DNA of 64,000 nucleotides from Jatrophihabitantaceae bacterium. Lineage in GTDB: Bacteria; Actinomycetota; Actinomycetes; Mycobacteriales; Jatrophihabitantaceae. Of the stretch, positions 1 to 64,000 are shown piece by piece. The position numbers were made by a program, and so were the translations under genes. Under the pieces are notes generated by a model. It was not told where the DNA came from, ran no database searches, and saw only the letters and a program-made list of their open reading frames with translations. How positions within the stretch are numbered: the stretch's first letter is position 1; the number at the start of each line of letters is the position of its first letter. Where the stretch lies: positions 15,780-79,779 of the forward strand of contig JBPCOI010000078.1 in the NCBI GenBank assembly GCA_051000395.1. Reading direction: 5' to 3'.

Positions 1-151
1 TCGGCCAGAGCGGCCTCTGAATCTGATCGTGCAACATCCACCCCCTCTGCGGGTGCGGATGTTGCACGATCGGCGGCGGGACGGTCCACGGTGCGCTTGT
101 CGCGGATCACGACGCGGTCCGGATCGTCTGGACGGCGCTCGGCACGCTCGG

Positions 152-155
<4 letters not shown>
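1..155 (-). CDS. grpE: GrpE nucleotide-exchange factor, 5' part only (runs off window start)
   Basis: GTG at 155 overlaps the dnaK stop (GTGA). Open frame to the window edge translates [25 protein letters not shown]..., resembling the VTVTDKRRID N-terminus of actinobacterial GrpE. Canonical dnaK-grpE order. Confidence 0.55.
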
Positions 156-2041
<1,886 letters not shown>

Positions 2042-2131
2042 GGTTGCTCCTTGATTGACGTTGGTGGGTTGAGGCCGGGGTGCCTGTGATCGTCGCCGAC
2101 CACCGGTGACATCGCGGCGTCTATCAAGACA

Positions 2132-2152
2132 ACTGAGTCGGAGCCGCTCAAG
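2132..2152 (-). promoter_or_regulatory. HAIR-like HspR operator upstream of dnaK
   Basis: On the dnaK strand reads CTTGAGC-N7-ACTCAGT, 11/14 match to the HspR-associated inverted repeat CTTGAGT-N7-ACTCAAG. Lies 91-111 nt upstream of the dnaK ATG. Confidence 0.5.
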
Positions 2153-2195
2153 TTCCGTCGGTGGTTGTGATCTGTGTCACAGCCGTTCTGGGACT

Positions 2196-2221
2196 GCCCG
2201 TCCGCTCTGGTGGGGACGGGC
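2196..2221 (-). terminator. Hairpin abutting the stop of the upstream minus-strand gene
   Basis: 8-bp perfect stem gcccgtcc (2196-2203) / ggacgggc (2214-2221) with a 10-nt loop, directly after stop codon 2222-2224. No clear U-tract. Confidence 0.3.
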
Positions 2222-3811
2222 TCAGGAGCCGAGCAGGCCGCCGAGGCTGCCGCCCAGTACGTACACGCCGGGAGCGGTGGTGCGCAGGGACGTCCACCCG
2301 GCGCCGTCGTCGCTCACGCTCGCCGCCAGGTTCGTGCTGCGTTCCGCGGCGTGCAGGAACTTCGACCACCGCACTCGGACCGTCACCGCGCAGGTGCACG
2401 GAACCGCCACCGTCACCTGCGCCTGACTGGCGGAGACCATCGACGCCGGCGGGGCCACGATCGGGGTCGGGCGCACGACGCGGAACAGCTGCCAGTCCGT
2501 GGTCTGCCAGATCGGCACCAGGTAAGGCAGTGACGCGGTCTCGACGAGGTGGTACTCGGCGTCGTTGCTGACGCTCAACGCGGGCATCGCGACGTAGCCG
2601 ACCGCGTTGTTCTCCAGCCACACCTTGTACGTGGTGGCGTCCAGGTGCTTGCCCTGGATCGCGCCGTTGAGCTCGTTGTCCTCCTGAGTCTCCCAGCCGC
2701 GCGCCAGGGCGGCGTGGTTCAGCAATGCGTCATAGGCCGCGTGCGCCCCGTGGTTGACCACCTCGACGCGGTACTTCTGCAGCCCGCTGATGCTGTCCAG
2801 CTCGGTGGCCAGCGGCTGGTAGTAGCCGACGGAGGAGACCGGGTTGCCGGCATTGCGCAGGTCGACGATCGTCCCGCTCGTGCCGGTGAGCAGCAGCGGG
2901 AAGGCCACCAGGACCAGGATCCAGGTACGGAACGCGCTCAGCGCGACCACGGCGACCGGCAGACAGAACCAGACGATGCGCGCGACGTTGGAGCCCATGC
3001 CGTTCGGGAAAGTGGCGAGTACGAGGGTCGCGATCAGCGACACCCAGATCGTGGTGCGCAGCCAGACGGGCGGGCGCGCCAGCAGGAGCAGCAGCAGTCC
3101 GGCAACGGCCTCCAGCTTCAGCGTGCCGGAGAACGGTTCGGGGCCGGGCGTGCCGAAGACCAGGCCGACGGCGCCGAGCCCGACACCGATCGCGACGATC
3201 GTGATCCACGCGATGCGGCGGTAGTCGCGATAGGAGATGAACACGCCCGACAGGCCCATGGCCAGGAACACGCCCGTCACCGGGGAGGCGAGGATGCTGA
3301 GCAGGCCGAGCAGCACGGCTGCCGTCAGCCTGCGGTTGCGCACGCAGATCAGCGCGCCGATCGCGATGGCCGCGCCGAACAGGAACGGCACGCGTCCGCT
3401 CCACAGGTTGACGGCCGCGGCGTAGGCGGCGATGGCGGTGCCGGCCAGCGGGTGCGCAGTGCCGCGCAGCAGCGGCATACACAGCAGCGGGATCGCCACC
3501 GCGGACAGGGCCGCCAGCAGCTCGGTGGTGATCAGCGCGGACAGGTAGGGGGTCAGCACCGAGTAGTTGCCCGGCGTGGATCCGCCACCGAACCACGAGA
3601 ACCAGTACGTCAGGCCGACACCGTTCTGCACCGCAGAGGCACGTGCCCGCGCGGCCCACAGATCGTTGACGTCAGGCCGCACCACCAAGAACGCGATCGC
3701 GTTCAGCGCCGCCAATACCAACGGCGCGAACCGCCCGAGAGCGTTCAGCCCACCGGCTGGTTGCCGGGCTAGCCGCAGCCCGCCCAGCCTGCCCTCGGCG
3801 ACTGCGGTCAC
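2222..3811 (-). CDS. Polytopic membrane protein with C-terminal extracytoplasmic domain (GT-C-like glycosyltransferase candidate)
   Basis: Only the last ~530 codons of the 744-aa track ORF are credible. The upstream part overlaps the DUF4012 gene and is Arg/Pro-rich. GTG at 3811. Roughly 10-12 hydrophobic segments, then a ~200-aa soluble domain. Confidence 0.6.
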   Translation of the reverse strand: MTAVAEGRLGGLRLARQPAGGLNALGRFAPLVLAALNAIAFLVVRPDVNDLWAARARASAVQNGVGLTYWFSWFGGGSTPGNYSVLTPYLSALITTELLAALSAVAIPLLCMPLLRGTAHPLAGTAIAAYAAAVNLWSGRVPFLFGAAIAIGALICVRNRRLTAAVLLGLLSILASPVTGVFLAMGLSGVFISYRDYRRIAWITIVAIGVGLGAVGLVFGTPGPEPFSGTLKLEAVAGLLLLLLARPPVWLRTTIWVSLIATLVLATFPNGMGSNVARIVWFCLPVAVVALSAFRTWILVLVAFPLLLTGTSGTIVDLRNAGNPVSSVGYYQPLATELDSISGLQKYRVEVVNHGAHAAYDALLNHAALARGWETQEDNELNGAIQGKHLDATTYKVWLENNAVGYVAMPALSVSNDAEYHLVETASLPYLVPIWQTTDWQLFRVVRPTPIVAPPASMVSASQAQVTVAVPCTCAVTVRVRWSKFLHAAERSTNLAASVSDDGAGWTSLRTTAPGVYVLGGSLGGLLGS

Positions 3812-3912
3812 CGGCCCATGGTCGCACAGGACGGCGCTGCGACGGCCGCGCGCGCTGCGCGGGCGCCCGGTTGCGTGCCGATCTCTTCCACTTCCAACCT
3901 CGGCGGGACGGC

Positions 3913-5652
3913 TCAGCCGCAGCGGGCGTCGTGGATGCTCACCTTCAGCGGGCGCACGAGCGGTTGGCGCAGCACGATCGGCGAGCCGGAGCCGGCCGGC
4001 TCGATCAGGTTCAGCACCACCGTCTGCGTCTGGCCGCGGGGGAGTTGGAGGTCGACGGTGAACACCGGATGCCCGAGCTCCGAGCCGCTCTGGGCGCCGG
4101 CCTGCTTGCCGTTCACAGAGATGCCGGTCAGCTGCGCACCGTGCGTCGCGAAGTAGCCGATGAGCAGCCGGTTGTCGCCGGGCCGCGCGGGGTAGCCGCG
4201 GATGCCGGTACGGCCGAGGACGTACTTCGGCAGCCCGCTCGGCGCGTCGTTGCGCACGGTGAGCGTGACGGCGACCCGACGAGTCGCGCCGCAGCCGTAC
4301 CGGTTCCAGTCCACCGAGGCGTCGACGTAGTAGTCCAGCTTGTTTCCCGCCGCGTTGTTGATCGACAACCCCAGGTAGGGAGCGCTGGTCTCGGCGACGA
4401 TCCCGCCGAGCGCGGTCTTCGCCAGCTCGGCCTCCGCGGCCGGATCGGTGCTCCACAGCATGATCCGCCGCTCGCTGGCGGCCCGACCGGCCGCGCGCAG
4501 GAGCCCGGTGGTGCCGGACCCGTTGTCGAGCAGGTGCTTGCTGATCGAGCGGGCGACCGCAATCAGGTACTGCTTACGCGCGATCTGGTTGTCGAACTGT
4601 GCGTAGACGGTGCGCTGGGTCAGCGCGACGACATTGCTCGCGCTGACCTGCGATCCGTCCGGCAGCCTCGCCGGCCCGGTGACCTTGAGCACGTAACTCA
4701 GCGCGGTGGGATCGATCGCCATCGCGCCGGCGAGCTGCTGGCCGCTGTACTTCTTCCACATCGCGATCCAGATCTGTGCCGCGTAGGGGAAGTTCGGGCT
4801 CACGTTGCTGTCGGAGTACTCCTGGGTCGCCTTCGCGCCTGCGTAGAGCTGGTCGTAGGCGGGCCCGAAGTCCAGACCCGAGGTGACGCCGCTGAGCGCG
4901 GAGTCGCTTTCGAAGCGGGTGAAGCTGAGCTTTCCGTGATCGGCCTTCGCGATGACGAATGCGCCGGGAAGCCCGCCGGTTCCCCGCAGCTCGGCCTCGG
5001 TCTCGAACGAGATCAGGTAACTGCGCGGGCCGTCCTGGCCGAGCAGACCCGGGGCGATCCGGGCGGCCAGCTCAGCCGAGCGCACGGTGCGAGTGAAGGA
5101 GGCGAGCTGGGTTATCGCGTCGCTGCGCGCGCTGTCGATGGACGACAGCCAGGTGTGCCCGGGGAGCCCGCGTACCGAGTTCGAGACGGTGGCCATGACC
5201 GTGGACGCCCGATCGAGCACCGGCACGACCGCTGCGATCGGCGCGAGGTCGATGCTGCCGTCGCTCTGGCGCAGCTTGTGCGGGTCGAGCTGCTCGCTCG
5301 CGTCGACGAGCTGGGGCAGTACGTCCTCGCCTAGCACGTCGAGCCCGGCCGTGATCCCCCGGATCGTGCGGACCGGCTCGCCGCCGCCGGGAAGCTCGGC
5401 TGCCAGCACCCACACCGGACCCGTGGTCAGGCTGTGCGCGCGGTGGGCATGCCCGCGCACCTGCGCAGCCGTGACGCGGGCCGCCGACAGGTCCCCGGCC
5501 GAGATCTGCGCGCGCAGGCGATGCACCTCGGCGCGGACCTGGTCGAGCTGACTGCGGGCCATCAGGCCGGTGACGATCAGCCAGGCTCCGGCGAGCACGA
5601 TCAGAGCACCGAGGACGAGCATCGCCAGCCCGATCCGCCGGCGGCGGCGCAA
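3913..5652 (-). CDS. DUF4012 domain membrane-anchored protein
   Basis: R-rich N-terminus plus TM helix (IGLAMLVLGALIVLAGAWLIV), a helical region, then the FETEAELRGTGGLPGAF core as I recall for DUF4012 proteins that accompany actinobacterial cell-wall glycan loci. Confidence 0.8.
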   Translation of the reverse strand: MRRRRRIGLAMLVLGALIVLAGAWLIVTGLMARSQLDQVRAEVHRLRAQISAGDLSAARVTAAQVRGHAHRAHSLTTGPVWVLAAELPGGGEPVRTIRGITAGLDVLGEDVLPQLVDASEQLDPHKLRQSDGSIDLAPIAAVVPVLDRASTVMATVSNSVRGLPGHTWLSSIDSARSDAITQLASFTRTVRSAELAARIAPGLLGQDGPRSYLISFETEAELRGTGGLPGAFVIAKADHGKLSFTRFESDSALSGVTSGLDFGPAYDQLYAGAKATQEYSDSNVSPNFPYAAQIWIAMWKKYSGQQLAGAMAIDPTALSYVLKVTGPARLPDGSQVSASNVVALTQRTVYAQFDNQIARKQYLIAVARSISKHLLDNGSGTTGLLRAAGRAASERRIMLWSTDPAAEAELAKTALGGIVAETSAPYLGLSINNAAGNKLDYYVDASVDWNRYGCGATRRVAVTLTVRNDAPSGLPKYVLGRTGIRGYPARPGDNRLLIGYFATHGAQLTGISVNGKQAGAQSGSELGHPVFTVDLQLPRGQTQTVVLNLIEPAGSGSPIVLRQPLVRPLKVSIHDARCG

Positions 5653-5833
5653 GGTCCGCTTCTTGCGCCGCGAGACCTTGACCCGGCGCCCGGCCGCGGC
5701 TCCGCGTTCACCGGTGAGCGGCGGCTGTTCCCAGTCCGGCCCGGCGAACGGGTCAGCCGCTGCGTCGGGCGCCTAGGGGTCCGGGTCGGGTGCGGCGTAG
5801 TCGATGCGCTGCTCCTCGGTCATGGCACAAGAC

Positions 5834-5875
5834 AGCGATCAGGGCGGCCGCGCGATGCGGGCCGCCCTGATCGCT
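5834..5875 (-). terminator. Intrinsic terminator after the LAXTG-protein gene
   Basis: 16-bp perfect stem agcgatcagggcggcc (5834-5849) / ggccgccctgatcgct (5860-5875) with a 10-nt loop, 28 nt past the stop at 5903. The transcript continues GUCUUGUG. Confidence 0.6.
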
Positions 5876-5902
5876 GGAAGGGTCGAGTCAGGCGCTCGAG
5901 GC

Positions 5903-6424
5903 TCAGGCGGTTGCCTTGCGGCGCTTGCCGGCCAGCAGCATCACGCCACCGCCGACGAGCAGCAGCACGCCGAGCACGCCGATGCCGATGACCGCCGCAC
6001 CAGTGCCGGCCAGGTTGCCGCCACCGCCGCCGGTACCTCCACCGCCACCGCCGCCGCCGCCGCTCGAGGTGGTGATGGTGATGTCAGCAGATGCCGTGCC
6101 GGCGGAGTTGGTACCGCAGATCTTCTGCGCGCCGGTGACTCCGGCTGGCAGCGTGACGCCCTGGGTGAACGCCCCGGTCGAATCGGCCTGCGCGGTGCCG
6201 AGGCTCGACGTGGTCGAGCACAGCGTCAGGTTCACGGTGCCCGGCGTGAAGCCGTTGCCGAACACGGTAACCGAGCCGCCCTCCGGCGCGGTGCTGGAAC
6301 TCAGGCTCAGGCTCGGCCCGGTTCCTGGCGGGTATGCCGATGCCGAAGCGCTGAACGCGAGCGTGGCCGCGATCATCCCGAGCACCGCGATCAGGGCCGC
6401 GATCGGCCGCTTACTTACTGACAT
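5903..6424 (-). CDS. Secreted Ig/IPT-like surface protein with LAXTG cell-wall sorting signal
   Basis: Signal peptide (...AFSASASA), ~95-aa beta-rich domain, poly-Gly linker. Then LAGTG + hydrophobic helix + KRRK tail, which is the class E sortase type of sorting signal. GGGGGGA RBS before ATG 6424. Confidence 0.75.
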   Translation of the reverse strand: MSVSKRPIAALIAVLGMIAATLAFSASASAYPPGTGPSLSLSSSTAPEGGSVTVFGNGFTPGTVNLTLCSTTSSLGTAQADSTGAFTQGVTLPAGVTGAQKICGTNSAGTASADITITTSSGGGGGGGGGTGGGGGNLAGTGAAVIGIGVLGVLLLVGGGVMLLAGKRRKATA

Positions 6425-6794
6425 TGGATCCCCCCAAGTTTCGTAGATCCTTCACCGCGCATCAAACGGAGTTCGAATGCACCGTCTGGCTCGGCTGGAC
6501 CGAACCCTAGCGGAGATCGGGTCCGGGGGAAAGCGGCAATATCCTGCCTCGGTTTCCTGGCACTGAATCGCCGGGTCCCGATCCGGATCGTGCGTGCATC
6601 CGGCCCATGTGAGCCACCTGTCACGTCCACGCCGTCAGCGAAATTCAGACGGGCAGGCGATGCCGTGTCACGGTCACCTTTGCATGGGGCAGCTACTTGC
6701 CAGATCAACGATTTGGGCCTAGCTTCTCCCCTGATCGACAACGCGCGGAGCCGGACTCAGCTCACGGTAGGCCGCGGCTCGCAAGGGAGCGGAC

Positions 6795-8636
6795 GTGGTG
6801 GACAAGGCGTTCCCGTCGGGGGACACCGACGGGCAGCAAGCCGTCAGCACCTCCTACGCCAGTTACTCGGCCATCCTCACCGACGTCGTGGTGTGGCTGC
6901 TCGCCACCGAACTGGCGACCCTGGCACGCTACGACTTCGAACTCAATCACGTGCACTGGGAGATCATCTCCGTTCTCGCCCTGATGCTGGCCGGTGGTCA
7001 GCTGATCCTCGGCGCGTTCGTGCTGCTGTACCGGGGCCGTTACCAGGCAGGCAGCTTCGACGAGATGCGCGCTGTCGCCGTGTCGGTGACGGCCGTGTCG
7101 GTCATCGCGTCCGCCATAGTGCTCGCCGTCCAGCCGCCGTCGATCCCGCGCAGCGTGCCGTTCCTGATCTGGCCGCTGGCGCTGATGGGGATGGCCGCGG
7201 TCCGCTTCGTCAAGCGGATCATCTCGCAAGGCGGCCAACGGCCTAGCGGCGACGTGGAGCGCATCCTGATCTTCGGCGCGGGATGGGTCGGCTCGGCGCT
7301 GGCGTTGCGGATGATCCGCGATCCCCGTTCACCGTTCCTCCCGGTGGGTTTCGTCGACGACGACCCGGGCAAGCGCAACCTGCAGATGCACGGCATCCGG
7401 GTGTACGGGAAGTTCAGCGACCTGGCGAAGGTCGCGGCGCGCCTGGACGCGAACCGGGTGGTGATCGCGGTCAACGCCGCCGACGCCGCGCTGATCCGCA
7501 AGGTCTCCGACAAGGCCGACGAGGCCGGCATCGCCTGCATGGTGCTGCCCACGCTGTCGGACACTCTGCGCGCGCCGCAGGTGCAACTGTCGGCGCTGCG
7601 CAACGTGGACGTGCAGGACGTCATCGGCCGCCGTCCGGTCGACACGGACATCCGCTCCATCGCCGACTACGTCACCGGACGCCGCGTGCTGGTGACCGGC
7701 GCGGGCGGCTCCATCGGCTCGGAGCTGTGCCGCCAGCTGCACAAGTTCGGCCCGTCCGAACTGGTGATGCTCGACCGCGACGAGTCCGCACTGCATGCCG
7801 TCGAGCTGTCGATCTACGGGCGGGCCCTGCTCGAGTCGCCGGAGCTCGTCCTGGTCGACATCCGCGACCAGGACTCGCTGCGCGAGGTGTTCGTCGAGCA
7901 CCAGCCGCACGTCGTGTTCCACGCCGCCGCGTTGAAGCACCTGACGCTGCTCGAGCGCTATCCCGGCGAGGCGCTCAAGAGCAACGTGTTCGGCACGCTG
8001 AACGTGCTCGAGGCTGCCGCGTCGGTCGGGGTCGAGCACTTCGTGAACATCTCGACCGACAAGGCAGCGAACCCCACGAGCGCCCTCGGGCACTCCAAGC
8101 GCCTCGCCGAGCACCTGACGGCGTGGTTCGCTCAGCACGACGCGTGCGGCAAGTACCTGTCGGTGCGCTTCGGCAACGTGCTCGGCAGCCGCGGGTCGGT
8201 GCTGCACTCCTTCGCCGCGCAGATCGAGGACGGCGGACCGGTGACCGTCACCGATCCCGAGGTCACCCGCTTCTTCATGACGATCCCGGAGGCCTGCCAG
8301 CTGGTGATCCAGGCCGGGGCGATCGGCCGCGGTGGCGAGGCGCTCGTACTCGACATGGGCGAGCCGGTGAAGATCGTGGACGTCGCCAATCGGATGATCG
8401 CGATGTCGGGCAAGGACGTCGAAGTGGTGTTCACCGGCTTGCGCGAAGGCGAGAAACTGCACGAGGAACTGCTCGGCGACGGCGAAGCGGGTATCCGGCC
8501 GCTGCACCCAATGATCTCCCACGTCGTCGTGCCGCCGATCGATCCGGCACGCATCGAGAGCCAGCCGTGGACCCGGCGCGTCCAGCGCGCCCAGCGGTTG
8601 GCGGCACAGGCGCAACTGCAGGCCTCGCTGCGCTGA
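6795..8636 (+). CDS. Membrane-bound UDP-HexNAc 4,6-dehydratase (PglF/WbpM/CapD family)
   Basis: 613 aa. N-terminal TM helices then SDR domains. VLVTGAGGSIGSEL nucleotide motif and VRFGNVLGSRGSV. Confidence 0.9.
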   Translation: MVDKAFPSGDTDGQQAVSTSYASYSAILTDVVVWLLATELATLARYDFELNHVHWEIISVLALMLAGGQLILGAFVLLYRGRYQAGSFDEMRAVAVSVTAVSVIASAIVLAVQPPSIPRSVPFLIWPLALMGMAAVRFVKRIISQGGQRPSGDVERILIFGAGWVGSALALRMIRDPRSPFLPVGFVDDDPGKRNLQMHGIRVYGKFSDLAKVAARLDANRVVIAVNAADAALIRKVSDKADEAGIACMVLPTLSDTLRAPQVQLSALRNVDVQDVIGRRPVDTDIRSIADYVTGRRVLVTGAGGSIGSELCRQLHKFGPSELVMLDRDESALHAVELSIYGRALLESPELVLVDIRDQDSLREVFVEHQPHVVFHAAALKHLTLLERYPGEALKSNVFGTLNVLEAAASVGVEHFVNISTDKAANPTSALGHSKRLAEHLTAWFAQHDACGKYLSVRFGNVLGSRGSVLHSFAAQIEDGGPVTVTDPEVTRFFMTIPEACQLVIQAGAIGRGGEALVLDMGEPVKIVDVANRMIAMSGKDVEVVFTGLREGEKLHEELLGDGEAGIRPLHPMISHVVVPPIDPARIESQPWTRRVQRAQRLAAQAQLQASLR

Positions 8637-8736
8637 GCGGAATCCGCTTGAGGCGCGCACGGCAGCACGTCCCTGCCAGGAGTCGATTGCGCGGGCGCGG
8701 GTACCGTGTCGAAGTGGCTTCGACACGACCGTCCGG

Positions 8737-9522
8737 GTGGCTCGGATGAGGCGACCGTTGCGCCGACGCACTGACTTGGTCGTCCTCCTGGTCGCCGTCC
8801 TCGTCCTCGTCGGTGTCCTGCTCTACGCATTGCACCGGACGTCGGCGAAGAAGACGACGGGGACACCGGCGGCGTGGGTCACCGACACCTTCCAGCGCCC
8901 GGACGGCAGTCTGGCCGGCCAGAACGTCGCCGGGCGTACCTATGCCATCCAGTTCGATCACGCGAATACGCAGCTCGTCATCCGCAACGGCCGGCTGGTG
9001 CGCGGCAACCCGGCGCACTACGGGCCGAAGGGCGCGCCGGTCCTGATCGTGCCGAACCCGACCGAGCCCGGCGTGGTGGCCGAGCGGTACGTGTTCACCG
9101 CGGGTCAGACGATGAACGAGAACGTCGTCGTCGGCGCGTGCGCGACGGCGTTCGGTGCCAGCTCCATCCAGCTGGCCGTCTACCCCGATCACTGGCTGCT
9201 CTACTACACGTTGAAAGTGCCGCCACCCGGTACGGGCGCTCTCGTTCACGAGCTTGCGACCGGCACGTTCCCCCACCCGCTCGCGACAGACGGGCGCACC
9301 GTGTACCAGAGCGCGATGCGGGTGGACCTGCCGAACTCCTCGGTCACCGTCGAGTACCCGGGCGGGTCGCGGACGGTCACGAACCCGGTCATCGCGCAGT
9401 ACTGGGGCAAGCTGATGGGCATCCAGATCCGGCATCCCCAGCCGACGGACGGTGACGTGCAGATCCTGGCCATCCAGGACGGCCCGACCTCGCTGCAGCC
9501 GTTCGCCGCAGGGCCGAAGTAA
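8737..9522 (+). CDS. Membrane-anchored protein, paralogue 1 of an unrecognised ~200-aa beta-rich domain family
   Basis: N-terminal TM (LVVLLVAVLVLVGVLLYAL). The domain aligns along its full length with ORFs 25558-26571 and 26692-27621. High third-position GC. Confidence 0.7.
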   Translation: MARMRRPLRRRTDLVVLLVAVLVLVGVLLYALHRTSAKKTTGTPAAWVTDTFQRPDGSLAGQNVAGRTYAIQFDHANTQLVIRNGRLVRGNPAHYGPKGAPVLIVPNPTEPGVVAERYVFTAGQTMNENVVVGACATAFGASSIQLAVYPDHWLLYYTLKVPPPGTGALVHELATGTFPHPLATDGRTVYQSAMRVDLPNSSVTVEYPGGSRTVTNPVIAQYWGKLMGIQIRHPQPTDGDVQILAIQDGPTSLQPFAAGPK

Positions 9523-9634
9523 GCGCCTCCCAACCCTTGCGCCGCAACGATTGCGAGTGTGGTTCGATACTGGCGGCTACGGGAGGACTGGAAGACGTGA
9601 TCCTGCGGGCACAACCGGCGGCTTCGTGCCGTCG

Positions 9635-10777
9635 ATGAAGGTACTGACCGTCGTCGGGACGCGGCCGGAGATCATCAGGCTGTCCCGGGTGATCACCCGG
9701 CTGGAGCGCGAGACCGAGCACCGCCTCGTCCACACCGGGCAGAACTGGGATCCGCAGCTGAGCGCCGTGTTCTTCGCCGAACTCGGCCTGCGCCAGCCCG
9801 ACCACTGGCTCGAGGTACCCGTCACCTCCGTGGGCGCCGTCCTCGGTGGCGTGCTTGCCGGTATCGAACCCGTGCTGCACGCCGAACGTCCCGACGCGGT
9901 GCTCGTGCTCGGCGACACGAACAGCGCCATCGCGGCGGTGATGGCCAAGCGGCTGGGCATCCCGGTGTTCCACATGGAAGCCGGCAACAGGTGCTTCGAC
10001 GAGAACGTGCCGGAGGAGACGAACCGGCGCATCATCGACCACACCGCGGACTTCAACCTCTGCTACACCGAGCACGCCCGGCGCAACCTGCTCGCCGAGG
10101 GACTGCCGACCCGGCGCGTCTTCGTGACCGGTTCGCCGATGGCCGAGGTGCTCGCCGCCTACGACGAGCAGATCGAGGCGTCGACCGTGTTGGACCGGCT
10201 CGGGCTCGACGCCGGCGGGTACTACCTCGTGTCGATGCACCGCGAGGAGAACGTCGACGACCCCGAGCACCTCGACATCCTCGTGCGAGCGGTCAGCGAG
10301 CTCGCCGACGGCTCCGGCCTGCGCGTCGTGGTCAGCACGCATCCGCGGCTGCGCAAGCGATTGGCCGCGCGCGGCACGGTCGAGCACGACGCGGTGCAGT
10401 TCCTGGAGCCGTTCGGATTCCTCGACTACAACAAGCTGCAACGCAACGCGCGCTGCGTGCTCTCCGACAGCGGCACGATCAGCGAGGAGTCGGCGATCAC
10501 CGGCTTCCCGGCAGTGACCATCCGCAACGCACTGGAACGCCCGGAGGCGCTCGACGCCGGCTCGATCGTGCTGAGCGGGGTGGACGCCGGCAGTATCCGC
10601 CGCTGTGTCGAGCTGGCGACCAGCCAGTGGGACGAGGGGTGGCGCCCGAGCGTGCCGCGCGACTACCTGGTGCCGGACTGCTCGGTCCGCGTCAGCCGGC
10701 TGATCTGCGGGCTGGGCGCGGTGCACGCCAACTGGTTGGGGTTGCGGCCCAAGCCCTGGCGGGAGCTGGGCGGCTGA
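9635..10777 (+). CDS. fnlC: UDP-2-acetamido-2,6-dideoxy-L-talose / UDP-GlcNAc 2-epimerase, CapG/FnlC/WbjD type
   Basis: ATG 9635; the upstream part of the track ORF is an extension. MKVLTVVGTRPEIIRLSRVI...HTGQNWD matches the CapG/FnlC subgroup (HTGQNYD) rather than WecB. Confidence 0.88.
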   Translation: MKVLTVVGTRPEIIRLSRVITRLERETEHRLVHTGQNWDPQLSAVFFAELGLRQPDHWLEVPVTSVGAVLGGVLAGIEPVLHAERPDAVLVLGDTNSAIAAVMAKRLGIPVFHMEAGNRCFDENVPEETNRRIIDHTADFNLCYTEHARRNLLAEGLPTRRVFVTGSPMAEVLAAYDEQIEASTVLDRLGLDAGGYYLVSMHREENVDDPEHLDILVRAVSELADGSGLRVVVSTHPRLRKRLAARGTVEHDAVQFLEPFGFLDYNKLQRNARCVLSDSGTISEESAITGFPAVTIRNALERPEALDAGSIVLSGVDAGSIRRCVELATSQWDEGWRPSVPRDYLVPDCSVRVSRLICGLGAVHANWLGLRPKPWRELGG

Positions 10778-11994
10778 TGCGGATCGTGCTCGTGCACCGC
10801 TACTTCTGGCCGGACACCCCGCCCTACGCGCACATCCTGCGCGAGCTCGCGCAGCACCTCGGGGCAGCCGGCCATCAGGTCACCGTGCTGAGCTGCCAGC
10901 CGTCCTACAACCGTGCCGTGGTCGCGAAGGCTCCTGCGCGCGAATGTCTGGCGCCCGGCGTCGAGGTGCGTCGCTGGCCGATTCTCCCGGATCGCCGCTT
11001 CGCCGCAGCCAAGGCCCTGAACCTGCTCTGGTTCTGCCTGCGGCTGCTGCTCGCCCGCCGAGGGCTGGGGCGGGTGGACGTGCTGATGGCCGCGTCGACG
11101 CCACCGATCGCGGTGGCGAAGTTGGGCGGCTGGCTCGCTCGCCGCAGCGGGGCGCGCTTCGTCTATCACAAGCAGGACATCTATCCAGAGGTGGTGACCG
11201 CGCCCGGAATCCTGCGCGACGGGCGGTGGGCCGCGCTGCTGCGCGCGCTGGACGCCCGCACCGAACGCGGTGCCGACCGCGTCGTCGTCCTGTCCGAGGA
11301 CATGGCCGCCACCGTCGCCGCCCGCGGCGTCGCGCCGGACCGGATCACGGTGATCAACAACTTCGACCCGTGGCTGCTCGATGAGCGCGCCGAACCGCCC
11401 CGCAGCACCGATCGGCCGAGCGGGCCGCTCCACGTGGTATTCGCCGGCAACCTCGGCCGGTTCCAGAACCTGGAGAACGTCTTCGAGGCCGCCACCCTGC
11501 TCCGCGGCGAGGACGGCGTCGCGTGGCACTTCTTCGGCACCGGCGCGCTGGCCGCCCAACTCGAAGAACAGGTGTGCTCCCGCGGTTTGCGCAACGTCCA
11601 ACTGCACGGCTACCGCCCGCCGGCGGAGGTCGCCGAGTTCCTGCGCACGAGGGCGGACGTCGGCATCGTGTCGCTGATGCCGGGCGTCATCCGGGCCGCG
11701 TACCCGAGCAAGACGATGTCCTACCTGCGGCAGGGTTGTCCGGTGCTCGCGCTCGTCGAGGCCGACAGCGAGCTGGCCCGTGACATCGAGGCGGCCGGCT
11801 CCGGGCTGCAGGTCGATCCCACCGACCCGGGCGCCCTCGCGTCCACCCTGCGCCGGCTTGCGGCCAATCCGGCGGAGCTGTCCGGCGCCGGGCGGCGCGC
11901 CGCTCAGCTCTACGAGCGCCGGTTCGGCCCCGCCGGACAGCTGGCTCGGTGGACACAGCTGTTCGATGAACTCGGCGAACGTAGGCCGACATGA
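10777..11994 (+). CDS. GT4 glycosyltransferase, WbuB-like (candidate L-FucNAc transferase)
   Basis: ATG 10777 overlaps the fnlC stop (TGATG). MRIVLVHRYFWPDTPPYAHILRELAQHLGAAGHQVTVL N-terminus and PSKTMSYLRQGCPVLA donor-binding region. Its position after fnlC mirrors fnlC-wbuB in O-antigen clusters. Confidence 0.82.
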   Translation: MRIVLVHRYFWPDTPPYAHILRELAQHLGAAGHQVTVLSCQPSYNRAVVAKAPARECLAPGVEVRRWPILPDRRFAAAKALNLLWFCLRLLLARRGLGRVDVLMAASTPPIAVAKLGGWLARRSGARFVYHKQDIYPEVVTAPGILRDGRWAALLRALDARTERGADRVVVLSEDMAATVAARGVAPDRITVINNFDPWLLDERAEPPRSTDRPSGPLHVVFAGNLGRFQNLENVFEAATLLRGEDGVAWHFFGTGALAAQLEEQVCSRGLRNVQLHGYRPPAEVAEFLRTRADVGIVSLMPGVIRAAYPSKTMSYLRQGCPVLALVEADSELARDIEAAGSGLQVDPTDPGALASTLRRLAANPAELSGAGRRAAQLYERRFGPAGQLARWTQLFDELGERRPT

Positions 11995-12767
11995 ACGCCC
12001 GCCGCTCCGCCCGTCCGGCCTCTGCGACGGCTCAGGCGTTCGACCGGGTGCTCGCCGCAATCGGTCTGCTCGCGTCGAGCCCGCTGTCGGCACTGGCGGC
12101 CGTCGCGATCAAGCTCTCGAGTGAGGGACCGATTCTGTACCGCGCGTCGCGCGTGGGTCAGGGTGGACGGTTGTTCACCATGTTCAAGTTCCGCACCATG
12201 CACGTAGAGCGCGCCGGCCAGGCTGCCGTGATCACCGGAGCGGACGACCCGCGCGTGTTCCCGGCCGGCCGGGTGCTGCGCCGGTTCAAGATCGACGAAC
12301 TGCCCCAGCTGGTCAACGTGGTCCGCGGCGACATGGCGCTCGTCGGGCCGCGGCCGGAGGAGCCGTCGATCGTGCGCGAGCACTACGAACCCTGGATGCA
12401 CGAGACGCTCTGCGTCGCGCCGGGTATCGCCAGTCCCGGCAGCCTCGCGTACTACGCCGACGAGGCGGCACTGCCGCAGGATGCCGGCGAGGCGCAACGC
12501 AGGTATCTCTCCGAGGTGCTAGCCGGCAAACTCGCACTGGAACTCGTGTACGTACGCAACCGGTCATGGCGTTACGACGTCGAACTCGTGCTGCGCGCGC
12601 TGGCGGCGATCCTCGGCAGGCGCGACGTGTTCCCGGCACGCCAGGCCTGGGAACGGGCCGAGGCGAAGCGCCTGGCCGACACGTGGCACTGTTACCCGAA
12701 GCCGGGCGCGGAAGGCGACGTCGAATCGAACGCCGCCGCGCGCCCCCGCGGCGAGGCGGGCGGATGA
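11991..12767 (+). CDS. Initiating phosphoglycosyl transferase (bacterial sugar transferase, PglC/WbaP-C type)
   Basis: ATGA overlap with the previous gene. One N-terminal hydrophobic helix. PILYRASRVGQGGRLFTMFKFRTM and DELPQLVNVVRGDMALVGPRPE signatures. Confidence 0.9.
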   Translation: MNARRSARPASATAQAFDRVLAAIGLLASSPLSALAAVAIKLSSEGPILYRASRVGQGGRLFTMFKFRTMHVERAGQAAVITGADDPRVFPAGRVLRRFKIDELPQLVNVVRGDMALVGPRPEEPSIVREHYEPWMHETLCVAPGIASPGSLAYYADEAALPQDAGEAQRRYLSEVLAGKLALELVYVRNRSWRYDVELVLRALAAILGRRDVFPARQAWERAEAKRLADTWHCYPKPGAEGDVESNAAARPRGEAGG

Positions 12768-13648
12768 CACCGCGGCACGTCGTCCTCGTCGGCGCGGCAC
12801 GGTCCGGGACGAAGATCCTGCGCGAGGCACTCGCCGCCTCCTCGGGTTCGGGGCGGGTGCCCTACGACATCGGCTACGTGTGGCGCTACGGCAACGAGGG
12901 ACACCCGGACGACGCGTTGCGCCCGGAGTGCTCGAGCGAGAAGTCCGCCCGCTTCATCCGTCACTTCGTCGACCGTTACGCCGACGGGCAGCCGAGCGCA
13001 GTCATCGAGAAGACGGTGGGCAACACGCTGCGGATCCCGTTCGTCGCCGAGGTGTTGCCCGACGCCAGCTACGTCCACCTGATCCGCAACGGGGTGGACG
13101 TCATCGAGTCCACCCGCCGCCAGTGGACCGAACCCACCGACGTCCGGTACCTGCTCGCGAAGGCCCGGCACTTCCCGCTGCGCCTGGTGCCCGGTTACGG
13201 CGTGAAGTACCTCCAGTCACTAGCTCGGCGCCGCACCAGCGCCGAGCGGCGGGTCGGTTCGTGGGGACCCCGCTACCCCGGGATCGATGACGACCTGCGC
13301 CACGAGGACCTACTCACCGTCTGCGCCCGCCAGTGGCGCACCGCCGTGACGCAGGCGCGCGCCGACCTCGGCCGCCTCACGGCGCCGGTGACCGAGATCC
13401 GCTACGAGCGGCTGGTGCAGGATCCACGCGCCGAGCTGACGCGGCTGGTCGACTTCCTCGATCTCGACGTGTCCGCGGCCGGGCTCGCTGCTGCAGCCGC
13501 GTCCATCACGCCGGAGCGCCAGGACATCGGACGTTGCTCGCTGGACGCCGGGGAACTCGCCGTCGTGCAACGCGAAGCCGGGTCGCTGCTGGCCCATCTC
13601 GACTACCCCGCAGCGCTGGTCGAGAACGGCCCCCGTCACGAGCGCTGA
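12764..13648 (+). CDS. Sulfotransferase family protein (1 of 3)
   Basis: ATG 12764 in ATGA overlap with the previous stop. 5'-PSB loop VGAARSGTK. 3'-PB-like HLIRNGVDVIES. Confidence 0.75.
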   Translation: MTPRHVVLVGAARSGTKILREALAASSGSGRVPYDIGYVWRYGNEGHPDDALRPECSSEKSARFIRHFVDRYADGQPSAVIEKTVGNTLRIPFVAEVLPDASYVHLIRNGVDVIESTRRQWTEPTDVRYLLAKARHFPLRLVPGYGVKYLQSLARRRTSAERRVGSWGPRYPGIDDDLRHEDLLTVCARQWRTAVTQARADLGRLTAPVTEIRYERLVQDPRAELTRLVDFLDLDVSAAGLAAAAASITPERQDIGRCSLDAGELAVVQREAGSLLAHLDYPAALVENGPRHER

Positions 13649-13676
13649 GCGTCATCGCAGCCGTACCCCTCAACCC

Positions 13677-13682
13677 TAGGAT
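13677..13682 (+). promoter_or_regulatory. -10 hexamer TAGGAT, 6 nt before GTG 13689 (leaderless-type promoter)
   Basis: TAGGAT-gcacac-GTG. There is no RBS in the 40-nt gap after the previous gene. The same TAGGAT-N6-GTG arrangement recurs at 26680 and 36123. Confidence 0.4.
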
Positions 13683-13688
13683 GCACAC

Positions 13689-14780
13689 GTGCCACGACCC
13701 TCCACTCCGCCCGGGCGGGTGATCCTGTGCGGCGCGGTGCACGAGGCTGCGCCCACCCTGGACGCGTTGCTCGCCAGCGAGCTGGCCGACGTGGTCGCCG
13801 TCGTCACCGCATCGGAACAGGGCCTGCGGGGGTTGGCCGGCCCCGTGGACCTGGCCACCCCGGCCCGCGCCGCGGGCGCGGCGGTGATCCGCACCGACGA
13901 CGTCAACGATCCCGACATCGTTGCCCAGTTGAGCGCGCTACAGCCCGACCTGCTCGTCGTCGTGGGCTGGACGCGTCTGATCGGCGCCGAGCTGCTCGCG
14001 GTGCCGCGGCGCGGATGCGTCGGATTCCATGCCTCCCTGCTGCCCCGGCACCGCGGTCGCGCTCCGGTCAATTGGTCGATCCTGCGCGGGGAGACGGTCA
14101 CCGGCAACACGATGATGCTTCTCGACCCCGGCGCCGACACCGGCGACATTGTCGATCAACGCAGCACGGCCGTCACCGCCGAGGACACCTGCGCGACGGT
14201 GTACGTGCGAGTCGCCGAACTCGGCGTCCAGATGCTGCGCGATCACCTGCCCGCCCTGCTCGCGGGCACGGCGCCGCGCCGGCGACAGGATCCGGCGCAG
14301 GGCGACATCCTGCCCAAGCGGACTCCGGCCATGGGCGTCATCGACTGGGCCCGTCCGCCGCGAGATGTACACAACTGGGTGCGTGCCCTCACCGCGCCCT
14401 ATCCTGGCGCCTTCGGGGACTGGAACGGGCGGCAGGTGATGATCTGGCGCACCCGAGTGCCCGAGCCACACGCGCACTGCGGCAACGATCCCGGCCTGGT
14501 CCTGGACGTCGACGACGCCGGGATGCAGGTCGCAACCGCGGGAGGATTGGTGACGGTAACCAGCATGTCGTGGGCGGAGCAGACGCCGACAGCGGCGCCC
14601 GCGTGGTGCGCGGCGAACGGCCTGGGTCCCGGGGCGCGCTTCGGCCTGCCGGCGCCGGAACTGGCGCGGTGGGCGCGCGGCGAAGGACCGCGTCCACAAC
14701 CACAGGGCGTGCACGATGCGTCCGGCCCACGCGAATCGGCCGGCCGCCTTCGCGCGGACACTCAGCGGTCCGGCACATGA
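13689..14780 (+). CDS. Formyltransferase (Fmt/ArnA-N/sugar N-formyltransferase family)
   Basis: GFHASLLPRHRGRAPVNWSIL (HxSLLPxxRG) and DTGDIV catalytic Asp region. C-terminal Fmt-like domain. Confidence 0.85.
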   Translation: MPRPSTPPGRVILCGAVHEAAPTLDALLASELADVVAVVTASEQGLRGLAGPVDLATPARAAGAAVIRTDDVNDPDIVAQLSALQPDLLVVVGWTRLIGAELLAVPRRGCVGFHASLLPRHRGRAPVNWSILRGETVTGNTMMLLDPGADTGDIVDQRSTAVTAEDTCATVYVRVAELGVQMLRDHLPALLAGTAPRRRQDPAQGDILPKRTPAMGVIDWARPPRDVHNWVRALTAPYPGAFGDWNGRQVMIWRTRVPEPHAHCGNDPGLVLDVDDAGMQVATAGGLVTVTSMSWAEQTPTAAPAWCAANGLGPGARFGLPAPELARWARGEGPRPQPQGVHDASGPRESAGRLRADTQRSGT

Positions 14781-15445
14781 GCACGGTGGTGGTGGTGGCC
14801 GCCCACCCCGACGACGAGGTACTGGGCTCCGGCGGCACGCTCGCCCGGCACGTCGCTCAGGGCGACGAGGTCCATGCCGTCGTACTGTCCGACGGCGCGA
14901 CCAGCCGCTATCCGAGCGAGATGACGGGTGTGCTTGCCGAGTCGGCGCACAAGGCGGCTGCGGTGCTCGGTCTCGCCTCGGTGCGCGTGGGCGAGCTGCC
15001 CGACCAGCGGCTGGACACGGTGCCGCTCATCGAGGTGACGAACCAGGTCGAAGCCGTGCTGGACGAGCTGCGACCCGAGTTCGTGTACACGCACTTCCCC
15101 GGCGACGCGAACGTCGACCACGGCCTGACCGCCCGGGCTACCTGGACCGCGTGCCGCCCGTACGTCGTGCCGCGGCTACGGCGCTTCGCTGTGTTCGAAA
15201 CCCCGTCGTCCACCGAGTGGGCGTGGCCGCTCGCTGACGGAACGTTTCGTCCGGCGCTGTTCGTGGACGTCTCCGACACGCTGAACGACAAGCTCGCCGC
15301 GATGGAGTGCTACCAGAGCGAGCTGCGTGACTACCCGCATCCTCGGTCACTGCGCGCGTTAACCGAACGAGCCGCCTTCTGGGGAAGCAAGGTGGGCTGT
15401 GCCGCGGCCGAACCCTTTCAGGTGTTGCGTGAGGTCGAGCGGTGA
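14777..15445 (+). CDS. PIG-L/LmbE family N-acetyl-sugar deacetylase
   Basis: ATG 14777 in ATGA overlap. VVVVAAHPDDEVLGSGGTL motif. HFPGDANVDH metal-binding region. Confidence 0.85.
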   Translation: MSTVVVVAAHPDDEVLGSGGTLARHVAQGDEVHAVVLSDGATSRYPSEMTGVLAESAHKAAAVLGLASVRVGELPDQRLDTVPLIEVTNQVEAVLDELRPEFVYTHFPGDANVDHGLTARATWTACRPYVVPRLRRFAVFETPSSTEWAWPLADGTFRPALFVDVSDTLNDKLAAMECYQSELRDYPHPRSLRALTERAAFWGSKVGCAAAEPFQVLREVER

Positions 15446-15526
15446 GCAGCCCACCTCGCCGGCCAACTAGGCTACCCGCGAAAACGTCAGGCGATCTTGC
15501 CGAGAACCGATGCGAGGACTGAGTAC

Positions 15527-16267
15527 ATGGCTTCACCATCCACGGGGCGAACGAAGCTGCGCTACCGATGGTCGCACCGCAGTAGAGTTCACCGCGCTGT
15601 CGTCCGGAGCGCCAACCGCGTCCTGCCGCTCGTGCCATTCAAGCTGAAGTACGCCGCAACCGACGCCGTACGTAACCACAACCTTCCTTATCGCCTGCTC
15701 GAATCGACATCGGTGGCGATCCAGGTCGGGGCACCGAGGGACACCCTGCGGTCGGGGCGCTCACGGGCGATGGCGTTCGCGCGGCGCACGCGTCCGAACG
15801 GCAGATTGCTCGTCGTCGAGCCCGATGCGACGAGTTCGGCTGAGTTCCGCCGCACCGCCGAACGGCAGGGCATGGACCATGTCGTCGTGATCACCGCCGC
15901 GGCGTGGAATGAACGCAGCACCCTCGCGATCGAAATCGACCCCCAGCACCCGGCGACGAATTTCACCTCCGGCGCGGCGACTTACAGCGCCGAGGAGATG
16001 ACGCGCTTTCGCGAGGTCACCGTCGATGCTGTACCCGTGGACGAACTGATCGAGGAAGCCGGACTCGGTCACGTCGACCTCGTCAGCATCACGACCAACG
16101 GTGCCGAGCGGGAGATCCTGGCGGGACTCAAGCGCACCCTCGAACGCGACCGGCCCTACGTCTGCCTCGCGCGCACCGAGGATTCCTACTCCGAGCTGAT
16201 GGCCAATCTGGGTTACCAGCTGCTCGGTCAAGACGATCGCGGCTTCACGTTTCGGCACGGGGGCTGA
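15527..16267 (+). CDS. FkbM-family methyltransferase
   Basis: ATG 15527 with GAGGA upstream. LLVVEPDATS... and HVDLVSITTNGAEREILAGL correspond to the FkbM IDLLKIDVEGAE block. Confidence 0.7.
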   Translation: MASPSTGRTKLRYRWSHRSRVHRAVVRSANRVLPLVPFKLKYAATDAVRNHNLPYRLLESTSVAIQVGAPRDTLRSGRSRAMAFARRTRPNGRLLVVEPDATSSAEFRRTAERQGMDHVVVITAAAWNERSTLAIEIDPQHPATNFTSGAATYSAEEMTRFREVTVDAVPVDELIEEAGLGHVDLVSITTNGAEREILAGLKRTLERDRPYVCLARTEDSYSELMANLGYQLLGQDDRGFTFRHGG

Positions 16268-16272
16268 GCTCG

Positions 16273-17181
16273 GTGCTACCACAATTCCTGGTGATCGGCG
16301 CGATGAAGGCCGGTTCGACGACCATCTACGAGGACTTGCGCGCCCATCCGCAGATCTTCCTGATCGAGAAGGAACTGGACAGCTTCAATTCGCCGAGCAT
16401 CTCGACACCGACGGGACGGGCTCGATACGAGCAGCTGTTCGCGAAAGCCGCTCCGGGCCAGCTCCGGGGCGACGTGTCAGCCACCTACGCGAAACTGCCC
16501 GAGACCGACGGGCTCGCAGAGCGGGCCGCCACGGTGCTCGGCAGCGATTTCCAGGTGGTCTACAGCGTGCGAAATCCGGTGGACCGGGTGGTCAGCCAGC
16601 ACCACCACGAATACATGCGGGGAAAGATCACCCAGGCCTCGATCGACGACGCGGTACGAGAGGTGCCTCGGCTCATCTCGTACTCGAAATACGCCTACCA
16701 GCTCCGGCCGTTCGTGGACGCCGTCGGGCCTGAGAACGTGCACCTGATCAGGTTCGAGGACTACACGGCAGACCGGGCAACCGGCCTCGGCCGCCTGCTG
16801 GACTTTCTCGGCGTCGATCGAATCGTCGACGGTGCCGACCTCGACCGGGCCCACAACGTGAGCGAGGGCCTGCACATCGGTACCGGCCGGATCTGGCAGC
16901 TGACGCGCTCGGCAGCATACCGTCGAGCCCTTCGCCCGTTGATGCCCGAAAGGGTGCGCAAGCTGGGTCGCCGGGCCCTGCTGCCGACGGCACCTCCCCG
17001 GCCGGCGCCGCCGTCGCCCGCCACGGTCGATCGGATCATCGACGCCGTGGCCTCGGACCTGGACGCGTTGCGTTCGTCGTCCGTCGCGGTTCCGGAGCTG
17101 TGGGACCTGGAAGCCACCAGGCAGCGGTACCTGACCATCGCCGCGCGCTCAGACGAGCAGGTGCTGCCCCGCTCGGATTAG
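16273..17181 (+). CDS. Sulfotransferase domain protein (2 of 3)
   Basis: 5'-PSB loop FLVIGAMKAGSTT. 3'-PB motif VYSVRNPVDRVVSQ. Confidence 0.8.
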   Translation: MLPQFLVIGAMKAGSTTIYEDLRAHPQIFLIEKELDSFNSPSISTPTGRARYEQLFAKAAPGQLRGDVSATYAKLPETDGLAERAATVLGSDFQVVYSVRNPVDRVVSQHHHEYMRGKITQASIDDAVREVPRLISYSKYAYQLRPFVDAVGPENVHLIRFEDYTADRATGLGRLLDFLGVDRIVDGADLDRAHNVSEGLHIGTGRIWQLTRSAAYRRALRPLMPERVRKLGRRALLPTAPPRPAPPSPATVDRIIDAVASDLDALRSSSVAVPELWDLEATRQRYLTIAARSDEQVLPRSD

Positions 17182-17189
17182 CGCCCGGG

Positions 17190-18260
17190 TCAGTGGCGGG
17201 TCCGACCTGGTGTCAGTGCCTGGAAAATGTCGAGAAATGCACGCGCGTTGTCCTCCCAGGTGACCGGCCAGGTCCAGGGTTTGCTTCCCGGTGACCAGCG
17301 GCCGAGACCTTCGCGGATCACGTCTGCCAGCGCTGCCGTATCGCCGACCGGTACGAAGCTCGCGTTGCCTTGCGTTACCTCGCGGTGCGCCGGCAGATCG
17401 CTCAGCACCAGCGGGCAACCAACCGAACCTGCTTCTGCGGGCGTCATCGAGAACGACTCGAGGCCGGACATCAGCACCATTGCCGTCGCCCGTTCGTAGA
17501 TCCACTTGAGCTGTCGGCGATTCCCCACCCAACCGAGGTGGACGAGCTTGTCGGCGTGGATTCCGGCGAGCTGCCGGTGCTCCTCGACTTGTGTAGCGGT
17601 ATAGCCGCCGACAAGCACGAGATGCACGCCGTCCGAGGACCCCTCCTGTGACCGGGCCCAGCCGCTGACCACGTCGCTGACGCGCTTGTGCGGAGCCGCG
17701 CTCGCCACCGAGAGCAGGTACCTCTCGGGCAGGTGCTCGAACGGCACAGCGGCCTGCGGCCAATCCGGCGCCCCGCTGTGGATCACGCGCAGCTTGTGCT
17801 CGACACTCGGAACCGTGTCGACGACCTCCGCAGCCATGGACTCGGAAATGGCCACGACCACGTCGGCGCGGCGCATCGCCCAATGGTTGGCCTTCACCTT
17901 CCAGAACGGCCGTGACGCTACCGTCTCCGGCAGCTGCAAACCCACTCCGTAATAGTTGGGGTTGTGCAGGGTCAGCACGATCGGGGCACGGCTCGCCATC
18001 GGCGCGAAGTTCGCCGGGCAGTAGAGCACGTCGGCTCGTCGAAATGGCAACTGGACCTGCTCGTAGGCAAAGCGACGGGGCACGGAACCGACAGCAATCC
18101 GCTCGACCGCCCCCGGGAACGCGGTGTCCTTGATCCAGGGCGACACCAGCGTGTGCAGATCCAGGCTGGTGTCGACGCGGGCCAGCGCTGTCAGCTGCTG
18201 CTGCAGATACGTCACGCCGCCCCCGTGGCGCAGCGGCAGCGCGTTGACGAGAATCCGCAT
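17190..18260 (-). CDS. GT4 glycosyltransferase
   Basis: MRILVNALPLRHGGGVTY N-terminus. C-terminal Glycos_transf_1-like region (MSGLESFSMTPAEAGSVGCPLVLSD). Converges on the previous gene with only 8 nt between stops. Confidence 0.85.
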   Translation of the reverse strand: MRILVNALPLRHGGGVTYLQQQLTALARVDTSLDLHTLVSPWIKDTAFPGAVERIAVGSVPRRFAYEQVQLPFRRADVLYCPANFAPMASRAPIVLTLHNPNYYGVGLQLPETVASRPFWKVKANHWAMRRADVVVAISESMAAEVVDTVPSVEHKLRVIHSGAPDWPQAAVPFEHLPERYLLSVASAAPHKRVSDVVSGWARSQEGSSDGVHLVLVGGYTATQVEEHRQLAGIHADKLVHLGWVGNRRQLKWIYERATAMVLMSGLESFSMTPAEAGSVGCPLVLSDLPAHREVTQGNASFVPVGDTAALADVIREGLGRWSPGSKPWTWPVTWEDNARAFLDIFQALTPGRTRH

Positions 18261-18276
18261 GATCGAGCCCGGTTAG

Positions 18277-19467
18277 TTATCGCGCGTTCGTGGCGGCGGC
18301 AATCGTCGCGTCGATGACGCGAGCCACGTCGCCGTCTGACATCGCGCTGTAGATCGGCAGCGAGACCACGCGCCGGAACTGCGCCGTGGCCACCGGGAAG
18401 TCCTCCGGCGCATAGCCGTACTCGGACACGTAGTAACTGTGCAGGTGCAAGGGGATGAAGTGCACCGACGTCCCGATCCCGGCGGCATTGAGCTCCTCGA
18501 TGAAGCGGTCGCGTCCGATCGGCGCCCAGTCGTTGAGCCGCAGCAGATACAGGTGCCACGAGGTCTGCACGCCGTCGGGGACCGTCGGGCATTCGAGCGC
18601 ATCCAGCCTTGCGAACGCCCTCGTGTACGCCGCTGCGATCTCGGCGCGTCGGGCACTCATCTGCTCGGCACGCGACAGCTGGACGATGCCCAGCGCGGCC
18701 GCCAGGTCGGTGAGGTTGTACTTGTAACCGGCCGCGACGATGTCGTAGGCCCAGCTGCCGCCCTCGGCGTAGCGCGTCCACGCCTGCCGGCTCAGGCCGT
18801 GCAGGCTCATCGAGCGCGCGCGGTCCGCGACGTCCTGGTCCTCGGTGACGAGCATGCCACCCTCGCCAGTGGTGATCGTCTTCGTTGCGTAGAAGGAGAA
18901 GCAGGCGGTGCCCGGGATATCCCCGGGAAGGCTGCCGACCGGGCGGCCTCGGTAGGCGGACGGGAACGCGTGAGCGGCGTCCTCGACGACCGCCAGGCCG
19001 CTGTCGCGGGCCAGCGCCCAGATAGCGTCCATGTCGCACGGGACACCGGCGATGTGCACCGGGACGATCGCCCGCGGCCGCCCCTGGCGAGCGTCCAACC
19101 GAGCCTCGACGGCCTCGCGCAGCCGGCCCGGATCGAGATTGAGCGTGACCGGGTCGATGTCGACGAAGACCGGGGTGGCGCCGAGATAGCGCACCACCTC
19201 CGCCGTGGCCGCGAAGGTGTACGGCGACATGAACACTAGGTCGCCGGGGCGGACGTCGAGAGCCTCCAGGCTCAGGTGCAGGGCAGCGGTGCACGAGTTG
19301 AGCGCGACGGCGTGGGTGGCGCCCACCGATGCGGCGAACTCCTCCTCGAAGCGCCGGGCCTGCTGGCCGGTCGTCAGCCAGCGCGACTTCAGCACGTCGA
19401 CGACGGCATCGATCTCGCGCTGCCCGATATCGGGGACAGCGAACGGCAGCGGCTTGTCGGACGTCAT
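18277..19467 (-). CDS. DegT/DnrJ/EryC1 PLP-dependent sugar aminotransferase
   Basis: FAVPDIGQREIDAVVDVLKSRWLTTG, and SFYATKTITTGEGGML containing the PLP lysine. Confidence 0.92.
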   Translation of the reverse strand: MTSDKPLPFAVPDIGQREIDAVVDVLKSRWLTTGQQARRFEEEFAASVGATHAVALNSCTAALHLSLEALDVRPGDLVFMSPYTFAATAEVVRYLGATPVFVDIDPVTLNLDPGRLREAVEARLDARQGRPRAIVPVHIAGVPCDMDAIWALARDSGLAVVEDAAHAFPSAYRGRPVGSLPGDIPGTACFSFYATKTITTGEGGMLVTEDQDVADRARSMSLHGLSRQAWTRYAEGGSWAYDIVAAGYKYNLTDLAAALGIVQLSRAEQMSARRAEIAAAYTRAFARLDALECPTVPDGVQTSWHLYLLRLNDWAPIGRDRFIEELNAAGIGTSVHFIPLHLHSYYVSEYGYAPEDFPVATAQFRRVVSLPIYSAMSDGDVARVIDATIAAATNAR

Positions 19468-19478
19468 CGCGCCCTAAC

Positions 19479-22364
19479 CTAGCTGACCGGCTCGGGCACC
19501 GGTTGCGCCACGGGGGCGAGCACGAGATCGCCAGTGTCGCCGGTGTCGCTCGTGTCCTCGCCGAGCAGGTCCAGGCGCCGGTAGGCCACCCAGAACGGGA
19601 TCGTGGCGGCGACCTGGGCGATGGCAAGCCCCCAGGCCGCTCCTGACGCCCCGGCCGCGTAGGAGCCGGCGACCGCGCCCACGAGAACGAGCGCGCCGGT
19701 GACCAGAGACAGGCGCAGGATCGAGCCGGACCGGCGGCGTACCAGTAGGGCCACCATGGGTCCCTGCTGGACGCAGTTCGCGACGTTCCAGATGATGACG
19801 GGAAGCAGCAGCGACTTGGCGACGAACCAGTTCTGTCCGACCACCAGGCGACCGGCGTGGTCGGGTACGAGGTAGATCAGCAGGCCGAGCAACGTGACGG
19901 CCAGGCCGAGCACGATCGACAGGCCGGGGATGAATCGCCGCAGGCGCGGATCGCCGTTGCGGTAGAGCCTGCTGGCCTCCGGCACCCCGAAGCTGACGGC
20001 CGAGGACTGCACCGTCGTGCCGGGTGTCATCAGCGTCCGCGAGGCTGCCAAGCGGCCCAGCGCGACCGTGCCCGCGATAGCTCCGATCAACGCGAGCGAG
20101 ATGCGCCCGGCGACCTGCTGCGCGCTGTTTCCGGCGGCGATGCGGCTACCCAGGCTCCAGTGCTCGCGGGTCCAGGCCCAGGCCTGGTGCACTGCCGGCA
20201 GCAAGCGCGCCTGCGCCACGCCGACGACCACTCCGACCCCGGTCCCGGCCGCCCACAGCAGCAAGAGCAACGCGGTCGAGGCCGCGTGCGGCCTGAGTAC
20301 GAGGACGTACGCGAGCAGCAGCGTCGCGACCAGGCAGGCGCCGTCGTTGAACACTGCCCGCCACGGTCGGGCCACCGCGAAGAAGTAGACCCGCCAGCCT
20401 TCCTGCACGATGAGCGCCGGCAGCACGACCGCGCTCGCGAGGACCACCGAGCGGCTCTGCCCGTGCACTGCCAGCGAGCTGGCGGCGGTGATCGCGAAAG
20501 CGATCGTGCCGATCACGAGGCAGGCACCCAGCGCCTGCGCTCCGGCCCGCCGCTGCGCGGCGCGGGCGGCTGCGGAGAAGTTGATGCTCAGCGGGGCGAG
20601 GATCAGCGACTTGAGGATGACCTTGACCAGGAACGCGCCGGTGTAGGCGAGCGTGAACTCGCCCACGTGGCTCACCGACAAGTAGTGCAGCGCCAGGAAC
20701 AGGACCACGAAGTTCTGCAGGCTGGACAGGGCCTCGTCGGTGAAGGCCGCGATCGCGCGTCCCCGCGCCCCGCGCAGTGCGTGCGCGGCCAGTCCGCCGC
20801 CGGGGACGGGATGGAAGGCGTCCCAGCCATTGGGGCCAGGATCGAACAGACTGTCCGGCCACGCTGGGCTGTCCACGCCGAGCGCGTGCATTGTGGCCGG
20901 TGCGGCCGGCGCCTTCGGCGCGGGCGCTTCGACCGGCTGCGCCGGCGAGGTCCGTGTCGGGGCGGTGAGACCGGGTGTGGCAGCAATCGGCGCGTGCGCT
21001 GCCCGCCGCTTCGAGAGGAAGTACGTCACCAGCACGAATGGCAGCAGCAGCAGCAGGCGCTGGATGTTGCGGTCGGTCCAGGTCGCGGTACCACCCCACG
21101 CGAGGTCACTGATGCTTCCGACCAGAATGGCCAGGCCCACGAAGCTATACACGTCCCGTTGGCTGATCAACGGCTTGCCGATACGCCGCTCGAGTCGGTT
21201 GTCGAGCCAGCGGACGGCCCAGCCGAGCACCGGGATCATGAGGATCAGGCCGAACCAACCGAAGTTGTAATACCACTCGCCTTGTGGCATGCACGGCATC
21301 GACAGCTTCGTCGTTATCGTCTCGGGGTGCAGATCGAGGGCGAGGACCCGGCCGAACTGCAGCGGCTTGTGCGGCCACAACTGCCGCGGCACGATCACGA
21401 TCACCTCGGCGAGCAACGTCGACCCGCCACCCCCGGTCAGGTGCTCGTGGAGCAACTGTCCGACGGTCGCAAGCGGGTTCACCAAGGAACCCAGACCTGA
21501 TGCCGACGCCTGCACGGTGTTGTTCGTCGCGCTGGCCAACCTCTGCTGTCCGATCGTCGCGAACAGCGCCAGCGTGGGTAACACGGTGAGCACGGCGATC
21601 GGTTTCACCCGGGTCCGCAACCGATACTGCGCGAGCACCACGGTGGCGATCACCAGCGTCGCGAGCCGCAACCTGCCGTATCCGGAGAAGACGACCAGGT
21701 AGTAGACGATGAACACGCCGCCCGCCAGACAGGTGCGCACCGGTGTCTGAAGTGCCTTGATACCGCCGCTGAGCAGCAGCGACGAGGCGAACATGATGAC
21801 ACCCACCTCGGCCGCACAGATGGTGAGACCGCCGAGAGCCGGCCCGGTTCGGTTGAGCGTGGCACCTACAAGGAACAGGATGGTGCCCACGAACCGCAGA
21901 CTGGTTGCCTCACCTAGCGAGATCGGCGGACGCACCACGTGCGCAACGGCGCCCGAGCGCATCGACCGTCGCCAGAAGAGCAGGTACATGGCGGCGGTGG
22001 AGGCATAGATCACCAAGCCCGCTTCGAGGATGCTGCCACGCGTTGTGGCGGGCGGAACCTGTCCGGCCCAGTACCAGGCTCCGCAGCCGACCATGATTCC
22101 GGCGGTGATGCAGTACACCCCCGCGGCCGAGACGCGGCTACCCCCGTGCGTCACGAAAGCCGCGATGCCCGCGGCGATTGCGGCGATGGCCAGGATGCGC
22201 AGTGCGAGGATGTCGTTGCCGCTGTTGGCGATCGCCAGGACTACCGGTGGCACGGCGAGGGAACTCAACTCGACCGGCAACCGCCCGATCCCGTGCCTCG
22301 GCTGGCCTGGCTCGGGGTCGGGTCGCGCGGCAGGTCGTTCGCGCGGCAGTGACGGCGCAACCAC
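19479..22364 (-). CDS. Single ORF fusing a Wzy-like repeat-unit polymerase (N-half) to a MOP/Wzx-like flippase (C-half)
   Basis: 961 aa and uninterrupted. N-half has ~10 TM plus a loop with PRQLWPHKPLQFG (oligosaccharide repeat-unit polymerase-like). A Pro/Ala linker follows (aa ~455-495). C-half has ~12 TM starting ...SSLQNFVVLFLALHYLSVSHVGEFTLAY. Internal in-frame ATG at 20891. Confidence 0.7.
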   Translation of the reverse strand: MVAPSLPRERPAARPDPEPGQPRHGIGRLPVELSSLAVPPVVLAIANSGNDILALRILAIAAIAAGIAAFVTHGGSRVSAAGVYCITAGIMVGCGAWYWAGQVPPATTRGSILEAGLVIYASTAAMYLLFWRRSMRSGAVAHVVRPPISLGEATSLRFVGTILFLVGATLNRTGPALGGLTICAAEVGVIMFASSLLLSGGIKALQTPVRTCLAGGVFIVYYLVVFSGYGRLRLATLVIATVVLAQYRLRTRVKPIAVLTVLPTLALFATIGQQRLASATNNTVQASASGLGSLVNPLATVGQLLHEHLTGGGGSTLLAEVIVIVPRQLWPHKPLQFGRVLALDLHPETITTKLSMPCMPQGEWYYNFGWFGLILMIPVLGWAVRWLDNRLERRIGKPLISQRDVYSFVGLAILVGSISDLAWGGTATWTDRNIQRLLLLLPFVLVTYFLSKRRAAHAPIAATPGLTAPTRTSPAQPVEAPAPKAPAAPATMHALGVDSPAWPDSLFDPGPNGWDAFHPVPGGGLAAHALRGARGRAIAAFTDEALSSLQNFVVLFLALHYLSVSHVGEFTLAYTGAFLVKVILKSLILAPLSINFSAAARAAQRRAGAQALGACLVIGTIAFAITAASSLAVHGQSRSVVLASAVVLPALIVQEGWRVYFFAVARPWRAVFNDGACLVATLLLAYVLVLRPHAASTALLLLLWAAGTGVGVVVGVAQARLLPAVHQAWAWTREHWSLGSRIAAGNSAQQVAGRISLALIGAIAGTVALGRLAASRTLMTPGTTVQSSAVSFGVPEASRLYRNGDPRLRRFIPGLSIVLGLAVTLLGLLIYLVPDHAGRLVVGQNWFVAKSLLLPVIIWNVANCVQQGPMVALLVRRRSGSILRLSLVTGALVLVGAVAGSYAAGASGAAWGLAIAQVAATIPFWVAYRRLDLLGEDTSDTGDTGDLVLAPVAQPVPEPVS

Positions 22365-22521
22365 GACTGATCACCAACCTCCGCTGAGGGCGTGGTTTAG
22401 GCGCCTTGCCGGGTCGAGCGCAGCGCCGCACCTTCGCGGCCGAGCGACCAGACGGGTCGCGCCGAAGCAGATCCTAGCGCGGGAAATCCAGCGCTGCCGC
22501 CCGAGATCGGGAAGCGGAGGC

Positions 22522-24066
22522 CTAGCCGTCCGGGTCGCCTGATCTCTGTGCGGGTGTGAGCGCGTCCGGGTGCGGGGTTCCGGTCAGCGTCGTGCGCGGA
22601 TCGACGGGCAGGAAGGTCGGTGCGGTAGGCGACTGCCGGAAATCGAAATCGGCGCTGAGATCACCGAGGATCTTGGCGTTCTCGCGAACGTCCGGGCGCG
22701 GATCCGGCCGACCGTCGGTCGCGGGATCGATGCGCTGGCCGCCGAGGAAGTCGTCCTCGATGAACTTGTCGTATGCGTCGAAGGACAGGATCTGATGATC
22801 GACGTAGCCCTTCTTCGCATACGGACTGATCACGATCCCGGGGACTCGCAGTCCGTAGCCGTTCTGGTCCACCGTCGGCGGCACGACGTGGTCGTAGAAG
22901 CCGCCCCAGTCGTCCCAGGCGAGGAAGATCGCCGTCGATTTCCAGTCCGGACCGCGCATGACGGCATTGATCAGGCTCGTCACGTACGACTGGCCGTAGC
23001 TGACCGGCGAGGGCGGGTGCTCGCTGTTCTGACCGGAGGGGATCACCCAGCTGACTGCGGGCAGGGTGCCGCTCTTGGCCGCGGCGTAGAACCTGGCGGT
23101 CGACTGGATGTTGCCTTCCTGCTTGTCTGCCCGGACCGTGTCGAAGTACGGCAGCGGATTCCAGTAACCGGGAGTCCTGGCGTTCTGCTTGACCGGCGCG
23201 CAGGTGATCGCCGAGTCGTTCTGGCAGTCGGGCTCGATGCCGTTGGCGACGTAGTACGCCCACGACACGTGATGCCGGTGCAGGAGGTAGGTGAGATCCG
23301 TCCAGGCATAGATCGGACGTGAGCCGGCGCCACCCTTGACGGCTGCGGCGTTCGGGAGGCCGGGGTCCGGCGGTACGCCCGGATTGACGTCCTGGTTCAC
23401 GCAGGTCATCGGCGCGTTGTGCCGCCCGCATTGTGCCGACCATTCGGACACCATGAACAGGTGGACGGGCAGGCTGTAGGAGGCGTCCGGCTCGAACATG
23501 TGGTCTTGCAGCACGTAGTTCCTGGCGTAATACCAGTAGTTGGGGATGTCGCTGCCGGTGTGGTAGCCCATCACGTCGGGCTGATTGGAGTTGGTGCAGG
23601 CGGGGTCCTGCGGATCTCCGCACCCATGCTTGGCCAACGCGAGTTCGGTGTTGAAACCGTCCATCTTCCCGCCGTGGATGTCGGCTGCTGCGTCGTTCGC
23701 GCCGTGCGGTCCACCGCCGTTGACGTCGGCGTGATCGGGATAGGGCCGCACGCACGGCTTGTTGTCCGCGGCGATGACGCAGACGGTGGGCTTGCCGTTG
23801 GCCATTCGGATGCCGTCGGCGCCGGGGTAGGTGCCGAAGTAGCTGTCGAACGAGCGGTTCTCCTGCATGATCATGATGACGTGCTTGATCACGTGGATCC
23901 CGCCAGTGGCGCCCGTCCGCGCCGACCCGAGGACGCGGGGCCCCGGTTCTGCCGCACCGGACGCGGACCCACCGGCGGGCTGCCCCGAGGAGGCCGTGCA
24001 TGCCGCGGCAAGCAGCATCAGCGCACCCGCGACGGCGAGGCCGGCCCTGCTGCGAATGCGAATCAC
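22522..24066 (-). CDS. Phosphoesterase-family lipoprotein (phospholipase C / AcpA acid phosphatase family)
   Basis: GTG 24066. Lipobox [30 protein letters not shown] signature. The upstream part of the 669-aa track ORF is discarded. Confidence 0.85.
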
Positions 24067-24165
24067 CCACCAATCCCGTCGAGCACGCGAGTGATCACCG
24101 TAGCCGCTGGCAAACGCGAGGCGGGACGGGGTCTGCTCACATCGCGGAGCACAGCGTCGGTTCCG

Positions 24166-24534
24166 GTGTGGGAGGGCGACGGGGTGACCGCGGCGGAGAT
24201 CGACGCGTATCTGGCGCAACTGCCAGAGCCCAAGCGTGGCACGTTGCAGGCAGTGCGCGAGTCGATCCGTCGGGTGCTGCCGGAGGCCGAGGAAGGCATC
24301 TCGTATCGGATGCCGGCATTCCGGTTGGACGGCAAGGTCGTTGCGGGGTTCGCCGCGTTCACCAACTACGTGAGCTACTTGCCGCACAGCGGGTCGGTGC
24401 TCGCCGAGCTCGCGTCGATCTTGGGCGGCTTCGAACAGACCAAGAGTTGGCTGCATTTCCCGGTCGAGACCCCGCTGCCCGACGCGCTCGTCGCGCAACT
24501 CGTCGAGGCCAAGCTGCGCCAGCTCGGACACTGA
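24166..24534 (+). CDS. DUF1801 (YdhG-like) small protein
   Basis: Last ~120 codons of track ORF 23419-24534. [43 protein letters not shown]. Start at GTG 24166 or 24184 is uncertain. Confidence 0.55.
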
Positions 24535-24621
24535 TCGGTGGGTCGGCCCGAATCGAATAGGCCCGCACGGCGAGCGCCCCGACTACGACCGCCACCGACG
24601 TCGATCTCGTAGCCACTGCGG

Positions 24622-25491
24622 TCAGTACCCGTACCGCGCCCGCAGGGGCAGCGTTATCGCCTCGACGAGGCGACGTTCGCGCGCCGGCATCTGCCCCTTC
24701 CACCGGTCGTCGATCTGAATGGCACGGCTGGGATCGAAGCGCCACGGGTTGCCGGCGATGGCGTGCCCGCCTGAGACAGCCTCGACCGCCGGTGGCGGCT
24801 TCAGGCCGAGCCGTTCGCAGCTCGCGTACGGATCGGCGACCAGGTCCTCGTAGCGGATGCGGGCCGCCTGGCGGGGCGATTGCCTGGCCATTCGCTCGAA
24901 CGCCAGGTTGTAGCTCAGCCAGTTGACCGCCGAGCGAGCGGGCGCGTGCTGCGGCATCAGCTGCCCGCTCATCGACGGATCGGGCTTGGGGCGGCTCAGC
25001 GAGAAGGCGACCGCCCGCGGATCGCGTACCAGCTGGAGCACCCGCAGGCTCCTCGGCAGCCGATCGGCGACGACGACCGTGGACGCGACCTTCGAGCTGT
25101 CGACCAGCGCGCTCGCTCCGCTGACTGCCGTGATCGCCTCCTCGGTCCTGCGCCGCAGCTCCACGGCGTCCGCCGGCACGAGCGCACTGAGGCCGCGGAC
25201 GATGGTCGCGCGCTGCGACGGCTCGCCGGACTCCACCCGGGCCGCCTCGGCAGCGGACGTCAGGCCGGTCCGGCCGAGCACGAGGTCCTGCACCGGTCCC
25301 CAGACCGGACACTCACGCAACACCACGCCGCAGGTGCACAGCCGGCCGTTGACGAACGATCTCCAGAGCAGGTGCAGTTCCCCGGCGTTGAAGCCGCCGG
25401 TGGCCAGTGAGACCAGGCCAGCCAGCAGCGTCGAGCCCGAGCGGACCGATCCGCCGATGTACCACAGGGGCGGCGTGGCGACGCTGGGCAT
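24622..25491 (-). CDS. Sulfotransferase family protein (3 of 3)
   Basis: ATG 25491 with AAGGGA RBS. 5'-PSB loop GGSVRSGSTLL. 3'-PB motif LQLVRDPRAVAFS. Confidence 0.7.
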   Translation of the reverse strand: MPSVATPPLWYIGGSVRSGSTLLAGLVSLATGGFNAGELHLLWRSFVNGRLCTCGVVLRECPVWGPVQDLVLGRTGLTSAAEAARVESGEPSQRATIVRGLSALVPADAVELRRRTEEAITAVSGASALVDSSKVASTVVVADRLPRSLRVLQLVRDPRAVAFSLSRPKPDPSMSGQLMPQHAPARSAVNWLSYNLAFERMARQSPRQAARIRYEDLVADPYASCERLGLKPPPAVEAVSGGHAIAGNPWRFDPSRAIQIDDRWKGQMPARERRLVEAITLPLRARYGY

Positions 25492-25557
25492 CGAGTCCCT
25501 TTCGTGCGCGAGGATCGGGGGCGGACGGTGCGCTCCCGGCGGCACGTGAGGATAGCG

Positions 25558-26571
25558 CTACGAGAACGGCGCGAAGCCGGTCGCACCCGCGGTGACCGAG
25601 AGCACCTGGACGTCGCCGTCCGTCGCCGCCGGATGGCGCACCTGGAATCCGGCGAGCGTCCCCCAGTGCTGCGCGATCGCCGGGTCGGTGAAGGTCTGAG
25701 TCGCGCCCGGGTAGTCGACCGTGACCGACGAGTTCGCCAGGTCGACGCTCATGACCGTATGGTACACGGTCTGCGCGTCGGTCGTCAGCGGCGTTGCGAA
25801 CTGGCCGCTGGCCAGGTCCACCAAGGCGCTCCCGGCCTGGGCATAGAAGAGCACCCATCCGCCTGGATACACCGCGAACTGCACGGAGCTGTAACCGAAA
25901 CTCCGCGTACACACGCCGACTACGGCATTCTCGCGGCGCGTCGCACCCGGCGTGAAGACGTAGCTCATCCCGACGACCGTCGGCGCGACCGGGCCTGGCG
26001 CGGTGAGCACCGGCGCTCCGTCCGGGCCGAAGTTGGCGGGGTTGCCACGAACCATGCGCTCGTTCCGGATCACGAGTCGGGTGTTACCCGGGTCGAACTG
26101 CACGGCGTAGGGCTGGCCCCATGGTGAAGAGTCACCGTTCAGGTTCCGATCCGAACGACGGAAGGCGTCCGACATCCCCGGACCGGGAGGGCCCGGGGGC
26201 TGGGAGGGGGGCGGCGGGACGTAGGTGCTCGGGTCGGGCGCGGCCGGCGTGCTGCCGCCTTGCCCTGCCCCCGTAGCGGGACGGTTGCCGGGCCCGCCTG
26301 CTGTCGTGCGGGCACTCCTCGACGGCGCGAGCGTGCGACGAGCAGCCGGCGGTCGCGATAGCGACGCGCGGCGGTGAACCGACGACGACCGCGGACGAAG
26401 CAACGCGGTGCCGGCCGCGCGTGGCGATGCGGGCGAGCTGGCTTGCGGCGATGGCTGCTGGGCGCCGCGGCCCACCGTGACGCCGAGCGCGATAGCAGCC
26501 GTCAATCCGACGGCAGCGACCGCCGCCGCGGCTGAGCGCCAGTTGCCGGCGCTGACCCCCACCCGGTCCAC
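25558..26571 (-). CDS. Membrane-anchored protein, paralogue 2 of the unrecognised beta-rich domain family
   Basis: GTG 26571. TM helix, ~100-aa Pro/Ser/Ala linker, then a domain co-linear with 8737-9522 (LVIRNERMVRGNP, ENAVVGVC, SSVQFAVYP, SSVTVDYPG, TDGDVQVL). Confidence 0.7.
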   Translation of the reverse strand: MDRVGVSAGNWRSAAAAVAAVGLTAAIALGVTVGRGAQQPSPQASSPASPRAAGTALLRPRSSSVHRRASLSRPPAARRTLAPSRSARTTAGGPGNRPATGAGQGGSTPAAPDPSTYVPPPPSQPPGPPGPGMSDAFRRSDRNLNGDSSPWGQPYAVQFDPGNTRLVIRNERMVRGNPANFGPDGAPVLTAPGPVAPTVVGMSYVFTPGATRRENAVVGVCTRSFGYSSVQFAVYPGGWVLFYAQAGSALVDLASGQFATPLTTDAQTVYHTVMSVDLANSSVTVDYPGATQTFTDPAIAQHWGTLAGFQVRHPAATDGDVQVLSVTAGATGFAPFS

Positions 26572-26679
26572 GAGCGGAACCTACCCGCGCGTCGCCGGAC
26601 CCGCCTGTGGATCTCCAGCACGTCCTCGGCCGGGACGCCGGGGCGCCTCCAGCTGCTCCGGTGGCAGTGCCGCGACGGG

Positions 26680-26685
26680 TAGGAT
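26680..26685 (+). promoter_or_regulatory. -10 hexamer TAGGAT, 6 nt before GTG 26692 (leaderless-type promoter)
   Basis: TAGGAT-gcgcgc-GTG in the 120-bp divergent gap between paralogues 2 and 3. Confidence 0.4.
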
Positions 26686-26691
26686 GCGCGC

Positions 26692-27621
26692 GTGCCGCTC
26701 GCTGACTTCCGTGAACGATGGGACCAGCGGCGCGAGCTGCGGCAGATGGAAGGCAGTCAGCGCACCTGGCTTGTCGCCGTGGGGGTGCTCGCCGCGTGCG
26801 TGTTGGTCGCGTTCGCCGCGCATGCGCTGTCCTCCAAGTCCCCGCGCAGACCCGGCGCAGGCTCGCCTGGGACGCCGGCACCGACACAGACACCGGCTGG
26901 CACCGCGGCACTGGCAGGCGTGGCGTGGGGGTACTTCCACCGCTCCGACCGCAACATCGCCGGTCAGACGGCACCGAGCGGCCAGCTCTACGGTGTGCAC
27001 GTGCAAGGCCCGTCCGGCACCGGCCTGGAGATCCACGATGGCCGTCTGGTCCGGGAACATCCGCAGCAGTACGGCGTATCCGGCGCTCCGATCCTCATCG
27101 TGCCCGTGGCGACGCAACCGGGCGTGGTGGCCGAGCAGTACGTTTTCACCCGGGGCCGGACGATGAATCAGAACGTCGTCATCGGGTTGTGCGCCACGTC
27201 GTTCGCGGCCAGCTCCATCCAGTTCGCGGTGTCACCCACGGATTGGAAACTGTTCTATACGGTCAAGCTTCCGGCACCCGCCAGACGTACCGCGATCGTC
27301 ACCCTGTCGTCGGGACGATTCGCCATGCCGCTTGCGGTCGACGGCGTGACCCGCTATCAGTCGATCATGCAGGTCGACCCCGTGCGTTCCTCGGTCACCG
27401 TCTCCTATCCGGGTGGCACGAAGACGCTCGTCAATCCGACGATCGGCGCCTACATCGGGCCGCTGTTCGGGGTGCAGATCCGCCGCCCCCTCCCCACCGA
27501 CGGCGACGCCGCGATCACGGCGATTGCCGCGGGACCGGATAGGCGAGCGATCGCCCGGCTTGCCTGCCGAGCGGTCGCGAATGCAGGCAGCGCCGTTCGG
27601 GGCTTCTTCGGCTGCACGTAA
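26692..27621 (+). CDS. Membrane-anchored protein, paralogue 3 of the unrecognised beta-rich domain family
   Basis: TM helix (WLVAVGVLAACVLVAFAAHAL), short linker, homologous domain (QNVVIGLC, SSIQFAVSP, SSVTVSYPG, TDGDAAITA), plus a ~35-aa extra C-terminal tail. Confidence 0.7.
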   Translation: MPLADFRERWDQRRELRQMEGSQRTWLVAVGVLAACVLVAFAAHALSSKSPRRPGAGSPGTPAPTQTPAGTAALAGVAWGYFHRSDRNIAGQTAPSGQLYGVHVQGPSGTGLEIHDGRLVREHPQQYGVSGAPILIVPVATQPGVVAEQYVFTRGRTMNQNVVIGLCATSFAASSIQFAVSPTDWKLFYTVKLPAPARRTAIVTLSSGRFAMPLAVDGVTRYQSIMQVDPVRSSVTVSYPGGTKTLVNPTIGAYIGPLFGVQIRRPLPTDGDAAITAIAAGPDRRAIARLACRAVANAGSAVRGFFGCT

Positions 27622-27729
27622 GAACACCTGCGCTGCGGACACGCTTCACCACCCAGCTTCCTCACGGGTTTGCCTGTTATCTTCCGTGAGTTGATCTCTG
27701 TACGCAGACGACCGGAGGTGCGAGCACGC

Positions 27730-30009
27730 ATGCCGACCGCGCCCACGTCGCCGTCGAATCGGCCCGACCCGGATGCGGACGAGACCAGGCTGCTGCACCG
27801 CAGGGCATTCCTCGCCGCTGCCGGACTGGCCGCCGGCGGGGTCGCGGCGGCGTTCGCCATCAACGCCGAGTCGCAGGGGTCGGACCCGGAAGACTCCGGG
27901 GACCGCGCGGAGGGGCAGCCGGACCCGGGGCCGCTCGGGTCGCCCGCGTCGCAGGGCAGGCCGGCCGAGCTGACGCCGGGCGCCGATGCCGGACTGCGGC
28001 CGATCAACGCGCAGCAGGAGTTCCTGCGGTTGTTCAGCGGCGGTGACGGGATCGTCTACGGGGTTCGCGCCGATGGTGCCCTGCTGTGGTTTCGGCACGT
28101 CGACTGGCGCACCGGCGGCCCGTCGTGGGCCAACGGCGGAAACGGACGGGTGATCGGGAGCGGCTTCCAGCATCACCGCTGGGTCGGCGCGAGCGCCACC
28201 GGGGAGATCTACACTCTCGACGGGCACGGCACGCTCTCGTCGATGCGCTACGTGCTCGCCGATTTCGCCACCGGAGCGGGCAGCTGGGCCGACAAGGCAC
28301 GGCCAGCGGTGCTCGCGACCGGATGGCAACGATTTCCCCGCGTTTTCGGGGGCGTGGACTCGGTGCTGTGGGCCGTCGACACCGGCGGGGACCTGTACCG
28401 AGCGCCGGTGGTCTCGGGCCGGGCCGACGCGGCGTCGGTCGGCACGGGCTACGACGCGATGGCCTATCTCATGGCCGACGCGGGCGGGCAGCTCTACGGC
28501 GTCCGGGAGAACGCCCTGACCTGGCAGCGCTATCAGGGCACCGTGCTGAAGGCGTCCGACGCGCGGGTGCTGACCAAGTCGATCTGGTCCCAGCTGCTGA
28601 ACATCGAGCTGTTCACCGGCGGCGACGGCGTCCTCTATCTGATCATCCCGGACAGCCGGCACCTCCCGCCGAAGGACAACGAACTGACGTGGGTCAAGCT
28701 GACGCAACCGGCATCGCAGCCCAACACCCGTCCGGTGAAGCTCAAGCAGTCCCGCACCGCCGTCGGGCTGACGGTCGAGCGGCAGGCCGCGTTACAGGGT
28801 TACGCCAGCACCCCCAGCGTTGCGCCCGGCCAGCTCGCCCGCTTCGCGATCTCCTCGACGGTGGGACGGGTGCAGGTCTCGGTCGTGCGCTGCGACGCCC
28901 CACAGGGGCTGGCCACCGTCGGGCCGCCGGCGAGCGTGTCAACCCAGTTCCAGCCGCTGCCGGCGGACTTCCGCAACACCGGCTGCGGCTGGTCGGACGA
29001 CGTCCACGTCCCGATACCGGCGTCCTGGCCCAGCGGCGTATACGCGCTGCAGGCCGAGTCATCGGCCGGGCTGCGCTGCCACCTGCCCTTCCTCGTCCGT
29101 AATCCGAAAGCCGACGCGCCCCTCGCCGTGATCTTGCCGACGAACACCTACGACGCGTACAACGCGTGGGGCGGGCACAACGCCTACACCTACACTCCCG
29201 GCGGCGTGCGGCACCTGTCCCGGATGCGCCCAGCAGACAACCTCGCCGTGGAACCCGAGGGCCGCTACCGCGCCGAGTTGTACAGCGACCTGCTGCTGCT
29301 TCGGTGGATGGCGCGGCGGCTGCTGAGCTACGACGTGTATGCCGACGCGGACCTCGACGCGCAACCCGGGGTGCTGCACTCGTACCGCGGAGTGGTGCTG
29401 GGCAGCCACCACGAGTACTGGACCGACACGGCTCGCGAGGCGCTGGCGAGCTACCAGAAGAATGGCGGACGGATCGTCAACACCGGCGGGAACGCCCTCT
29501 ACGAACGCGTCTACTACGAGGACTCGCGACGGACGATCCGCTTCCGCAGCCGCCACGGCAAGCGTGACTACTTCGTCAGGCTCGGGCGCCCGCAGTCCGA
29601 TCTGATCGGCGTCAACTACGACGGTTGCGACATCTACACCACCGCCCCGTACCAGGTCGTCTCCGATCATCCGCTACTTGCCGGCACCGGCCTCAAGCCC
29701 ACGGATCAGTTCGGGACGCGCGGCTCCAACGGCGCCGCGAGCGGCTGGGAGACCGACCGGATCACTGGCAGGAGGCACAGCGAGGCCGCCGGCTCGCAGG
29801 TCATTGCGGTCGGCACGAACACCGGCCACCGGGGCAGGAAGAACCGCGGTGCGGCAATGATCATGGCGCCGCGCCCGAACGGTGGGTTCGTGTTCTCCGC
29901 GTCATCGATCACCTTCAACGGCTCGCTGCACACCGACAGCGCGACATCGCGGATCCTGGAGAACGTCTTTCACGCAGTGCTGGGCACGCAGGTCGGCGCT
30001 CAGGCCTAA
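27730..30009 (+). CDS. Tat-secreted protein: tachylectin-like propeller + N,N-dimethylformamidase large-subunit-like C-terminal domain
   Basis: ATG 27730 after GGAGGTG. Twin-arginine signal HRRAFLAAAGLAAGGVAAAFA. Repeated blade-like strings (GALLWFRH, GEIYTLD, LWAVDTGGDLYRA, GQLYGVREN, GVLYLI). C-terminal AVILPTNTYDAYNAWGGHNAY and VVLGSHHEYWT motifs. Confidence 0.72.
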   Translation: MPTAPTSPSNRPDPDADETRLLHRRAFLAAAGLAAGGVAAAFAINAESQGSDPEDSGDRAEGQPDPGPLGSPASQGRPAELTPGADAGLRPINAQQEFLRLFSGGDGIVYGVRADGALLWFRHVDWRTGGPSWANGGNGRVIGSGFQHHRWVGASATGEIYTLDGHGTLSSMRYVLADFATGAGSWADKARPAVLATGWQRFPRVFGGVDSVLWAVDTGGDLYRAPVVSGRADAASVGTGYDAMAYLMADAGGQLYGVRENALTWQRYQGTVLKASDARVLTKSIWSQLLNIELFTGGDGVLYLIIPDSRHLPPKDNELTWVKLTQPASQPNTRPVKLKQSRTAVGLTVERQAALQGYASTPSVAPGQLARFAISSTVGRVQVSVVRCDAPQGLATVGPPASVSTQFQPLPADFRNTGCGWSDDVHVPIPASWPSGVYALQAESSAGLRCHLPFLVRNPKADAPLAVILPTNTYDAYNAWGGHNAYTYTPGGVRHLSRMRPADNLAVEPEGRYRAELYSDLLLLRWMARRLLSYDVYADADLDAQPGVLHSYRGVVLGSHHEYWTDTAREALASYQKNGGRIVNTGGNALYERVYYEDSRRTIRFRSRHGKRDYFVRLGRPQSDLIGVNYDGCDIYTTAPYQVVSDHPLLAGTGLKPTDQFGTRGSNGAASGWETDRITGRRHSEAAGSQVIAVGTNTGHRGRKNRGAAMIMAPRPNGGFVFSASSITFNGSLHTDSATSRILENVFHAVLGTQVGAQA

Positions 30010-30055
30010 GCCAGTCTTAAGTCTGGCCTGAGCGCGGCAAGAGCCCGGCGCCCTG

Positions 30056-31159
30056 TCAGGCGCCGACGAGTTCGGGATAGGTGTCCGGACGCTGCGGATC
30101 GAGGAGCTCGTGGGCCCAGAACAGCGTCAGCAACTCGTCCGCGCCGGTGTTGGTGATGCGGTGGGCCCACATGGTCGGCATGTCCACGATCGCCGGGCGC
30201 TCGCCGGAGACCTGGAACCGGACGATCTCGTCGTCGAACAGGCGCCGCAGCGCGATCTCGGCCGTCCCGCTCAGGACGAGGAATCGCTCCACCTTGCGCA
30301 GGTGGAAGTGCTCGCCGCGGGTGATGCCGGGATGGCTGGTCGAGCAGAACACCTGGGCCTGGCCGCCGTGCGCGCGCACGCACTCGAACAGGTGCCCGCG
30401 GTTGTCCGCGCGCAGCGGCGGGTGGATCGGGTACAGCTGCGGGAAGCAGAAGGAGCGGTAGGTGTTGAACAGCGCGAGGTGCAGCGGATCGGTGAGGTCT
30501 GGGATGTCGCCGGTGGCGTAGCGGTCGCGGAACCCGCCGAGCAGCTCCAGCACCGCGGAGACCGCCATCGGGCGGGCGGCCGGACGCACCTCGCCGACGA
30601 CCGGGTCCCGCGCCACCGCCAGCAGCCCGTCGACCGCGTCCTGCACGTGCAGCAGCGGCAGCTCGCGGTCCTGTTGGATCTCCGGGCGCCCTCCGGCGGC
30701 CAGCTCGTGGCAGAAGGTGGCGACGACGGAGTTGTAGTGCGCCCGGCCGTGTTCGCCGAACAGGTTCGGCAACCGCACGTCGGCGACAGCGGCACCCGAG
30801 CGCTCGCCCCAGGCGGCAAGGTGATCGGCCGCGGCCTGCTTGCCGTCGCCGAACGGCGTCGCGTTTCCGGACTGGACGGAGTTCGCGTAGACGATCGTCG
30901 GGCACGCGCCGGCCCGGTCGAGCGCGGCGGTGAGGTCGGTGGCCAGTTCCAGGTTCTGCTGCCGCAGGACGCCAGGCTCGGCGCGGTTGACCCCGGCGAG
31001 GTGTAGCACGGCGTCGACGTCGCGCACCGCGGCGGTGAGCGCGTCCGGGTCGCCCGCGGTGGCGCGGTCGATCGGCACGAACTGCTCGCCTCGAGCCGCG
31101 AGCGCGCACCGCGTGTGCCAGCCCAGGAAGCCGGCCGTGCCGGTGAGCGCGACCTTCAT
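30056..31159 (-). CDS. fnlB: UDP-2-acetamido-2,6-dideoxy-L-hexul-4-ose reductase (CapF/FnlB/WbjC; SDR + cupin)
   Basis: Co-linear with S. aureus CapF as recalled: HLAGVNR, LPNLFGEHGRAHYNSVVATFCHELA, cupin PGITRGEHFHLRKVERFLVLSG, ELLDPQRPDTYPE. ATGA overlap with fnlA. Confidence 0.88.
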   Translation of the reverse strand: MKVALTGTAGFLGWHTRCALAARGEQFVPIDRATAGDPDALTAAVRDVDAVLHLAGVNRAEPGVLRQQNLELATDLTAALDRAGACPTIVYANSVQSGNATPFGDGKQAAADHLAAWGERSGAAVADVRLPNLFGEHGRAHYNSVVATFCHELAAGGRPEIQQDRELPLLHVQDAVDGLLAVARDPVVGEVRPAARPMAVSAVLELLGGFRDRYATGDIPDLTDPLHLALFNTYRSFCFPQLYPIHPPLRADNRGHLFECVRAHGGQAQVFCSTSHPGITRGEHFHLRKVERFLVLSGTAEIALRRLFDDEIVRFQVSGERPAIVDMPTMWAHRITNTGADELLTLFWAHELLDPQRPDTYPELVGA

Positions 31160-32175
31160 CCGGACCCCGCCCGCGCCAGCTCGGGCAGTCGCCGCAGCAG
31201 TTCCGCGACGCCGTCCACGTCCAGGCGCTGCGTGTTGTGTGAGTTGTAGTCGTCGAACTCGACACGTTCGCGGTCGCCTTCCTCGACGTAGAGCCCGTAG
31301 TCGAGGGACCGGTCGTCCAGCGGCACGCGGTAGTAGTCACCGCGGTCCTGCGCCTTGGCCATCTCCTCGCGGCTGAGCAGCGTCTCGTACAGCTTCTCGC
31401 CGTGGCGCGCGCCGATGACCCGCAGGTCCGGCTCGGCGCCGAACAGGGTTGCCACGGCGACCGCCAGGTCATGCACGGTCGAGGCCGGCGCCTTTCGTAC
31501 GTAGAGGTCACCCGGCGCGGCGTTCAGGAACGCGTACTCCACCAGGTCGACGGATTCGGCCAGCGACATGAGGAAGCGCGTCATGCTGGGTTCGGTCAGC
31601 GTCAGCGGGCGCCTCTCGCGCAGCTGCTCGACGAACAGCGGGATCACCGAGCCGCGCGAGTACATGACGTTGCCGTAGCGCACCACCGACACGACCGTTG
31701 CCGAGGCCGGGTTGTTGCGTGCGAAGGCGTGCGCCGTCTTCTCCATCAGCGCCTTCGTCATGCCCATCGCGTTGATCGGGTAGACCGCCTTGTCGGTGCT
31801 CAGGCACACCACCGAACGGGCCCCCGCCGCAGCCGCCGACGCGATGGTGTTCGCGCTGCCGTGGACGTTGGTGAGAATGGCCTGGTTGGGGAAGAACTCG
31901 CAGGAAGGCACCTGCTTGAGCGCCGCGGCGTGAAAGACATGGTCGACGCCGCGCATCGCGTCGTCGATGCTGCCCCGGTCGCGGACATCGCCCAGGTAGA
32001 AGCGTGCCCGAGCGTCGCCGAGGGCCCGGCGCAGATCGTCCTGCTTCGCCTCGTCGCGGCTCAGGATGCGTACCTCTCCGACGTCCCCGGAGAGCAGCTT
32101 GCGGACCATCGTCGAGCCGAAGGAGCCCGTCCCGCCGGTGATGAGTACAGTTCGCCCCGAGACGCTCTCCGACAT
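31156..32175 (-). CDS. fnlA: UDP-GlcNAc 4,6-dehydratase/5-epimerase (CapE/FnlA/WbjB)
   Basis: ATG 32175 with GGAGGAG RBS. VLITGGTGSFGSTMVRKLL, HAAALKQVPSCEFFP, LSTDKAVYPINAMGMTKALMEK. Confidence 0.92.
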   Translation of the reverse strand: MSESVSGRTVLITGGTGSFGSTMVRKLLSGDVGEVRILSRDEAKQDDLRRALGDARARFYLGDVRDRGSIDDAMRGVDHVFHAAALKQVPSCEFFPNQAILTNVHGSANTIASAAAAGARSVVCLSTDKAVYPINAMGMTKALMEKTAHAFARNNPASATVVSVVRYGNVMYSRGSVIPLFVEQLRERRPLTLTEPSMTRFLMSLAESVDLVEYAFLNAAPGDLYVRKAPASTVHDLAVAVATLFGAEPDLRVIGARHGEKLYETLLSREEMAKAQDRGDYYRVPLDDRSLDYGLYVEEGDRERVEFDDYNSHNTQRLDVDGVAELLRRLPELARAGSG

Positions 32176-32370
32176 GGTGCGCGGTACTCCTCCGGGACGG
32201 TCTGCGCTGAGCAGGGGCAGCGGCAGGGATTGCGAATCCACGAACCGTAGCCGATCCTTACCGCGAGGTGTGCCGCACAGGCGTTCGGCGCTTGACGTCA
32301 TTTGGCCGACCCCGCTCTGGACGGGCGCGATATCCTTCCGGCAGTTTTGTCATCCGACGAGAGGCAAGTC

Positions 32371-35184
32371 GTGGACCTGCGTGACTACTTGCGTGTCCTG
32401 CGCAAGGGCTGGCCGCTGATCCTGGCGTTCGTGGTGCTCGGGTCGGCAGCGGGTATCGGGCTCACCGTCACCACGTCGAAGGTCTACCAGGGGACGGCGC
32501 AGGTCTTCGTCTCGGCCACCCCAAACGACAGCGTCGCCGCGCTGGCACAGGGCAACAGCTTCACCCAGGACCGGGTGCAGTCCTACGTCGACCTCGCGAA
32601 CAGCCCCGCCGTCACCGCGGCGGTCGTCAAGGAGCTCGGGCTGAGCATGAGCCAGCAGACGCTGGCCAGCAAGATCACAGCGGACGCACCGCAGAACAAG
32701 GTGCTCATCAACCTGCACGTCACCGACCACGACCCTAATCAGGCGGCCCGGCTGACCAACGCGGTCGCGGCGCAGTTTGACACGTTCGTCGAGAACACCG
32801 AGCAGACCGACGCGACGGGCAAGCCGGTCATCAAGTTGACCCTCGTGCATCCGGCCACGGTGCCGAGTTCGCCGATCAAGCCCAGCAAGATCATCAATAT
32901 CGGGCTCGGTTTCGTGCTGGGCCTGCTGCTCGGGATCGGTTTCGTCTTCCTGCGCGACGTGCTCGACAACACCGTCAAGGGACCGCAGGACTTCGACGAA
33001 CTCGGCATCCCAGTGCTCGGCCTCGTGCCGTTCGACAAGCGCACCCCGAAGATCCCGATCGCCTTCCGCGGCGACCCGCACAGCGCGCGGTCGGAGGCAT
33101 ACCGGCAGATGCGCACCAACATGCAGTTCATCAACGTAGACCACGCGCCGCGCGTCATCGCCGTTACCAGCGCCGTGCCCGGCGAGGGCAAGACGACGAC
33201 CGCGCTCAACCTCGCCGCCGCGCTGGCCGAGGGCGGATTCCGTGTCTGCCTGGTCGAGGCGGACCTGCGCCGGCCGACGCTGGCCAAGACGCTCGGCCTC
33301 GTCGGCGACGTCGGCTTCACCACGGTGCTCATCGGCAAGGCCCGCGTCGAGGACGTGCTGCAGAACGCCGGGCGCAACCTGGCCGTGCTCACCTGCGGAC
33401 CGGTGCCGCCCAACCCCAGCGAGCTGCTCATCACCGAGCAGGCCAGCACGATCATCCGGCGCATCGCCGAGAAGGTCGACTTCACGATCATCGACACCGC
33501 GCCGCTGCTGCCCGTCGCCGACGGCGCGGAGGTGGCCGCGATGGCCGACGCCACCCTGGTTGTGCATCACGCCGGCAAGTCGACCAAGGACCAGGCTGCC
33601 CGCTCGATCGAACGGCTGGCCCAGGTAGGAGAGCGCCCGGTAGGCGTCATCCTGAACATGATCACTCGCGCGCGGGGCAACTACGACTACAGCTACGGCT
33701 ACTACTACGCCTACCGCCCCGACCGCAGTGGCGCGAAGCGCCGCAAGGACGCCGGGGAGGCGCAGCAGCTGCCGTCCTACGACAACGACCTGCCCGCCAC
33801 CGAGCCCGGCGCACCCGAGACCGGCGCACCCGAGACCGTGCCGGCAGTCGTGGCCGCGGCAGCGTTGCCGGCCGGTCAACCCGATGCGCTACCACCCACC
33901 GCGTCGTCGTCCACCGATTCGCTTTCCGGCGATTCGTTGTCCACCGGGCGCATCGACTCGCGCTCGGACGACGCGGTGTCGCGTTCGGGGGGATCGCGGC
34001 GCCGGCACCTGCGCAAGTCAGACAGCGAGCGGCGAGCGCCGAAACAGCGCCGAGGCGCCCGCGAGGCGGCGCCGAACGAGGGCCCCGTTGCCGAGCCCGC
34101 TGGTGCCGAGCCAGCCGTTCTCGATGCCGCCATCGCCGAACCTCCCGTTGCCGAACCTCCCGTTGCCGAGCCCGCCGTTGCCGAGGCCGGCATCGCCGAA
34201 CCTCCCGTCGCCGAGCGGGCCGTTGCCGAACCTCCCGTCGCCGAGCCGGCCGTTGCCGAACCTGCTGGTGCCGAACCTGCTGGTGCCGAACCTCCCGTTG
34301 CCGAGCCGGCCGTTGCCGAACCTCCCGTCGCTGAGCCGGCTGGTGCCGAACCCGCCGTTGCCGACTCGCTCGCTTCCGAACCGGCAGCCGAGACACCTGC
34401 GCCCGAGGCTCAGCCGCAGGACGCGCAGATTCCGCTCGCCCCCTACCAGCCGGCGCACCCGGAGCATTCGGGCCTGTCCAACGGACAGCTCGCGCACGCG
34501 CCAGTCGACCGGCACAGCGCCTCCGCGTCGACCAGGGCGATCTGGCTAGGCGTCCCGGACGCCGAGCCGCCGGAGCACGTCTCGCCGGAGGCGCAGACCC
34601 TCGAGGTGCCCGCCGTGGGCACCGGGTCTCCTGAGACGACCGCGCAGCCGTCCCAGGAGGACGCGGTCACCGAGCCTGCGCCAGCAGAGAGCGCAGTGCC
34701 GGAGCCGACCTCGGCGGAGCAGGCCGACGAGCTCGCGCCGCACGGTCTGGATGCGCTCTGGACGACGTCGAGCACGCTGCCGGCCGTGGACTCCGCCTCG
34801 GCGCACTCGGCTCGTTCCCACCGCCGGCGGGGCCTGTTCGCTGCCAAGCGCAAGGAGCAATCCCGTGGTGAGCAGGCACCGGCCCTGCCGGACCTGCGGA
34901 CCGAGGAATTCCTTCGGGGCACCGCCGGGCCGCATCACGGGCTGCCCTCGACCGCGTCCGATACGACAGACGCCAACGCGGGCGAACCGGACGCCGCGCA
35001 CGCCGCCGTCGAGCCTGTCGACGCGGAGCCGGTGGCGCAGCCCATATACGCGCCGGCCCACTTCGTCCCGCCGGGCGCGGCCCTCTCCGCCGAGCGGCCG
35101 AGCGAGGATGACGAGCATCCCGAGTTCGGTACGCCGGTGCCGGAGCAGCGCCTTCCGATCTGGACGGGCGAGCCGCAGGGCTGA
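32371..35184 (+). CDS. Wzc-type polysaccharide co-polymerase / BY-tyrosine kinase with long repeat-bearing C-terminal tail
   Basis: GTG 32371 after GAGAGG (TTG 32302 is the alternative). Wzz-like TM-loop-TM. Walker A VTSAVPGEGKTTTALNLA. Tyr cluster NYDYSYGYYYAY (33682-33714), then a ~490-aa Pro/Ala/Glu-rich tail. Confidence 0.88.
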   Translation: MDLRDYLRVLRKGWPLILAFVVLGSAAGIGLTVTTSKVYQGTAQVFVSATPNDSVAALAQGNSFTQDRVQSYVDLANSPAVTAAVVKELGLSMSQQTLASKITADAPQNKVLINLHVTDHDPNQAARLTNAVAAQFDTFVENTEQTDATGKPVIKLTLVHPATVPSSPIKPSKIINIGLGFVLGLLLGIGFVFLRDVLDNTVKGPQDFDELGIPVLGLVPFDKRTPKIPIAFRGDPHSARSEAYRQMRTNMQFINVDHAPRVIAVTSAVPGEGKTTTALNLAAALAEGGFRVCLVEADLRRPTLAKTLGLVGDVGFTTVLIGKARVEDVLQNAGRNLAVLTCGPVPPNPSELLITEQASTIIRRIAEKVDFTIIDTAPLLPVADGAEVAAMADATLVVHHAGKSTKDQAARSIERLAQVGERPVGVILNMITRARGNYDYSYGYYYAYRPDRSGAKRRKDAGEAQQLPSYDNDLPATEPGAPETGAPETVPAVVAAAALPAGQPDALPPTASSSTDSLSGDSLSTGRIDSRSDDAVSRSGGSRRRHLRKSDSERRAPKQRRGAREAAPNEGPVAEPAGAEPAVLDAAIAEPPVAEPPVAEPAVAEAGIAEPPVAERAVAEPPVAEPAVAEPAGAEPAGAEPPVAEPAVAEPPVAEPAGAEPAVADSLASEPAAETPAPEAQPQDAQIPLAPYQPAHPEHSGLSNGQLAHAPVDRHSASASTRAIWLGVPDAEPPEHVSPEAQTLEVPAVGTGSPETTAQPSQEDAVTEPAPAESAVPEPTSAEQADELAPHGLDALWTTSSTLPAVDSASAHSARSHRRRGLFAAKRKEQSRGEQAPALPDLRTEEFLRGTAGPHHGLPSTASDTTDANAGEPDAAHAAVEPVDAEPVAQPIYAPAHFVPPGAALSAERPSEDDEHPEFGTPVPEQRLPIWTGEPQG
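34084..34383 (+). repeat. ~20 tandem 15-nt units (cct ccc gtt gcc gaa and variants) encoding [PA]-[VG]-A-E-P pentapeptides
   Basis: Read directly: PVAEP AGAEP ... PVAEP PVAEP AVAEA GIAEP PVAER AVAEP PVAEP AVAEP AGAEP AGAEP PVAEP AVAEP PVAEP AGAEP. In frame within the kinase tail. Confidence 0.9.
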
Positions 35185-35205
35185 GCGTGCTGGTGCTGGC
35201 GATCG

Positions 35206-35361
35206 TCAGAAGACGATGATCGCGAGCACGACAGCGATGAAGATCAGTGCGACCCCGGCAGAGATCATGTTCAGGGCCATCGTCCCGTTGGGGGTATGGC
35301 GCGACCAGCGCTTGAGCCGACGGTAGGGGCGGCCAAGACGGGACCGACGCGGATTGCTCAC
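35206..35361 (-). CDS. Possible 51-aa tail-anchored small membrane protein
   Basis: GTG 35361. Basic N-half (SNPRRSRLGRPYRRLKRWSRH) then one TM (MISAGVALIFIAVVLAIIVF) ending at the stop. It fills the gap between the kinase and the PTP genes. No homology recognised. Confidence 0.3.
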   Translation of the reverse strand: MSNPRRSRLGRPYRRLKRWSRHTPNGTMALNMISAGVALIFIAVVLAIIVF

Positions 35362-35428
35362 AGCGTGGATCCTGTCATGGACCCGGCACCGAAGCAGCCC
35401 ATCAGCCCTGCGGCGCGCGCGGAACTGC

Positions 35429-36064
35429 TCACCGCTCGGCCGGCAGGCCGACACCCAGCGTCGCGATGACGGCGTCGAGCGCCTGCGCGATCTCGGCGGC
35501 GCAATCGCGCGCAACCTGCAGGGGAGCGCCGAACGGGTCCCCGATCTCGTCCGCGCCGGGCTCGGGCGCGTCGGCCCGGCCGCGCTGGTCGGCCACCGCC
35601 GCGACCCGCTGCCGCAGGCTCGTCGTGGTCGGCGGCGGGGGCGGCGGGGGCGGCCAGGCGAAGTGCTGCGCAGCCGGTGTCGGGGGTGCCAACGTGGCGC
35701 CCAGGCGGCCGAACTCGCGGATCGTGAACGCCCGCCGGAACACGGCCGGTTGGTCCTGCACGATCGCCGAGCGGTGCGCGGTCTCGGCGCTCAGGATCAG
35801 ATCCGCGTCCGCAACCATCGCCGAGCTCAGCATCCGTCCCACGTGCTCGGCACCGTCGCCGCCCAGTTCCCGCAGGGCTTGCTCGCACGCGGCATCCATC
35901 GGGTAGCCGATGAGCGCCATCGTCCCGGCACTCGAGATGATCATCGGCGCCTCAGCCGGGACCCGCGCCCGGAACAGGCGCTCGGCGATCGGCGAGCGGC
36001 AGATGTTGCCGGTGCAGACGAACAGCACCGAGAAGCTCACGCGGCGACTATGCCAGACGCGCAT
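35429..36064 (-). CDS. Low-molecular-weight protein-tyrosine phosphatase
   Basis: P-loop VLFVCTGNICRSP and DP acid loop IGDPFG. Contains an insertion with eight consecutive Pro. Confidence 0.88.
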   Translation of the reverse strand: MRVWHSRRVSFSVLFVCTGNICRSPIAERLFRARVPAEAPMIISSAGTMALIGYPMDAACEQALRELGGDGAEHVGRMLSSAMVADADLILSAETAHRSAIVQDQPAVFRRAFTIREFGRLGATLAPPTPAAQHFAWPPPPPPPPTTTSLRQRVAAVADQRGRADAPEPGADEIGDPFGAPLQVARDCAAEIAQALDAVIATLGVGLPAER

Positions 36065-36122
36065 CCCGAGCTCCTCGCAGCAGACGCTGCGTGCGGGGCA
36101 GACGCTGGGCGCACGCGCCCCA

Positions 36123-36128
36123 TAGGAT
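36123..36128 (+). promoter_or_regulatory. -10 hexamer TAGGAT, 6 nt before GTG 36135 (leaderless-type promoter)
   Basis: TAGGAT-gtggca-GTG. The track start GTG 36129 abuts the hexamer, so GTG 36135 is favoured. Confidence 0.35.
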
Positions 36129-36134
36129 GTGGCA

Positions 36135-36923
36135 GTGCTGAGGAGACGGATCGCGGCGCTGGCGACGGTGATCGCTGCCGTCGTCGTGTTCGCCGCAGCG
36201 ATCTACGTCATCTCTCACCACGAGCCGGTCGCCCAGGCCGGCCAGACGCCGGGGTTCACCGCCAGCCCGCCGGGCATCCCCACCGTGCGGGTCACCTCAT
36301 CGGCCGCCGCGAACTCGTCTGCACCGGCATCGTCCGGTAACCCCTCGGCCAAGGCATTGCATCGATCCGAACCGCTCGTGGTGTTCCTCGGTGATGACTA
36401 CACGCTCGGCGTCGGCGCGACATCCAAGGCGAAGCGGTTCAGCACGCTGATCGGCATCTCGCTGCACGTGCGGGCCAAGACCGTGGCCTCTAGCGGCGCG
36501 GGCTACGCGAAGTCGGGCACCGACGGCAAGAGCTACGGCGACCTGGTCACCGAGGTGGTCGCGGGCACACCGTCGATGGTCGTCGTCAGCGGCGGCCGCA
36601 ACGACACCTCCGACGATCCGGCCACGCTCGCGGCGCAGGCCACGACACTGTTCGCGACGCTGCATGCCAAGCTGCCCAAGGCCAAGCTGGTCGCCGTCGC
36701 GCCGTTCTGGGGCAACAGCCCGCCGCCCGCCGCGCTGAGCTCGGTCGCGACCTCGGTGCAGAGTGCCGTGCAGGCCGTCGGGGGCACCTACCTTGCCATC
36801 CCCGACCCGTTGCTGGGGCACGCGGGCTTCATGTCCGACTCGGCCGACCCGAACGACGACGGGTACGCGGCGATCGCGAACGCGGTAGGACCCGCGCTGG
36901 CGCCCCTGCTCCCCAAGACCTGA
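36135..36923 (+). CDS. Membrane-anchored SGNH/GDSL-fold protein with substituted catalytic residues
   Basis: TM anchor and Ser/Ala linker. Block I reads FLGDDYTLG (Asp in place of the nucleophile Ser). Block III is GGRND. Block V reads DSADPNDDGY (Asp in place of His). Confidence 0.7.
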   Translation: MLRRRIAALATVIAAVVVFAAAIYVISHHEPVAQAGQTPGFTASPPGIPTVRVTSSAAANSSAPASSGNPSAKALHRSEPLVVFLGDDYTLGVGATSKAKRFSTLIGISLHVRAKTVASSGAGYAKSGTDGKSYGDLVTEVVAGTPSMVVVSGGRNDTSDDPATLAAQATTLFATLHAKLPKAKLVAVAPFWGNSPPPAALSSVATSVQSAVQAVGGTYLAIPDPLLGHAGFMSDSADPNDDGYAAIANAVGPALAPLLPKT

Positions 36924-36967
36924 ACCCACCGCCTCGTCAGGCGGGTCGGGGCGCGGCACAGAGGGGC

Positions 36968-38053
36968 CTACGGAGTCCAGAACCGGGCCCGGCAGACCCG
37001 CACACCCGCGGCCAGGCCGCTGCGCAGCACTGGGCTGCTGGACAACTCGGTGACGTTGCCCCGCGCGCCGTCCCTCCACGCGTAGGCGAGGATCGAGCGG
37101 GCGCCGAAGCGACAGAACGCGGCCACCTGGGTCGCCAGCTGCGCGGCGGTCGGCGCGCGGACGAACTGGGGACGCCGGCCATTGGCTACGGCCGGCGCGT
37201 AGCCGAACGCCTGCGGGGTACCGATCAGGGGCTGCGTCGCGCTGTCCCAGCCCTTGGCCCGCAGCAGCGCGAGCGCCTGCGGCAGCGTGCTGCTCATGTC
37301 CCACTCGACGGTGGAGCCGAACAGGCTCGCGGTGAACGGGCCGTAGGCGTAGATCAGGACGGCGTTGCACCAGCGCGGCGAGTAGTTCACGCTCGCCTGC
37401 GCGAACACCGTCCGGTCGATGACGGGCGCGCTGTGGTGGGCGGGTGTGTAGGCGAGCGGGAGCTCGATCCCGCAGACCGTCGGCTTCGTCCGGTCGAGCT
37501 GGCGGATCGTGCGGTAGACGTCGGCGAGCTCGGAGCGGAAGTCGGCGTAGTAGTCGTCACTGAGGTAGTACCCGGACACCGTCGGATCGCTGCGCGCGGC
37601 CTGGACGTGGCGCGAGATGTCGCCGAGCAGCCGCCCGCGTGCCGCCGCGGACAGCGGCGCGCACGAGCCCCGGCCCTCGGGGCACTCGCTGCGGTACAGC
37701 GCGTGCTCGGGGTAGCTGTCCAGCAGTGACATGCCGTGCGCGGCGAGGGCCGCGGTCAACGGCGCGTGCGGTCCGCGGAAAGTGGTGAGCGTGAACCGGA
37801 TTCCCGCCGCCGCAGCGGGCCCGACGCCGTCGGCGTCGCTTAGCGCGTAGGCGCCGCTGCGCTCCAGCAGCGGCCGGAAGTCCAGCGCCACCGGCCGGTG
37901 ACCGGCGCCACGGATCGTGCGGCCGCCGCCGTCCACCGCCGCGACGACGACAAAGACGACGGCGCCGGCGCCGGCGAGCAGGACGACGATCAACGCCAGG
38001 ACGCGCGCGGCACCCCCTCCGCCACGACGAAGCGTGGCGGAAGGGGTGTTCAC
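36968..38053 (-). CDS. Hypothetical membrane-anchored extracytoplasmic protein
   Basis: GTG 38053 avoids overlap with the upstream gene. TM (VLALIVVLLAGAGAVVFVVVAAV), then a ~300-aa Cys-containing domain. High GC3. No family recognised. Confidence 0.5.
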   Translation of the reverse strand: MNTPSATLRRGGGGAARVLALIVVLLAGAGAVVFVVVAAVDGGGRTIRGAGHRPVALDFRPLLERSGAYALSDADGVGPAAAAGIRFTLTTFRGPHAPLTAALAAHGMSLLDSYPEHALYRSECPEGRGSCAPLSAAARGRLLGDISRHVQAARSDPTVSGYYLSDDYYADFRSELADVYRTIRQLDRTKPTVCGIELPLAYTPAHHSAPVIDRTVFAQASVNYSPRWCNAVLIYAYGPFTASLFGSTVEWDMSSTLPQALALLRAKGWDSATQPLIGTPQAFGYAPAVANGRRPQFVRAPTAAQLATQVAAFCRFGARSILAYAWRDGARGNVTELSSSPVLRSGLAAGVRVCRARFWTP

Positions 38054-38072
38054 GTCCGGCGAGCCTGCGCGC

Positions 38073-39035
38073 TCAGCCGAGCCCGACGCTCGACAGCCAC
38101 GCCTTCGCGACGGCATCCGGGTCCGCGCCGCCGGCCACCTTGCTCACCAGGCCGGCGAGCGTCGCGGTGTCCAGCTTCGCCGAGACGGAGTTGCACGCAT
38201 CGGCGATCGGCGCGGTGAGCTTCGAGCTCGTCACCAGCGGCACGATGTTCTGCGCCGCGAACATGTTCTTCGGGTCCTGCAGCGAGACGAACCCGTTCTT
38301 GGCGATGGACGGGTCGGTGGAGAAGATGTCACCGGCGTCGATGCTGCCGTTCTTCAACGCCGTCACGGTGATCGTGCCGCCCGCCGCGAGCGGGGTGAAC
38401 GTCCCGAACTGCACTCCGTACACGCTCTTGAGCGCCGGGATGCCGTCCGGGCGCGTCTTGAACTGAGCCGGCGCACCGAAGGTGAGCTTGCTGGCCACGC
38501 TCGCGAGATCGCCGATCGACTTCAGGTGGTACCTGTCCGCGGTGGCCTTGGTGACGGTGATCGTGTCGCTGTCCTGCGCCGAGGCGTACTGCAGCGCCGT
38601 CAGGCCTTGCGCGGACACCACGGTCTTCAGCGCGGCGTACACCGCGGCCGGGGTCTTGGCCGAGGAACTCTGGTCCAGGTAAGCCAGGATCGAGCCGCTG
38701 TACTCCGGGATGAAGTTGATCGAGCCGTCCTTCAGCGCCGCGAGGTACGCGGCACGCTCGCCGATGTTGAGTTTCTTGGCCACCTTGACGCCCTTGTGGG
38801 CCATGGCGTCACCGTAGATGTCGGCGAGCAGTGCGTTCTCCGGGAAGTCGGCCGAGCCGACGGTGATCGAGCCAGCCCCGCTCGGCAGGCCGTTGGACCC
38901 GCTCGATCCGCTGGAGCCCGCGGTGCTGGTGGCCGGTGTCTTGGAGGTGTTGGCGGAACTTCCGCTGCTGCCGCAGGCGGCCAGGGTCATCACCAGACCC
39001 AGCAATGCGGCGAGCAGCAGGTAGGTGCGCTTCAT
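38073..39035 (-). CDS. Glycine betaine/choline-type osmoprotectant ABC transporter substrate-binding lipoprotein
   Basis: Lipobox LAACG. GSADFPENALLADIYG and NFIPEYSGS motifs typical of OpuBC/OpuCC-like binders. GAGGAG RBS. Confidence 0.88.
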   Translation of the reverse strand: MKRTYLLLAALLGLVMTLAACGSSGSSANTSKTPATSTAGSSGSSGSNGLPSGAGSITVGSADFPENALLADIYGDAMAHKGVKVAKKLNIGERAAYLAALKDGSINFIPEYSGSILAYLDQSSSAKTPAAVYAALKTVVSAQGLTALQYASAQDSDTITVTKATADRYHLKSIGDLASVASKLTFGAPAQFKTRPDGIPALKSVYGVQFGTFTPLAAGGTITVTALKNGSIDAGDIFSTDPSIAKNGFVSLQDPKNMFAAQNIVPLVTSSKLTAPIADACNSVSAKLDTATLAGLVSKVAGGADPDAVAKAWLSSVGLG

Positions 39036-39074
39036 CGTTCTCCTCAGTGGGGTTCGTCTGGTGCTGGACGAGCG

Positions 39075-39902
39075 TCACGCGTTGGTCAGTCCCACCTCCG
39101 CCACGGCAGCAGACAGGGCACTCGGTCGTGCCTGTCGTCGGGAGAACCGCTCGGAGACGCCACGCGAGACGACGAGGCGCTGCACGCCGTTGAGGACGGC
39201 GTCGACGAGGACGGCGAGCACCGCGACCACGATGCCGGCCGAGACCATGGCGGGGTAGCCGTAGCGCAGGTCGTACAGCTGCTGGTCGCCGTCGATGATG
39301 AACCGGCCGAGGCCGCCGAGGAACGGGACGTAGGCGGCGACCGTCGCGGTGGCGATCACCTGCAACGTCGAGCTGCGGATTCCCGACATGATCAGCGGCA
39401 GCGCGCACGGGAACTCCACCTTGGCGATCACCTGGCCCTCGCGCATGCCCATCCCGCGCGCGGCATCGCGGGCGGCCGGGTCGACGGCCTGCACGCCGGC
39501 ATAGGTGTTCGTCAGGATGGGCGGAATCGCCAGCAATATCAGCACGATCTCGATCGGGAGGATGTAGGGCAGGCCCCCGCGCGGGATCAGCCCGGGCACC
39601 GCCACCTGACTGTGGATCTTGGGTGAGATCCACACGACGAGAAGGATCACGAAACCGAGGGTGGGCACCGCGCGCAGGCCGTTGGCGACGCCCGCGACCA
39701 GCACCACGCCGCGACCGGTGTGGCCGATCAGCAGCCCCAGGGGCAGTGCGATCAGGACGGCGACGAGCACCGCGATGCCGGTGTAGACGAGGTGCTCGCG
39801 GATGCGTACGAGCAGACCGTCCGGACCCGTCCAGTTCGACGGGTCGTTGAGCCACACCGGCACCCGGTCCAGCCCGGGCAGGGTGAGGTCGCCGCGCATC
39901 AT
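39075..39902 (-). CDS. ABC transporter permease (OpuCD-like)
   Basis: Multi-TM. ATGATGA junction with the upstream permease. Lies between the permease and the binding-protein genes. Confidence 0.85.
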   Translation of the reverse strand: MMRGDLTLPGLDRVPVWLNDPSNWTGPDGLLVRIREHLVYTGIAVLVAVLIALPLGLLIGHTGRGVVLVAGVANGLRAVPTLGFVILLVVWISPKIHSQVAVPGLIPRGGLPYILPIEIVLILLAIPPILTNTYAGVQAVDPAARDAARGMGMREGQVIAKVEFPCALPLIMSGIRSSTLQVIATATVAAYVPFLGGLGRFIIDGDQQLYDLRYGYPAMVSAGIVVAVLAVLVDAVLNGVQRLVVSRGVSERFSRRQARPSALSAAVAEVGLTNA

Positions 39903-40552
39903 CGCGCAGCCACCGCGCGTTGCCACGGGGTCATCAGCCGCGTGCCGAACAGGATCACCAGGTCGAACACCAGCGCCAGCACGATGATCACGACGAGCCC
40001 GAGCAGGATCGGCGTCAGCGAGTTGTCGTTGTCGCCCGCGATGAACAGCTGTCCGAGCTGCGGGATGCCGATGATCGAGGCCACCGACACCAGGCTTACG
40101 TTGGACACCGCGGCTACCCGCAGCCCGGCGCCGATGACGGGTACCGCGATCGGCAGCTGCACCGCGAACAGCCGCTGGCGCGCGGTGTAGCCCATCGCCG
40201 CCGCCGAGGCCAGCATGTCGGAGGCGACGGAGTTTAGCCCGTCAGCCACCACGCGTACGAGCAGCGCGACGGTGTAGACGGTGAGCGCCACGGCCACGTT
40301 GACGGCGTCGAGGATCCGGGTGCCGATCAGGCCGGGCAGCACGATGAACAGCACCAGGGACGGGATCGTGTAGAGGATGCCGGCCGCCGAGACGAGCGGC
40401 GGGTAGCTCCACTTGTACCGGCTGGCCAGCCAGCCGAGCGGCAGGGCGAGCAGCAGGCCGACGAGCAGGGGCAATCCGGCGAGCCAGACCGTCGTCCACG
40501 TCCAGTGCAGGACATCGCTCTGGTGGGCGCGGAAATACGTCCAGACATTCAT
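39899..40552 (-). CDS. ABC transporter permease (OpuCB-like)
   Basis: 217 aa, ~6 TM. 4-nt overlap with the ATPase gene. Confidence 0.87.
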   Translation of the reverse strand: MNVWTYFRAHQSDVLHWTWTTVWLAGLPLLVGLLLALPLGWLASRYKWSYPPLVSAAGILYTIPSLVLFIVLPGLIGTRILDAVNVAVALTVYTVALLVRVVADGLNSVASDMLASAAAMGYTARQRLFAVQLPIAVPVIGAGLRVAAVSNVSLVSVASIIGIPQLGQLFIAGDNDNSLTPILLGLVVIIVLALVFDLVILFGTRLMTPWQRAVAAR

Positions 40553-41709
40553 TGTTCGCCCGCCCCGACCGCGCCGGCAGCCGCGTCGACCGCGTCCTTG
40601 CGGATGATCGCGGCGCGGGCCTCGATGCGTGCCAGCACCTGCGAAGCGCCGACCGTGCCCGCGAAACGGCCGTCCTCGTGCACGATCACCCCGCGGCCGC
40701 TCGGCGAGGACAGCGCTGTGTCCAGCGCCGCCCGCAGCGTGCCGGACTCGGTGGCCAGCGTGCCACCGAGGTTGAGCAGCGCGGGCGTCACCTCGCCGTG
40801 CAGCTGCGCGTCGACGAGGCCGCCGACCGCCAGCCAGCCCTGCGGCTTCTCCTCGGCGTCAACGACGAGGACCCACCCGTCGCGCGCCTTGTCGCGCGAA
40901 CCGGACAGGTCGTCGCCGAGCTGCATGACCGGCTCCTTGGTGAGCGGCAGCTGACCGGCCTCGGCGAAACCCAGCGCGCGGTAACCGCGGTCGCGGCCGA
41001 CGAATCCGGCGACGAACGCGTCGGCCGGGCGCGAGAGCAGCTCGGCGGGTGTGGCGAGCTGCGCGAGCGTACCGCCCACGCGCATGACCGCGACCTGGTC
41101 GCCCAGCTTGATCGCCTCGTCGATGTCGTGCGTGACGAAGACGATCGTCTTGCCGAGCTCGCCCTGCAGCCGCAGGAACTCGTCCTGCAGCTGCGCGCGC
41201 ACTACGGGGTCGACGGCCGAAAAGGGCTCGTCCATCAGCATCACCGGCGGGTCGGCGGCAAGAGCGCGCGCCACGCCGACGCGCTGCTGCTGGCCGCCGG
41301 ACAGCTGAGCCGGGTAGCGGTCGCCGAGCTGCGCGGGCAACCCGACGCGCTCGAGCAGCTCGAGCGCGTGTGCGCGGGCCTTGCGACGGTCCTGGCCGAG
41401 AAGGAACGGCACGGTCGCGACGTTGTCGACGACGGTGCGGTGCGGGAACAGCCCCGCGTGCTGGATGACGTAGCCGATGCCGCGGCGCAGCTGCGCGGGT
41501 TTCACCTTCGCGGTATCGCGGTCGTCGAGCCAGATCCGGCCCGAGGTAGGGTCGATCATCCGGTTGATCATGCGCAGCGACGTCGTCTTCCCGCACCCGG
41601 ACGGGCCCACGAAGACGGTGATCTGGCGCGACGGCGCCTGCAGGTCGAGGCGATCCACGGCGACGGTGCCGCCGGGGTAGGTCTTGCTCACCGATTCGAA
41701 GCGGATCAC
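40549..41709 (-). CDS. Osmoprotectant ABC transporter ATP-binding protein with C-terminal CBS pair
   Basis: Walker A GPSGCGKTT, signature LSGGQQQRV, Walker B VMLMDEPFS. The ~130-aa C-terminal CBS-like region is as in OpuCA/ProV. Confidence 0.93.
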   Translation of the reverse strand: MIRFESVSKTYPGGTVAVDRLDLQAPSRQITVFVGPSGCGKTTSLRMINRMIDPTSGRIWLDDRDTAKVKPAQLRRGIGYVIQHAGLFPHRTVVDNVATVPFLLGQDRRKARAHALELLERVGLPAQLGDRYPAQLSGGQQQRVGVARALAADPPVMLMDEPFSAVDPVVRAQLQDEFLRLQGELGKTIVFVTHDIDEAIKLGDQVAVMRVGGTLAQLATPAELLSRPADAFVAGFVGRDRGYRALGFAEAGQLPLTKEPVMQLGDDLSGSRDKARDGWVLVVDAEEKPQGWLAVGGLVDAQLHGEVTPALLNLGGTLATESGTLRAALDTALSSPSGRGVIVHEDGRFAGTVGASQVLARIEARAAIIRKDAVDAAAGAVGAGEQ

Positions 41710-41790
41710 GAGTCCACCCCATCATCCTCGTCTGACAACGCGAAGGTAGACACGAGGCGAGCCATCGAGCGACTCACGCGACCGCGGCCG

Positions 41791-41809
41791 GTTCGTAATG
41801 TATACGAAC
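41791..41809. promoter_or_regulatory. AT-rich palindrome GTTCGTA-atgta-TACGAAC upstream of the opu operon
   Basis: 7-bp perfect arms in the 108-bp gap between stop 41818 and the ATPase start 41709. It is the only AT-rich patch there. Confidence 0.3.
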
Positions 41810-41817
41810 GTCCGGAC

Positions 41818-42432
41818 TCAGGTCGTGTCGTCGGTGCCCGTGGGCTCCGCTGCCTCGCTCCGGCGGCCGCCCATGCGGCGCATCACGCCGGCTCCGGGCA
41901 GCTCGGCGAGCAGGCCCACGACGCGATCGACCGTGGCCGTCAGCAGCGCGACCTGCCGCTGCGTGTCGGTCGCGGCGCGCAACGCCGGCAGCGCCTCCTT
42001 GCGCATCGCGTTCAGCACGTCGGGGATGTCGCCGAGTGAGCGCACGTCGATCGTCGCGGCAAGGCGCTCCAGGCGGGCTGCGACGTCCTCCATCGGGCCG
42101 AGGACCTGCGCAGTCGCGGATTCCACGCCGGATACCACGCGGTCCAGGCGGGCCACGGTCTGGTTGAACCGCTCGAGGGCGTCGTTGAAGCTCTTCATGG
42201 TGTCCGGGAACTGGCCGACGAGACGGGCGTTCTGCTCGATGGTGTCCTGCAGCCACTGCGCCTGGCTGTCGGCCTGCTTGACCAACTCGCCGACCACGGG
42301 GATGGCGCCGACGGCGGCGGGCACGCGCGAATTCTTGGCCACGCGGTGATTCTGCGGGTCCGCACCCGCGGTGTCGACTTCGCCGCGCCGTTCGCGCTGC
42401 TCGCTCACCGGTTGGTTACCGGCGAGTACCAC
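41818..42432 (-). CDS. Hypothetical alpha-helical protein
   Basis: 204 aa with high GC3. Predicted helical repeats (QWLQDTIEQNARLVGQFPDTMKSFNDALERFNQTVARLDRV). Divergent from the Fe-S gene. Confidence 0.55.
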   Translation of the reverse strand: MVLAGNQPVSEQRERRGEVDTAGADPQNHRVAKNSRVPAAVGAIPVVGELVKQADSQAQWLQDTIEQNARLVGQFPDTMKSFNDALERFNQTVARLDRVVSGVESATAQVLGPMEDVAARLERLAATIDVRSLGDIPDVLNAMRKEALPALRAATDTQRQVALLTATVDRVVGLLAELPGAGVMRRMGGRRSEAAEPTGTDDTT

Positions 42433-42484
42433 CGAATAGTCTCAGCAGGTTCAGCTGCATGGGTGAGGCAGAGGAGTCAACGAG

Positions 42485-44755
42485 GTGGCGCTTCAGGCGA
42501 TGGCCGATGCGGCGGTGCACGCACCCGTGGCGTCCGGCGTGTTCGTGGACTGGAACTGGCACTTTCCCGGTGTGCTGCGCCTGGTCCTCGCCCTCGCGAT
42601 GCTGGTGGTGACGGTGGCGCTCGCCGGCCGGCGGATCGCCTGGCTGAGCAAGCTGATCCGTTCGGGCAAGCCCGCGCGCGGACGCACCGATCAGTTGCCG
42701 GAGCGGCTGAAGGCCCAGCTCGTCGAGGTCTTCGGGCAACGGCGCCTGCTGAAGTGGAGCGCGCCGGGCATCGCGCACTTCTTCACCTTCTGGGGTTTCC
42801 TCGTCCTCGGCATCACGATCGTGGAGGCCTACGGCGCGCTCGTGCTCAGCCGCGACTTCGCCTTCCCGCTGTTCGGGCACGGGCAGTGGCTGGGTTTCCT
42901 CGAAGACTTCTTCGCCGTCGCGGTGCTGCTCGCGATCATCTGGTTCGCGATCAACCGGCTGCGCTACGCGCCCGAGCGCAAGCAGCGGGCCAGCCGTTTC
43001 TACGGCTCGCACAACGGTCCGGCCTGGGTGATCCTCGGGATGATCTTCCTGGTGATCGCGACGCTGCTGCTCTACCGCGGCGCGCAGTACAACACCGGCC
43101 ACTTCCCGTTCGGCAAGTCCGCCTGGCCGTTCGCGTCCTGGCTCGTCGCACACGCGCTCGGCAGCGGCGCGTACAACCAGGGCGTCGAGACGTTCTTCCT
43201 GCTGGCGCAGATGGCCGTCATCTTCGGATTCACCGTCATCGTCGTCTACTCCAAGCACCTGCACATCGCGACGGCGCCGCTGAACGTGCTGACCAAGCGC
43301 GAACCCGACGCGCTGCGCGAACTGCTACCGGTCACCGACGCCGAGGGCGAGCCGATCGACTGCGCCGACGTCGAGAACTTGTCGGAGGACACCGTCTTCG
43401 GCAGGGGCAAGATCGAGGACTTCAGCTGGAAGGGCTATCTCGACTTCGCGACCTGCACCGAGTGCGGACGCTGCCAGTCGCAGTGCCCGGCGTGGAACAC
43501 CGACAAGCCGCTGTCGCCGAAACTCGTGATCATGGACCTCCGCGATCACCTGTTCGCGAAGGCGCCGTACCTGCTCGGGAGCACGAGCGTTCCCGAAGGC
43601 GCCGACGCGACCTTCGACGTTGCGGCCGAGCACGGCCAGCACGTCCCCGAGGCCGGCTACCCGCGCGTCGAGGGCTCGAGTGTCGAGCAGGCACTGCGCC
43701 CGCTCGTCGGAGACCTGGCCTCCGGCGGCGTCATCGACCCGGACGTGCTGTGGTCGTGCACCACCTGCGGCGCGTGCGTCGAGCAGTGCCCCGTCGACAT
43801 CGAGCACATCGACCACATTGTCGACATGCGCCGCTACCAGGTCCTGATCGAGTCGGCGTTCCCGTCCGAGGCCGGCGTGATGCTGCGCAACCTGGAGAAC
43901 AAGGGCAATCCCTGGGGCTTGCCCGACAAGGGTCGCGAGGAGTGGCTGGACGGCCTGGGCTTCGAGGTCCGTCGCGCCCAGCCCGGGACGAAGCTCGACG
44001 CCGAGGTCGAGTACCTGTTCTGGGTCGGCTGCGCAGGCGCGCTGGGGGACCGGTCCAAGAAGGTGACGCGCGCGTTCGCCGAACTGCTGCACGTGGCCGG
44101 CGTCGAGTTCGCCGTGCTGGGCGCGGGCGAGACCTGCACCGGTGACCCGGCCCGGCGCCTGGGCAACGAGTTCCTGTTCCAGATGCTGGGAATGCAGAAC
44201 GTCGAGACGTTGAACTCGATCACACGCGCCGAACCGTTGAAGATCGTCGCGAGCTGTCCGCACTGCTTCAACACCCTCGCGAACGAATACCCGCAGCTCG
44301 GCGGACACTTCCAGGTCGTGCACCACACCCAGTTGCTGGCGCGCCTCGTCGCCGAGGGACGGCTGACGCCGGTCGAACCGGTGGACAAGAGCGTCACCTA
44401 CCACGATCCGTGCTACCTGGGCCGGCACAACAAGGTCTACACACCGCCGCGCGACGTGCTGGCCGCGATCCCGGAGCTGAAGTCGCAGGAGATGCACCGC
44501 TGCAAGGAACGCGGCTTCTGCTGCGGGGCCGGCGGGGCCCGCTTCTGGATGGAGGAGAAGATCGGCAAGCGGATCAACCGCGAGCGCACCGACGAGGCAA
44601 TCGGACTCGATCCGGACCTGATCTCCACGGCTTGCCCGTTCTGCATGGTGATGCTGTCCGACGCCGTCGCCGAGAAGAAGGGGGACGGCTCGGCTAAGGA
44701 ACACGTGCAGGTGCTCGACGTCGCCCAGATCCTGCAGCAGTCCCTGCCCAGCTGA
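42485..44755 (+). CDS. Membrane-bound (Fe-S)-binding reductase (HdrD/GlpC-like; Rv0338c-like architecture)
   Basis: N-terminal ~6 TM. Two 4Fe-4S motifs CTECGRCQSQCP and CTTCGACVEQCP. CCG-type Cys-rich domains (CPHCFNTL, DPCYLGRHN, CCGAGGA). Confidence 0.88.
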   Translation: MALQAMADAAVHAPVASGVFVDWNWHFPGVLRLVLALAMLVVTVALAGRRIAWLSKLIRSGKPARGRTDQLPERLKAQLVEVFGQRRLLKWSAPGIAHFFTFWGFLVLGITIVEAYGALVLSRDFAFPLFGHGQWLGFLEDFFAVAVLLAIIWFAINRLRYAPERKQRASRFYGSHNGPAWVILGMIFLVIATLLLYRGAQYNTGHFPFGKSAWPFASWLVAHALGSGAYNQGVETFFLLAQMAVIFGFTVIVVYSKHLHIATAPLNVLTKREPDALRELLPVTDAEGEPIDCADVENLSEDTVFGRGKIEDFSWKGYLDFATCTECGRCQSQCPAWNTDKPLSPKLVIMDLRDHLFAKAPYLLGSTSVPEGADATFDVAAEHGQHVPEAGYPRVEGSSVEQALRPLVGDLASGGVIDPDVLWSCTTCGACVEQCPVDIEHIDHIVDMRRYQVLIESAFPSEAGVMLRNLENKGNPWGLPDKGREEWLDGLGFEVRRAQPGTKLDAEVEYLFWVGCAGALGDRSKKVTRAFAELLHVAGVEFAVLGAGETCTGDPARRLGNEFLFQMLGMQNVETLNSITRAEPLKIVASCPHCFNTLANEYPQLGGHFQVVHHTQLLARLVAEGRLTPVEPVDKSVTYHDPCYLGRHNKVYTPPRDVLAAIPELKSQEMHRCKERGFCCGAGGARFWMEEKIGKRINRERTDEAIGLDPDLISTACPFCMVMLSDAVAEKKGDGSAKEHVQVLDVAQILQQSLPS

Positions 44756-44859
44756 CGCTGCCCGTGATCGATGGACCTAGCCGCACCGCGCCTCAGCGGG
44801 GCTGAGAGCGGTCTGCGCCAACAGGTCGGCTGCTGCTACCGGCCAGTACCCTTACGCGG

Positions 44860-47190
44860 GTGAGCACAGCGAGGCCGTCGCCCAGCAGCGGCAACCGCAG
44901 CGGCAGCAACGGCGGCAGCGGAGCGAACGGCACGGACGGCGCGGACGGCGCCGGCCTGCGGGCGCGGCTCCGGCGCCGCCGGGCGGCCAAGAAGCGCCGT
45001 ATCGCCACGATGTCGCGCGGGCGCCGGCTGCTGCGGCGCTTCGCGGTGGCCGGGACGTGGCTGCTGGCGATGTTCACCGCGCTGCTCGTCGCGCTCGTGG
45101 TGCTGTTCTACACGCTCAGCAATGTGCCGCGCCCGGAGAGCCTGCCGCTGCCGCAGGTCGCCACGATCGAGTACGCGGACGGCTCGACGATGGCCAAGAT
45201 CGGCACCGTGAACCGCACCACGGTCACGCTGGACCAGGTGCCCGAGCAGGTGCGCTGGGACGTGCTCGCTGCCGAGGACCGCAACTTCTACAGCGAGCCC
45301 GGCGTGTCGATCAGGGGCACGCTGCGCGCGGCGCTCGCCGACGTCACCGGCGGCGACACCCAGGGCGGCTCGGGCATCACCCAGCAGTACGCGAAGAACG
45401 CCTACCTCAGCGACTCGCGCACCCTGTCGCGCAAGCTCAAGGAGCTCATGATCGCGGTGAAGCTCTCGCGCGAGTACTCCAAGAACGAGATCCTCGGCTT
45501 CTACCTGAACACCGTCTACTTCGGCCGCGGCGCGTACGGCATCCAGGCCGCCGCGCAGACCTACTTCGGCAAGGATGTCGGGAAGCTGGACGTCGCGCAG
45601 GGCGCCGTGCTGGCCGCCCTGCTGCGGGCACCGAGTTACTACGACCCGGCGAACAACCCCGCCGAGGCCAGGGCCCGGTGGAAGTACGTCCTGGACGGCA
45701 TGGTGGCCACCCACCACCTCCCCGCGGCGCAGGAAGCGGCGCTGAGCTACCCGAAGGTCGCGCCCCCGAACGATGCGCAGCTCGGCGCGAGCGGCCCGAC
45801 GGCGTTGATCGTGCACCAGGTGATCGACGAGCTCGAGGCGCACGGCATCAGCGCCGCGGAGATCAACACGCGTGGCCTGACGGTCCGCACGACCATCGAC
45901 CGCACCGCGCAGGCTGACGCGCAGAAGGCGATCACGCAGACGTTCTCGAACCTGACTAGCCAGCAACGCAACTTCAAGAACGCGCTGGTCGCGATCAGCC
46001 CGGGCTCGGGCGCGGTGCTGGCCTACTACGGCGGCCCGAACGCCAAGGGATACAACGGCAAGATCGACAACTTCGACTACGCCGGTATCGGCACCCGTCC
46101 ACCCGGCTCGTCGTTCAAGCCGTACACGCTGGCCACCGTGCTCACCCAGACGGTGGACAAGACCAGGGGCAAGCAGCGGTTGACGATCAGCAGCTACGTG
46201 GACGGAAGTTTCTGCGTGACGATCGAGGGGCGCCGGATCTGCAACGATCCGGGAGACAGCGGTGTGAGCAGCTCGTCGGTCTCGATCCGCGCCGCGATGA
46301 AGTACTCGCTGAACACGACCTTCGACCAACTCGCCGTGCAGGCCGGACCGGACAACGTGGCCGCCACGGCGCACGCGGCCGGAATCCCGAAGACCGACCC
46401 GAACGGCAACCCGCTGCTCGTGGACCGCAACGGGCACACCGGCTTCGACATCGGCATCGGCGGCTACCCGGTGACACCACTCGACCAGGCCGTCGGCTTC
46501 GCCACCTTCGCCAACAACGGGATCCGCAACGGCGCCTACTTCGTCACGACGGTGACCGACGCCTCTGGTGCGACGGTGTACCAGCACAAGTCGGCCGGCA
46601 CTCGCACAATCGATCTGAAGGTGGCCAACGACGTCACGCTCTCGCTGGAGCCGATCGCCGCGTACTCCAACGACCCCCTCTCGGGCGGCCGCGTGTCCGC
46701 GGCCAAGACGGGAACCGAGGGAATCACCCACGGCCCGGACACCGGACAGAACAGCGACGCCTGGATGGTGGGGTACACGCCGCGGGTCAGCGTGGCGGTC
46801 TGGGCCGGCAGCGGCGACTCGACCCATGCGATCTACAACGGCTCCGGCGGTCAGGAATACGGCGCCGACCTGCCCGGCAAGACCTGGGCGATGTTCATGG
46901 ACACCTACCTGTCCGGCACGCCGGAGTTGCCGATGGCCACGACGCAGCTGGTGACGGGCGGGATCAACACCGCCCGCGTCCCGACGTACACGCCCTCGCC
47001 GTCGCCCACGCCGTCGACGTCCCAGAAGCCGTCGCCGACGTTCACCATCAAGACCACGTTCTCCTCGGCGCCGCCACCGCCGCCGAGCACGAGTTCCAGC
47101 GCGCCCGTGCCGCCCCCGCCGCCGCCGACCACCCCGTCGCCGCCGCCCACGACGTGCACGCCGTCGCTGCTCGGACCGCCCTGCCCGTAG
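44860..47190 (+). CDS. ponA: Class A penicillin-binding protein (transglycosylase/transpeptidase)
   Basis: GT51 motifs AAEDRNFYSEPGVS and GGSGITQQYAKN. Transpeptidase SxxK in PGSSFKPY. Pro-rich C-terminus. TACCCT sits 7 nt before GTG 44860. Confidence 0.92.
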   Translation: MSTARPSPSSGNRSGSNGGSGANGTDGADGAGLRARLRRRRAAKKRRIATMSRGRRLLRRFAVAGTWLLAMFTALLVALVVLFYTLSNVPRPESLPLPQVATIEYADGSTMAKIGTVNRTTVTLDQVPEQVRWDVLAAEDRNFYSEPGVSIRGTLRAALADVTGGDTQGGSGITQQYAKNAYLSDSRTLSRKLKELMIAVKLSREYSKNEILGFYLNTVYFGRGAYGIQAAAQTYFGKDVGKLDVAQGAVLAALLRAPSYYDPANNPAEARARWKYVLDGMVATHHLPAAQEAALSYPKVAPPNDAQLGASGPTALIVHQVIDELEAHGISAAEINTRGLTVRTTIDRTAQADAQKAITQTFSNLTSQQRNFKNALVAISPGSGAVLAYYGGPNAKGYNGKIDNFDYAGIGTRPPGSSFKPYTLATVLTQTVDKTRGKQRLTISSYVDGSFCVTIEGRRICNDPGDSGVSSSSVSIRAAMKYSLNTTFDQLAVQAGPDNVAATAHAAGIPKTDPNGNPLLVDRNGHTGFDIGIGGYPVTPLDQAVGFATFANNGIRNGAYFVTTVTDASGATVYQHKSAGTRTIDLKVANDVTLSLEPIAAYSNDPLSGGRVSAAKTGTEGITHGPDTGQNSDAWMVGYTPRVSVAVWAGSGDSTHAIYNGSGGQEYGADLPGKTWAMFMDTYLSGTPELPMATTQLVTGGINTARVPTYTPSPSPTPSTSQKPSPTFTIKTTFSSAPPPPPSTSSSAPVPPPPPPTTPSPPPTTCTPSLLGPPCP

Positions 47191-47227
47191 CGCCGTCCGC
47201 CGGGCGCCGGCGTGCCAGGATGTCCGG

Positions 47228-48694
47228 GTGACGTCCCCGGCCGGGCCCAGCGGCGACCTCGACGTCCCCGCGCCGCCGAGCCACGTCGACCCCACGGTGG
47301 GCCGGGCGAGCCGGGCGATCGGCGGGAGCTGGGGACGCTACGCCGGCGTGTGGCCCGGCACGTGGTGGACGCCGGTGCGCATCCTGCTCGCGCTGACCAG
47401 CATCACTCTGCTGCTCGGGTTCGCGCAGAAGTCCCCGTGCGCGTCGGGCGACTGGACCGGCAACAAGCAATACACCCACATGTGCTATTCGGACATCGTC
47501 CCGCTCTGGAGCGACGAGCGCATCGACGTCGGAGCCGTCCCGTACCGCGACACCGCGGTGGAGTACCCGGTGCTGACCGGGGGCTTCATGTGGCTGGCCG
47601 GCGATCTCACCCGCGCGGCCCACGGCCTGGACTCCGGCTGGTCGGAGCTCGTCGTCTACGTCGCGATCACCTCGCTACTGCTCGCCGCGTGCGGACTGGT
47701 GGTGAGCGCGGGCACGGCCGGCGCGGCCGGCCGGCGTCCCTACGACGCGGCGATCTTCGCGCTGTCGCCGCTGCTCGTGTTCCACGCGTTCTCCAACTGG
47801 GACCTGTTCGCGATGGCGCTGACCAGCGGTGCGCTGTGGGCGTGGGCCCGACGAAAACCGGTGCTGGCCGGGGCCCTGATCGGTCTCGGCACCGCCGCCA
47901 AGCTGTACCCGGTCTTCCTGCTCGTCGCGCTCGCCGTGCTCGCCTACCGCACCCGCCGCTACGCCCCCACGGTGTGGGCGGGCGCGTCGGCCGCGGCGGT
48001 GTGGGCGGCGGTCAACGTGCCGGTCGCGCTCGCCTACCCGCACGCCTGGTGGCAGTTCTACCGCTTCAGCGCCGACCGTTATACCGAGCGCAGCACGCTG
48101 TGGGCGATGGGCAAGACGATCGCGACGAGCGGCTTCAATTCCTCCGACAACACCTACTGGGTACCGCCCGGCGCGCTCGTCGCCCTCGCGCTCGTCGTCG
48201 CTCTGGCCGGCGTGGTCTGGCTGGCGCTGCGGGCGCCGCACCGGCCGCGACTGGGGCAACTGGCGTTCCTGGTCGTGCTCGCGTTCCTGCTGACGACGAA
48301 GGTGTGGAGCCCGCAGTACTCGCTGTGGCTCGTGCCGCTGCTGGCGCTGGCCCGCCCCCGCTGGCGGTTGTCGCTGATCTGGCAGTTCACCGAGATCCTG
48401 GTGTGGATCATGACGTTGACGCTGCTGCTGGGCGACACACCGGGGCAGCAGGGTCACGGCATCGGCTACGGCTGGCTGATGCTGGTGCTGCTCGTGCGCG
48501 ACGGGTTGCTGCTGGCGATCGCGGCCCTCGTGGTGCGCGAGATGTGGCGTCCGGAACTGGACATCGTGCGCTCCGGCGGGATGGACGACCCCGCGGGCGG
48601 CTGCTTCGACGGCGCCGCGGACCGTCCGCGGCGTCCGGCGGCCGAGGAGTTGCCGCAGGGTCCCCTCGTAACCGACACTGGAAGCAGTCGTTAG
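47228..48694 (+). CDS. DUF2029/GT87-like polytopic membrane glycosyltransferase (Rv0051 position)
   Basis: ~10 TM. VEYPVLTGGFMWLAG motif region. Its position after ponA matches M. tuberculosis Rv0050-Rv0051. Confidence 0.72.
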   Translation: MTSPAGPSGDLDVPAPPSHVDPTVGRASRAIGGSWGRYAGVWPGTWWTPVRILLALTSITLLLGFAQKSPCASGDWTGNKQYTHMCYSDIVPLWSDERIDVGAVPYRDTAVEYPVLTGGFMWLAGDLTRAAHGLDSGWSELVVYVAITSLLLAACGLVVSAGTAGAAGRRPYDAAIFALSPLLVFHAFSNWDLFAMALTSGALWAWARRKPVLAGALIGLGTAAKLYPVFLLVALAVLAYRTRRYAPTVWAGASAAAVWAAVNVPVALAYPHAWWQFYRFSADRYTERSTLWAMGKTIATSGFNSSDNTYWVPPGALVALALVVALAGVVWLALRAPHRPRLGQLAFLVVLAFLLTTKVWSPQYSLWLVPLLALARPRWRLSLIWQFTEILVWIMTLTLLLGDTPGQQGHGIGYGWLMLVLLVRDGLLLAIAALVVREMWRPELDIVRSGGMDDPAGGCFDGAADRPRRPAAEELPQGPLVTDTGSSR

Positions 48695-48755
48695 TCCGGA
48701 CGTCCGCCCGCGGGTTACGCTGGCGTAGGTACCGTAGGCCCAGGGAGAGGCAAGC

Positions 48756-49928
48756 ATGGCAGGTGAGCACCGCGCCGCAGACCGGCATGGGCGGCGCTCG
48801 CACTGGCTGCGGCAGCGCGGCCTGCGCTGGTTCGCCGGCGCCGCAGCTCTCGGCGTGGCCGCTGCCTCGGTCATCGCCACCGCTCCACTGGGTGACGCGC
48901 CGGTTTCCGCGGCGACGCCGCGGCCGCACTACCACTCCGGAAGCGACACCGCGACGTTCACCGTCACGGGAGTGCTCGACAGCAACTGCTTGATCTCGAC
49001 CGGCGGGACCGAGGTCTGGATCCGGCCCGGCGATGCGATCAACTTCAAGTCGTCGCTGGTCGGGATCGACATCGCGTCGATCAATCCGCTGGGCCTGCTG
49101 CACATCGCCGGGCTCAACGTCGACGCCGTAATCGACCAGGGCACCAGTCACCAGCAGAAGATCCACGTAACCGGCGGCAAGACCACCGCGTTCCCGAACG
49201 CGGCGCGGCTGTCCAGCGGCGACCACACCCTCATGTGGACGTCCAAGTCGGTCAACGTGCTCGGGGTGGCTGACATCCCGCTGAGCCCCAACAACCTCAG
49301 CGCCGTCGGCGCGTCGTTCAGCTGGTCGGGGATCATCCACGTGACCACCACCGCGCCGCAGTGCAAGCTCGCGGTGAGCACTCCGACGATCCACGCCCAC
49401 GTCGGCCCGATCAACATCACGGTGCCCGGGGTCAGCGTGGGTGTCCCCGCCCCGAACCTCGGCACGGTCTTGCCGTCGCTCACCCAGCCGGGCACGCCGC
49501 ACAAGTCGCACACCACCACCGTGCCGAAGAAGAAGACGACATCCCGCACGGGCTTCGTGTACACGCCGATGGGGCCGAGCATCCCGGACCTGGTCGTGCC
49601 CCAGGGCGGCGGTACGGGCGCCTTCGGTGACACCGGCGGCTTCGGCGGGGTACTACCAGGCGGCAGCGGTGGCAGCGTGCTCGCCGGCGGGGCACTGCCC
49701 GGCGCCAACACCTCAGGCGGCAAGAGCTCGTCGGGTAACTTCTCGTCCAACGGCTTCACCTCGCCCCAGCTGGCCAACAACGCGGTGAACGCCACGAACG
49801 CGTCCCCGAGCGGCCAGCTGCCGGTCGTCCTGGCGATCATCGCGATCATCGCGCTGTCCCTGGTCACCGCCACCTACGCGCGGCTGTTCCTGCTGCGGCG
49901 CAGCACGCCGCCGCCGTCCAAGCGCTGA
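48756..49928 (+). CDS. Hypothetical secreted protein with C-terminal membrane anchor
   Basis: R-rich N-terminus plus signal-like FAGAAALGVAAASVIA. ~230-aa beta-rich region, Gly/Ser-rich linker. C-terminal TM (LPVVLAIIAIIALSLVTATYARLFLL) followed by RR. Confidence 0.55.
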   Translation: MAGEHRAADRHGRRSHWLRQRGLRWFAGAAALGVAAASVIATAPLGDAPVSAATPRPHYHSGSDTATFTVTGVLDSNCLISTGGTEVWIRPGDAINFKSSLVGIDIASINPLGLLHIAGLNVDAVIDQGTSHQQKIHVTGGKTTAFPNAARLSSGDHTLMWTSKSVNVLGVADIPLSPNNLSAVGASFSWSGIIHVTTTAPQCKLAVSTPTIHAHVGPINITVPGVSVGVPAPNLGTVLPSLTQPGTPHKSHTTTVPKKKTTSRTGFVYTPMGPSIPDLVVPQGGGTGAFGDTGGFGGVLPGGSGGSVLAGGALPGANTSGGKSSSGNFSSNGFTSPQLANNAVNATNASPSGQLPVVLAIIAIIALSLVTATYARLFLLRRSTPPPSKR

Positions 49929-50069
49929 ACTCCCCCCGGCGCAGTGCGTCGGGTGTCGGCCCACGCGGCAGTCCGACGATTTCGGGTTCCCGGGGTGCGC
50001 CCGGTAACCTGGCATGGTTCGCCCGCCGTGATCGGGGACCTACCCGGAAGTGTCGTACGGCGCGAGCAT

Positions 50070-50112
50070 CCTCCTGCTGCGGAGAGTCCGCGGCCGACCA
50101 GTCCACAGGAGG
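50070..50112 (+). promoter_or_regulatory. Anti-SD/SD hairpin in the rpsF leader
   Basis: CCTCCTG (50070-50076) is the exact complement of CAGGAGG (50106-50112), which contains the only strong SD before rpsF. An inner GCGGA-gag-TCCGC mini-hairpin is also present. Confidence 0.4.
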
Positions 50113-50132
50113 CAGTTGCCTTGACCAGCGCC

Positions 50133-50423
50133 ATGCGCCATTACGAAGTGATGGTCATTCTCGATCCCAGTCTCGAAGAGCGCACCATCGCGCCCTCGCT
50201 CGACACGTTTCTGTCCGTCGTGAAGTCCGACGGTGGCGCGGTCGAAAAGGTCGACATCTGGGGCAAGCGCCGGATGGCCTACGAGATCGACAAGCACGTC
50301 GAGGGCATCTACGCCGTCATCGATCTGCAGGCCAACCCCGCGGCCGTCCAGGAGCTCGACCGTCAGCTCAACCTCAACGAATCGGTGCTGCGGACCAAGG
50401 TCCTGCGCCCGGACGCGCGGTAA
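50133..50423 (+). CDS. rpsF: 30S ribosomal protein S6
   Basis: [18 protein letters not shown]... matches the canonical S6 N-terminus. The upstream 63 codons of the track ORF are discarded. Confidence 0.95.
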
Positions 50424-50429
50424 CCGGCA

Positions 50430-50933
50430 ATGGCAGGCGACACCGTCATCACCGTGGTCGGCAACCTCACCGCCGACCCCGAGCTGCGCTTCACCGCGTC
50501 GGGCGCGGCCGTCGCGTCGTTCACCATCGCGTCGACGCCGCGCAGCTTCGACAAGAACACCAACGCGTGGAAGGACGGCGAGGCGCTGTTCCTGCGCTGC
50601 TCGCTGTGGCGCCAGGCCGCGGAGAACGCGGCCGAGTCGCTGACCCGCGGCATACGGGTGATCGCGCAGGGGCGGCTACAGCAGCGCTCCTACGAGACGC
50701 GCGAGGGCGAGAAGCGCACCGTCATCGAGCTGCAGGTCGACGAGGTCGGCCCCTCGCTGAAGTACGCCTCGGCCAAGGTGAACCGCACCCAGCGCGGCTC
50801 CTCCAGCGGCGGCGGGTTCGGCTCGTCCGGCTCGGATGCCGGCGGCGGCGGCGGCGCTCCTGCCGAGGACCCGTGGGGCTCGGCACCGGCCGCCGGTAGC
50901 GGCGGCGGTTTCTCCGAAGAGCCCCCATTCTGA
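50430..50933 (+). CDS. ssb: Single-stranded DNA-binding protein
   Basis: OB-fold N-terminus [14 protein letters not shown], Gly-rich linker, acidic tip EEPPF. Confidence 0.96.
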
Positions 50934-51023
50934 ACAACCCCTTCCGCGGATCTTAATACGCCGGACGCGTCCTGACGTGTCCTGAGTATCAAGATCGCCC
51001 AGCTACGACACGGAGTACCTGAC

Positions 51024-51260
51024 ATGGCCAAGCCCCCCATCCGCAAGCCGAAGAAGAAGGCGAACCCCCTGCTCGCCGCCAAGATCGGCTACATCGACTA
51101 CAAGGACACCAACCTGCTGTGCAAGTTCGTGTCCGACCGCGGCAAGATCCGTGCCCGCCGGGTCACCGGCGTGAGCTCGCAGCAGCAGCGCCAGCTCGCC
51201 AAGGCGATCAAGAACGCCCGCGAGATGGCGCTGCTCCCCTACACCTCGACCGCGCGCTAG
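51024..51260 (+). CDS. rpsR: 30S ribosomal protein S18
   Basis: 78 aa. [26 protein letters not shown]. Confidence 0.96.
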
Positions 51261-51269
51261 GAGGCAGCC

Positions 51270-51716
51270 GTGAAGCTCATCCTCACCCGTGAGGTAGCCG
51301 GGCTCGGTCTGGCCGGAGACGTCGTCGAAGTCGCCGACGGCTACGGACGCAACTTCCTGGTGCCGCGCGGCGCGGCAATCACGTGGAGCAAGGGCGCCGA
51401 GAAGCAGATCGTGCAGATCAGGCGCGCGCGCGACGCCCGCGAGATCCGTGATCTCGGACACGCCCGCGAGATCAAGGCCGAGCTCGAGAAGCTGTCCGTC
51501 ACGCTCGGCGCGCGTGCCGGCGATGGCGGACGGCTGTTCGGTTCGATCACCGCGGCCGACGTGGCCGGCGCCGTCAAGGACGCCGGCGGCCCGCTGCTGG
51601 ACCGCAAGCGCATCCAGTTGCCGGGGCACATCAAGACGACCGGATCGCACACCGTGACCGTCGACCTGCATCCCGACGTCGTAGCGTCCGTACCGCTGAC
51701 CGTGAACGCGGTCTGA
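51270..51716 (+). CDS. rplI: 50S ribosomal protein L9
   Basis: MKLILTREVAGLGLAGDVVEVADGYGRNFLVPRG. AGGAGG RBS overlaps the rpsR stop. Confidence 0.96.
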   Translation: MKLILTREVAGLGLAGDVVEVADGYGRNFLVPRGAAITWSKGAEKQIVQIRRARDAREIRDLGHAREIKAELEKLSVTLGARAGDGGRLFGSITAADVAGAVKDAGGPLLDRKRIQLPGHIKTTGSHTVTVDLHPDVVASVPLTVNAV

Positions 51717-51799
51717 CCACTCCGCTCTCCTCCGGCTCGTCCGGCACACGGCGTCGTGCCGGACGGGCGCGGCGCGGAGCAAGCAGTTACGGTGCGAGC

Positions 51800-52819
51800 G
51801 TGCAGGAAGACGAGCTTCGCCAGCGCGACCGCGATGGGGCCCGGGCCCGTCATCGCGGATCGGACGCGCGCGGCGAAGATCCGGGGCACGGGACGGATGC
51901 TGTGCGCACGAGCGGCGACGTCGCACGCCACTCGAAGGCACCGCGCCCGTGGCGCGAGGCGGATCCGGTGCCTGTGCCGGCCTATGCTCCGGACGCGCGG
52001 ACCGTCGCGCCCCGGGCGAGCCTCGCTGCGCCGGCGGCGTCCTCCCGCCCGGGGGTCCAGGACGAAACAGAGCCCGCCGCCGCGCGAGCCGAGCTGCACG
52101 CGGCTCGCGCCGAACTCGCCGCCGTCCGAGCCGAACTGCAGGCCGTCCGGCTCGAGCACCACGCCGAGCGGGGACGTCGCGAAGACGCCGAGCAACGCGC
52201 CGCGGACGCCCGTCAGGAGGCCGAGGCGGCACGCGAGGGCGGCGCGATCGCGCTCGGCAAGATGCGTGACCGCTGCATCGAGCAGATCGAGTTGCGCAAG
52301 GACACCGAACGCCAGGCGCTCGCTGCGGCGCAGCGCGCTGCCGACACGTACCGCATGCTCAGCGAGCAGTGCGCGGAGCTGCAGGCGCACCTGGCTCGCT
52401 CGCGCCAGGAGACCGGCGCGGTTCGCGAGGAGCTCGCCGAACAGCTCCGGCGCACGCAGGCCGGTGATCGGCGCATTGCGGGCACGCGGCAGCAGCTGAT
52501 CGAGGCCGAGCAGCAGGGTGCCGCCGCCGATCATCGCCTGGCCGGCACCCGGCAGCAGCTGATCGAGGCCGAGCAACTGCTGCACGAAGCGCAGGTGGCG
52601 GCAGCGGCAGCCCGCACGGCCGACGAACGGCGCCGTAGCGAACTGCAGCGGCGCCTGGAGCAGGCGGCGCAGCGCGCGGTAGACGCCGACGCAAAGCGAG
52701 TGGCCGCCGAGCAACGCGTCCTCAGCGCCGAACAGCATGTCGCCGAAGCCGACCAGCAATTGCTCGCCGTCGCGCAGTTGGTGTCCGGATTGCAGCAGCG
52801 TTCCCGCACTGCGAAGTGA
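51800..52819 (+). CDS. Coiled-coil protein (Arg-rich disordered N-terminus + ~230-aa helical rod)
   Basis: High GC3 in this frame. A/E/R/Q-rich heptad-like sequence. Exact 26-nt duplication (52487-52512 and 52550-52575) gives a 21-aa tandem repeat AGTRQQLIEAEQ. Confidence 0.6.
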   Translation: MQEDELRQRDRDGARARHRGSDARGEDPGHGTDAVRTSGDVARHSKAPRPWREADPVPVPAYAPDARTVAPRASLAAPAASSRPGVQDETEPAAARAELHAARAELAAVRAELQAVRLEHHAERGRREDAEQRAADARQEAEAAREGGAIALGKMRDRCIEQIELRKDTERQALAAAQRAADTYRMLSEQCAELQAHLARSRQETGAVREELAEQLRRTQAGDRRIAGTRQQLIEAEQQGAAADHRLAGTRQQLIEAEQLLHEAQVAAAAARTADERRRSELQRRLEQAAQRAVDADAKRVAAEQRVLSAEQHVAEADQQLLAVAQLVSGLQQRSRTAK

Positions 52820-52978
52820 GCAACGACGCTCGACGCGGCCACCTGACGATGGTCAACTTCGCTGTCCGTCCTTCTGTGGCTATCGTCGTGGGGCGAGCGT
52901 CTGGCCAGCGTGGACCGGGATGCCGCGGCCGGCTGCGGCCGACGCCGAGAACGACCTGGAAAGTGAAACGGGAGGCCA

Positions 52979-54946
52979 GTGATGGGGGCCGTGCAGCAGC
53001 GCGAGAGCGCGCGCAAGGACGACGCCGAGGCCCGCATCGCGGAGGCCCGCATCGCCGAGGCGGAGCAGCGCCTGGCCGACGAGCGCGCCGCGGCATCGCG
53101 ACGCCTCTCGGCGATCATGGCCGAGGTCGCTGAGGAACTCGAAGCCGAACGCAGCGAGAAGAAGGCCCTGCAGCAGGCCCACGACGAGCAGGCCGCTGCG
53201 CGCGCCGAGGCCGAGCAACGCCTGATCGACAACGAGCAGTCTCAGCAGAGCGCGCAGCAGTCCGAGCATGAGCGGCGCGCGGAGGCTGAGGCCCGGGTCG
53301 CCGAGCTCACCGTCGCGCTCGACGAGCACCGGGCCACGCTGGACGCCCTGCAGCAGGCGCACGACGCTCACGCCACCGCCCGCGCCGAGGCCGAGAAGCG
53401 CCAGGCGGAGAGCGAGCAGCTGCTGCAGGATGCCCGGCACAGCCACGAGGCCGACCACGCCAGGGAACTCGATGTCGAGCGCAGCGCGAAGCAGGTGCTC
53501 TCGGCCGAACGCGACGAGCACGCGGCCGCCCGCGACGCGGCGCGCGAGCAGCTCCTCGAGAGCGAGCAGGAGCTGCGGGCCGCCCGCGAGAGCCAGGAAA
53601 TCGAGGGCACACGGCGCGCTGAGGCCGAGGCCCGCGTCGCGGAGCTGACTGCGACGCTCGACGAGCAGCGTGCGAAAATCGACACGCTGCAGGAGGCACG
53701 CGACGAGCAGGCCAGCAGCCGCGAGACTGCCGAGGCCCGGCTTGCCGAGGCCGAGCAGAGCGTGCACGAGCACACCGAGCGCGCGGCGGCAGCCGAGCGT
53801 CGCCTCGCCGGCAACACGGCCGCATTGACGGAGGAACTCGAGATGGAACGCACCGCGAAGCTGGCCCTTCAGGTCTCCCACGACGAACAGGCAGCCGGCA
53901 GGGAGAACGCCGAGCAGAAGCTCGCGGCGACCGAGCGGTCCTTGACGGAGGCGCAAACGGCGTTGCAGGAGGCAGAGGAACGCCAACAGGCCGAGCAGGA
54001 ACGTCTCGCCCAGGCCGAGGCGCGGGTCAGCGAGCTGAGCGCCCAGCTGGCCGAGCAGCAGGCCAAGCTCGATTCGGCGCAGCAGATCCACGACGAGCAG
54101 GTCGCGGCCCGCGAGGCGGCAGAGCTGCGTCGCGACGAGGCCGAGGAGACGATGCGGGCGGCACTGGCGGCCAACCAGCCCGAGATCGAGCGCGCCAATG
54201 CCGCCGAGCGCCAGCTCGCCGTCATCACCGCCGAGGTCGCCGAGGAACTGGAGATGCAGCGCAACGCACGGCAGTCGCTGCGGATCGTGCGCGACGAGCA
54301 CGCCGCCGCCCGCGAGGCCGCTGAGCAGCGCCGGGCCGAGGCCGAGCAGGCGATGGAGGCCGCGCAGGCCGCGCACCGTGCCGAGTCGCGGCGCCGGGCG
54401 CAGGCCGATGCCCGCTCCGCCGAGCTGGCCGCCCAGGCCGAGGAGCACCGGGCTCGCGCCGACGCCCTGCAGAGCGCGCACGACGAGCACGCCGCGGCGC
54501 GCGACGCGGCCGAGCAGCGCCTCACCGAGCTCGAGCAGGCGCTGAAGGAGGCCGAAGCGGCCCGCGACGCCGAGACTGAGCGCGCCGCAGCCGAGGAGCA
54601 TAAGCTGTCCGCCCTCACGGCCAAGCTCACCGAGGAACTGGAGATGCAGCGCAGCGAGACCCGCGCGCAGCAGTACAAGCACCAGCAGGGACACGCCAAC
54701 GAAGTCCGGCGCCGGGAACTCGCCGAGCAGGCGCGAGCTGAGGCCGAGCAGGCACGCGCGGAGGCCGAGCGACGCTACGAGGAGGCCGAGGCTCGCCGGG
54801 CGGAGGCCGAGACGGCTCGCGAGGAGGCCGAGGACCGCCGGGCGGAGGCCGAGAAGGACCTGGCGAACGCCGACGAGCAGCTCGCCGGTGCCGCCCAGGC
54901 GCTGGCCACCTTCCAGCTGCGTTCCCGTCCGCAGGCCGACGCCTGA
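52979..54946 (+). CDS. Long modular coiled-coil protein (~655 aa)
   Basis: GGGAGG RBS before GTG 52979/ATG 52982. Almost entirely A/E/R/Q/L. Alternating A modules (EELE[AM][EQ]R...HDE[QH]AAAR.AAEQ) and B modules (RRAEAEARVAELT..LDE.RA..D.LQ), about 4.5 times. Confidence 0.75.
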   Translation: MMGAVQQRESARKDDAEARIAEARIAEAEQRLADERAAASRRLSAIMAEVAEELEAERSEKKALQQAHDEQAAARAEAEQRLIDNEQSQQSAQQSEHERRAEAEARVAELTVALDEHRATLDALQQAHDAHATARAEAEKRQAESEQLLQDARHSHEADHARELDVERSAKQVLSAERDEHAAARDAAREQLLESEQELRAARESQEIEGTRRAEAEARVAELTATLDEQRAKIDTLQEARDEQASSRETAEARLAEAEQSVHEHTERAAAAERRLAGNTAALTEELEMERTAKLALQVSHDEQAAGRENAEQKLAATERSLTEAQTALQEAEERQQAEQERLAQAEARVSELSAQLAEQQAKLDSAQQIHDEQVAAREAAELRRDEAEETMRAALAANQPEIERANAAERQLAVITAEVAEELEMQRNARQSLRIVRDEHAAAREAAEQRRAEAEQAMEAAQAAHRAESRRRAQADARSAELAAQAEEHRARADALQSAHDEHAAARDAAEQRLTELEQALKEAEAARDAETERAAAEEHKLSALTAKLTEELEMQRSETRAQQYKHQQGHANEVRRRELAEQARAEAEQARAEAERRYEEAEARRAEAETAREEAEDRRAEAEKDLANADEQLAGAAQALATFQLRSRPQADA

Positions 54947-54978
54947 TCGCCGCCGGCGGTTCACCCAGCAGGTATTTT

Positions 54979-55107
54979 TCCTCCACAGGGCACGGACGTC
55001 GCGAGGGCCGTCCCGCCTGAGCCGGTACCCAGCCGCCCGTCGATATCCACAGCGCCGTCCACCGGTCGTCTACAGGAGCTCCGGCGAGTCGCACAGCGTC
55101 GTCCACA
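54979..55107 (+). promoter_or_regulatory. Three co-oriented DnaA-box-like 9-mers upstream of dnaB
   Basis: TCCTCCACA (54979-54987), ATATCCACA (55043-55051) and TCGTCCACA (55099-55107), compared with the consensus TT[AG]TCCACA. Weaker GTCCACC (55057-55063) in between. Confidence 0.35.
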
Positions 55108-55225
55108 GCTGGGCGCACAAGCCGAATTGCCCGCGGCTCGTCAGGCCTCTAACGTCTGCTCCACCGCAACGCAGTCAGCCAGGACGTGCCGACAACGCCA
55201 GAACTGTCGGTAGCGCCCGGTAGTT

Positions 55226-55243
55226 CTGTGTGCGTGCACACAG
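55226..55243. promoter_or_regulatory. 18-bp palindrome CTGTGTGC-gt-GCACACAG 23 nt before the dnaB ATG
   Basis: 8-bp perfect arms, partly overlapped by a second inverted repeat CAGAACT-N16-AGTTCTG ending at 55228. Confidence 0.35.
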
Positions 55244-55265
55244 GCAATCGGGAGGGCGACCGGGC

Positions 55266-56645
55266 ATGACGCTGGCCGACGACTCGCGGGTGGCCGCGGC
55301 GCCCCGGGAGTACGACCGCACGCCACCGCAGGCTGTCGAGGCGGAGCAGTCGGTGCTCGGCGCGATGATGCTGTCCAAGGACGCGATCGCCGACGTGGTG
55401 GAGATCGTGCGTCCGGGCGACTTCTACCGGCCGGCCCACCAGCTGGTCTACGACGCCGTCCTCGACCTGTATGCCCGCGGCGAACCGGCCGACGCCGTCA
55501 CGGTGTCCGCGGAGCTGACGCGGGCCGGGCAGCTGGTGCGTGCCGGCGGCGCGCCGTACCTGCACACGCTGATCTCTATGGTGCCGACGGCGGCCAATGC
55601 CGGTTACTACGCGCAGATCGTGGCCGAGCGGGCGACGCTGCGCCGCCTGGTCACCGCCGGCACGCGGATCGTGCAGATGGGTTACGACACTGCCTCGGGC
55701 TCGCAGGACGTCACCGGCAGCGTCGACGACGTCGTCGACCGCGCGCAGGCCGAGATCTACGAGGTCACCGAGCGGCGCACCAGCGAGGACTACGTCCACA
55801 TAGAGTCGCTGCTGCAGAGCACCCTGGACGAGATCGACAAGATCGCCTCGACCGGCGGTATCGGCACCGGTATCCCGACCGGATTCCACCAGCTCGACGA
55901 GTACACCAACGGGCTGCACCCCGGCCAGATGATCACGATCGCCGGCCGTCCCGGCTCCGGCAAGAGCACCCTCGCGCTCGACATCGCCCGCTCGGCGGCG
56001 GTGAAGCATCAGAAGCCGACGGTCATCTTCTCGCTGGAGATGGGCAAGCTCGAGATCATGATGCGGCTGTTCTCCGCGGAGGCGGGGGTGGCGCTGCAGA
56101 ACATGCGTTCCGGGCACATGAGCGACCAGGACTGGACTCGCCTGGCGCTGCGCTCGAGCGAACTGGCCGACGCCCCGCTATTCATCGACGACTCGCCGAA
56201 CCTGACGATGATGGAGATCCGCGCCAAGGCCCGCCGGCTACGCCAGCGCGCCGACCTGCAGCTGATCGTGATCGACTACCTGCAGCTGATGACCAGCGGC
56301 AAACGCGTCGAGTCGCGCCAGCAGGAGGTCAGCGAGTTCTCCCGCGCGATGAAGCTGCTAGCCAAGGAGCTCGACGTACCGGTGGTCGCGCTCTCGCAGC
56401 TCAACCGCGGACCCGAGCAGCGCACCGACAAGAAGCCGCTGCTGTCCGACCTGCGCGAGTCGGGTAGTATCGAACAGGATTCGGACATGGTGCTGCTCGT
56501 GCACCGCCCCGACCTGTACGAGCCGGAGACCGAACGCGCCGGCGAGGCCGACCTGATCATCGCCAAGCACCGCAACGGCCCCACCGCCACCGTCGCAGTC
56601 GCCTTCCAAGGCCGCTACAGCCGCTTCACCGACATGCCCCGCTGA
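55266..56645 (+). CDS. dnaB: Replicative DNA helicase DnaB (no intein)
   Basis: PPQAVEAEQSVLGAMML N-terminus. Walker A GRPGSGKST. LIVIDYLQLM and SQLNRGPEQR motifs. ATG 55266 after GGGAGGG. Confidence 0.96.
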   Translation: MTLADDSRVAAAPREYDRTPPQAVEAEQSVLGAMMLSKDAIADVVEIVRPGDFYRPAHQLVYDAVLDLYARGEPADAVTVSAELTRAGQLVRAGGAPYLHTLISMVPTAANAGYYAQIVAERATLRRLVTAGTRIVQMGYDTASGSQDVTGSVDDVVDRAQAEIYEVTERRTSEDYVHIESLLQSTLDEIDKIASTGGIGTGIPTGFHQLDEYTNGLHPGQMITIAGRPGSGKSTLALDIARSAAVKHQKPTVIFSLEMGKLEIMMRLFSAEAGVALQNMRSGHMSDQDWTRLALRSSELADAPLFIDDSPNLTMMEIRAKARRLRQRADLQLIVIDYLQLMTSGKRVESRQQEVSEFSRAMKLLAKELDVPVVALSQLNRGPEQRTDKKPLLSDLRESGSIEQDSDMVLLVHRPDLYEPETERAGEADLIIAKHRNGPTATVAVAFQGRYSRFTDMPR

Positions 56646-57236
56646 GGTTGCTCCGCCGCCCGCTTGATATGACGATCCGGCCTGCAGCGCAAACCTGGCT
56701 CACGCGACACCGAAGAGGACAGGGGCAGTGACCAGACGTGTTCGCCGTGCCCAGCAGAGTGCTTCTGCTGCAGCGTGCGGCGCCGGCATCGGCACTGTGC
56801 AATGCGGGCTTGCCTTGGCCGGCATGCATGCAGTTGCGCGGTCAAATGTGGCAGCGCCTGACAGTTTTGAAGGCTTGGGCGTGGCCGCCCGCTACGGGCT
56901 GCTCGCTCTGTTGATCTCTGTGGTGCTGTTTCTGATTGCGAGTCGACTGCTCGCCCTGAAACGTTGGGTGCTCGCCGCCGCCGTCACGCGTCATGGTTCG
57001 GACTGCACAGCGACAGCCAGGCCTATTTGCTCATCCCCGTCGCGTGCCTGGCGACGTTGGTGGTCGGGCGGGTGTGGCCGGGGCGTTCAGCGCACCTAAG
57101 TTCATAGGCGGCGCAGACGCGGTATCCGCAAACGCGCGAAGTCGTCATCAACGGCTTGGCGCGAAGTGCCTGGGCTGGGTCACCTGCGGCGTTCCCAAGT
57201 TCAGCCGGAGTTGTTGGGAATTCGGCTCGACTCAAA

Positions 57237-57950
57237 CTAGCTCGCCTGGCCCGGTTCCCGTGTAGCAATCTTGAGTAGGTCAGCCAGACCGCACCGGCAG
57301 CCTTGAGCGGGATCGCAATCGTCATCATGCCGGCCGTATCGCGCAAGACCTCGCGCGAATTCATCACGCTCGGCCGCCAAGCTGTGCGCGAGTCGGCCGA
57401 TGTGTGCGGCCAGATCCTCGGCCGACCACCGTCCGGGTTGCGGCATGAGACCGCTTGTTGCCGTCGCGGACCCGACGCGCACCGCGCCCACACCACCGCC
57501 GCCCTCATCCGCCGCAGCCCTCGATCCGAGGCCTTCCGCGACTGCGGCCAGAGCCTCGGTGTCGACGCCGAGATTTACCAGCAGCGCGAACGCGGCACCG
57601 TCGCGCACCTCCAGAAGCGCGCTGAGCAGGTGCGGCTGCCCGATGCTCGCCTGACCCTGTCGTTGTGATGCCAGCAAAGCTCGTTCGAGCACCTTCTTGG
57701 CCCGCTTGGTGAACGGGATGTGTCCGCTCGGCTCCTTCTTACCTCGGCCGGCTGATTGCTCGACTCGACGTCGCGTGCCTTCCAATGTGGCACCGGCATT
57801 ATGCAGCGCGAGGCCGGTCTCGCCTTCCTCGACGTGCAATAGGGCCAGCAGCAGATGCTCCGTGCCAATCCGGTCGTGGTTGAGCAGCCGAGACTCCTCC
57901 TGGGCCAACACCACTACCCGGCGCGCGCTCGCAGTGAATCGTTCGAACAC
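57237..57950 (-). CDS. Orphan Clp_N (ClpA/B/C N-terminal repeat) domain protein with Cys-containing C-terminal extension
   Basis: GTG 57950 after GGGAGG. FERFTASARRVVVLAQEESRLLNHDRIGTEHLLLALL plus a second repeat FTKRAKKVLERALLASQRQGQASIGQPHLLSALL. C-terminal ~90 aa ends ...HDDDCDPAQGCRCGLADLL. Confidence 0.75.
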   Translation of the reverse strand: MFERFTASARRVVVLAQEESRLLNHDRIGTEHLLLALLHVEEGETGLALHNAGATLEGTRRRVEQSAGRGKKEPSGHIPFTKRAKKVLERALLASQRQGQASIGQPHLLSALLEVRDGAAFALLVNLGVDTEALAAVAEGLGSRAAADEGGGGVGAVRVGSATATSGLMPQPGRWSAEDLAAHIGRLAHSLAAERDEFARGLARYGRHDDDCDPAQGCRCGLADLLKIATREPGQAS

Positions 57951-58024
57951 AGAACCTCCCGGTGCGTATGTCACCCACGGTAGGCCCCGCGCCTGGTCAG
58001 GGAATCGCCTGACGAGGGTCGGCG

Positions 58025-58231
58025 CTAGCCGAAGTGTCCCCAGCGCGTAGCGATGATCAGAAGCACTCCGCCGACGGCTAGCAGGATTCCGGCGATGATC
58101 ATCCGGAGTGGGCCGAGGCGCAGTCTTGGAATGTGAGCGGCCGCGATCCACACCCCGGCGATGACGAAGAGCAAGAACCCGACCTCGGCCAGGCGTTGGC
58201 CGGTGTGGTGCGCCACAGCGACGGTGTACAT
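58025..58231 (-). CDS. Possible small two-TM membrane protein (68 aa; may extend to GTG 58318)
   Basis: MYTVAVAHHTGQRLAEVGFLLFVIAGVWIAAAHIPRLRLGPLRMIIAGILLAVGGVLLIIATRWGHFG. The remainder of the 324-aa track ORF overlaps the GNAT gene and is rejected. Confidence 0.35.
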   Translation of the reverse strand: MYTVAVAHHTGQRLAEVGFLLFVIAGVWIAAAHIPRLRLGPLRMIIAGILLAVGGVLLIIATRWGHFG

Positions 58232-58348
58232 GGTGAGCAGTGTCGCCAGGACCCTCGCGGTTGTCGAGCCGGATCGCGCCAGGCGAGCGAGGACGTCGAC
58301 ACCAGTCGAGATTTCCACGATGGCTGCCGCGCGGGAGAGACTCCCGCA

Positions 58349-58816
58349 GTGACGTTCGTCCGACGAAGCGCCGCCGCTGACGCGGAGGAATGCGTGGCCA
58401 TCGTCCGGGCCTCGCCTGACTACTTCGCACCGGAGACCCATTCGGAGATCGCGCAGGGCATGGCCAGCGGGAAGGGCTGGGTCGCCTGCGAGGCAACCGG
58501 CGAGATCGTCGGGTTCCTTCTCGTCGAGCGCGGCTTCACGCGAGCAGCGGAGATCCTTCACGCTGCAGTAGCCCCCGGCCGACGCTCGCGCGGCATCGGA
58601 ACGAAATTGGTGACCGAGGTGCTGCGTCAGCTGAGCGTCGACGACACAGACCTCGTGCTCGTGAAGACGCTCGACGGGTCGGCCGAATATCCGCCCTTCG
58701 CCCCGACCCGTGCGTTCTGGAAGCGCCTCGGCTTCATTCAAATCGCAGTGATCGACCCATTCCCCGGCTGGCAGGTCGGCAACCCTGCCGCGCTGCTCGT
58801 ACGCAGTCTGGCCTGA
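58349..58816 (+). CDS. GNAT family N-acetyltransferase
   Basis: GTG 58349. Acetyl-CoA loop HAAVAPGRRSRGIGTKLV (R/Q-x-x-G-x-G/A). ~155 aa. Confidence 0.75.
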   Translation: MTFVRRSAAADAEECVAIVRASPDYFAPETHSEIAQGMASGKGWVACEATGEIVGFLLVERGFTRAAEILHAAVAPGRRSRGIGTKLVTEVLRQLSVDDTDLVLVKTLDGSAEYPPFAPTRAFWKRLGFIQIAVIDPFPGWQVGNPAALLVRSLA

Positions 58817-58932
58817 CTCGAGGTCTGCTCGGACGAACGGGAGACTGCCTACGACCTGCTGCGCGGGAACCCGTCGGAAAATTGTCGCCGTCGCAGCGTC
58901 GGAATCCGGACCCGTCCGACGACGATAGGGAC

Positions 58933-59463
58933 ATGGGTGGCGCGGTGACGGCGGGCGCGGGAGCCGAGCTGCTCGCCCTCTACGACGCGGCGCTCCCACA
59001 GGTGTACGGCTACCTACTCCGACGTTGCGGCGACCGGGACGTGGCCGAGGAACTCACCTCGGAGACATTCCTCGCCGCGACCGACGCGGCGCGTCGCACC
59101 GACCCACCACCCCTGGGCGTGGGTTGGCTGATCGGAGTCGCCCGGCACAAGCTCGCCGATCACTGGCGCGGCCGGGCCCGGGAACAGCGAAACCTGCGGG
59201 CGGTCGCGACGGATCCGACGGTCGAGCCGGCCACGGTCGATCCGTGGGACGGGCGGCTCGACGCCCTGCAGGCGTGGGCAACCCTCGCGCGCCTAGCCCC
59301 GCAGCACCGGGCGGCCCTCACCCTGCGCTACGTCGACGACCTGCCCGTGCCGCAGGTGGCCGACCTACTCGGCCGCACCGCCCCTGCCACCGAGGCCCTG
59401 CTCGTCCGGGCCCGGCGCGAGTTTCGCGCCGTCTACGACCGGGAGGAGGGCTCCGATGACTGA
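58933..59463 (+). CDS. ECF-type sigma-70 family RNA polymerase sigma factor
   Basis: Region 2 (VYGYLLRRCGDRDVAEELTSETFLAA ... WLIGVARHKLADHWR) and region 4 (ALTLRYVDDLPVPQVADLLGRTAPATEALLVRARREF). Confidence 0.85.
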   Translation: MGGAVTAGAGAELLALYDAALPQVYGYLLRRCGDRDVAEELTSETFLAATDAARRTDPPPLGVGWLIGVARHKLADHWRGRAREQRNLRAVATDPTVEPATVDPWDGRLDALQAWATLARLAPQHRAALTLRYVDDLPVPQVADLLGRTAPATEALLVRARREFRAVYDREEGSDD

Positions 59464-60718
59464 TCCGTTCCACGAGCTGTACGAGCCGAACCGGCCGGTG
59501 GCCCCCGACCCGGTGTTCGCCCGCCGGCTGCGCGCCAGGATCGAGCGTGCACTGGCCCTACCTAAAGGAGTGCTCCCTGTGAGCACCACTGGCACCGCCG
59601 ACTCGCGCCCGGGCGCCCGGCCCGGTGAGCCGGCCTCGCCGCGACCGGCCGCCGTCCCCTACCTCGCCGTGGCCGACGCCCGCGCCGCAATCGACTGGTA
59701 CGTCGACATCTTCGACGCCCGGCTCGCCGACGAGCCCATCCAGATGCCCGACGGGCGCATCGGCCACTGCGATGTCGAGATCGCCGGCGGCCACCTCTAC
59801 CTCGCCGACGAGCACCCCGAGATCGGGGTCACCGCGCCGCGCCCGGGCGAATCGACGGTGAGCCTGATGCTGCCGGTCGTGGACGCCGATGCCGTGCGGG
59901 AGCGCGCGATGGCTGCGGGTGCCACCGGAGACCGCGCGCCGTATAACGCGTACGGCCAGCGCAATGCGTGGATCGTCGACCCGTTCGGTCACCGCTGGGG
60001 CCTGACCTCAGCGCTGCCCGCCACCGCACCCGTCGCCTCTCGGCACGGCGAGATCGTGCACGTGGCCCTGCGGACACCGGACGTCGAACGCACCCGCTCG
60101 TTCTACGCAGCCGTGCTCGGGTGGAGCTACCTGCCCGACGGACGGGTCGACGGGTTGGTGCCGTCGATCGGGTTCCGCGAGGGCGCGTCGCAGGTGACAT
60201 GCGACTTCGCCGTCATCGACCTCGCCGCGGCCCTCGACCGGCTGCGGGCCGCGGGCGGCGAGGCCGGCGAAATCGAGCGGCATCCCTGGGGCACGGTCGC
60301 CGAGTGCCTCGACGACCAGGGCACGGCCCTCCGCCTGCACGAGGCGCCCGCCGACGCCGACGACACCCCGCCGCCGGCCACCGGACGCCGGGCCGGCGGC
60401 GCGTCCTACCTCACCCTCGAGGTCGTCGACTCGGCACGGGCGCGTGCCTTCTACGGCGCCGTCCTCGACTGGCGGTTCGCTCCCGGGCGCGTCGAGGACG
60501 GCTGGCAGGTGCAAGACACCGCCCCGATGACCGGCCTCTCCGGCGGCAACGAGCGGGCCACCGCGGTACCGGTCTGGACGGTGCCCGATGTCGCGGCCGC
60601 CGTCGCGGCCGTGCGCAGGCACGGGGGGTCGGCGAGCGAGCCGCACCACGAGCCCTACGGCACCGTGAGCGAGTGCGTCGACGACCAAGGCCTGCGCTTT
60701 GGTCTCGTCGAGGTCTGA
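59456..60718 (+). CDS. Three-domain VOC (glyoxalase/bleomycin-resistance/PhnB-like) protein, translationally coupled to the ECF sigma
   Basis: ATG 59456 after GGGAGGAGGG, with an 8-nt overlap with the sigma stop. ~60-aa N-terminal leader. Three VOC-like units (VPYLAVADARAAIDWY..., IVHVALRTPDVERTRSFYAAVLGW..., ASYLTLEVVDSARARAFYGAVLDW...). No TM helix. Confidence 0.72.
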   Translation: MTDPFHELYEPNRPVAPDPVFARRLRARIERALALPKGVLPVSTTGTADSRPGARPGEPASPRPAAVPYLAVADARAAIDWYVDIFDARLADEPIQMPDGRIGHCDVEIAGGHLYLADEHPEIGVTAPRPGESTVSLMLPVVDADAVRERAMAAGATGDRAPYNAYGQRNAWIVDPFGHRWGLTSALPATAPVASRHGEIVHVALRTPDVERTRSFYAAVLGWSYLPDGRVDGLVPSIGFREGASQVTCDFAVIDLAAALDRLRAAGGEAGEIERHPWGTVAECLDDQGTALRLHEAPADADDTPPPATGRRAGGASYLTLEVVDSARARAFYGAVLDWRFAPGRVEDGWQVQDTAPMTGLSGGNERATAVPVWTVPDVAAAVAAVRRHGGSASEPHHEPYGTVSECVDDQGLRFGLVEV

Positions 60719-60745
60719 TCGGTCAATGCCCCAAGAGAGGACGAC

Positions 60746-61099
60746 ATGCGAGCCAACCGGATCACGCCCAATCTTCGCGTGGCCGATATCGATGCCGCAA
60801 AGGGCTTCTACACCGACTTTCTCGGACTGAGCACCGAGGAGTTCAACCTGGGCTGGGTGGCGCGCTATACCTGTCCCGACACCGGGGTGAACGTGCAACT
60901 CGTGACACGCGACGCGAGCGCACCGGAGGATTCTGTCATTTCCGTCCACACCGACGACGTCGACGCTGCATATGACCAAGCGCAGCGGCTCGGCTACGAG
61001 ATCGTGCATCCGCTGGCGACAGAGTCGTGGGGCGTGCGCCGGTTCTTCGTCCGGGCACCAGACGGCAACGTGATCAACATCGTGGGTCATCACGACTGA
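60746..61099 (+). CDS. VOC family (glyoxalase-like) protein
   Basis: 117 aa. ITPNLRVADIDAAKGFYTDFLGL ... RRFFVRAPDGNVINIV. Confidence 0.8.
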   Translation: MRANRITPNLRVADIDAAKGFYTDFLGLSTEEFNLGWVARYTCPDTGVNVQLVTRDASAPEDSVISVHTDDVDAAYDQAQRLGYEIVHPLATESWGVRRFFVRAPDGNVINIVGHHD

Positions 61100-61107
61100 C
61101 AACGCGA

Positions 61108-61599
61108 TCAGTGCTTGCGGACCACGCGTTCGGGCTCACCAGGCTTCCAGATCGTGACGTCCAGATGACCGCCGCCGACCTCGACCGAGGACGCGCCGGC
61201 CAGGTCGGCCGCATAGAAGTCGCTGAACTCCTGGCCGCGCAGATCGAACCCGGTCTCCTCGAACAGCCATGCCGCATACCGCCGATGCAGCATCACGTCC
61301 TGCACGTTGTGCGCGACGCCCCACACCTTGGCATCACCATCGCTCACGTGGCTGTCGACGGTGGCGGTGTGCAGGCTGAAGCGTGGATCACGACGTAGGT
61401 CCCTGAACTTCATCGTGTGCGGCATTCCCCCGATCCAGAGCTCACCCTCGAACATCCTCGGTTCGAGCGGGCTGATCCGTGGATACCCGTCCGATCGCAG
61501 GGTGGCGAGCAGGCACAGGCCGCCGGTCGCGGCATGCCGACGAGTGAAGATCTCGCAGATCCGCGGAGCTCGGGCGGCGAATTCAGCCCACGTTGCCAT
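61108..61599 (-). CDS. Pyridoxamine 5'-phosphate oxidase-like (split-barrel flavin/F420-binding) protein
   Basis: ATG 61599. LATLRSDGYPRISPLEP...KFRDLRRDPRFSLH pattern typical of the PNPOx-like family. The upstream track extension is discarded. Confidence 0.7.
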   Translation of the reverse strand: MATWAEFAARAPRICEIFTRRHAATGGLCLLATLRSDGYPRISPLEPRMFEGELWIGGMPHTMKFRDLRRDPRFSLHTATVDSHVSDGDAKVWGVAHNVQDVMLHRRYAAWLFEETGFDLRGQEFSDFYAADLAGASSVEVGGGHLDVTIWKPGEPERVVRKH

Positions 61600-61694
61600 G
61601 AGCGTGAGGTTACGAGACGACGACGGCCGGTGCCGATAGCAGGGCAAGCGGGGTGGGCTGCTTGCCTGTCCGCGATTCCGTCCTCGATTGCTGG

Positions 61695-61725
61695 TTGACT
61701 CTGACGTTGCGTCAGGCTTTAGCGT
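61695..61725 (+). promoter_or_regulatory. MerR-type promoter: TTGACT - 19-bp spacer containing palindrome CTGACG-ttg-CGTCAG - TAGCGT
   Basis: -35 at 61695-61700, -10 at 61720-61725, inverted repeat at 61701-61715. The 19-bp spacer is the hallmark of MerR/TipA-regulated promoters. Lies 48 nt upstream of the MerR gene ATG. Confidence 0.6.
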
Positions 61726-61772
61726 CGTCCGAGCTGGCACATCCGTGGCGGTAGAAGCGAAGGTGATCGGTC

Positions 61773-62525
61773 ATGGCAGCACGGGAAGTCCACGCGTGGA
61801 AGGTGGGTCAGCTGGCTTCCTCGACCGGGTTGACGGTGCGCACGTTGCACCACTACCACCATCTCGGCCTGGTGCAACCCTCGGGACGCACGCCCGCCGG
61901 GTACCGGCTGTACGTGGCGGCCGACGTCCAGCGGCTCTACCAGGTGCTGGCGCTGCGCCAGCTAGGTCTGGCGTTGAACGCGATCGGTGCGGTCTTGGAC
62001 GGCGCGGCGTCGCTCGAGGTGCTGCTCGACCAGCATCGGGCCTACCTCGACCGGCAGCTGGTCGCCATCCGCACCCTGCGCGCGCAGCTGGGCATCATGG
62101 CTACGGCCGTGAAGGGCGCCGAGGCGACGTCGGTCACCGACTTCTTGGAACTGATCCGAAAGGTGATCACAGTGGACGACACCGTGAAGCAGTACTTCAG
62201 CGACGAGCAGTTGGCTGATCTTGCCGAGCGTCGGCAACAGCTCGGCGAGCAGGCCATCGCCGATGTGGAGGCGACGTGGCCGAGGCTGATCGAGAAGGTG
62301 CAGGCAGCGGTGAGCAGCGGCCTCGACCCAGCCACACCCGAGGCGCAGAACCTGGCGGCGGAGTGGATGGGGCTGCTGGAGCAGTTCCACGGCGGCGATG
62401 CGGGGCTGCGTGACTCGCTGTATCGGATGTACGCCGAGAACACTCAGCACATCGAGCAGCAGCCTGGTGGCCCGTCGCCCGCACTGCTGGAGTTCGTCAA
62501 AGCCGCCAACGCCTCCCGGGCCTGA
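61773..62525 (+). CDS. MerR family regulator with TipAS-like C-terminal drug-binding domain
   Basis: HTH WKVGQLASSTGLTVRTLHHYHHLGLVQPSGRTPAGYRLY, coiled-coil dimerisation helix, and a ~140-aa TipAS-like C-terminus (AAEWMGLLEQFHGGDAGLRDSLYRMY). Confidence 0.87.
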   Translation: MAAREVHAWKVGQLASSTGLTVRTLHHYHHLGLVQPSGRTPAGYRLYVAADVQRLYQVLALRQLGLALNAIGAVLDGAASLEVLLDQHRAYLDRQLVAIRTLRAQLGIMATAVKGAEATSVTDFLELIRKVITVDDTVKQYFSDEQLADLAERRQQLGEQAIADVEATWPRLIEKVQAAVSSGLDPATPEAQNLAAEWMGLLEQFHGGDAGLRDSLYRMYAENTQHIEQQPGGPSPALLEFVKAANASRA

Positions 62526-62585
62526 CCGCCGCCGGCTGGGCGGTACACCTGCCGCCGCTCTCGCCGCCTCTCGACGGCGCCCTGG

Positions 62586-63659
62586 TTATCCGTCGAGTTG
62601 TACCCGGCCATCGGAATTGGGCAGGTTGAGAACGGCATGCAGTCGTCCCTCACCGACCCGTGATATCTGGACGTCGCTACGCGTCGCGCAGGTGCCGTCG
62701 CCGTAGCCGATGTTGCTCTGGACGAGCACCCGCTTGCGCGCCGGATCGGTTCTTGTCGTGACGCCATCGATGCACCTCGGCAGTGCCCACTGCGCCGATA
62801 CGACGCCTCGCGTATTGATCTGCACGATCCTTGACGGCGACAACTCCGGTTCCGAACCGCAGCCCTGGGCGGCCACCAGCCCGGCAACCGTCCAGGCGGG
62901 CGCGAAGTAACTGCACCCCGCCGGGTTCGGAACGCGAAGCGCGGTCCGGAAACTCAGATTCGCAGCGTCAAAGATCACCAACTGCTGAAGATCACCCTCG
63001 TAACCGGCGACGATCTGCCGACCGTCAGGACTCCAACTGAGCGCGACGAACGGATGCCCTTGGTCGTCCGTGGCCGTTCGCGAGCTGTTCCCGGTGACCA
63101 GGTTCAACACCACAAGAACGTTCGGCAAGAACGCTACCGGACCGTCGCACATTCCCGTGCAGTGATCCACAAAACAGCTCGGATGCGTCAGATATGCAAT
63201 CTGTGTGCCGTTCGGGCTGAGCGCGATCCCGGAGGACGTCTCCCCAACCTTGCGCAGCGCAGTCGCGCGGCTGGTGCCTGAGTCGATGCGTTCCAGAACG
63301 GTCGCGCATCCGGTGGTGAGCGCAACCACAACACTGCCGTCAGCGGCCTGCGCGGCCGACACCGTGGTACCCGGGTTGGTTTGGACCAGAGTGCGAATCA
63401 CCGCGCCATGTGGCCCGCTGCGCAGCTGCAACGTGTCGCCGGCGTTCGGCAGTCCGTTCGCGACGGTGAGGAACGTACCCCCGGACCGATTCTGGCCTGC
63501 GCGCAGCGCCGCAGCTGGAGACGCCGGCGCTCGGTCGCGCACCTGCGTCCCGTTCGAGCCGCACCCCACCAAGACCGAGACGAGAACGACCGAGATCAGC
63601 GGCAATGCACGAGAGCCCACACCCCTCTGACGTAGCGATGGCGCCGGCTCGTTCCGCAT
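62586..63659 (-). CDS. Lipoprotein with beta-propeller-like (TolB/WD40-like) repeats; compositionally atypical
   Basis: ATG 63659. Lipobox LVGCG. Repeated strings such as IALSPNGTQIAY and LSWSPDGRQIVAG. Visibly lower GC than the rest of the window. Confidence 0.6.
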   Translation of the reverse strand: MRNEPAPSLRQRGVGSRALPLISVVLVSVLVGCGSNGTQVRDRAPASPAAALRAGQNRSGGTFLTVANGLPNAGDTLQLRSGPHGAVIRTLVQTNPGTTVSAAQAADGSVVVALTTGCATVLERIDSGTSRATALRKVGETSSGIALSPNGTQIAYLTHPSCFVDHCTGMCDGPVAFLPNVLVVLNLVTGNSSRTATDDQGHPFVALSWSPDGRQIVAGYEGDLQQLVIFDAANLSFRTALRVPNPAGCSYFAPAWTVAGLVAAQGCGSEPELSPSRIVQINTRGVVSAQWALPRCIDGVTTRTDPARKRVLVQSNIGYGDGTCATRSDVQISRVGEGRLHAVLNLPNSDGRVQLDG

Positions 63660-63783
63660 GCCCCGACTGTGAGCGGCCGGATGGCGGGTCGCAAGCGGAC
63701 CGACGACTGGGGGCGGTAGCAACGTCGTCAGACCCGGCGCTTATCGTGCGCCCGTCAGAGCACTCCGACCGGAGGAGGTTGGC

Positions 63784-64000
63784 ATGACCAATGCTGTGAA
63801 CTACTACGAGATCGCGTCACCGGACCCGGAGGCAACCAAGGCGTTCTACGGCGGTCTGTTCGGCTGGGACGTGGCCGAGCCGTCGATGCCCGCGCGGTAC
63901 AGCATGATCGAGGAGGATCGCGGCGGCTTGTGGGACACCTCGCAGCTGGGCGGGGCGAGCTGGGCGATCTTCTACGTCCAGGTCGACGACGTACCGCTGG
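63784..64000 (+). CDS. VOC family (glyoxalase-like) protein, 5' part (runs off window end)
   Basis: ATG 63784 after GGAGGAGG. MTNAVNYYEIASPDPEATKAFYGGLFGW... Open to the window edge. Confidence 0.7.
   Translation, partial: MTNAVNYYEIASPDPEATKAFYGGLFGWDVAEPSMPARYSMIEEDRGGLWDTSQLGGASWAIFYVQVDDVPL

What the first reader, a model, noticed from the sequence alone, without database searches (positions are those of the whole stretch)
8737..27621. Three paralogues of an unrecognised membrane-anchored ~200-aa domain scattered through the glycan locus
ORFs 8737-9522 (+), 25558-26571 (-) and 26692-27621 (+) share one architecture: an N-terminal TM helix, a variable linker, then a beta-rich domain. The domain aligns by eye end to end. 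Shared blocks include F.R[PS]D..[LI].G; L[VE]I[RH][ND][GE]R[LM]VR; GAP[VI]L; VV[AG].[RQS]YVFT.G; [EQ]N[VA]V[VI]G.C[AT]; SS[IV]Q[LF]AV.P..W.L[FY]Y; SSVTV.YPG; G[IFV]Q[IV]R[HR]P; TDGD. I cannot assign it to a named family. The opening strand pattern resembles concanavalin-like jelly-rolls, but that is a guess. Paralogues 2 and 3 are divergently paired, and paralogue 3 is followed by the Tat-secreted tachylectin/DMFase-like gene. Triplication inside one locus suggests an extracytoplasmic glycan-binding or glycan-processing role, for example one paralogue per modification state.
Basis: seen in the sequence. Interest (0 to 1): 0.7.

Follow-up and report, generated by a model that had tools for sequence, protein, structure and literature searches.

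The report
Unnamed lectin-fold partner of sugar-chain polymerase
Three related genes in a soil actinobacterium's sulfated-polysaccharide gene cluster encode membrane-tethered, outward-facing proteins with a lectin-like fold from an unnamed family that travels with, and is sometimes fused to, the sugar-chain polymerase, so they are probably a so-far overlooked glycan-binding accessory of that machinery.

Summary
ORFs 8737-9522(+), 25558-26571(-) and 26692-27621(+) are true paralogues (45-53% identity, BLASTP E 5e-55 to 6e-78; shuffled controls at most 28 bits). Each has a basic N-terminus, one hydrophobic helix, a tether of 13, 98 or 30 residues, and a ~205-aa all-beta domain. There is no fourth copy. 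No Pfam, NCBIfam or PDB-sequence match covers the domain. An exhaustive HMM search finds a rare family (144 representatives, all unnamed, from metagenomes or MAGs). AlphaFold2 with a 100-sequence alignment (pLDDT 95.9) plus Foldseek gives a concanavalin-A-like beta-sandwich. The nearest structures are glycan-binding domains of actinophage tail proteins, lectins, GH16 and PL7 enzymes. GH16 and PL7 catalytic motifs are absent. All eight independent relatives' loci long enough to judge with actinobacterial-type high-GC gene content, like the window, carry sulfotransferase or sulfate-activation genes. In two, the gene directly follows a homologue of the window's 961-aa Wzy-like membrane protein; in a third the two are fused. 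Other members are parts of phage tail-fibre-like proteins. Best reading: an exported, membrane-tethered glycan-binding accessory of Wzy-dependent sulfated-polysaccharide assembly. An enzymatic role is not excluded. It is a new sequence family of a known fold, of moderate interest.

The parts
8737..9522 (+). Paralogue 1 (261 aa; a public gene call starts at ATG 8746, giving 258 aa). Basic N-terminus; TM helix at aa 14-32 (nt 8776-8832); 13-aa tether; ConA-like domain at nt 8872-9519.
   Evidence: Its position in front of the UDP-GlcNAc 2-epimerase gene is conserved in L009.
25558..26571 (-). Paralogue 2 (337 aa). Hydrophobic helix at aa 15-33 (nt 26473-26529); 98-aa Pro/Ala/Ser/Gly/Arg-rich tether (nt 26179-26472); ConA-like domain at nt 25561-26178. 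It is the first gene of the minus-strand run P2 > sulfotransferase > phosphoesterase > Wzy-like 961-aa gene > DegT > GT4.
26692..27621 (+). Paralogue 3 (309 aa; identical to NCBI 'MAG: hypothetical protein ACR2LF_11280 [Jatrophihabitantaceae bacterium]'). Helix at aa 26-46 (nt 26767-26829); 30-aa tether (nt 26830-26919); ConA-like domain at nt 26920-27540; 26-aa C-terminal tail.
19479..22364 (-). 961-aa polytopic membrane protein, the inferred partner. The N-terminal half is Wzy-like (repeat-unit polymerase; sub-threshold hits). The C-terminal block of about 10 TM helices has no family assignment.
   Evidence: 48% identity (E 1e-87) to the membrane part of P0008, which is fused to the domain. 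Homologues lie directly upstream of the domain gene in L008 and L011.
24622..25545 (-). Sulfotransferase gene immediately downstream of paralogue 2. The same adjacency occurs in L015.
3913..36064 (.). The enclosing sulfated-polysaccharide locus. Contents: DUF4012; two CapD-like genes; UDP-GlcNAc 2-epimerase; two GT4; Bac_transf priming transferase; sulfotransferases at 12566-13648, 16273-17181 and 24622-25545; formyltransferase; PIG-L deacetylase; FkbM methyltransferase; DegT aminotransferase; phosphoesterase; tachylectin/DMFA2_C protein; Wzz/BY-kinase; LMW-PTP.

Best explanation
The three genes encode exported proteins held at the outer face of the cytoplasmic membrane by an N-terminal helix and a flexible tether. 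Each displays a ~205-residue concanavalin-A-like beta-sandwich from a previously unnamed family.

They act as non-catalytic, lectin/CBM-type glycan-binding accessories of the Wzy-dependent pathway that builds this locus's (predicted) sulfated polysaccharide. Most likely they grip the nascent or finished chain next to the Wzy-like polymerase, to retain, guide or present it. Phages use the same module in tail-fibre proteins to recognise cell-surface glycans.

Shown: paralogy, architecture, fold, absence from named families, repeated genomic linkage to sulfotransferase and Wzy-like genes, one gene fusion, and occurrence in phage-like proteins.

Inferred: N-in/C-out topology, glycan binding itself, and cooperation with the polymerase.
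For: **Fold.** The AlphaFold2 model has pLDDT 95.9 and pTM 0.91. Foldseek finds 288 PDB hits at E<=1e-3, all ConA-like. The best geometric match is the Mycobacteriophage Douge central fibre gp20 (TM 0.62, rmsd 4.5 A). Other hits are the phage J-1 Dit CBM2, the Emp46/47 and VIP36 lectins and legume lectins. BFVD hits are actinophage minor tail proteins. Domains of Douge gp20 bind mycobacterial glycans experimentally (PMC13033339).

**No catalytic signature.** 0 of 97 sequences have the GH16 ExDxxE or ExDxE motif, and PL7 motifs are essentially absent. No acidic pair is conserved on any strand.

**Export and tethering are constant while the device varies.** The family uses a TM helix, a lipobox-like Cys, an RR-type signal, or fusion behind a polytopic protein via an extra TM helix.

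**Linkage.** Sulfotransferase or PAPS-synthesis genes lie within about 5 kb in L005, L006, L008, L009, L011, L013, L014 and L015, as well as in the window. A homologue of the window's Wzy-like 961-aa protein lies directly upstream in L008 and L011 and is fused to the domain in P0008/L006.

**Charge.** Domains of the EPS-locus clade are more basic than the rest (median net charge +2 versus -8 for phage-type members; Mann-Whitney p = 7e-5, or 0.0016 for members with verified context). That fits a polyanionic ligand.
Against: - No binding has been measured.
- Foldseek similarity is at fold level only (8-17% identity), and enzymes (GH16, PL7, Crh5) score as well as lectins by E-value.
- A polar cluster (S98, Q100, W108, Q185, R187) is conserved at 70-93% across both cellular and phage-type members. 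That is more typical of a catalytic or structural core than of ligand-specific lectin sites.
- Two of the window's three domains are not basic (pI 6.7 and 5.4).
- The charge test ignores phylogenetic non-independence.
- I could not inspect model coordinates, so I do not know whether the conserved cluster lines an open cleft.
- The Wzy assignment of the partner rests on sub-threshold hits (26 bits against a cutoff of 40).
- One distant member from a low-GC organism (L010) shows no glycan-locus linkage.
Confidence: 0.5

Rival explanations
1. The domain is an enzyme with a new active site on a ConA-like scaffold. It would be a lyase, hydrolase or transglycosylase that trims, releases or cross-links the sulfated polymer outside the cell. 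This would parallel polymer-specific glycanases encoded in other EPS loci (ExoK/ExsH GH16 glycanases of succinoglycan, AlgL, PslG; from general knowledge). In phages it would be a depolymerase.
For: - GH16 glycanases and transglycosylases and a PL7 lyase are among the top Foldseek hits.
- A polar/aromatic cluster (S98, Q100, W108, Y145, Q185, R187) is conserved at 70-93% across cellular and phage members. Q100/Q185 covary with H/E in distant members: QQ 85, HE 8, HQ 3, QE 0. Gln/Arg/Tyr/His sets are what beta-jelly-roll lyases use (general knowledge).
- One member carries RTX repeats, like ExsH.
- L005 has a UDP-glucose dehydrogenase gene next door, so a uronic acid substrate is possible.
Against: - The GH16 and PL7 signature motifs are absent in 97 of 97 or nearly all sequences.
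- No acidic pair is conserved on strands.
- TM-scores to the enzymes are lower (0.40-0.56) than to phage glycan-binding domains (0.62-0.71).
- In P0018 the domain sits beside a beta-helix region, only weakly matched (Pfam Beta_helix E 0.0028, below threshold), of the kind that usually supplies the depolymerase activity in tailspikes. That would suggest a binding role there.
- L013 already encodes a heparinase II/III-like enzyme next to the domain gene.
Confidence: 0.27
2. The domain does not touch glycan. It is a protein-protein module that stabilises, activates or regulates the Wzy-like membrane protein, or senses the envelope. In phage proteins it would be a structural or oligomerisation module.
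For: - Tight adjacency to, or fusion with, the Wzy-like protein.
- The conserved cluster is invariant across very different contexts, which could reflect a structural or interface role.
- In many phage-like members the domain lies in the N-terminal third, not at the distal tip.
Against: - The ConA-like fold, and all the nearest structural neighbours that have been characterised, are carbohydrate-active or carbohydrate-binding.
- Three paralogues, two of them far from the Wzy-like gene, do not fit a 1:1 subunit.
- A 98-residue tether would place P2's domain far from the membrane.
Confidence: 0.13
3. The genes are domesticated or remnant phage receptor-binding modules. They would mask or decoy the surface polysaccharide against phage adsorption and would not take part in biosynthesis.
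For: More than half of the family representatives are long, signal-less, tail-fibre-like proteins. One of them lies in a phage-like element (L016).
Against: - There are no phage genes in the locus.
- The cellular copies form their own clade, with synteny to biosynthetic genes conserved across several genomes and a fusion to the polymerase-like protein.
- Deposited phage genomes hold no close relative.
Confidence: 0.05

Closest known systems
Glycan-binding domains of siphophage baseplate and fibre proteins (Mycobacteriophage Douge central fibre gp20, PDB 8ZDP/8ZDQ; Lactobacillus phage J-1 Dit CBM2, PDB 5LY8)
   Same: The fold is the same ConA-like beta-sandwich, with the best TM-scores to solved structures (0.62 and 0.56). 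Part of the family is itself embedded in actinophage-type tail-fibre proteins. Douge gp20 domains bind cell-envelope glycans experimentally.
   Different: Identity is only about 15%, and the family profile has no sequence-level match to any PDB chain. The window proteins are cellular, membrane-tethered and encoded among biosynthesis genes, not virion parts.
Pfam DUF7257 (actinophage minor tail proteins)
   Same: Several DUF7257 proteins are among the nearest predicted viral structures (TM 0.57-0.62). Both are uncharacterised ConA-like modules of Actinobacteria-associated proteins.
   Different: No Pfam hit of any kind covers the domain in about 145 members scanned. hhalign of the family profile against DS6A gp23 gives probability 0.4%.
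GH16 glycanases encoded in or near EPS loci (e.g. ExoK/ExsH of Sinorhizobium succinoglycan; Crh5 transglycosylase, PDB 6IBU)
   Same: A ConA-like fold, exported, acting on the cell's own extracellular polysaccharide. 6IBU is the top Foldseek hit by E-value. One family member has RTX repeats, like ExsH.
   Different: The catalytic ExDxxE or ExDxE motif is absent in 97 of 97 sequences. TM-score is only 0.49. The comparison with ExoK/ExsH rests on general knowledge and was not tested here.
L-type lectins and LamG-type modules (Emp46p/Emp47p, VIP36, ERGIC-53, legume lectins)
   Same: Membrane-anchored, lumen- or outward-facing ConA-like carbohydrate-recognition domains on a single TM anchor; TM-scores up to 0.58.
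   Different: These are eukaryotic cargo receptors. Their anchor is C-terminal, not N-terminal. There is no sequence relationship, and their metal-site residues were not examined here.
Canonical Wzx/Wzy/Wzz pathway accessories (Wzz/PCP chain-length regulators)
   Same: An extracytoplasmic partner of the Wzy polymerase, encoded in the same locus.
   Different: Wzz proteins are alpha-helical oligomers with two TM helices, and the locus already has one (32302-35184). A ConA-like partner is not part of the textbook pathway.

Membership tests
Concanavalin A-like lectin/glucanase fold (superfamily level) | A ~200-residue sandwich of two antiparallel beta-sheets (jelly-roll), recognisable by structure comparison. 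| tested here: met
   The model has pLDDT 95.9 and pTM 0.91 with 15 strands. There are 288 PDB hits at E<=1e-3, all of this fold, and 155 BFVD hits.
Glycoside hydrolase family 16 | Catalytic E-x-D-x(-x)-E motif on a strand of the concave sheet. | tested here: not met
   The regex finds it in 0 of 97 family domains. No acidic pair is conserved on strands. There is no Pfam Glyco_hydro_16 hit.
Polysaccharide lyase family 7 | Signature blocks R(S/T/N)EL, Q(I/V)H and YFKAG(V/I)YNQ carrying the Arg/Gln/His/Tyr catalytic set (from general knowledge). | tested here: not met
   Q[IV]H occurs in 2 of 97, R[STN]EL in 1 of 97 and YFKAG in 0 of 97 sequences, and none of these is a window paralogue. TM-score to 1VAV is only 0.40.
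Pfam DUF7257 | A match to the family HMM, or detectable profile homology to a member. | tested here: not met
   Pfam gives no hit at E<=1 for the three paralogues, none among 100 members at E<=0.001 and none among 45 more at E<=0.01. hhalign against DS6A gp23 gives probability 0.4%. Only one DUF7257 member was tested, as a single sequence.
Pfam Laminin_G_3 / LamG | A match to the family HMM over the domain. | tested here: not met
   There is no hit over the domain. One long member hits Laminin_G_3 weakly (E 1.9e-4); whether this hit overlaps the domain was not checked.
Carbohydrate-binding module (CAZy sense) | Demonstrated, non-catalytic binding to a defined carbohydrate. | not testable with these tools
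   This needs binding assays with the purified domain. Only fold analogy and genomic context are available here.
Exported, membrane-tethered protein (N-in, C-out signal-anchor) | One N-terminal hydrophobic helix preceded by positive charges, with the domain on the trans side. | tested here: inconclusive
   The hydrophobic 19-mers score 3.25, 2.16 and 2.46, with Arg-rich N-termini in P1 and P3. Relatives use lipobox-like or RR signals, or a fusion after a polytopic protein through an extra TM helix. No dedicated topology or signal-peptide predictor was available, and P3 has a possible AHA cleavage site.
Wzy-type repeat-unit polymerase (for the 961-aa partner) | A match above threshold to Wzy/O-antigen polymerase models; a polytopic protein with a large external loop. 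| tested here: inconclusive
   TIGR04370 scores E 4e-6 but 26 bits against a cutoff of 40. XrtY-associated Wzy scores E 6e-4, and Pfam O-ag_pol_Wzy E 0.03. There are about 20 hydrophobic segments.

The most novel reading that the evidence does not exclude
The family is a dedicated, previously unrecognised extracytoplasmic subunit of Wzy-type polymerases in actinobacterial sulfated-glycan pathways. It would be a polymer-holding or sulfation-pattern-reading module that decides what the polymerase extends or where the chain goes. The three paralogues, on tethers of 13, 30 and 98 residues, would form a relay that passes the polyanionic chain from the membrane surface outward through the wall. Phages would have captured the same module to read that glycan.
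Probability: 0.15. Interest if true: 0.75.

Novelty: new variant of a known kind. Interest (0 to 1): 0.5.

Why it matters
Sulfated polysaccharides were long thought to be almost confined to cyanobacteria among bacteria. Actinomycete clusters with sulfotransferases were proposed only in 2026 and remain unverified (PMC13390465).

This unnamed domain is one of the most consistent non-enzymatic markers of such loci in the few genomes that have them, and in one case it is physically fused to the polymerase-like protein. If it binds the polymer, it has three uses:
- a handle for purifying and detecting bacterial sulfated glycans;
- a candidate new carbohydrate-binding module family specific for sulfated sugars;
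- a component missing from the textbook Wzx/Wzy scheme for Gram-positive cells.

Its presence in phage tail-fibre-like proteins also links host glycan assembly and phage receptor recognition through one module.

Tried and rejected
1. Pfam and NCBIfam scans of the three proteins gave only sub-threshold hits to the TM region.
2. Profile searches against PDB sequences gave noise with A1 and zero hits with A3.
3. The word-indexed 5.8-billion-protein search was run twice, with a single sequence and with a 22-sequence domain alignment. It returned only the window's own P1 and P3 plus one homologue. The second run added nothing. The exhaustive HMM search was what revealed the family.
4. tblastn of P1 and of a phage-like member's domain against 50,697 deposited phage genomes found no match.
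The metagenome scan with A2 found no relative. The GTDB genome scan gave a single locus.
6. The cluster look-up for names returned ten singleton clusters with no names.
7. A search for DUF7257 in the literature found no papers.
8. GH16-like hydrolase and PL7-like lyase membership were considered and rejected because the motifs are absent.
9. A weak anti-sigma-factor hit (E 0.17, N-terminal region only) was considered and dismissed.
10. I considered that P2 might really start at Met133, with no anchor, because P0004 starts there. This was rejected: P0004 is a gene call truncated by a contig end, and the upstream frame is open and homologous.
11. I could not read model coordinates, so I could not map the conserved residues in 3D.
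Full report
**1. The observation**

The three ORFs exist exactly as described: P1 8737-9522(+) 261 aa, P2 25558-26571(-) 337 aa, P3 26692-27621(+) 309 aa.

BLASTP:

| Pair | Identity | Aligned length | E-value |
|---|---|---|---|
| P1-P2 | 53% | 211 aa | 6e-78 |
| P1-P3 | 48% | 272 aa | 3e-74 |
| P2-P3 | 45.5% | 200 aa | 5e-55 |

The best score in 100 composition-preserving shuffles per pair was at most 27.7 bits, against 169-227 bits observed.

Each protein has one strongly hydrophobic N-terminal segment. In P1 and P3 it is preceded by Arg-rich sequence. A low-complexity tether of 13 (P1), 98 (P2) or 30 (P3) residues follows, then a ~205-residue domain.

P0004, a 96%-identical public gene call, starts right at the domain, so I checked that P2's long extension is real. 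That call is truncated by a contig end. The upstream frame is open to the contig edge, and it encodes a homologous linker that differs only by substitutions.

A family HMM run over all six frames finds exactly three copies in the window. P3 is identical to an NCBI 'hypothetical protein' of a Jatrophihabitantaceae MAG.

**2. The setting**

Window 3.9-36 kb is a Wzy-type polysaccharide locus. It contains:
- DUF4012 and two CapD-like dehydratases;
- UDP-GlcNAc 2-epimerase;
- two GT4 glycosyltransferases and a Bac_transf priming transferase;
- three clear sulfotransferases;
- a formyltransferase, a PIG-L deacetylase, an FkbM methyltransferase and a DegT aminotransferase;
- a phosphoesterase and a tachylectin/DMFA2_C protein;
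- a Wzz/BY-kinase and an LMW-PTP.

It also holds a 961-aa polytopic protein with no Pfam family. Its N-terminal half gives consistent but sub-threshold hits to repeat-unit polymerase (Wzy) models.

**3. The family**

No Pfam or NCBIfam model and no PDB sequence matches the domain.

The word-indexed search found almost nothing. The exhaustive HMMER search of 1.84 billion cluster representatives found 144 proteins at E<=1e-3, of which 87 were at E<=1e-10 and 29 at E<=1e-30.

None of about 145 members scanned has a Pfam model over this domain. Ten that I looked up are unnamed singleton clusters from metagenomes or MAGs. Only one of 185,579 GTDB species genomes carries a detectable relative.

Two architectures occur:
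- Short proteins (median about 270-310 aa). They have an N-terminal TM helix, a lipobox-like signal or an RR-containing signal, and the domain at the C-terminus.
- Longer, signal-less proteins (median about 450 aa, up to 1528 aa). Their N-termini and accessory domains are those of actinophage tail proteins: Mtd_N, DUF5907, collagen-like repeats, Gly_rich_2, and PHROG tail-fibre and tail-spike families. One of them lies in a phage-like element with Gp77, Gp80, DUF5047, lysin-type and FtsK genes.

**4. The fold**

With only four sequences AlphaFold2 was unconvincing (pLDDT 63). With the 100-sequence alignment it gave pLDDT 95.9 and pTM 0.91, an all-beta sandwich.

Foldseek against the PDB returns only concanavalin-A-like folds. 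By TM-score the closest is the central fibre protein gp20 of Mycobacteriophage Douge (0.62, rmsd 4.5 A). Next come the Emp46/47 lectin domains (0.53-0.58), the phage J-1 Dit CBM2 (0.56), GH16 enzymes (0.49-0.56), legume lectins, and a PL7 alginate lyase (0.40).

Against predicted viral structures the best hits are Gordonia, Rhodococcus and Mycobacterium phage minor tail proteins, several of them labelled DUF7257 (TM up to 0.71). Domains of the Douge fibre protein were shown to bind mycobacterial arabinomannan/LAM and alpha-glucan (PMC13033339).

The resemblance to DUF7257 is structural only: hhalign of the family profile against DS6A gp23 gives 0.4% probability.

**5. Genomic linkage**

This is the strongest functional evidence.

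| Locus | Family member | Context |
|---|---|---|
| L009 | P0010 | Repeats P1's arrangement: domain gene, then UDP-GlcNAc 2-epimerase, Bac_transf, sulfotransferase, FkbM, DegT, GT4, two more sulfotransferases |
| L005 | P0028 | CysDN, APS kinase-LMW-PTP fusion, TauE, Wzz/BY-kinase, CapD-like gene and UDP-glucose dehydrogenase around the gene |
| L008 | P0009 | Directly follows a homologue of the window's 961-aa Wzy-like gene, with overlapping stop and start; a sulfotransferase follows |
| L011 | P0006 | Directly follows a 930-aa homologue of the 961-aa gene; a sulfotransferase follows |
| L006 | P0008 | The two are one 1279-aa polypeptide: Wzy-like membrane protein, an Arg-rich loop, one more TM helix, the domain, then a TIG domain. 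The locus is otherwise collinear with the window's (Bac_transf, sulfotransferase, FkbM, DegT, GT4). |
| L013, L014, L015 | P0024, P0022, P0004 | Sulfotransferase genes within a few kb |
| L010 | P0017 | The only informative context without such linkage; a distant member from a low-GC organism |

In the window, P2 heads the minus-strand gene run that contains the 961-aa gene.

In a neighbour-joining tree the three window copies cluster together, at about 55% mutual identity. They lie next to the Wzy-adjacent and Wzy-fused members, and the phage-type members fall outside. The triplication is therefore lineage-specific but old.

**6. Binding module or enzyme?**

Across 97 full-length domains the conserved positions are D5, F7, R9, D11, G21, Y24, G78, S98, Q100, W108, D140, Y145, G165, D171, W178, G179, Q185, R187 and D193, in P1-domain numbering.

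No sequence has a GH16 ExDxxE or ExDxE motif, the PL7 signatures are essentially absent, and no acidic pair is conserved on a strand. This argues against the known ConA-fold hydrolase and lyase mechanisms.

Q100 and Q185 covary perfectly with H/E in distant members: QQ 85, HE 8, HQ 3, QE 0. The two side chains must therefore touch. By strand periodicity they lie with S98, A102, W108 and R187 on the non-core face of neighbouring strands. This last step is inference, because I could not inspect the coordinates.

Such a Trp/Gln/Arg surface suits sugar binding. However, its near-invariance in both cellular and phage members would also suit a new catalytic centre or a structural network.

Domains of the EPS-locus clade carry more positive charge than the others (median net +2 versus -8 for phage-type; Mann-Whitney p = 7e-5, or 0.0016 using only members with verified context). 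That fits a polyanionic ligand. The window's P1 and P2 domains are not basic, however, and the test ignores shared ancestry. P2's tether does carry 12 Arg.

**7. Conclusion**

The most likely reading (about 0.5) is an exported, membrane-tethered lectin/CBM-type module that works beside the Wzy-like polymerase on the sulfated polymer. A new enzyme on the same scaffold is a serious rival (about 0.27). A purely protein-protein role (about 0.13) and a phage-derived decoy (about 0.05) are less likely.

What visibly distinguishes the copies is tether length (13, 30 and 98 residues) and charge.

**8. Novelty**

The fold is well known and the general logic, an outward-facing glycan module in an EPS locus, is not surprising. 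But the sequence family is unnamed and unannotated, and it is very rare. It is specifically tied to predicted sulfated-polysaccharide loci of uncultured Actinomycetota and fused in one case to the polymerase-like protein, and phage tail proteins share it. Actinobacterial sulfated-EPS clusters themselves were first proposed only recently (PMC13390465).

I rate it a new variant of a known kind, with interest 0.5.

Noticed in passing
window 19479-22364 (-): A 961-aa polytopic protein with no Pfam family. Its N-terminal half is sub-threshold Wzy-like (TIGR04370, E 4e-6). Its C-terminal block of about 10 TM helices matches nothing, yet is 48% identical to the same block in P0008 and is conserved in L008 and L011. 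No recognisable Wzx/MOP flippase or LCP ligase turned up among the locus ORFs I scanned, so this block might be the flippase.
   Followed up: partly
L005:11704-13512 (-): An APS kinase (CysC) fused to a low-molecular-weight phosphotyrosine phosphatase. It sits next to a CysDN fusion, TauE and a Wzz/BY-kinase. This is an unusual physical link between sulfate activation and the tyrosine-kinase control circuit of polysaccharide export.
   Followed up: no
window 27670-30009 (+): A 779-aa tachylectin + DMFA2_C (dimethylformamidase beta-like C-terminal) protein starts 48 bp after paralogue 3. No homologue was found in the related loci.
   Followed up: partly
window 22522-24531 (-): A phosphoesterase-family protein (PF04185; phospholipase C / acid phosphatase type) sits inside the P2 operon, between a sulfotransferase and the Wzy-like gene. 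Its role in a sulfated-glycan pathway is unexplained.
   Followed up: no
window 13689-15445 (+): A sugar-type formyltransferase (13689-14780) overlaps, in another frame, a long ORF (13727-15445) whose PIG-L deacetylase domain covers only aa 355-475. The real PIG-L gene probably starts near 14.75 kb. The ORF 12566-13648 (sulfotransferase) likewise overlaps the Bac_transf gene by about 200 bp and probably starts later.
   Followed up: partly
family alignment, P1-domain positions 100 and 185 (window nt 9169-9171 and 9424-9426): There is perfect covariation between two near-invariant glutamines: Q/Q in 85 sequences, H/E in 8, H/Q in 3, and never Q/E. The H/E set also loses S98, W178 and R187, which suggests a functionally distinct distant subfamily.
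   Followed up: partly
window 8833-8871, 26179-26472, 26830-26919: The tethers between anchor and domain differ greatly among the paralogues (13, 98 and 30 residues). The 98-residue one is Pro/Ala/Ser/Gly-rich with 12 arginines. If extended, the three domains would sit at very different distances from the membrane.
   Followed up: partly
L013:1572-4575 (-): A heparinase II/III-like protein (Hepar_II_III_N/C) and a sulfotransferase lie next to the family member P0024, whose domain is extremely basic (pI 11.4).
   Followed up: no
P0018 (1528 aa, ENA contig of 151 kb): A tailspike-like giant: a weakly matched right-handed beta-helix region, then this domain (aa 582-784), then two further ~300-aa repeats and a glycine-rich C-terminus, on a long, apparently cellular contig.
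   Followed up: no
window 152-2041 (-), 44860-48694 (+), 55230-56645 (+): Ordinary housekeeping genes flank the locus: DnaK; a class A penicillin-binding protein followed by a GT87 glycosyltransferase; and replicative helicase DnaB.
   Followed up: no

Follow-up and report, generated by a model that had tools for sequence, protein, structure and literature searches.

Three Divergent Sulfotransferase Genes in a Candidate Sulfated Surface-Glycan Locus of a Jatrophihabitantaceae Bacterium

Results

Sulfotransferase Genes of the Locus

The window, a stretch of 64,000 nucleotides from a Jatrophihabitantaceae bacterium, contains three intact genes for PAPS-type sulfotransferases: ST1 (12764..13648) and ST2 (16273..17181) on the forward strand, and ST3 (24622..25491) on the reverse strand. 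Their third-position G+C (0.83–0.89) supports coding. An earlier note on this DNA had recognized them by PAPS 5'-phosphosulfate and 3'-phosphate motifs, and all of these are present: GAARSGTK (residues 10–17) and IRNGVDVIES (107–116) in ST1, GAMKAGSTT (9–17) and VRNPVDRVVS (99–108) in ST2, and GSVRSGSTL (14–22) and VRDPRAVAFS (155–164) in ST3. The three proteins are as divergent from each other as that note had claimed (pairwise BLASTP E > 0.07), and no transmembrane segment was predicted in any of them.

ST1, a member of the PF13469 clade, matched Pfam Sulfotransfer_3 at 5e-20 (73 bits; cutoff, 27), and the PDB matches to its family profile were CurM-ST, TPST, and StaL. Among 27 ST1 homologues, GAARSGT, EKTVGN, H105, R108, and S116 are invariant. 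A longer version of the gene (12566-13648) appears in the mechanical list of open reading frames, but the start is better placed at the ATG at 12764 than at 12566, since the former overlaps the stop codon of the upstream gene (GGATGA). This upstream gene encodes the priming phosphoglycosyltransferase (PGT; see below), with which ST1 is therefore translationally coupled. Clustering at 90% identity divides the ST1 family into more than 375 groups, and on almost every contig of at least 6 kb its genes lie in a cassette FnlABC-GT4-ST1-DegT-PGT-PglF, in most cases adjoining a gene of the GT4a family (see below). The cassette is one conserved arrangement, present in many phyla, in contigs with a G+C content from 28 to 72%, and cultured Solwaraspora, for example Solwaraspora sp. 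WMMD1047, is among its carriers. No description of it was found in the literature searched, and the core of the cluster recurs, uncharacterised, across many bacterial lineages. Although sulfated polysaccharides had been described in the earlier note as rare in bacteria, judged by genes alone loci of this kind are not rare.

ST2 is a sulfotransferase of the heparan-sulfate type that matched Pfam Sulfotransfer_1 and Sulfotransfer_3 at 1e-12 (48 and 49 bits, respectively). Its PDB matches by sequence were 3rnl (1e-9) and 3-OST-3 (6e-8), and its AlphaFold2 model (pLDDT 93.1) gave 3rnl, 3-OST-1/3/5, and NDST1 as top Foldseek matches. Residues K12, K33, R100, and S108 are invariant in the family and E34 nearly so; E34 is a conserved acidic catalytic candidate, aligning with the glutamate of xEPHFF in 3-OST-3. 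The gene starts with a GTG located 6 nt past the stop codon of the FkbM methyltransferase gene, so that two of the sulfotransferases, ST1 and ST2, are translationally embedded, as proposed before.

The Sulfotransfer_3 match of ST3 was borderline (27.4 bits against a cutoff of 27). Its AlphaFold2 model is confident (pLDDT 93.6), with the sulfotransferase fold also found in the model of ST2, and its best Foldseek matches were OLS-ST, TPST1/2, and CurM-ST (E about 1e-6), placing it in a CurM-ST/TPST-like clade. Moreover, G14, G19, T21, E38, R156, D157, and R159 do not vary across 36 sequences of the family, and E38, a conserved acidic catalytic candidate, aligns with the Glu of ELHLL in the CurM and OLS sulfotransferases. 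The model, the structural matches, and the invariant motif residues confirmed ST3 as a sulfotransferase despite its Pfam score; HMM search had placed ST1 and ST2 over the Pfam thresholds. A longer version of this gene is also listed (24622-25545), and its start is better placed at the ATG at 25491, since the N-termini of 35 homologues agree with it.

Genes for Sugar Supply, Transfer, and Tailoring

A membrane-anchored UDP-GlcNAc 4,6-dehydratase of the PglF/WbpM/CapD type is encoded at 6795..8636 (forward; Polysacc_synt_2, 1e-101; CoA_binding_3; four transmembrane segments), and it would catalyze the first step to a 4-amino-4,6-dideoxy-HexNAc. The locus also codes for a DegT/PseC/ArnB-type nucleotide-sugar 4-aminotransferase (18277..19467, reverse; DegT_DnrJ_EryC1, 4e-122; PseC, 3e-111; ArnB-type, 2e-103) and for the PGT, a small PglC/WcfS-like polyprenyl-phosphate phosphoglycosyltransferase with a priming role (11991..12767, forward; Bac_transf, 3e-48; TIGR03025, 4e-54). 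Three genes correspond to the UDP-L-FucNAc pathway: those for an FnlA/CapE-like UDP-GlcNAc 4,6-dehydratase/5-epimerase (31156..32301, reverse; Polysacc_synt_2, 3e-92; Polysacc_syn_2C; TIGR04130 FnlA, 7e-131), an FnlB/CapF/WbcJ-like reductase (30056..31159, reverse; Polysacc_synt_C, 5e-45; Epimerase; NF047837, 1e-66), and a non-hydrolysing UDP-GlcNAc 2-epimerase in the FnlC/CapG role (9452..10777, forward; Epimerase_2, 1e-88). The TIGR00236 wecB match of this epimerase (235 bits; cutoff, 210) begins at residue 62, and its true start probably lies downstream of 9452.

Two GT4 glycosyltransferases are encoded: GT4a, of the WcaI family (10777..11994, forward; Pfam GT4 domains; NF007640, 3.5e-35), a probable L-FucNAc transferase and conserved partner of ST1, and GT4b (17190..18260, reverse; Glycos_transf_1, Glyco_trans_1_4). 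Downstream of ST1 lie genes for a sugar N-formyltransferase like Fmt and the N-terminal domain of ArnA (13689..14780, forward; Formyl_trans_N, 3e-33; Formyl_trans_C, 2.5e-18; NF005414, 6e-61; ArnA, 2e-50), a BshB/MshB-like de-N-acetylase of the PIG-L family (14777..15445, forward; PIG-L, 4e-27; BshB1, 4e-23), and the FkbM-family methyltransferase (15497..16267, forward; Methyltransf_21, 1e-11; TIGR01444, 60 bits with a cutoff of 37.7). The first two are joined by an ATGA overlap, and the same pair occurs in one related locus (L090).

Polymerisation, Export, and Neighbouring Genes

The earlier note had described a Wzx/Wzy/Wzc locus. Wzc, a PCP-2b chain-length/tyrosine autokinase extended at its C-terminus by a long proline-rich stretch (32302..35184, forward; TIGR01007, 149 bits with a cutoff of 108; Wzz, GNVR, and P-loop domains), and a Wzb-like low-molecular-weight phosphotyrosine phosphatase (35429..36064, reverse; LMWPc, 2e-19) are the only firmly identified members of this machinery. 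Wzy and Wzx would reside in a 961-residue fusion protein with 16 transmembrane segments (19479..22364, reverse), whose N-terminal half is a weak Wzy match (TIGR04370, 1e-5, below its cutoff) and whose C-terminal half is a putative Wzx-like flippase by topology (hhalign against a PF01943 protein: probability 20%, E 1e-3). In one related locus (L002), the two halves are separate genes.

A phosphoesterase of the PLC/AcpA family, with an uncertain role in the locus, is encoded at 22522..24531 (reverse; Phosphoesterase, 2e-63), and no counterpart was seen in loci L002-L005, L089, and L090 (see below). Three paralogous genes code for anchored proteins: A (8737..9522, forward), with an N-terminal membrane anchor and a presumably extracytoplasmic domain of about 200 residues, and B (25558..26571, reverse) and C (26692..27621, forward), which were recognized by paralogy (E 1e-66 to 1e-70 with A) and transmembrane prediction. 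Paralogue A has no Pfam or PDB match, and its family, which is uncharacterised, is represented by only 84 clusters among 1.84 billion proteins. A Tachylectin and DMFA2_C protein with one predicted transmembrane segment (27670..30009, forward; DMFA2_C, 1e-61; Tachylectin, 3e-21) is a possible glycan-binding accessory of uncertain membership in the system. The locus lies in a conserved chromosomal core region (dnaK, PBP, and rpsF-ssb-rplI-dnaB), and a gene for a DUF4012 protein is also present.

Related Loci and PAPS Genes

Orthologues of each sulfotransferase (47–58% identity) are found in syntenic actinobacterial glycan loci (L002, L003, L004, L005, L089, and L090), which have two to four sulfotransferase genes each. 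As noted earlier, genes for PAPS synthesis are absent from the window: a domain scan of its G+C-supported open reading frames detected no cysD/N/C or APS kinase domain. In contrast, such genes adjoin the cluster in metagenomic relatives (cysN and cysD in L003, APS kinase in L005, and cysD/N in L148). ST2-family genes adjoin APS kinase genes in loci of Planctomycetota and Acidobacteriota (L008-L010, L013) and cysDN in another (L055). The gene identities, the PAPS-binding and catalytic motifs, the operon structure, the synteny, and this linkage of PAPS genes in relatives are established here. Syntenic orthologues and PAPS genes beside the clusters of relatives strengthen the case for a sulfated surface glycan, the candidate product put forward in the earlier note.

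Discussion

We consider it likely that a Wzy-dependent surface heteropolysaccharide locus under Wzc/Wzb control spans the region from about 6.8 to 36 kb and that its product is sulfated by up to three sulfotransferases. From the genes present, that product is most likely a sulfated amino-sugar glycan. We infer the sugar identities (from family-level matches under the NCBIfam equivalog cutoffs), the order of the steps, the acceptor positions, and the sulfate on the product as follows. The heteropolysaccharide would be built of N-acylated amino-deoxy sugars. The PglF-like dehydratase and the DegT aminotransferase, with or without the formyltransferase, would yield a UDP-2-acetamido-4-amino(or formamido)-2,4,6-trideoxyhexose, and the small phosphoglycosyltransferase would load the trideoxyhexose onto undecaprenyl phosphate. 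FnlA/B/C would supply UDP-L-FucNAc, and the two GT4 enzymes would elongate the lipid-linked unit. ST1, ST2, ST3, the FkbM methyltransferase, and the PIG-L de-N-acetylase would modify either the unit itself or the nucleotide sugars that precede it, on the cytoplasmic side because PAPS is available only there. Finally, the fused Wzy/Wzx-like protein would flip and polymerise the unit.

One or more of the sulfotransferases might instead form an N-sulfate (sulfamate), which we regard as improbable. Either ST2 would act on an amine exposed by a PIG-L or CE4 deacetylase, as a two-protein analogue of animal NDST, or ST1 would act on the DegT-made 4-amino group, replacing the missing PglD-type N-acetyltransferase. 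The first route is consistent with the position of ST2, in sequence and fold nearest to the heparan-sulfate 3-OSTs and the NDST1 sulfotransferase domain, but the 3-OSTs, which are closer to it than NDST, are O-sulfotransferases. In L002, L004, L089, and a distant Acidimicrobiales locus (L033), the ST2 orthologue has a CE4 deacetylase gene directly beside it, the window and L090 contain PIG-L and/or CE4 genes, and a deacetylase occurs in 6 of 12 loci with ST1- and ST2-type genes vs. none of 37 ST1 cassettes without ST2. However, this association is limited to one actinobacterial clade and uncorrected for phylogeny; no deacetylase was detectable with the ST2 homologues of Planctomycetota and Verrucomicrobia or in L003, by single-sequence phmmer, which distant deacetylases may escape. 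Moreover, gene adjacency does not separate N- from O-sulfation, and no bacterial glycan N-sulfotransferase was found in the literature searched. For the second route speaks the fact that most cassettes have ST1 flanked by GT4a and DegT/PGT, and that many of these cassettes lack a hexapeptide N-acetyltransferase or formyltransferase. Against it, pathways ending in an unsubstituted 4-amino sugar such as AATGal are well known, and such a sugar requires no additional N-substituent.

Equally improbable in our view, the product, still sulfated, could be a secondary cell-wall glycopolymer anchored to the wall, or a short glycan attached to proteins or lipids, with another biological role. Priming transferases of the small PglC type and sugars resembling bacillosamine are characteristic of protein glycosylation and of wall polymers, and the priming enzyme and sugars proposed here would fit; so would the three anchored uncharacterised proteins, the DUF4012 protein, and a setting in the conserved chromosomal core rather than on an island. 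Against this, the Wzy-like polymerase, the Wzc autokinase, and the Wzb phosphatase indicate that a long polymer is assembled by the capsule/EPS route, and no LCP ligase or oligosaccharyltransferase domain was present among the window reading frames scanned.

Least probable is that ST3 is a mere neighbour of the glycan genes acting on a protein tyrosine, a lipid, or a small molecule: the enzymes closest to it in structure modify acyl-ACP or protein tyrosine and not sugars, it lies among window-specific genes (an uncharacterised paralogue and the phosphoesterase) outside the conserved core, and more distant homologues, such as one in Winogradskya humida (37%), are outside glycan loci. Its fold clade says little on the acceptor, however, since ST1, firmly tied to glycan cassettes, shows the same CurM/TPST-like PDB matches. 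Its closest informative orthologue (50%, L005/L006) is located immediately after Wzy_C and before cysN in a glycan cluster that is syntenic, ST2- and ST3-type genes are direct neighbours in L004, L061, and L064 and close to each other in L044, and ST3 is upstream of, and on the same strand as, the Wzy/Wzx-DegT-GT4 genes.

The preferred product, a sulfated Wzx/Wzy-type heteropolysaccharide, has parallels in known systems. The synechan (xss) cluster of Synechocystis sp. PCC 6803 directs a Wzx/Wzy-dependent extracellular polysaccharide and has two sulfotransferases of distinct subfamilies, its sulfate having been chemically shown at about 2 per 8-sugar unit (PMC8205485). Both clusters combine a Wzx/Wzy-type pathway with more than one kind of sulfotransferase. 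However, synechan contains neutral hexoses and rhamnose and involves eight glycosyltransferases, a Gram-negative envelope, and an OPX protein, whereas the window locus would use L-FucNAc and a 4-amino-trideoxyhexose and has two glycosyltransferases, a small priming transferase, and three sulfotransferases, alongside genes for deacetylation, formyl transfer, and methylation; regulators of the XssQ/R/S kind were not seen in it.

A sulfated Wzx/Wzy polysaccharide in actinomycetes is not a new idea, as one has been proposed for wps-1 of Actinoplanes missouriensis (PMC13390465). This Wzx/Wzy/Wzz cluster, predicted in 2026 to produce a sulfated EPS, has a methyltransferase and two sulfotransferases of different families, one heparan-sulfate-like, and both sulfotransferase genes are needed for normal sporangium formation (PMC13390465). 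It differs in having GT2, GT26, and GH26 enzymes and a kinase-like protein, without FnlABC, DegT, or PglF amino-sugar genes; on this gene content, rather than on sequence comparison, the two clusters are analogous, not orthologous. No Actinoplanes protein was among the ST2 homologues found.

The rhizobial NodH, NoeE, KpsS, and LpsS are likewise PAPS-dependent and sulfate GlcNAc or fucose of Nod factors, capsule, or LPS. NoeE and NoeI sulfate and methylate fucose, a pair that parallels ST1 and the FkbM methyltransferase. However, ST1 matched the NoeE model only partially (16.5 bits; cutoff, 500), and the rhizobial enzymes have other acceptors and cluster contexts, with no relation at the orthology level. 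NodH belongs to PF13469, and for KpsS a fucosyl sulfotransferase activity is described (PMC11625862).

The sugar supply of the locus is shared with several capsule and O-antigen systems. The cap5/8 (CapD/E/F/G/L/M) locus of S. aureus and the O11 (FnlABC) locus of P. aeruginosa are L-FucNAc loci, and S. sonnei (WbgX/Y/Z) and B. fragilis PSA (WcfR/S) have AATGal modules. Shared elements are FnlA/B/C and the combination of a PglF/CapD-type dehydratase, DegT, and a small Bac_transf priming enzyme. We know of no sulfotransferase gene in any of them, whereas the locus described here has ST1 as an insertion between its GT4 and DegT/PGT genes.

Finally, ST2 shares with animal 3-OST-1/3/5 and NDST1 the fold, the PSB-loop lysine, the Glu catalytic-base position, and the 3'-PB motif, at 16–26% sequence identity. 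Unlike those enzymes, it is bacterial, soluble, and composed of a single domain, with about 100 additional residues forming a helical region at the C-terminus, and the de-N-acetylases (PIG-L, CE4) that accompany it in its actinobacterial clade are separate proteins.

Organization of the Locus

Since the window has about 70% G+C, genes were called by third-position G+C, and the values obtained for the ORFs of the three candidate sulfotransferases ST1 (12764-13648, + strand), ST2 (16273-17181, + strand) and ST3 (24622-25491, - strand), 0.83-0.89, confirmed them as real coding regions. Longest-ORF starts at 12566 (ST1) and 25545 (ST3) were rejected, and those at 12764 and 25491 preferred, on the basis of gene overlap and of the N-termini of homologues. 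ST1 and ST2 are the sixth and tenth genes of an operon transcribed in the + direction. It opens with genes for a PglF-like membrane 4,6-dehydratase, an anchored protein belonging to a group of uncharacterized paralogues (8737-9522), a WecB/FnlC-type 2-epimerase, a glycosyltransferase of family GT4 (WcaI family) and a small priming phosphoglycosyltransferase (PGT; Pfam Bac_transf, 3e-48); after ST1 come an ArnA-N-like formyltransferase and a PIG-L de-N-acetylase (13689-15445, + strand), an FkbM methyltransferase and ST2. A converging series on the - strand comprises a second anchored paralogue (25558-26571), ST3, a PLC/AcpA-type phosphoesterase (22522-24531), a 961-aa protein with 16 TM segments (19479-22364), a DegT aminotransferase and a second GT4. 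To its right lie the third anchored paralogue (26692-27621, + strand), a Tachylectin/DMFA2_C protein (27670-30009, + strand), FnlB followed by FnlA, a Wzc tyrosine autokinase (32302-35184, + strand) and a Wzb phosphatase. The dehydratase, 2-epimerase, both GT4s, formyltransferase, de-N-acetylase, methyltransferase, aminotransferase, FnlA and FnlB were assigned by Pfam/NCBIfam. The ST1 start overlaps the stop of the priming transferase, the PIG-L start overlaps that of the formyltransferase by 4 nt, and only 6 nt separate the methyltransferase stop from the ST2 start, so that ST1 and ST2 are translationally embedded in the operon, as the earlier note had proposed for two of the sulfotransferase genes.

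FnlA, FnlB and FnlC (= CapE/F/G), which make up the UDP-L-FucNAc pathway, are all encoded in the window: FnlA is the best model for its gene (436 bits; equivalog cutoff 730), the WbcJ/FnlB-type reductase scored 225 bits (cutoff 500) and the WecB-type 2-epimerase 235 bits, above its cutoff of 210; the trio is also syntenic with ST1 in many other loci. A role in sulfation for the phosphoesterase and the Tachylectin protein was rejected as unsupported, both being absent from the related loci examined. Each anchored paralogue (8737-9522, +; 25558-26571, -; 26692-27621, +) has a membrane anchor at its N-terminus and, in addition, a conserved domain some 200 aa long. None of the three had Pfam or PDB matches, and their domain fusions were uninformative; the family forms only 84 representative clusters among 1.84 billion proteins, and homologues occur in L004, which has two copies, and in L090, both related loci (L-numbers denote loci on other contigs or genomes carrying sulfotransferase homologues). 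Just past Wzb (36129-41709) lie genes for a GDSL/SGNH hydrolase, an anchored protein and an OpuAC-type betaine/choline ABC transporter, for which no evidence of a link to the glycan locus was found. The locus is flanked by core genes: dnaK, a PBP gene, rpsF-ssb-rplI and dnaB. DnaK (152-2041, - strand) and the class A PBP (44860-47190, + strand) are the sole members of their 90%-identity clusters among about 15 billion proteins, which places the organism in an actinobacterial lineage that has been sampled sparsely.

ST1, ST2 and ST3 Are Divergent Sulfotransferases

The three proteins had been described as mutually divergent sulfotransferases carrying PAPS-binding motifs, and HMM searches, sequence alignments and, for ST2 and ST3, structural comparison upheld this description. 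In Pfam searches, ST1 matched PF13469 (Sulfotransfer_3; 73 bits), ST2 matched both PF00685 (Sulfotransfer_1; 48 bits) and PF13469 (49 bits), and ST3 matched PF13469 with 27.4 bits, just over the cutoff of 27; precomputed PF13469 and/or PF00685 matches are also on record for homologues of each protein. The 5'-phosphosulfate P-loop (xK/RxGS/TT) was found near each N-terminus exactly where it had been placed (GAARSGTK in ST1, GAMKAGSTT in ST2, GSVRSGSTL in ST3), its residues varying little or not at all within each family alignment. The 3'-phosphate motifs (R...S past the central sheet) were likewise where they had been placed; their residue pairs R108/S116 (ST1), R100/S108 (ST2) and R156/S164 (ST3) show complete or at least 90% conservation and correspond in alignments to the motif of 4gox, 3rnl and 3-OST-3. 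Pairwise BLASTP among the three gave no alignment (E > 0.07), and no membrane segments were predicted in any of them.

ST1 was placed by its family profile, which matches CurM-ST, TPST and StaL; in the alignment of this highly conserved family (mean column identity 60%), GAARSGT, EKTVGN, H105, R108 and S116 are invariant. The ST2 and ST3 models have the sulfotransferase alpha/beta fold, with TM scores of 0.5-0.7 to their top sulfotransferase matches in Foldseek. For ST2 (AF2 model, pLDDT 93.1) these were the bacterial sulfotransferase 3rnl, heparan-sulfate 3-O-sulfotransferases and NDST1, which occupied all of ranks 1-20 except rank 17 (CurM-ST). The ST2 family retains the P-loop Lys12 (invariant), Lys33-Glu34 at the catalytic-base position, Arg100 and Ser108; when ST2 is aligned with 3-OST-3, K33-E34 falls on the Glu of its xEPHFF segment. 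By its 5'-phosphosulfate-binding lysine, the position of this Glu and the closest fold of its model, ST2 thus appears to match the heparan-sulfate-type sulfotransferases (3-OST/NDST clade).

Given its score of 27.4 bits, ST3 was considered as a possible false positive. This was rejected on three grounds: the homologue search returned 111 homologues, the majority with precomputed PF13469 matches; the AlphaFold2 model had a mean pLDDT of 93.6; and in Foldseek its closest PDB folds were the OLS and CurM sulfotransferase domains and tyrosylprotein sulfotransferases (E ~1e-6). In a 36-sequence alignment, G14, G19 and T21 of the P-loop, G37 and E38 of GELHLL, and R156, D157 and R159 of the RDPR motif are invariant. 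The same 36 sequences share invariant C52, C54 and C61 (CxC...C) and H243; since these lie outside the PAPS motifs, they suggest a structural metal site, undescribed for the related CurM and TPST enzymes.

ST1 Belongs to a Widespread Cassette

The ST1 family comprises more than 375 clusters at 90% identity. Cultured strains are represented in it, among them Micromonospora sp. DSM 115978 and Solwaraspora sp. WMMD1047; the cassette was read in the latter, in the order DegT, PGT, FnlA, FnlB, FnlC, GT4, ST1, Wzy_C, FkbM, a 427-aa protein without Pfam match, and PglF. When metagenomes were scanned with the ST1 profile, 80 loci were found, and in nearly all those of at least 6 kb ST1 lies between a WcaI-type GT4 and DegT and/or a small priming transferase, usually with FnlA/B/C and PglF nearby. 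This conserved flanking across contigs makes ST1 a core component of a widespread cassette. Contigs with the cassette (L092-L172, from metagenomes and Solwaraspora) span 28% to 72% G+C, and by this recurrence a sulfotransferase is a fixed part of a glycan module (FnlABC-GT4-ST1-DegT-PGT-PglF) spanning many phyla. The window's locus is a more elaborate form of it, with ST2, ST3 and the formyltransferase/PIG-L pair in addition; the pair is found in the same order, also overlapping, in L090 (3912-5494, - strand). In the literature searched, no description of the FnlABC-GT4-ST1-DegT-PGT cassette was found, nor anything relevant on sulfotransferases together with FucNAc or O-antigen.

Close relatives of ST2 are few. 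Apart from a 99% identical copy in assembly GCA_030155765.1, the nearest proteins are metagenomic and 56-57% identical, followed by one at 54% named as from a Sporichthyaceae MAG; among the matches listed in an ST2-profile scan of the genome collection, the best species representatives were at most 44% identical and came from Planctomycetota, Acidobacteriota and Verrucomicrobiales. For individual genes, the relatives with a name that came closest were from a Sporichthyaceae MAG, Micromonospora, Solwaraspora and Actinopolymorphaceae. The contigs with ST2 orthologues (L002, L003, L004, L089 and L090) all contain the same kind of cluster, with FnlA/B/C, GT4, Bac_transf, an ST1 orthologue, FkbM, DegT, GT4 and ST2, often adding a fourth, PF00685 sulfotransferase; L004 additionally carries ST3 fragments. 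In a cluster of this kind (L005/L006), the gene immediately after Wzy_C encodes the closest informative ST3 orthologue (50% identity).

PAPS Supply in Related Loci

Domain scans found no cysD/cysN, APS kinase or other sulfate-activation gene in the 64-kb window, in agreement with the earlier note. Such genes were found next to the orthologous clusters of related loci: cysN and cysD lie 8-10 kb from the ST2 orthologue in L003, cysN comes after the ST3 orthologue in L006, and cysD/N are directly upstream of DegT-PGT-ST1 in L148. In L005, the ST3 orthologue is followed by a cysN fragment, a UDP-glucose dehydrogenase, a TauE permease and an APS kinase-LMW phosphatase fusion. Among more distant members of the ST2 family, genes in Planctomycetota and Acidobacteriota MAGs have an APS kinase gene as neighbour, and one in a Sphingosinicella genome has cysDN. 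Of the evidence available, this physical linkage to PAPS genes, seen in several independent lineages, speaks best for use of PAPS by these enzymes in vivo. In the L005 fusion (15093-16919, - strand), the partner of the APS kinase domain (195 bits) is a low-molecular-weight phosphotyrosine phosphatase domain, so that one protein links PAPS synthesis to a Wzb-type regulator of polysaccharide export.

Export Machinery

The locus had been described as of the Wzx/Wzy/Wzc type. This held for Wzc, which matches TIGR01007 with 149 bits (cutoff 108) and has Wzz and GNVR domains, and extended to the Wzb-type phosphatase (LMWPc 2e-19), both assignments being firm on their profile matches; Wzy and Wzx, resting on weak ones, are only probable. 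The latter two would correspond to the halves of the 961-aa protein (19479-22364, - strand), which are joined by a 60-aa Pro/Ala-rich linker and are separate adjacent genes in L002 (10891-12210 and 12207-13523). The multi-TM N-terminal half gave weak matches to TIGR04370 (24.7 bits; cutoff 40) and PF14296 (E 0.014), and its counterpart by position in L005 is a PF04932 Wzy_C protein. The C-terminal half, with roughly 10 TM segments, had no Pfam match at E <= 10 and a weak collinear hhalign match to a PF01943 (Wzx) protein (probability 20%, E 1e-3). The Wzc homologue (32302-35184, + strand) is 960 aa long, with about 480 residues past the kinase domain that include a proline-rich, extensin-like stretch (residues 593-705).

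Proposed Biosynthesis of a Sulfated Surface Glycan

The sulfotransferase motifs and fold, the syntenic orthologues and the PAPS-gene linkage in relatives support the interpretation of the earlier note that the locus would direct synthesis of a sulfated surface glycan. From gene identities, motifs, operon coupling, synteny and this linkage we infer the following pathway. The PglF-like dehydratase and DegT would form a UDP-4-amino-4,6-dideoxy-HexNAc, which the formyltransferase may N-formylate, and the small transferase would load the amino sugar onto undecaprenyl phosphate. UDP-L-FucNAc made by FnlA/B/C would be used by the WcaI-type GT4, and the second GT4 would add a third residue. The soluble sulfotransferases, together with the methyltransferase and the de-N-acetylase, would act at the cytoplasmic face, the side on which PAPS is available, before export and polymerization of the unit by the Wzy/Wzx-like fusion and Wzc/Wzb. 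The combination of an ArnB-like aminotransferase, an ArnA-N-like formyltransferase and a deacylase recalls the formylation/deformylation cycle of L-Ara4N (ArnA/ArnD), and by this analogy the deacylase could possibly re-expose an amine.

A more specific reading, which we consider unlikely, is that this locus and its relatives make a glycan with an N-sulfated amino sugar, by either of two routes. In the first, ST2 and a separate de-N-acetylase (PIG-L here, CE4 in relatives) would together be the bacterial equivalent of animal NDST, divided between two proteins. In L002, L004, L089 and the distant Acidimicrobiales locus L033, the ST2 orthologue has a CE4 deacetylase gene immediately next to it, and PIG-L occurs in the window and in L090, which also has CE4. 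Deacetylase genes were present in 6 of the 12 loci with both ST1- and ST2-type genes and in none of the 37 ST1 cassettes lacking ST2 (Fisher's exact p = 7e-5, uncorrected for phylogeny and based on single-sequence searches). Together with the heparan-sulfate-type fold of ST2, this linkage allows an NDST-like route of deacetylation and N-sulfation. In the second route, ST1 would replace the PglD-type N-acetyltransferase of a bacillosamine-type pathway and N-sulfate the 4-amino group: ST1 occupies the position where PglD would be, and many cassettes are without a hexapeptide acetyltransferase. The literature searched contained no bacterial glycan N-sulfotransferase or N-sulfotransferase of amino sugars. 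If the second route were true, the cassette would specify, across phyla, a class of sulfamate-bearing or zwitterionic sulfated surface glycans not recognized before.

The broader interpretation, a sulfated surface glycan, concerns a conserved but uncharacterized ST1 cassette present in hundreds of sequence clusters, on contigs that differ widely in base composition; should the prediction be correct, sulfated amino-sugar glycans would be common on bacterial surfaces. It would also provide soluble bacterial carbohydrate sulfotransferases, possibly including one N-sulfotransferase, of potential use for glycosaminoglycan-like materials. Since the cassette has cultured carriers, the question is directly testable.

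Comparison With Known Systems

Most accounts of sulfated polysaccharides treat them as a trait of animals, algae and cyanobacteria. The L-FucNAc sugar logic of the window is that of S. aureus cap5/8 and P. aeruginosa O11, and its 4-amino sugar logic is that of S. sonnei and B. fragilis PSA; no sulfotransferase is known in any of these loci.

A 2024 review names six bacterial genera reported to make sulfated polysaccharides, places NodH in PF13469 and describes KpsS as a fucosyl sulfotransferase (PMC11625862). The one genetically and chemically defined bacterial case is synechan, with two sulfotransferases in a Wzx/Wzy cluster (PMC8205485). For actinomycetes, the only case in the literature searched is a prediction of 2026 made without chemical data: in Actinoplanes missouriensis, the wps-1 Wzx/Wzy cluster, predicted to make a sulfated EPS whose sulfate is unverified according to the paper, has two sulfotransferases, one of them heparan-sulfate-like, both needed for sporangium formation (PMC13390465). 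An actinobacterial Wzy-type locus with sulfotransferases has thus already been put forward, as a prediction (PMC13390465). To it we add three to four distinct sulfotransferases in each locus, a chemistry based on amino sugars, and an ST1 cassette that spans phyla and has cultured carriers. Compared by description, the GT2, GT26 and GH26 of wps-1 differ entirely from the glycosyltransferases of the window, which would give actinobacteria a second example, of different structure and with three sulfotransferases.

What the first reader, a model, noticed from the sequence alone, without database searches (positions are those of the whole stretch)
33682..35184. BY-kinase whose tyrosine cluster is followed by a ~490-aa acidic Pro/Ala tail with ~20 pentapeptide repeats
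In Wzc/CapB-type kinases the autophosphorylated Tyr cluster (here NYDYSYGYYYAY, 33682-33714) normally ends the protein. Here it is followed by ~490 further residues of low-complexity sequence. That tail includes about twenty tandem [PA][VG]AEP units encoded by a 15-nt DNA repeat (34084-34383). The repeat could expand or contract by slippage in multiples of 15 nt and would stay in frame. The tail might act as a spacer or scaffold, or as an intramolecular regulator of access to the Tyr cluster.
Basis: seen in the sequence. Interest (0 to 1): 0.55.

Follow-up and report, generated by a model that had tools for sequence, protein, structure and literature searches.

The report
Tyrosine kinase with giant disordered tail
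A soil actinobacterium's sugar-polymer-regulating tyrosine kinase really does carry a 489-residue floppy, acidic tail after its phosphorylation site. Shorter tails of this kind are normal in its relatives, and this one was inflated by a recent repeat expansion, so it is an extreme variant, not a new system.

Summary
Window 32371-35184 (+) encodes a fused Wzz/P-loop BY-kinase of 937 aa (960 aa from the upstream TTG). All catalytic motifs are intact. The Tyr cluster lies at 33679-33714 and 489 residues follow it, including 20 pentapeptide units at 34084-34383.

The extension is genuine coding sequence:
- it has no stop where about 6.6 are expected;
- GC3 stays at 0.82-0.90 outside the array;
- a second assembly has the same frame;
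- orthologues share the very C-terminal motif and the same downstream genes.

AlphaFold2 gives a folded core (1-433) and a coil with pLDDT 33-57 for 434-937. The tail has no Pfam domain and no homologue outside its own lineage.

In this clade a post-cluster tail is the rule, with a median of 52-62 aa. About 3% of cluster representatives reach 480 aa or more, with their own repeats.

The array uses atypical codons, so it is probably young, and it differs by two units in a 97%-identical relative.

Best reading: a fast-evolving disordered spacer between conserved short motifs (YRPDRS, PSYDNDLPA, C-terminal PIWTGE), that is, a tethered docking peptide. Function is untested. Earlier scan notes record other BY-kinase tail variants on other DNA, but not this one.

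The parts
32371..35184 (+). BY-kinase gene, 937 aa plus stop. The longest ORF starts at TTG 32302.
   Evidence: ORF list. GTG start with GAGAGG RBS. NCBI form is 937 aa. Pfam Wzz, GNVR and P-loop domains.
32410..32967 (+). Transmembrane activation domain: TM1 (aa 14-34), extracytoplasmic Wzz loop, TM2 (aa 173-199).
   Evidence: AF2 helices 14-34 and 173-199. Highest hydropathy window at aa 174. Pfam Wzz/GNVR.
33094..33114 (+). ExxRxxR oligomerisation motif (EAYRQMR).
   Evidence: Regex on the translation. The motif is defined in PMC9800525.
33181..33198 (+). Walker A (GEGKTT).
   Evidence: Columns G273 and K274 are invariant in 40 homologues.
33247..33270 (+). Walker A' (CLVEADLR).
   Evidence: E296, D298, R300 and R301 are invariant.
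33481..33504 (+). Walker B (FTIIDTAP).
   Evidence: Read from the translation. D375 and P378 are invariant. It aligns to CapB 'FVIIDTPP'.
33679..33714 (+). Tyr cluster NYDYSYGYYYAY (7 Tyr in 12 residues).
   Evidence: It aligns to the chain ends of the solved BY-kinases.
33715..33747 (+). Basic motif next to the cluster, RPDRSGAKRRK ('YRPxRS', conserved family-wide).
   Evidence: R449 is invariant and P450 is at least 90% conserved.
33772..33798 (+). PSYDNDLPA motif, shared with the closest short-tailed homologues.
   Evidence: P0125, P0133, P0003, P0132.
33800..33838 (+). Mini-repeat GAPET, 2.6 x 15 nt.
   Evidence: TRF.
33979..34062 (+). Basic island 1 (SRSGGSRRRHLRKSDSERRAPKQRRGAR) inside the acidic tail.
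   Evidence: Charge profile: +6 per 20 aa.
34084..34383 (+). Array of 20 pentapeptide units (PVAEP/AVAEP/AGAEP) from a 15-nt repeat with 30- and 60-nt super-periods.
   Evidence: GC3 is 0.60 here against 0.93 in the core. A 2-unit indel separates it from P0001.
34384..35142 (+). Distal non-repetitive acidic Pro/Ala/Ser spacer, lineage-specific. It contains basic island 2 (SHRRRGLFAAKRKEQSRG, 34816-34869).
   Evidence: No relatives found. pLDDT below 57. Charge profile.
35143..35181 (+). C-terminal motif EQRLPIWTGEPQG. The P-[IV]-x-T-G-[ED] core is conserved at the very end of orthologues.
35206..35361 (-). Convergent 51-aa basic, tail-anchored small ORF (context only).
   Evidence: 55-82% identity in at least 11 other genomes of the family, usually beside the phosphatase.
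35429..36064 (-). Partner LMW phosphotyrosine phosphatase (context only).
   Evidence: Pfam LMWPc, 2.3e-19. Syntenic in orthologous loci.

Best explanation
The gene encodes a catalytically competent, membrane-anchored BY-kinase (fused activation domain plus P-loop kinase) of a polysaccharide assembly locus.

Shown:
- Its cytoplasmic C-terminus continues past the autophosphorylated Tyr cluster as an intrinsically disordered, strongly acidic region.
- That region consists of conserved short motifs at the two ends, separated by a spacer that is conserved in neither length nor sequence. The motifs are the basic YRPDRS..KRRK patch, PSYDNDLPA, and the very C-terminal LPIWTGEP peptide.
- In this lineage the spacer grew to about 8 times the clade median, partly through recent amplification of a 15-nt unit that still gains and loses whole units.

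Inferred:
- The tail works like the disordered linker plus conserved terminal peptide of SSB or FtsZ. It would be a flexible leash that keeps a docking peptide near the kinase ring to bind a partner that is not yet identified.
- The exact length of the leash would be under weak constraint.
- The extreme length would be largely a tolerated by-product of repeat expansion in a GC-rich genome, not an adaptation.
For: Real coding sequence:
- Stop-free frame, p about 0.001.
- Codon-position GC.
- Same frame in an independent assembly.
- The orthologous C-terminal motif and the same downstream small ORF and LMW-PTP bracket the tail in G012 and G014. The extra residues are therefore internal growth, not read-through.

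Kinase intact:
- Walker A, A' and B, ExxRxxR and the Tyr cluster are present.

Disorder:
- AF2 gives pLDDT 75-93 for residues 1-433, and 33-57 with no secondary structure for 434-937.
- No hydrophobic segment in the tail and no Pfam domain.

Spacer not conserved:
- The tail alone finds no homologue, and none in JGI metagenomes or GTDB genomes.
- Against P0001 there are 0 substitutions in 448 core residues and 13 in 478 tail residues, plus one indel (Fisher p = 0.002, counting the Val/Met start-codon difference as one core change).
- Tail lengths run from 6 to 479 aa in 179 close homologues.

Motifs conserved:
- P[ILVMS]W[TF][GR] occurs in 10 of 179 tails, always 8-11 residues from the C-terminus and nowhere else.
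- The best match to the last 13 residues lies at the C-terminus in 33 of 152 tails, against 15.7 expected and 6-22 for seven control probes.
- Aligned ends are shown.
- Other subclades keep their own terminal motifs.

Recent expansion:
- The array uses GAA 10/18, GTT 10/13 and CCT 8/23, against 2/15, 2/48 and 1/26 in the core.
- The G012 orthologue has only 1-2 VAEP-like units.
Against: - No partner for the terminal peptide was identified. AF2 did not dock it onto the kinase domain (pLDDT about 36 at the end).
- A tested link to the neighbouring small ORF failed.
- The PIWTGE-type motif is seen in only a minority of homologues.
- The Pro/Ala/Glu-rich composition is what GC-rich sequence yields, so much of the tail may have no function at all.
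- The 2-unit difference comes from two short-read metagenome assemblies and could be a collapse of the repeat during assembly.
Confidence: 0.55

Rival explanations
1. The bulk properties of the tail are the function. Eight tails of about 490 aa and charge -44, hanging from the octameric kinase ring, would act as a polyanionic brush. The brush would bias ring assembly and disassembly, mimicking or adding to the charge repulsion normally created by Tyr-cluster phosphorylation, or it would limit phosphatase access. Polymer length would change as a result.
For: - Net charge is -44, with acidic blocks of -3 to -5 per 20 aa.
- Acidic tails recur in unrelated BY-kinases: P0031 -47, P0362 -90, P0351 -46.
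- The accepted model holds that negative charge at the cluster drives ring dissociation (PMC9800525).
Against: - Many homologous tails are near neutral or basic, with net charge from -10 to +10 in most of the 120 listed.
- Length varies about 80-fold without loss of the gene.
- The closest orthologues manage with 54-77 aa.
Confidence: 0.2
2. The array is a contingency locus. Frequent slippage would generate within-population length variants that tune kinase behaviour.
For: - The unit is 15 nt, so any change stays in frame.
- There is a 10-aa indel against a 97%-identical relative.
- Independent pentapeptide arrays occur in other tails: SDVAA in G013 and EPIHV in P0303.
Against: - Copies are only 72% alike at period 15, and the longest exact repeat is 25 nt. 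That is a poor substrate for high-frequency slippage.
- The change alters 10 of 489 disordered residues.
- There are no read-level data.
Confidence: 0.07
3. The tail is an artefact: a frameshift, a misassembly, or a fusion with a downstream gene.
For: The genome is a 99-contig metagenome-assembled genome. GC-rich DNA gives long spurious ORFs.
Against: - The frame is the only stop-free one, and the GC3 signal fits it.
- A second assembly has the same ORF.
- The ORF ends with the orthologous terminal motif just upstream of the same neighbouring genes.
- No standalone homologue of the tail exists.
Confidence: 0.03

Closest known systems
Characterised BY-kinases: E. coli Wzc (K-12, K30) and Etk, S. 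aureus CapA/CapB, V. cholerae VpsO, Burkholderia BceF
   Same: - P-loop kinase with Walker A, A' and B, ExxRxxR and a Tyr cluster (E 2.5e-36 to 4e-27 against the solved chains).
- Wzz-type two-helix membrane domain.
- Neighbouring LMW-PTP.
- Wzx/Wzy-type glycan locus.
   Different: All solved chains end within about 10 residues of the position matching the end of this Tyr cluster. Here 489 residues follow. The extracytoplasmic loop is short (about 140 aa), as in Gram-positive systems, but it is fused to the kinase.
Other actinobacterial BY-kinases with post-cluster tails (e.g. P0255 962 aa, P0274 1130 aa, P0303 1203 aa, P0362 802 aa, P0031 747 aa)
   Same: - Same domain order, followed by a Pfam-free, low-complexity tail that often carries repeats.
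- Each subclade has its own conserved terminal motif.
- Tails of 350-750 aa occur.
   Different: The tail sequences are unrelated to this one, and the repeats are different (GSGGPGSG, HDRQAPGPQA, EPIHV). This tail is found only in the window's lineage.
Disordered linker plus conserved terminal peptide of bacterial SSB and FtsZ (analogy from general knowledge; the SSB C-terminal tip is mentioned in the abstract of PMC13490951)
   Same: A spacer that varies in length and sequence between species and ends in a short conserved peptide at the very C-terminus.
   Different: The proteins are unrelated. For SSB and FtsZ the binding partners of the peptide are known, while here none is known.
Expanded Gly-Tyr tails of Clostridia BY-kinases (earlier scan note e1-3702478)
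   Same: A BY-kinase C-terminal tail expanded by an in-frame repeat, judged an extreme variant that is normal for its clade.
   Different: There the Tyr cluster itself is expanded. Here the Tyr cluster is ordinary and the growth lies beyond it, without Tyr.

Membership tests
BY-kinase (bacterial tyrosine autokinase, PCP-2 type) | Walker A GxxGxGK[ST] | tested here: met
   PGEGKTT at aa 270-276. G273 and K274 are invariant in 40 homologues.
BY-kinase (bacterial tyrosine autokinase, PCP-2 type) | Walker A' hhhhDxDxR | tested here: met
   CLVEADLRR at aa 293-301. It aligns to CapB 'LIVDGDMRKP'.
BY-kinase (bacterial tyrosine autokinase, PCP-2 type) | Walker B hhhhDTPP | tested here: met
   FTIIDTAP at aa 371-378. 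It aligns to CapB 'FVIIDTPP'. D375 and P378 are invariant.
BY-kinase (bacterial tyrosine autokinase, PCP-2 type) | Cluster of autophosphorylatable Tyr after the last strand of the P-loop domain | tested here: met
   7 Tyr in NYDYSYGYYYAY, aa 437-448. Phosphorylation itself is not testable here.
BY-kinase (bacterial tyrosine autokinase, PCP-2 type) | Tyr cluster forms the C-terminal end of the protein (as described for characterised members) | tested here: not met
   489 residues follow the cluster. Solved members end within about 10 residues of it. This feature is not met by most of the actinobacterial clade either, so it describes the studied members and does not define the family.
BY-kinase (bacterial tyrosine autokinase, PCP-2 type) | ExxRxxR oligomerisation motif at the start of the catalytic domain | tested here: met
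   EAYRQMR at aa 242-248. E242, R245 and R248 are invariant.
BY-kinase (bacterial tyrosine autokinase, PCP-2 type) | Wzz-type activation domain with two transmembrane helices | tested here: met
   Pfam Wzz 1.4e-9 and GNVR 1.2e-6. AF2 helices 14-34 and 173-199.
BY-kinase (bacterial tyrosine autokinase, PCP-2 type) | Cognate phosphotyrosine phosphatase and polysaccharide genes nearby | tested here: met
   LMWPc at 35429-36064 (-). CapD-like and CapF-like genes lie upstream. The phosphatase is syntenic in orthologues.
BY-kinase (bacterial tyrosine autokinase, PCP-2 type) | Tyrosine autokinase activity and octamer formation | not testable with these tools
   Needs biochemistry.
Intrinsically disordered linker with a C-terminal short linear motif | No stable fold | tested here: met
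   pLDDT 33-57 and no secondary structure for residues 434-937. No Pfam domain. This is a prediction only.
Intrinsically disordered linker with a C-terminal short linear motif | Terminal motif conserved in position while the linker is not | tested here: met
Intrinsically disordered linker with a C-terminal short linear motif | Motif binds a defined partner | tested here: inconclusive
   No docking in the monomer AF2 model. No specific co-occurrence with the small ORF. No multimer tool was available.

The most novel reading that the evidence does not exclude
Actinobacterial BY-kinases share an undescribed third module after the Tyr cluster: a disordered leash ending in a clade-specific docking peptide (PIWTGE, TPLWFR, FxYSQPxRYG, PFDGAAGSP and others). 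The peptide would recruit a partner, such as the phosphatase, a glycosyltransferase or the polymerase/flippase, to the kinase ring. Leash length and charge would tune the phosphorylation cycle and so the polymer length.
Probability: 0.25. Interest if true: 0.55.

Novelty: new variant of a known kind. Interest (0 to 1): 0.35.

Why it matters
Models of BY-kinase regulation rest on proteins that end at the Tyr cluster, with the cluster of one subunit reaching into the neighbour's active site. In actinobacteria the cluster is internal: it is followed by tens to hundreds of disordered residues, often ending in a conserved peptide. If that peptide docks a partner, it would add a layer of control over capsule and exopolysaccharide length in a phylum where these kinases are essentially unstudied. 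If it does not, this gene is a clear example of how repeat expansion inflates protein tails in GC-rich genomes, and of why tail length alone should not be read as function.

Tried and rejected
Scans of JGI metagenomes and GTDB genomes with the distal 261 aa of the tail found no relative.
- **Tail as a fused downstream gene.** The tail alone, searched against 5.8 billion proteins, gave one marginal low-complexity hit (E = 3.7e-3). Pfam gave only a sub-threshold Extensin-like hit (27 bits against a cut-off of 105). Rejected.
- **Terminal peptide pairs with the neighbouring 51-aa basic membrane ORF.** The small ORF also sits next to kinases that lack the motif (G080, G066, G051), and next to phosphatases with no kinase in the stretch fetched. 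Rejected as a specific link.
- **Intramolecular docking of the terminal motif.** The AF2 monomer model shows none. This is not decisive.
- **Literature.** Four full-text searches and three papers found no description of post-cluster tails in BY-kinases: PMC9800525, PMC4007543 and PMC12004946.
- **Opposite-strand or other-frame genes under the tail.** All other frames contain stops, and their codon-position GC is wrong.
Full report
**What is there.**
The ORF at 32302..35184 (+) is 960 aa from TTG. The NCBI gene call on the source contig, and the closest relative, both start at GTG 32371. This gives 937 aa, with GAGAGG 7 nt upstream. Residue numbers below use the 937-aa form.

Pfam finds Wzz (chain-length determinant), GNVR and P-loop (CbiA/AAA_31/ParA) domains, and nothing beyond residue about 457 of the 960-aa form except a sub-threshold Extensin-like low-complexity hit. 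The kinase motifs are intact:
- ExxRxxR (EAYRQMR, aa 242-248)
- Walker A (GEGKTT, aa 271-276)
- Walker A' (CLVEADLR, aa 293-300)
- Walker B (FTIIDTAP, aa 371-378)
- Tyr cluster NYDYSYGYYYAY (aa 437-448, nt 33679-33714)

The neighbours are an LMW phosphotyrosine phosphatase (35429-36064, -), CapD-like and CapF-like sugar-nucleotide enzymes, and the wider Wzx/Wzy glycan locus already noted on this window. The organism is a 2.7-Mb metagenome-assembled genome in the family that contains Jatrophihabitans.

**Is the tail real?**
After the last Tyr come 489 residues (A 20%, P 15%, E 10.6%, net charge -44). Five lines of evidence show it is translated sequence and not an artefact:
1. The frame has no stop over 1467 nt, where shuffles give 6.6 on average and only 20 of 20000 have none. 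Every other frame has 1-5 stops.
2. Third-position GC in this frame is 0.82-0.90 across the non-repeat tail and drops after the stop.
3. An independent NCBI assembly encodes the same protein at 97% identity, in the same frame to the same last residue.
4. The last residues, LPIWTGEPQG, align with the last residues of orthologues whose tails are only 54-193 aa.
5. In the G012 and G014 orthologous loci the kinase is followed by the same convergent 51-aa ORF and the same LMW-PTP as here. The additional ~410 residues are therefore internal growth between orthologous end points, not read-through.

The tail alone has no homologue in the 5.8-billion-protein collection apart from one marginal hit. Its distal 261 aa find nothing in JGI metagenomes or GTDB species genomes. 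It is not a captured gene.

**Structure.**
AlphaFold2 with a 40-sequence alignment gives pLDDT 75-93 for residues 1-433. It gives an unbroken coil with pLDDT 33-57 for residues 434-937. The tail has no hydrophobic stretch that could span a membrane (best 19-residue hydropathy 1.05), so it is cytoplasmic. Its charge is patterned: long acidic blocks (-3 to -5 per 20 aa) are interrupted by three basic islands at aa 449-459, 537-564 and 816-833.

**The repeat.**
In frame, 34084-34383 is 20 pentapeptides (PVAEP, AVAEP, AGAEP and degenerate forms). Copies are 72% alike at period 15 and 80% alike at period 60, and the longest exact repeat is 25 nt. It is the strongest tandem repeat in the window.

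Codon usage inside the array is foreign to the gene. GAA is 10/18, GTT 10/13 and CCT 8/23, against 2/15, 2/48 and 1/26 in the kinase core. GC3 is 0.60 in the array, against 0.93 in the core and 0.86 in the rest of the tail. The simplest reading is recent amplification of one unit whose codons have not yet drifted to the genome's bias. The G012 orthologue has only one or two VAEP-like units.

The 97%-identical relative lacks 10 residues (two units) inside the array and has AGAEP where the window has PVAEP/AVAEP next to the gap. So the array does gain, lose and homogenise whole units. Both sequences come from short-read metagenome assemblies, so a collapse of the repeat during assembly cannot be excluded.

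**How unusual is a tail?**
In all 15 solved BY-kinase sequences (Wzc K-12 and K30, Etk, CapAB, BceF, VpsO) the alignment to this protein reaches within about 10 residues of the chain end. Reviews describe the catalytic domain as terminating in the Tyr-cluster tail (PMC9800525; PMC4007543).

It is not correct for this clade, as two samples show:

| Sample | n | Median tail | Spread | Long tails |
|---|---|---|---|---|
| Close homologues with a recognisable cluster | 179 | 62 aa | interquartile 50-92; 95th percentile 230 | only 7 have 30 aa or fewer; next longest outside this lineage about 298 aa |
| Length-unbiased 50%-identity cluster representatives, full-length matches among the best 150 | 129 | 52 aa | 32 exceed 100 aa; 16 exceed 200 aa | 6 exceed 300 aa; 4 reach 480 aa or more |

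- Of the six longest in the second sample, two carry a folded extra domain (DUF4012, GNAT). Four (P0255, P0274, P0303, P0362) have Pfam-free, low-complexity tails of 349-749 aa with repeats of their own: GSGGPGSG-type, HDRQAPGPQA and the pentapeptide EPIHV.
- The G013 orthologue has an independent SDVAA/SGVAP pentapeptide array.
- Within the window's own genome, one paralogue has a 27-aa tail. Another, with a degenerate Walker A and no Tyr cluster, has an acidic tail of about 190 aa.
- The window's protein is therefore at the long extreme of a common but apparently undescribed feature.

**What is conserved in the tail.**
Three short elements are conserved:
- The basic 'YRPDRS..K..K' stretch directly after the cluster is family-wide. 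R449 is invariant and P450 is at least 90% conserved in 40 sequences.
- 'PSYDNDLPA', about 20 residues further on, recurs in the closest short-tailed homologues P0125, P0133, P0003 and P0132.
- The very C-terminus is conserved in position.
  - P[ILVMS]W[TF][GR] occurs in 10 of 179 tails, always 8-11 residues from the end and never elsewhere.
  - Relaxed forms (PIRTGDP, PIPTGER, PIVTGEQ, PIWTAGRE, PIWAAER) end G012, G014/P0129, P0122, P0150 and P0152.
  - Scanning 152 tails with the window's last 13 residues puts the best match within 5 residues of the C-terminus in 33 cases. Uniform placement predicts 15.7, and seven control probes from elsewhere in the tail gave 6-22.

Other subclades keep different terminal motifs: FxYSQPxRYG, PFDGAAGSP, basic RRRxRR, and a ~45-residue acidic motif shared by P0255 and P0274 behind unrelated repeats.

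By contrast the spacer evolves fast. Against P0001 there is no substitution in 448 core residues, while 478 tail residues carry 13 substitutions plus the indel (Fisher p = 0.002, counting the Val/Met start-codon difference as one core change).

**Interpretation.**
Shown:
- The tail is a real, cytoplasmic, predicted-disordered, acidic extension.
- It has conserved end motifs and a non-conserved spacer.
- The spacer was enlarged by a young repeat array that changes in unit steps.

Inferred (confidence about 0.55):
- The tail acts as a flexible leash presenting a docking peptide. This is the arrangement known for the disordered linkers and conserved terminal peptides of SSB and FtsZ (general knowledge).
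- Spacer length is weakly constrained, so the extreme length here is mostly tolerated expansion. GC-rich codons naturally give Ala/Pro/Glu-rich, disordered sequence.

Rival readings:
- The acidic bulk itself modulates ring assembly (0.2).
- The array is a contingency locus (0.07).
- The tail is an artefact (0.03).

No partner was found. AF2 did not dock the peptide on the monomer. A possible link to the adjacent, strongly basic 51-aa membrane ORF was tested and rejected. That ORF is conserved in at least 11 other genomes of the family. However, it also lies next to kinases with other termini, and next to phosphatases with no kinase in the stretch fetched.

**Limits.**
There is therefore no dN/dS and no nucleotide comparison of the arrays.
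- Disorder is a prediction.
- The homologue lists are capped at the best 120-150 hits.
- Relatives are not independent, so the counts are descriptive.
- G014 is flagged unpublished. The synteny statement for G014 (L003) rests on it. Its kinase tail sequence is also present as the public protein P0129.
- G004 and G006 (also unpublished) appear only as listed paralogues, and no claim depends on them.

**Verdict.**
This is an ordinary BY-kinase carrying an extreme, lineage-specific version of a disordered post-cluster tail that is common in actinobacteria but that I could not find described. I class it as a new variant of a known kind, of moderate-to-low interest. The conserved terminal motifs are the part worth an experiment.

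Noticed in passing
window 35206-35361 (-): The 51-aa ORF (basic head plus C-terminal transmembrane helix) between the kinase and the phosphatase is a real conserved gene. It shows 55-82% identity in at least 11 other genomes of the family, usually directly beside an LMW-PTP gene, and has a paralogue at G000:C74:23636-23782.
   Followed up: partly
G000:C30:30324-32204 (L013 about 1325-3139, +): This BY-kinase paralogue in the same genome has a degenerate Walker A (GPGVGRT, with Lys replaced by Arg), no Tyr cluster and an acidic low-complexity tail of about 190 aa. It is a candidate pseudokinase, followed by a Wzy/O-antigen-ligase-like membrane ORF.
   Followed up: no
L005 / L015 (G013:C45), kinase tail: The orthologue's 76-aa tail holds an independent tandem pentapeptide array (SDVAA/SGVAP, about 8 units). 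Pentapeptide expansion in this tail has therefore happened more than once.
   Followed up: no
proteins P0255 and P0274 (cluster representatives, 962 and 1130 aa): Two BY-kinases with unrelated long repeat tails share a near-identical ~45-residue acidic C-terminal segment (EEIPPLLVDLSAPDLDLLEDERELLIPPQ...PTGVPRHHRS). This is another clade-specific terminal motif behind a variable spacer.
   Followed up: no
proteins P0006 and P0025; window 35206-35326 (+ frame): The C-termini of two homologous kinase gene calls (…SAMVPFGVPRLHRRSRR, …SAIVPFGVWRAHRRRRR) resemble the antisense translation of the small ORF region in this window (…FRAIVPLGVWRDQRLSRR). In those contigs the kinase ORF probably runs on over the small gene's opposite strand.
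   Followed up: no
window 32302-32370: The longest ORF starts at TTG 32302 and abuts the divergent CapD-like ORF's longest start at 32301. The likely true starts are GTG 32371 for the kinase and an internal Met for the CapD-like gene, which leaves a normal divergent intergenic region.
   Followed up: partly
L023 (G051:C5), kinase P0031-like: This orthologue (67% identity) has an acidic tail of about 300 aa (net charge -47) of unrelated sequence, again followed by the small ORF and the LMW-PTP.
   Followed up: no
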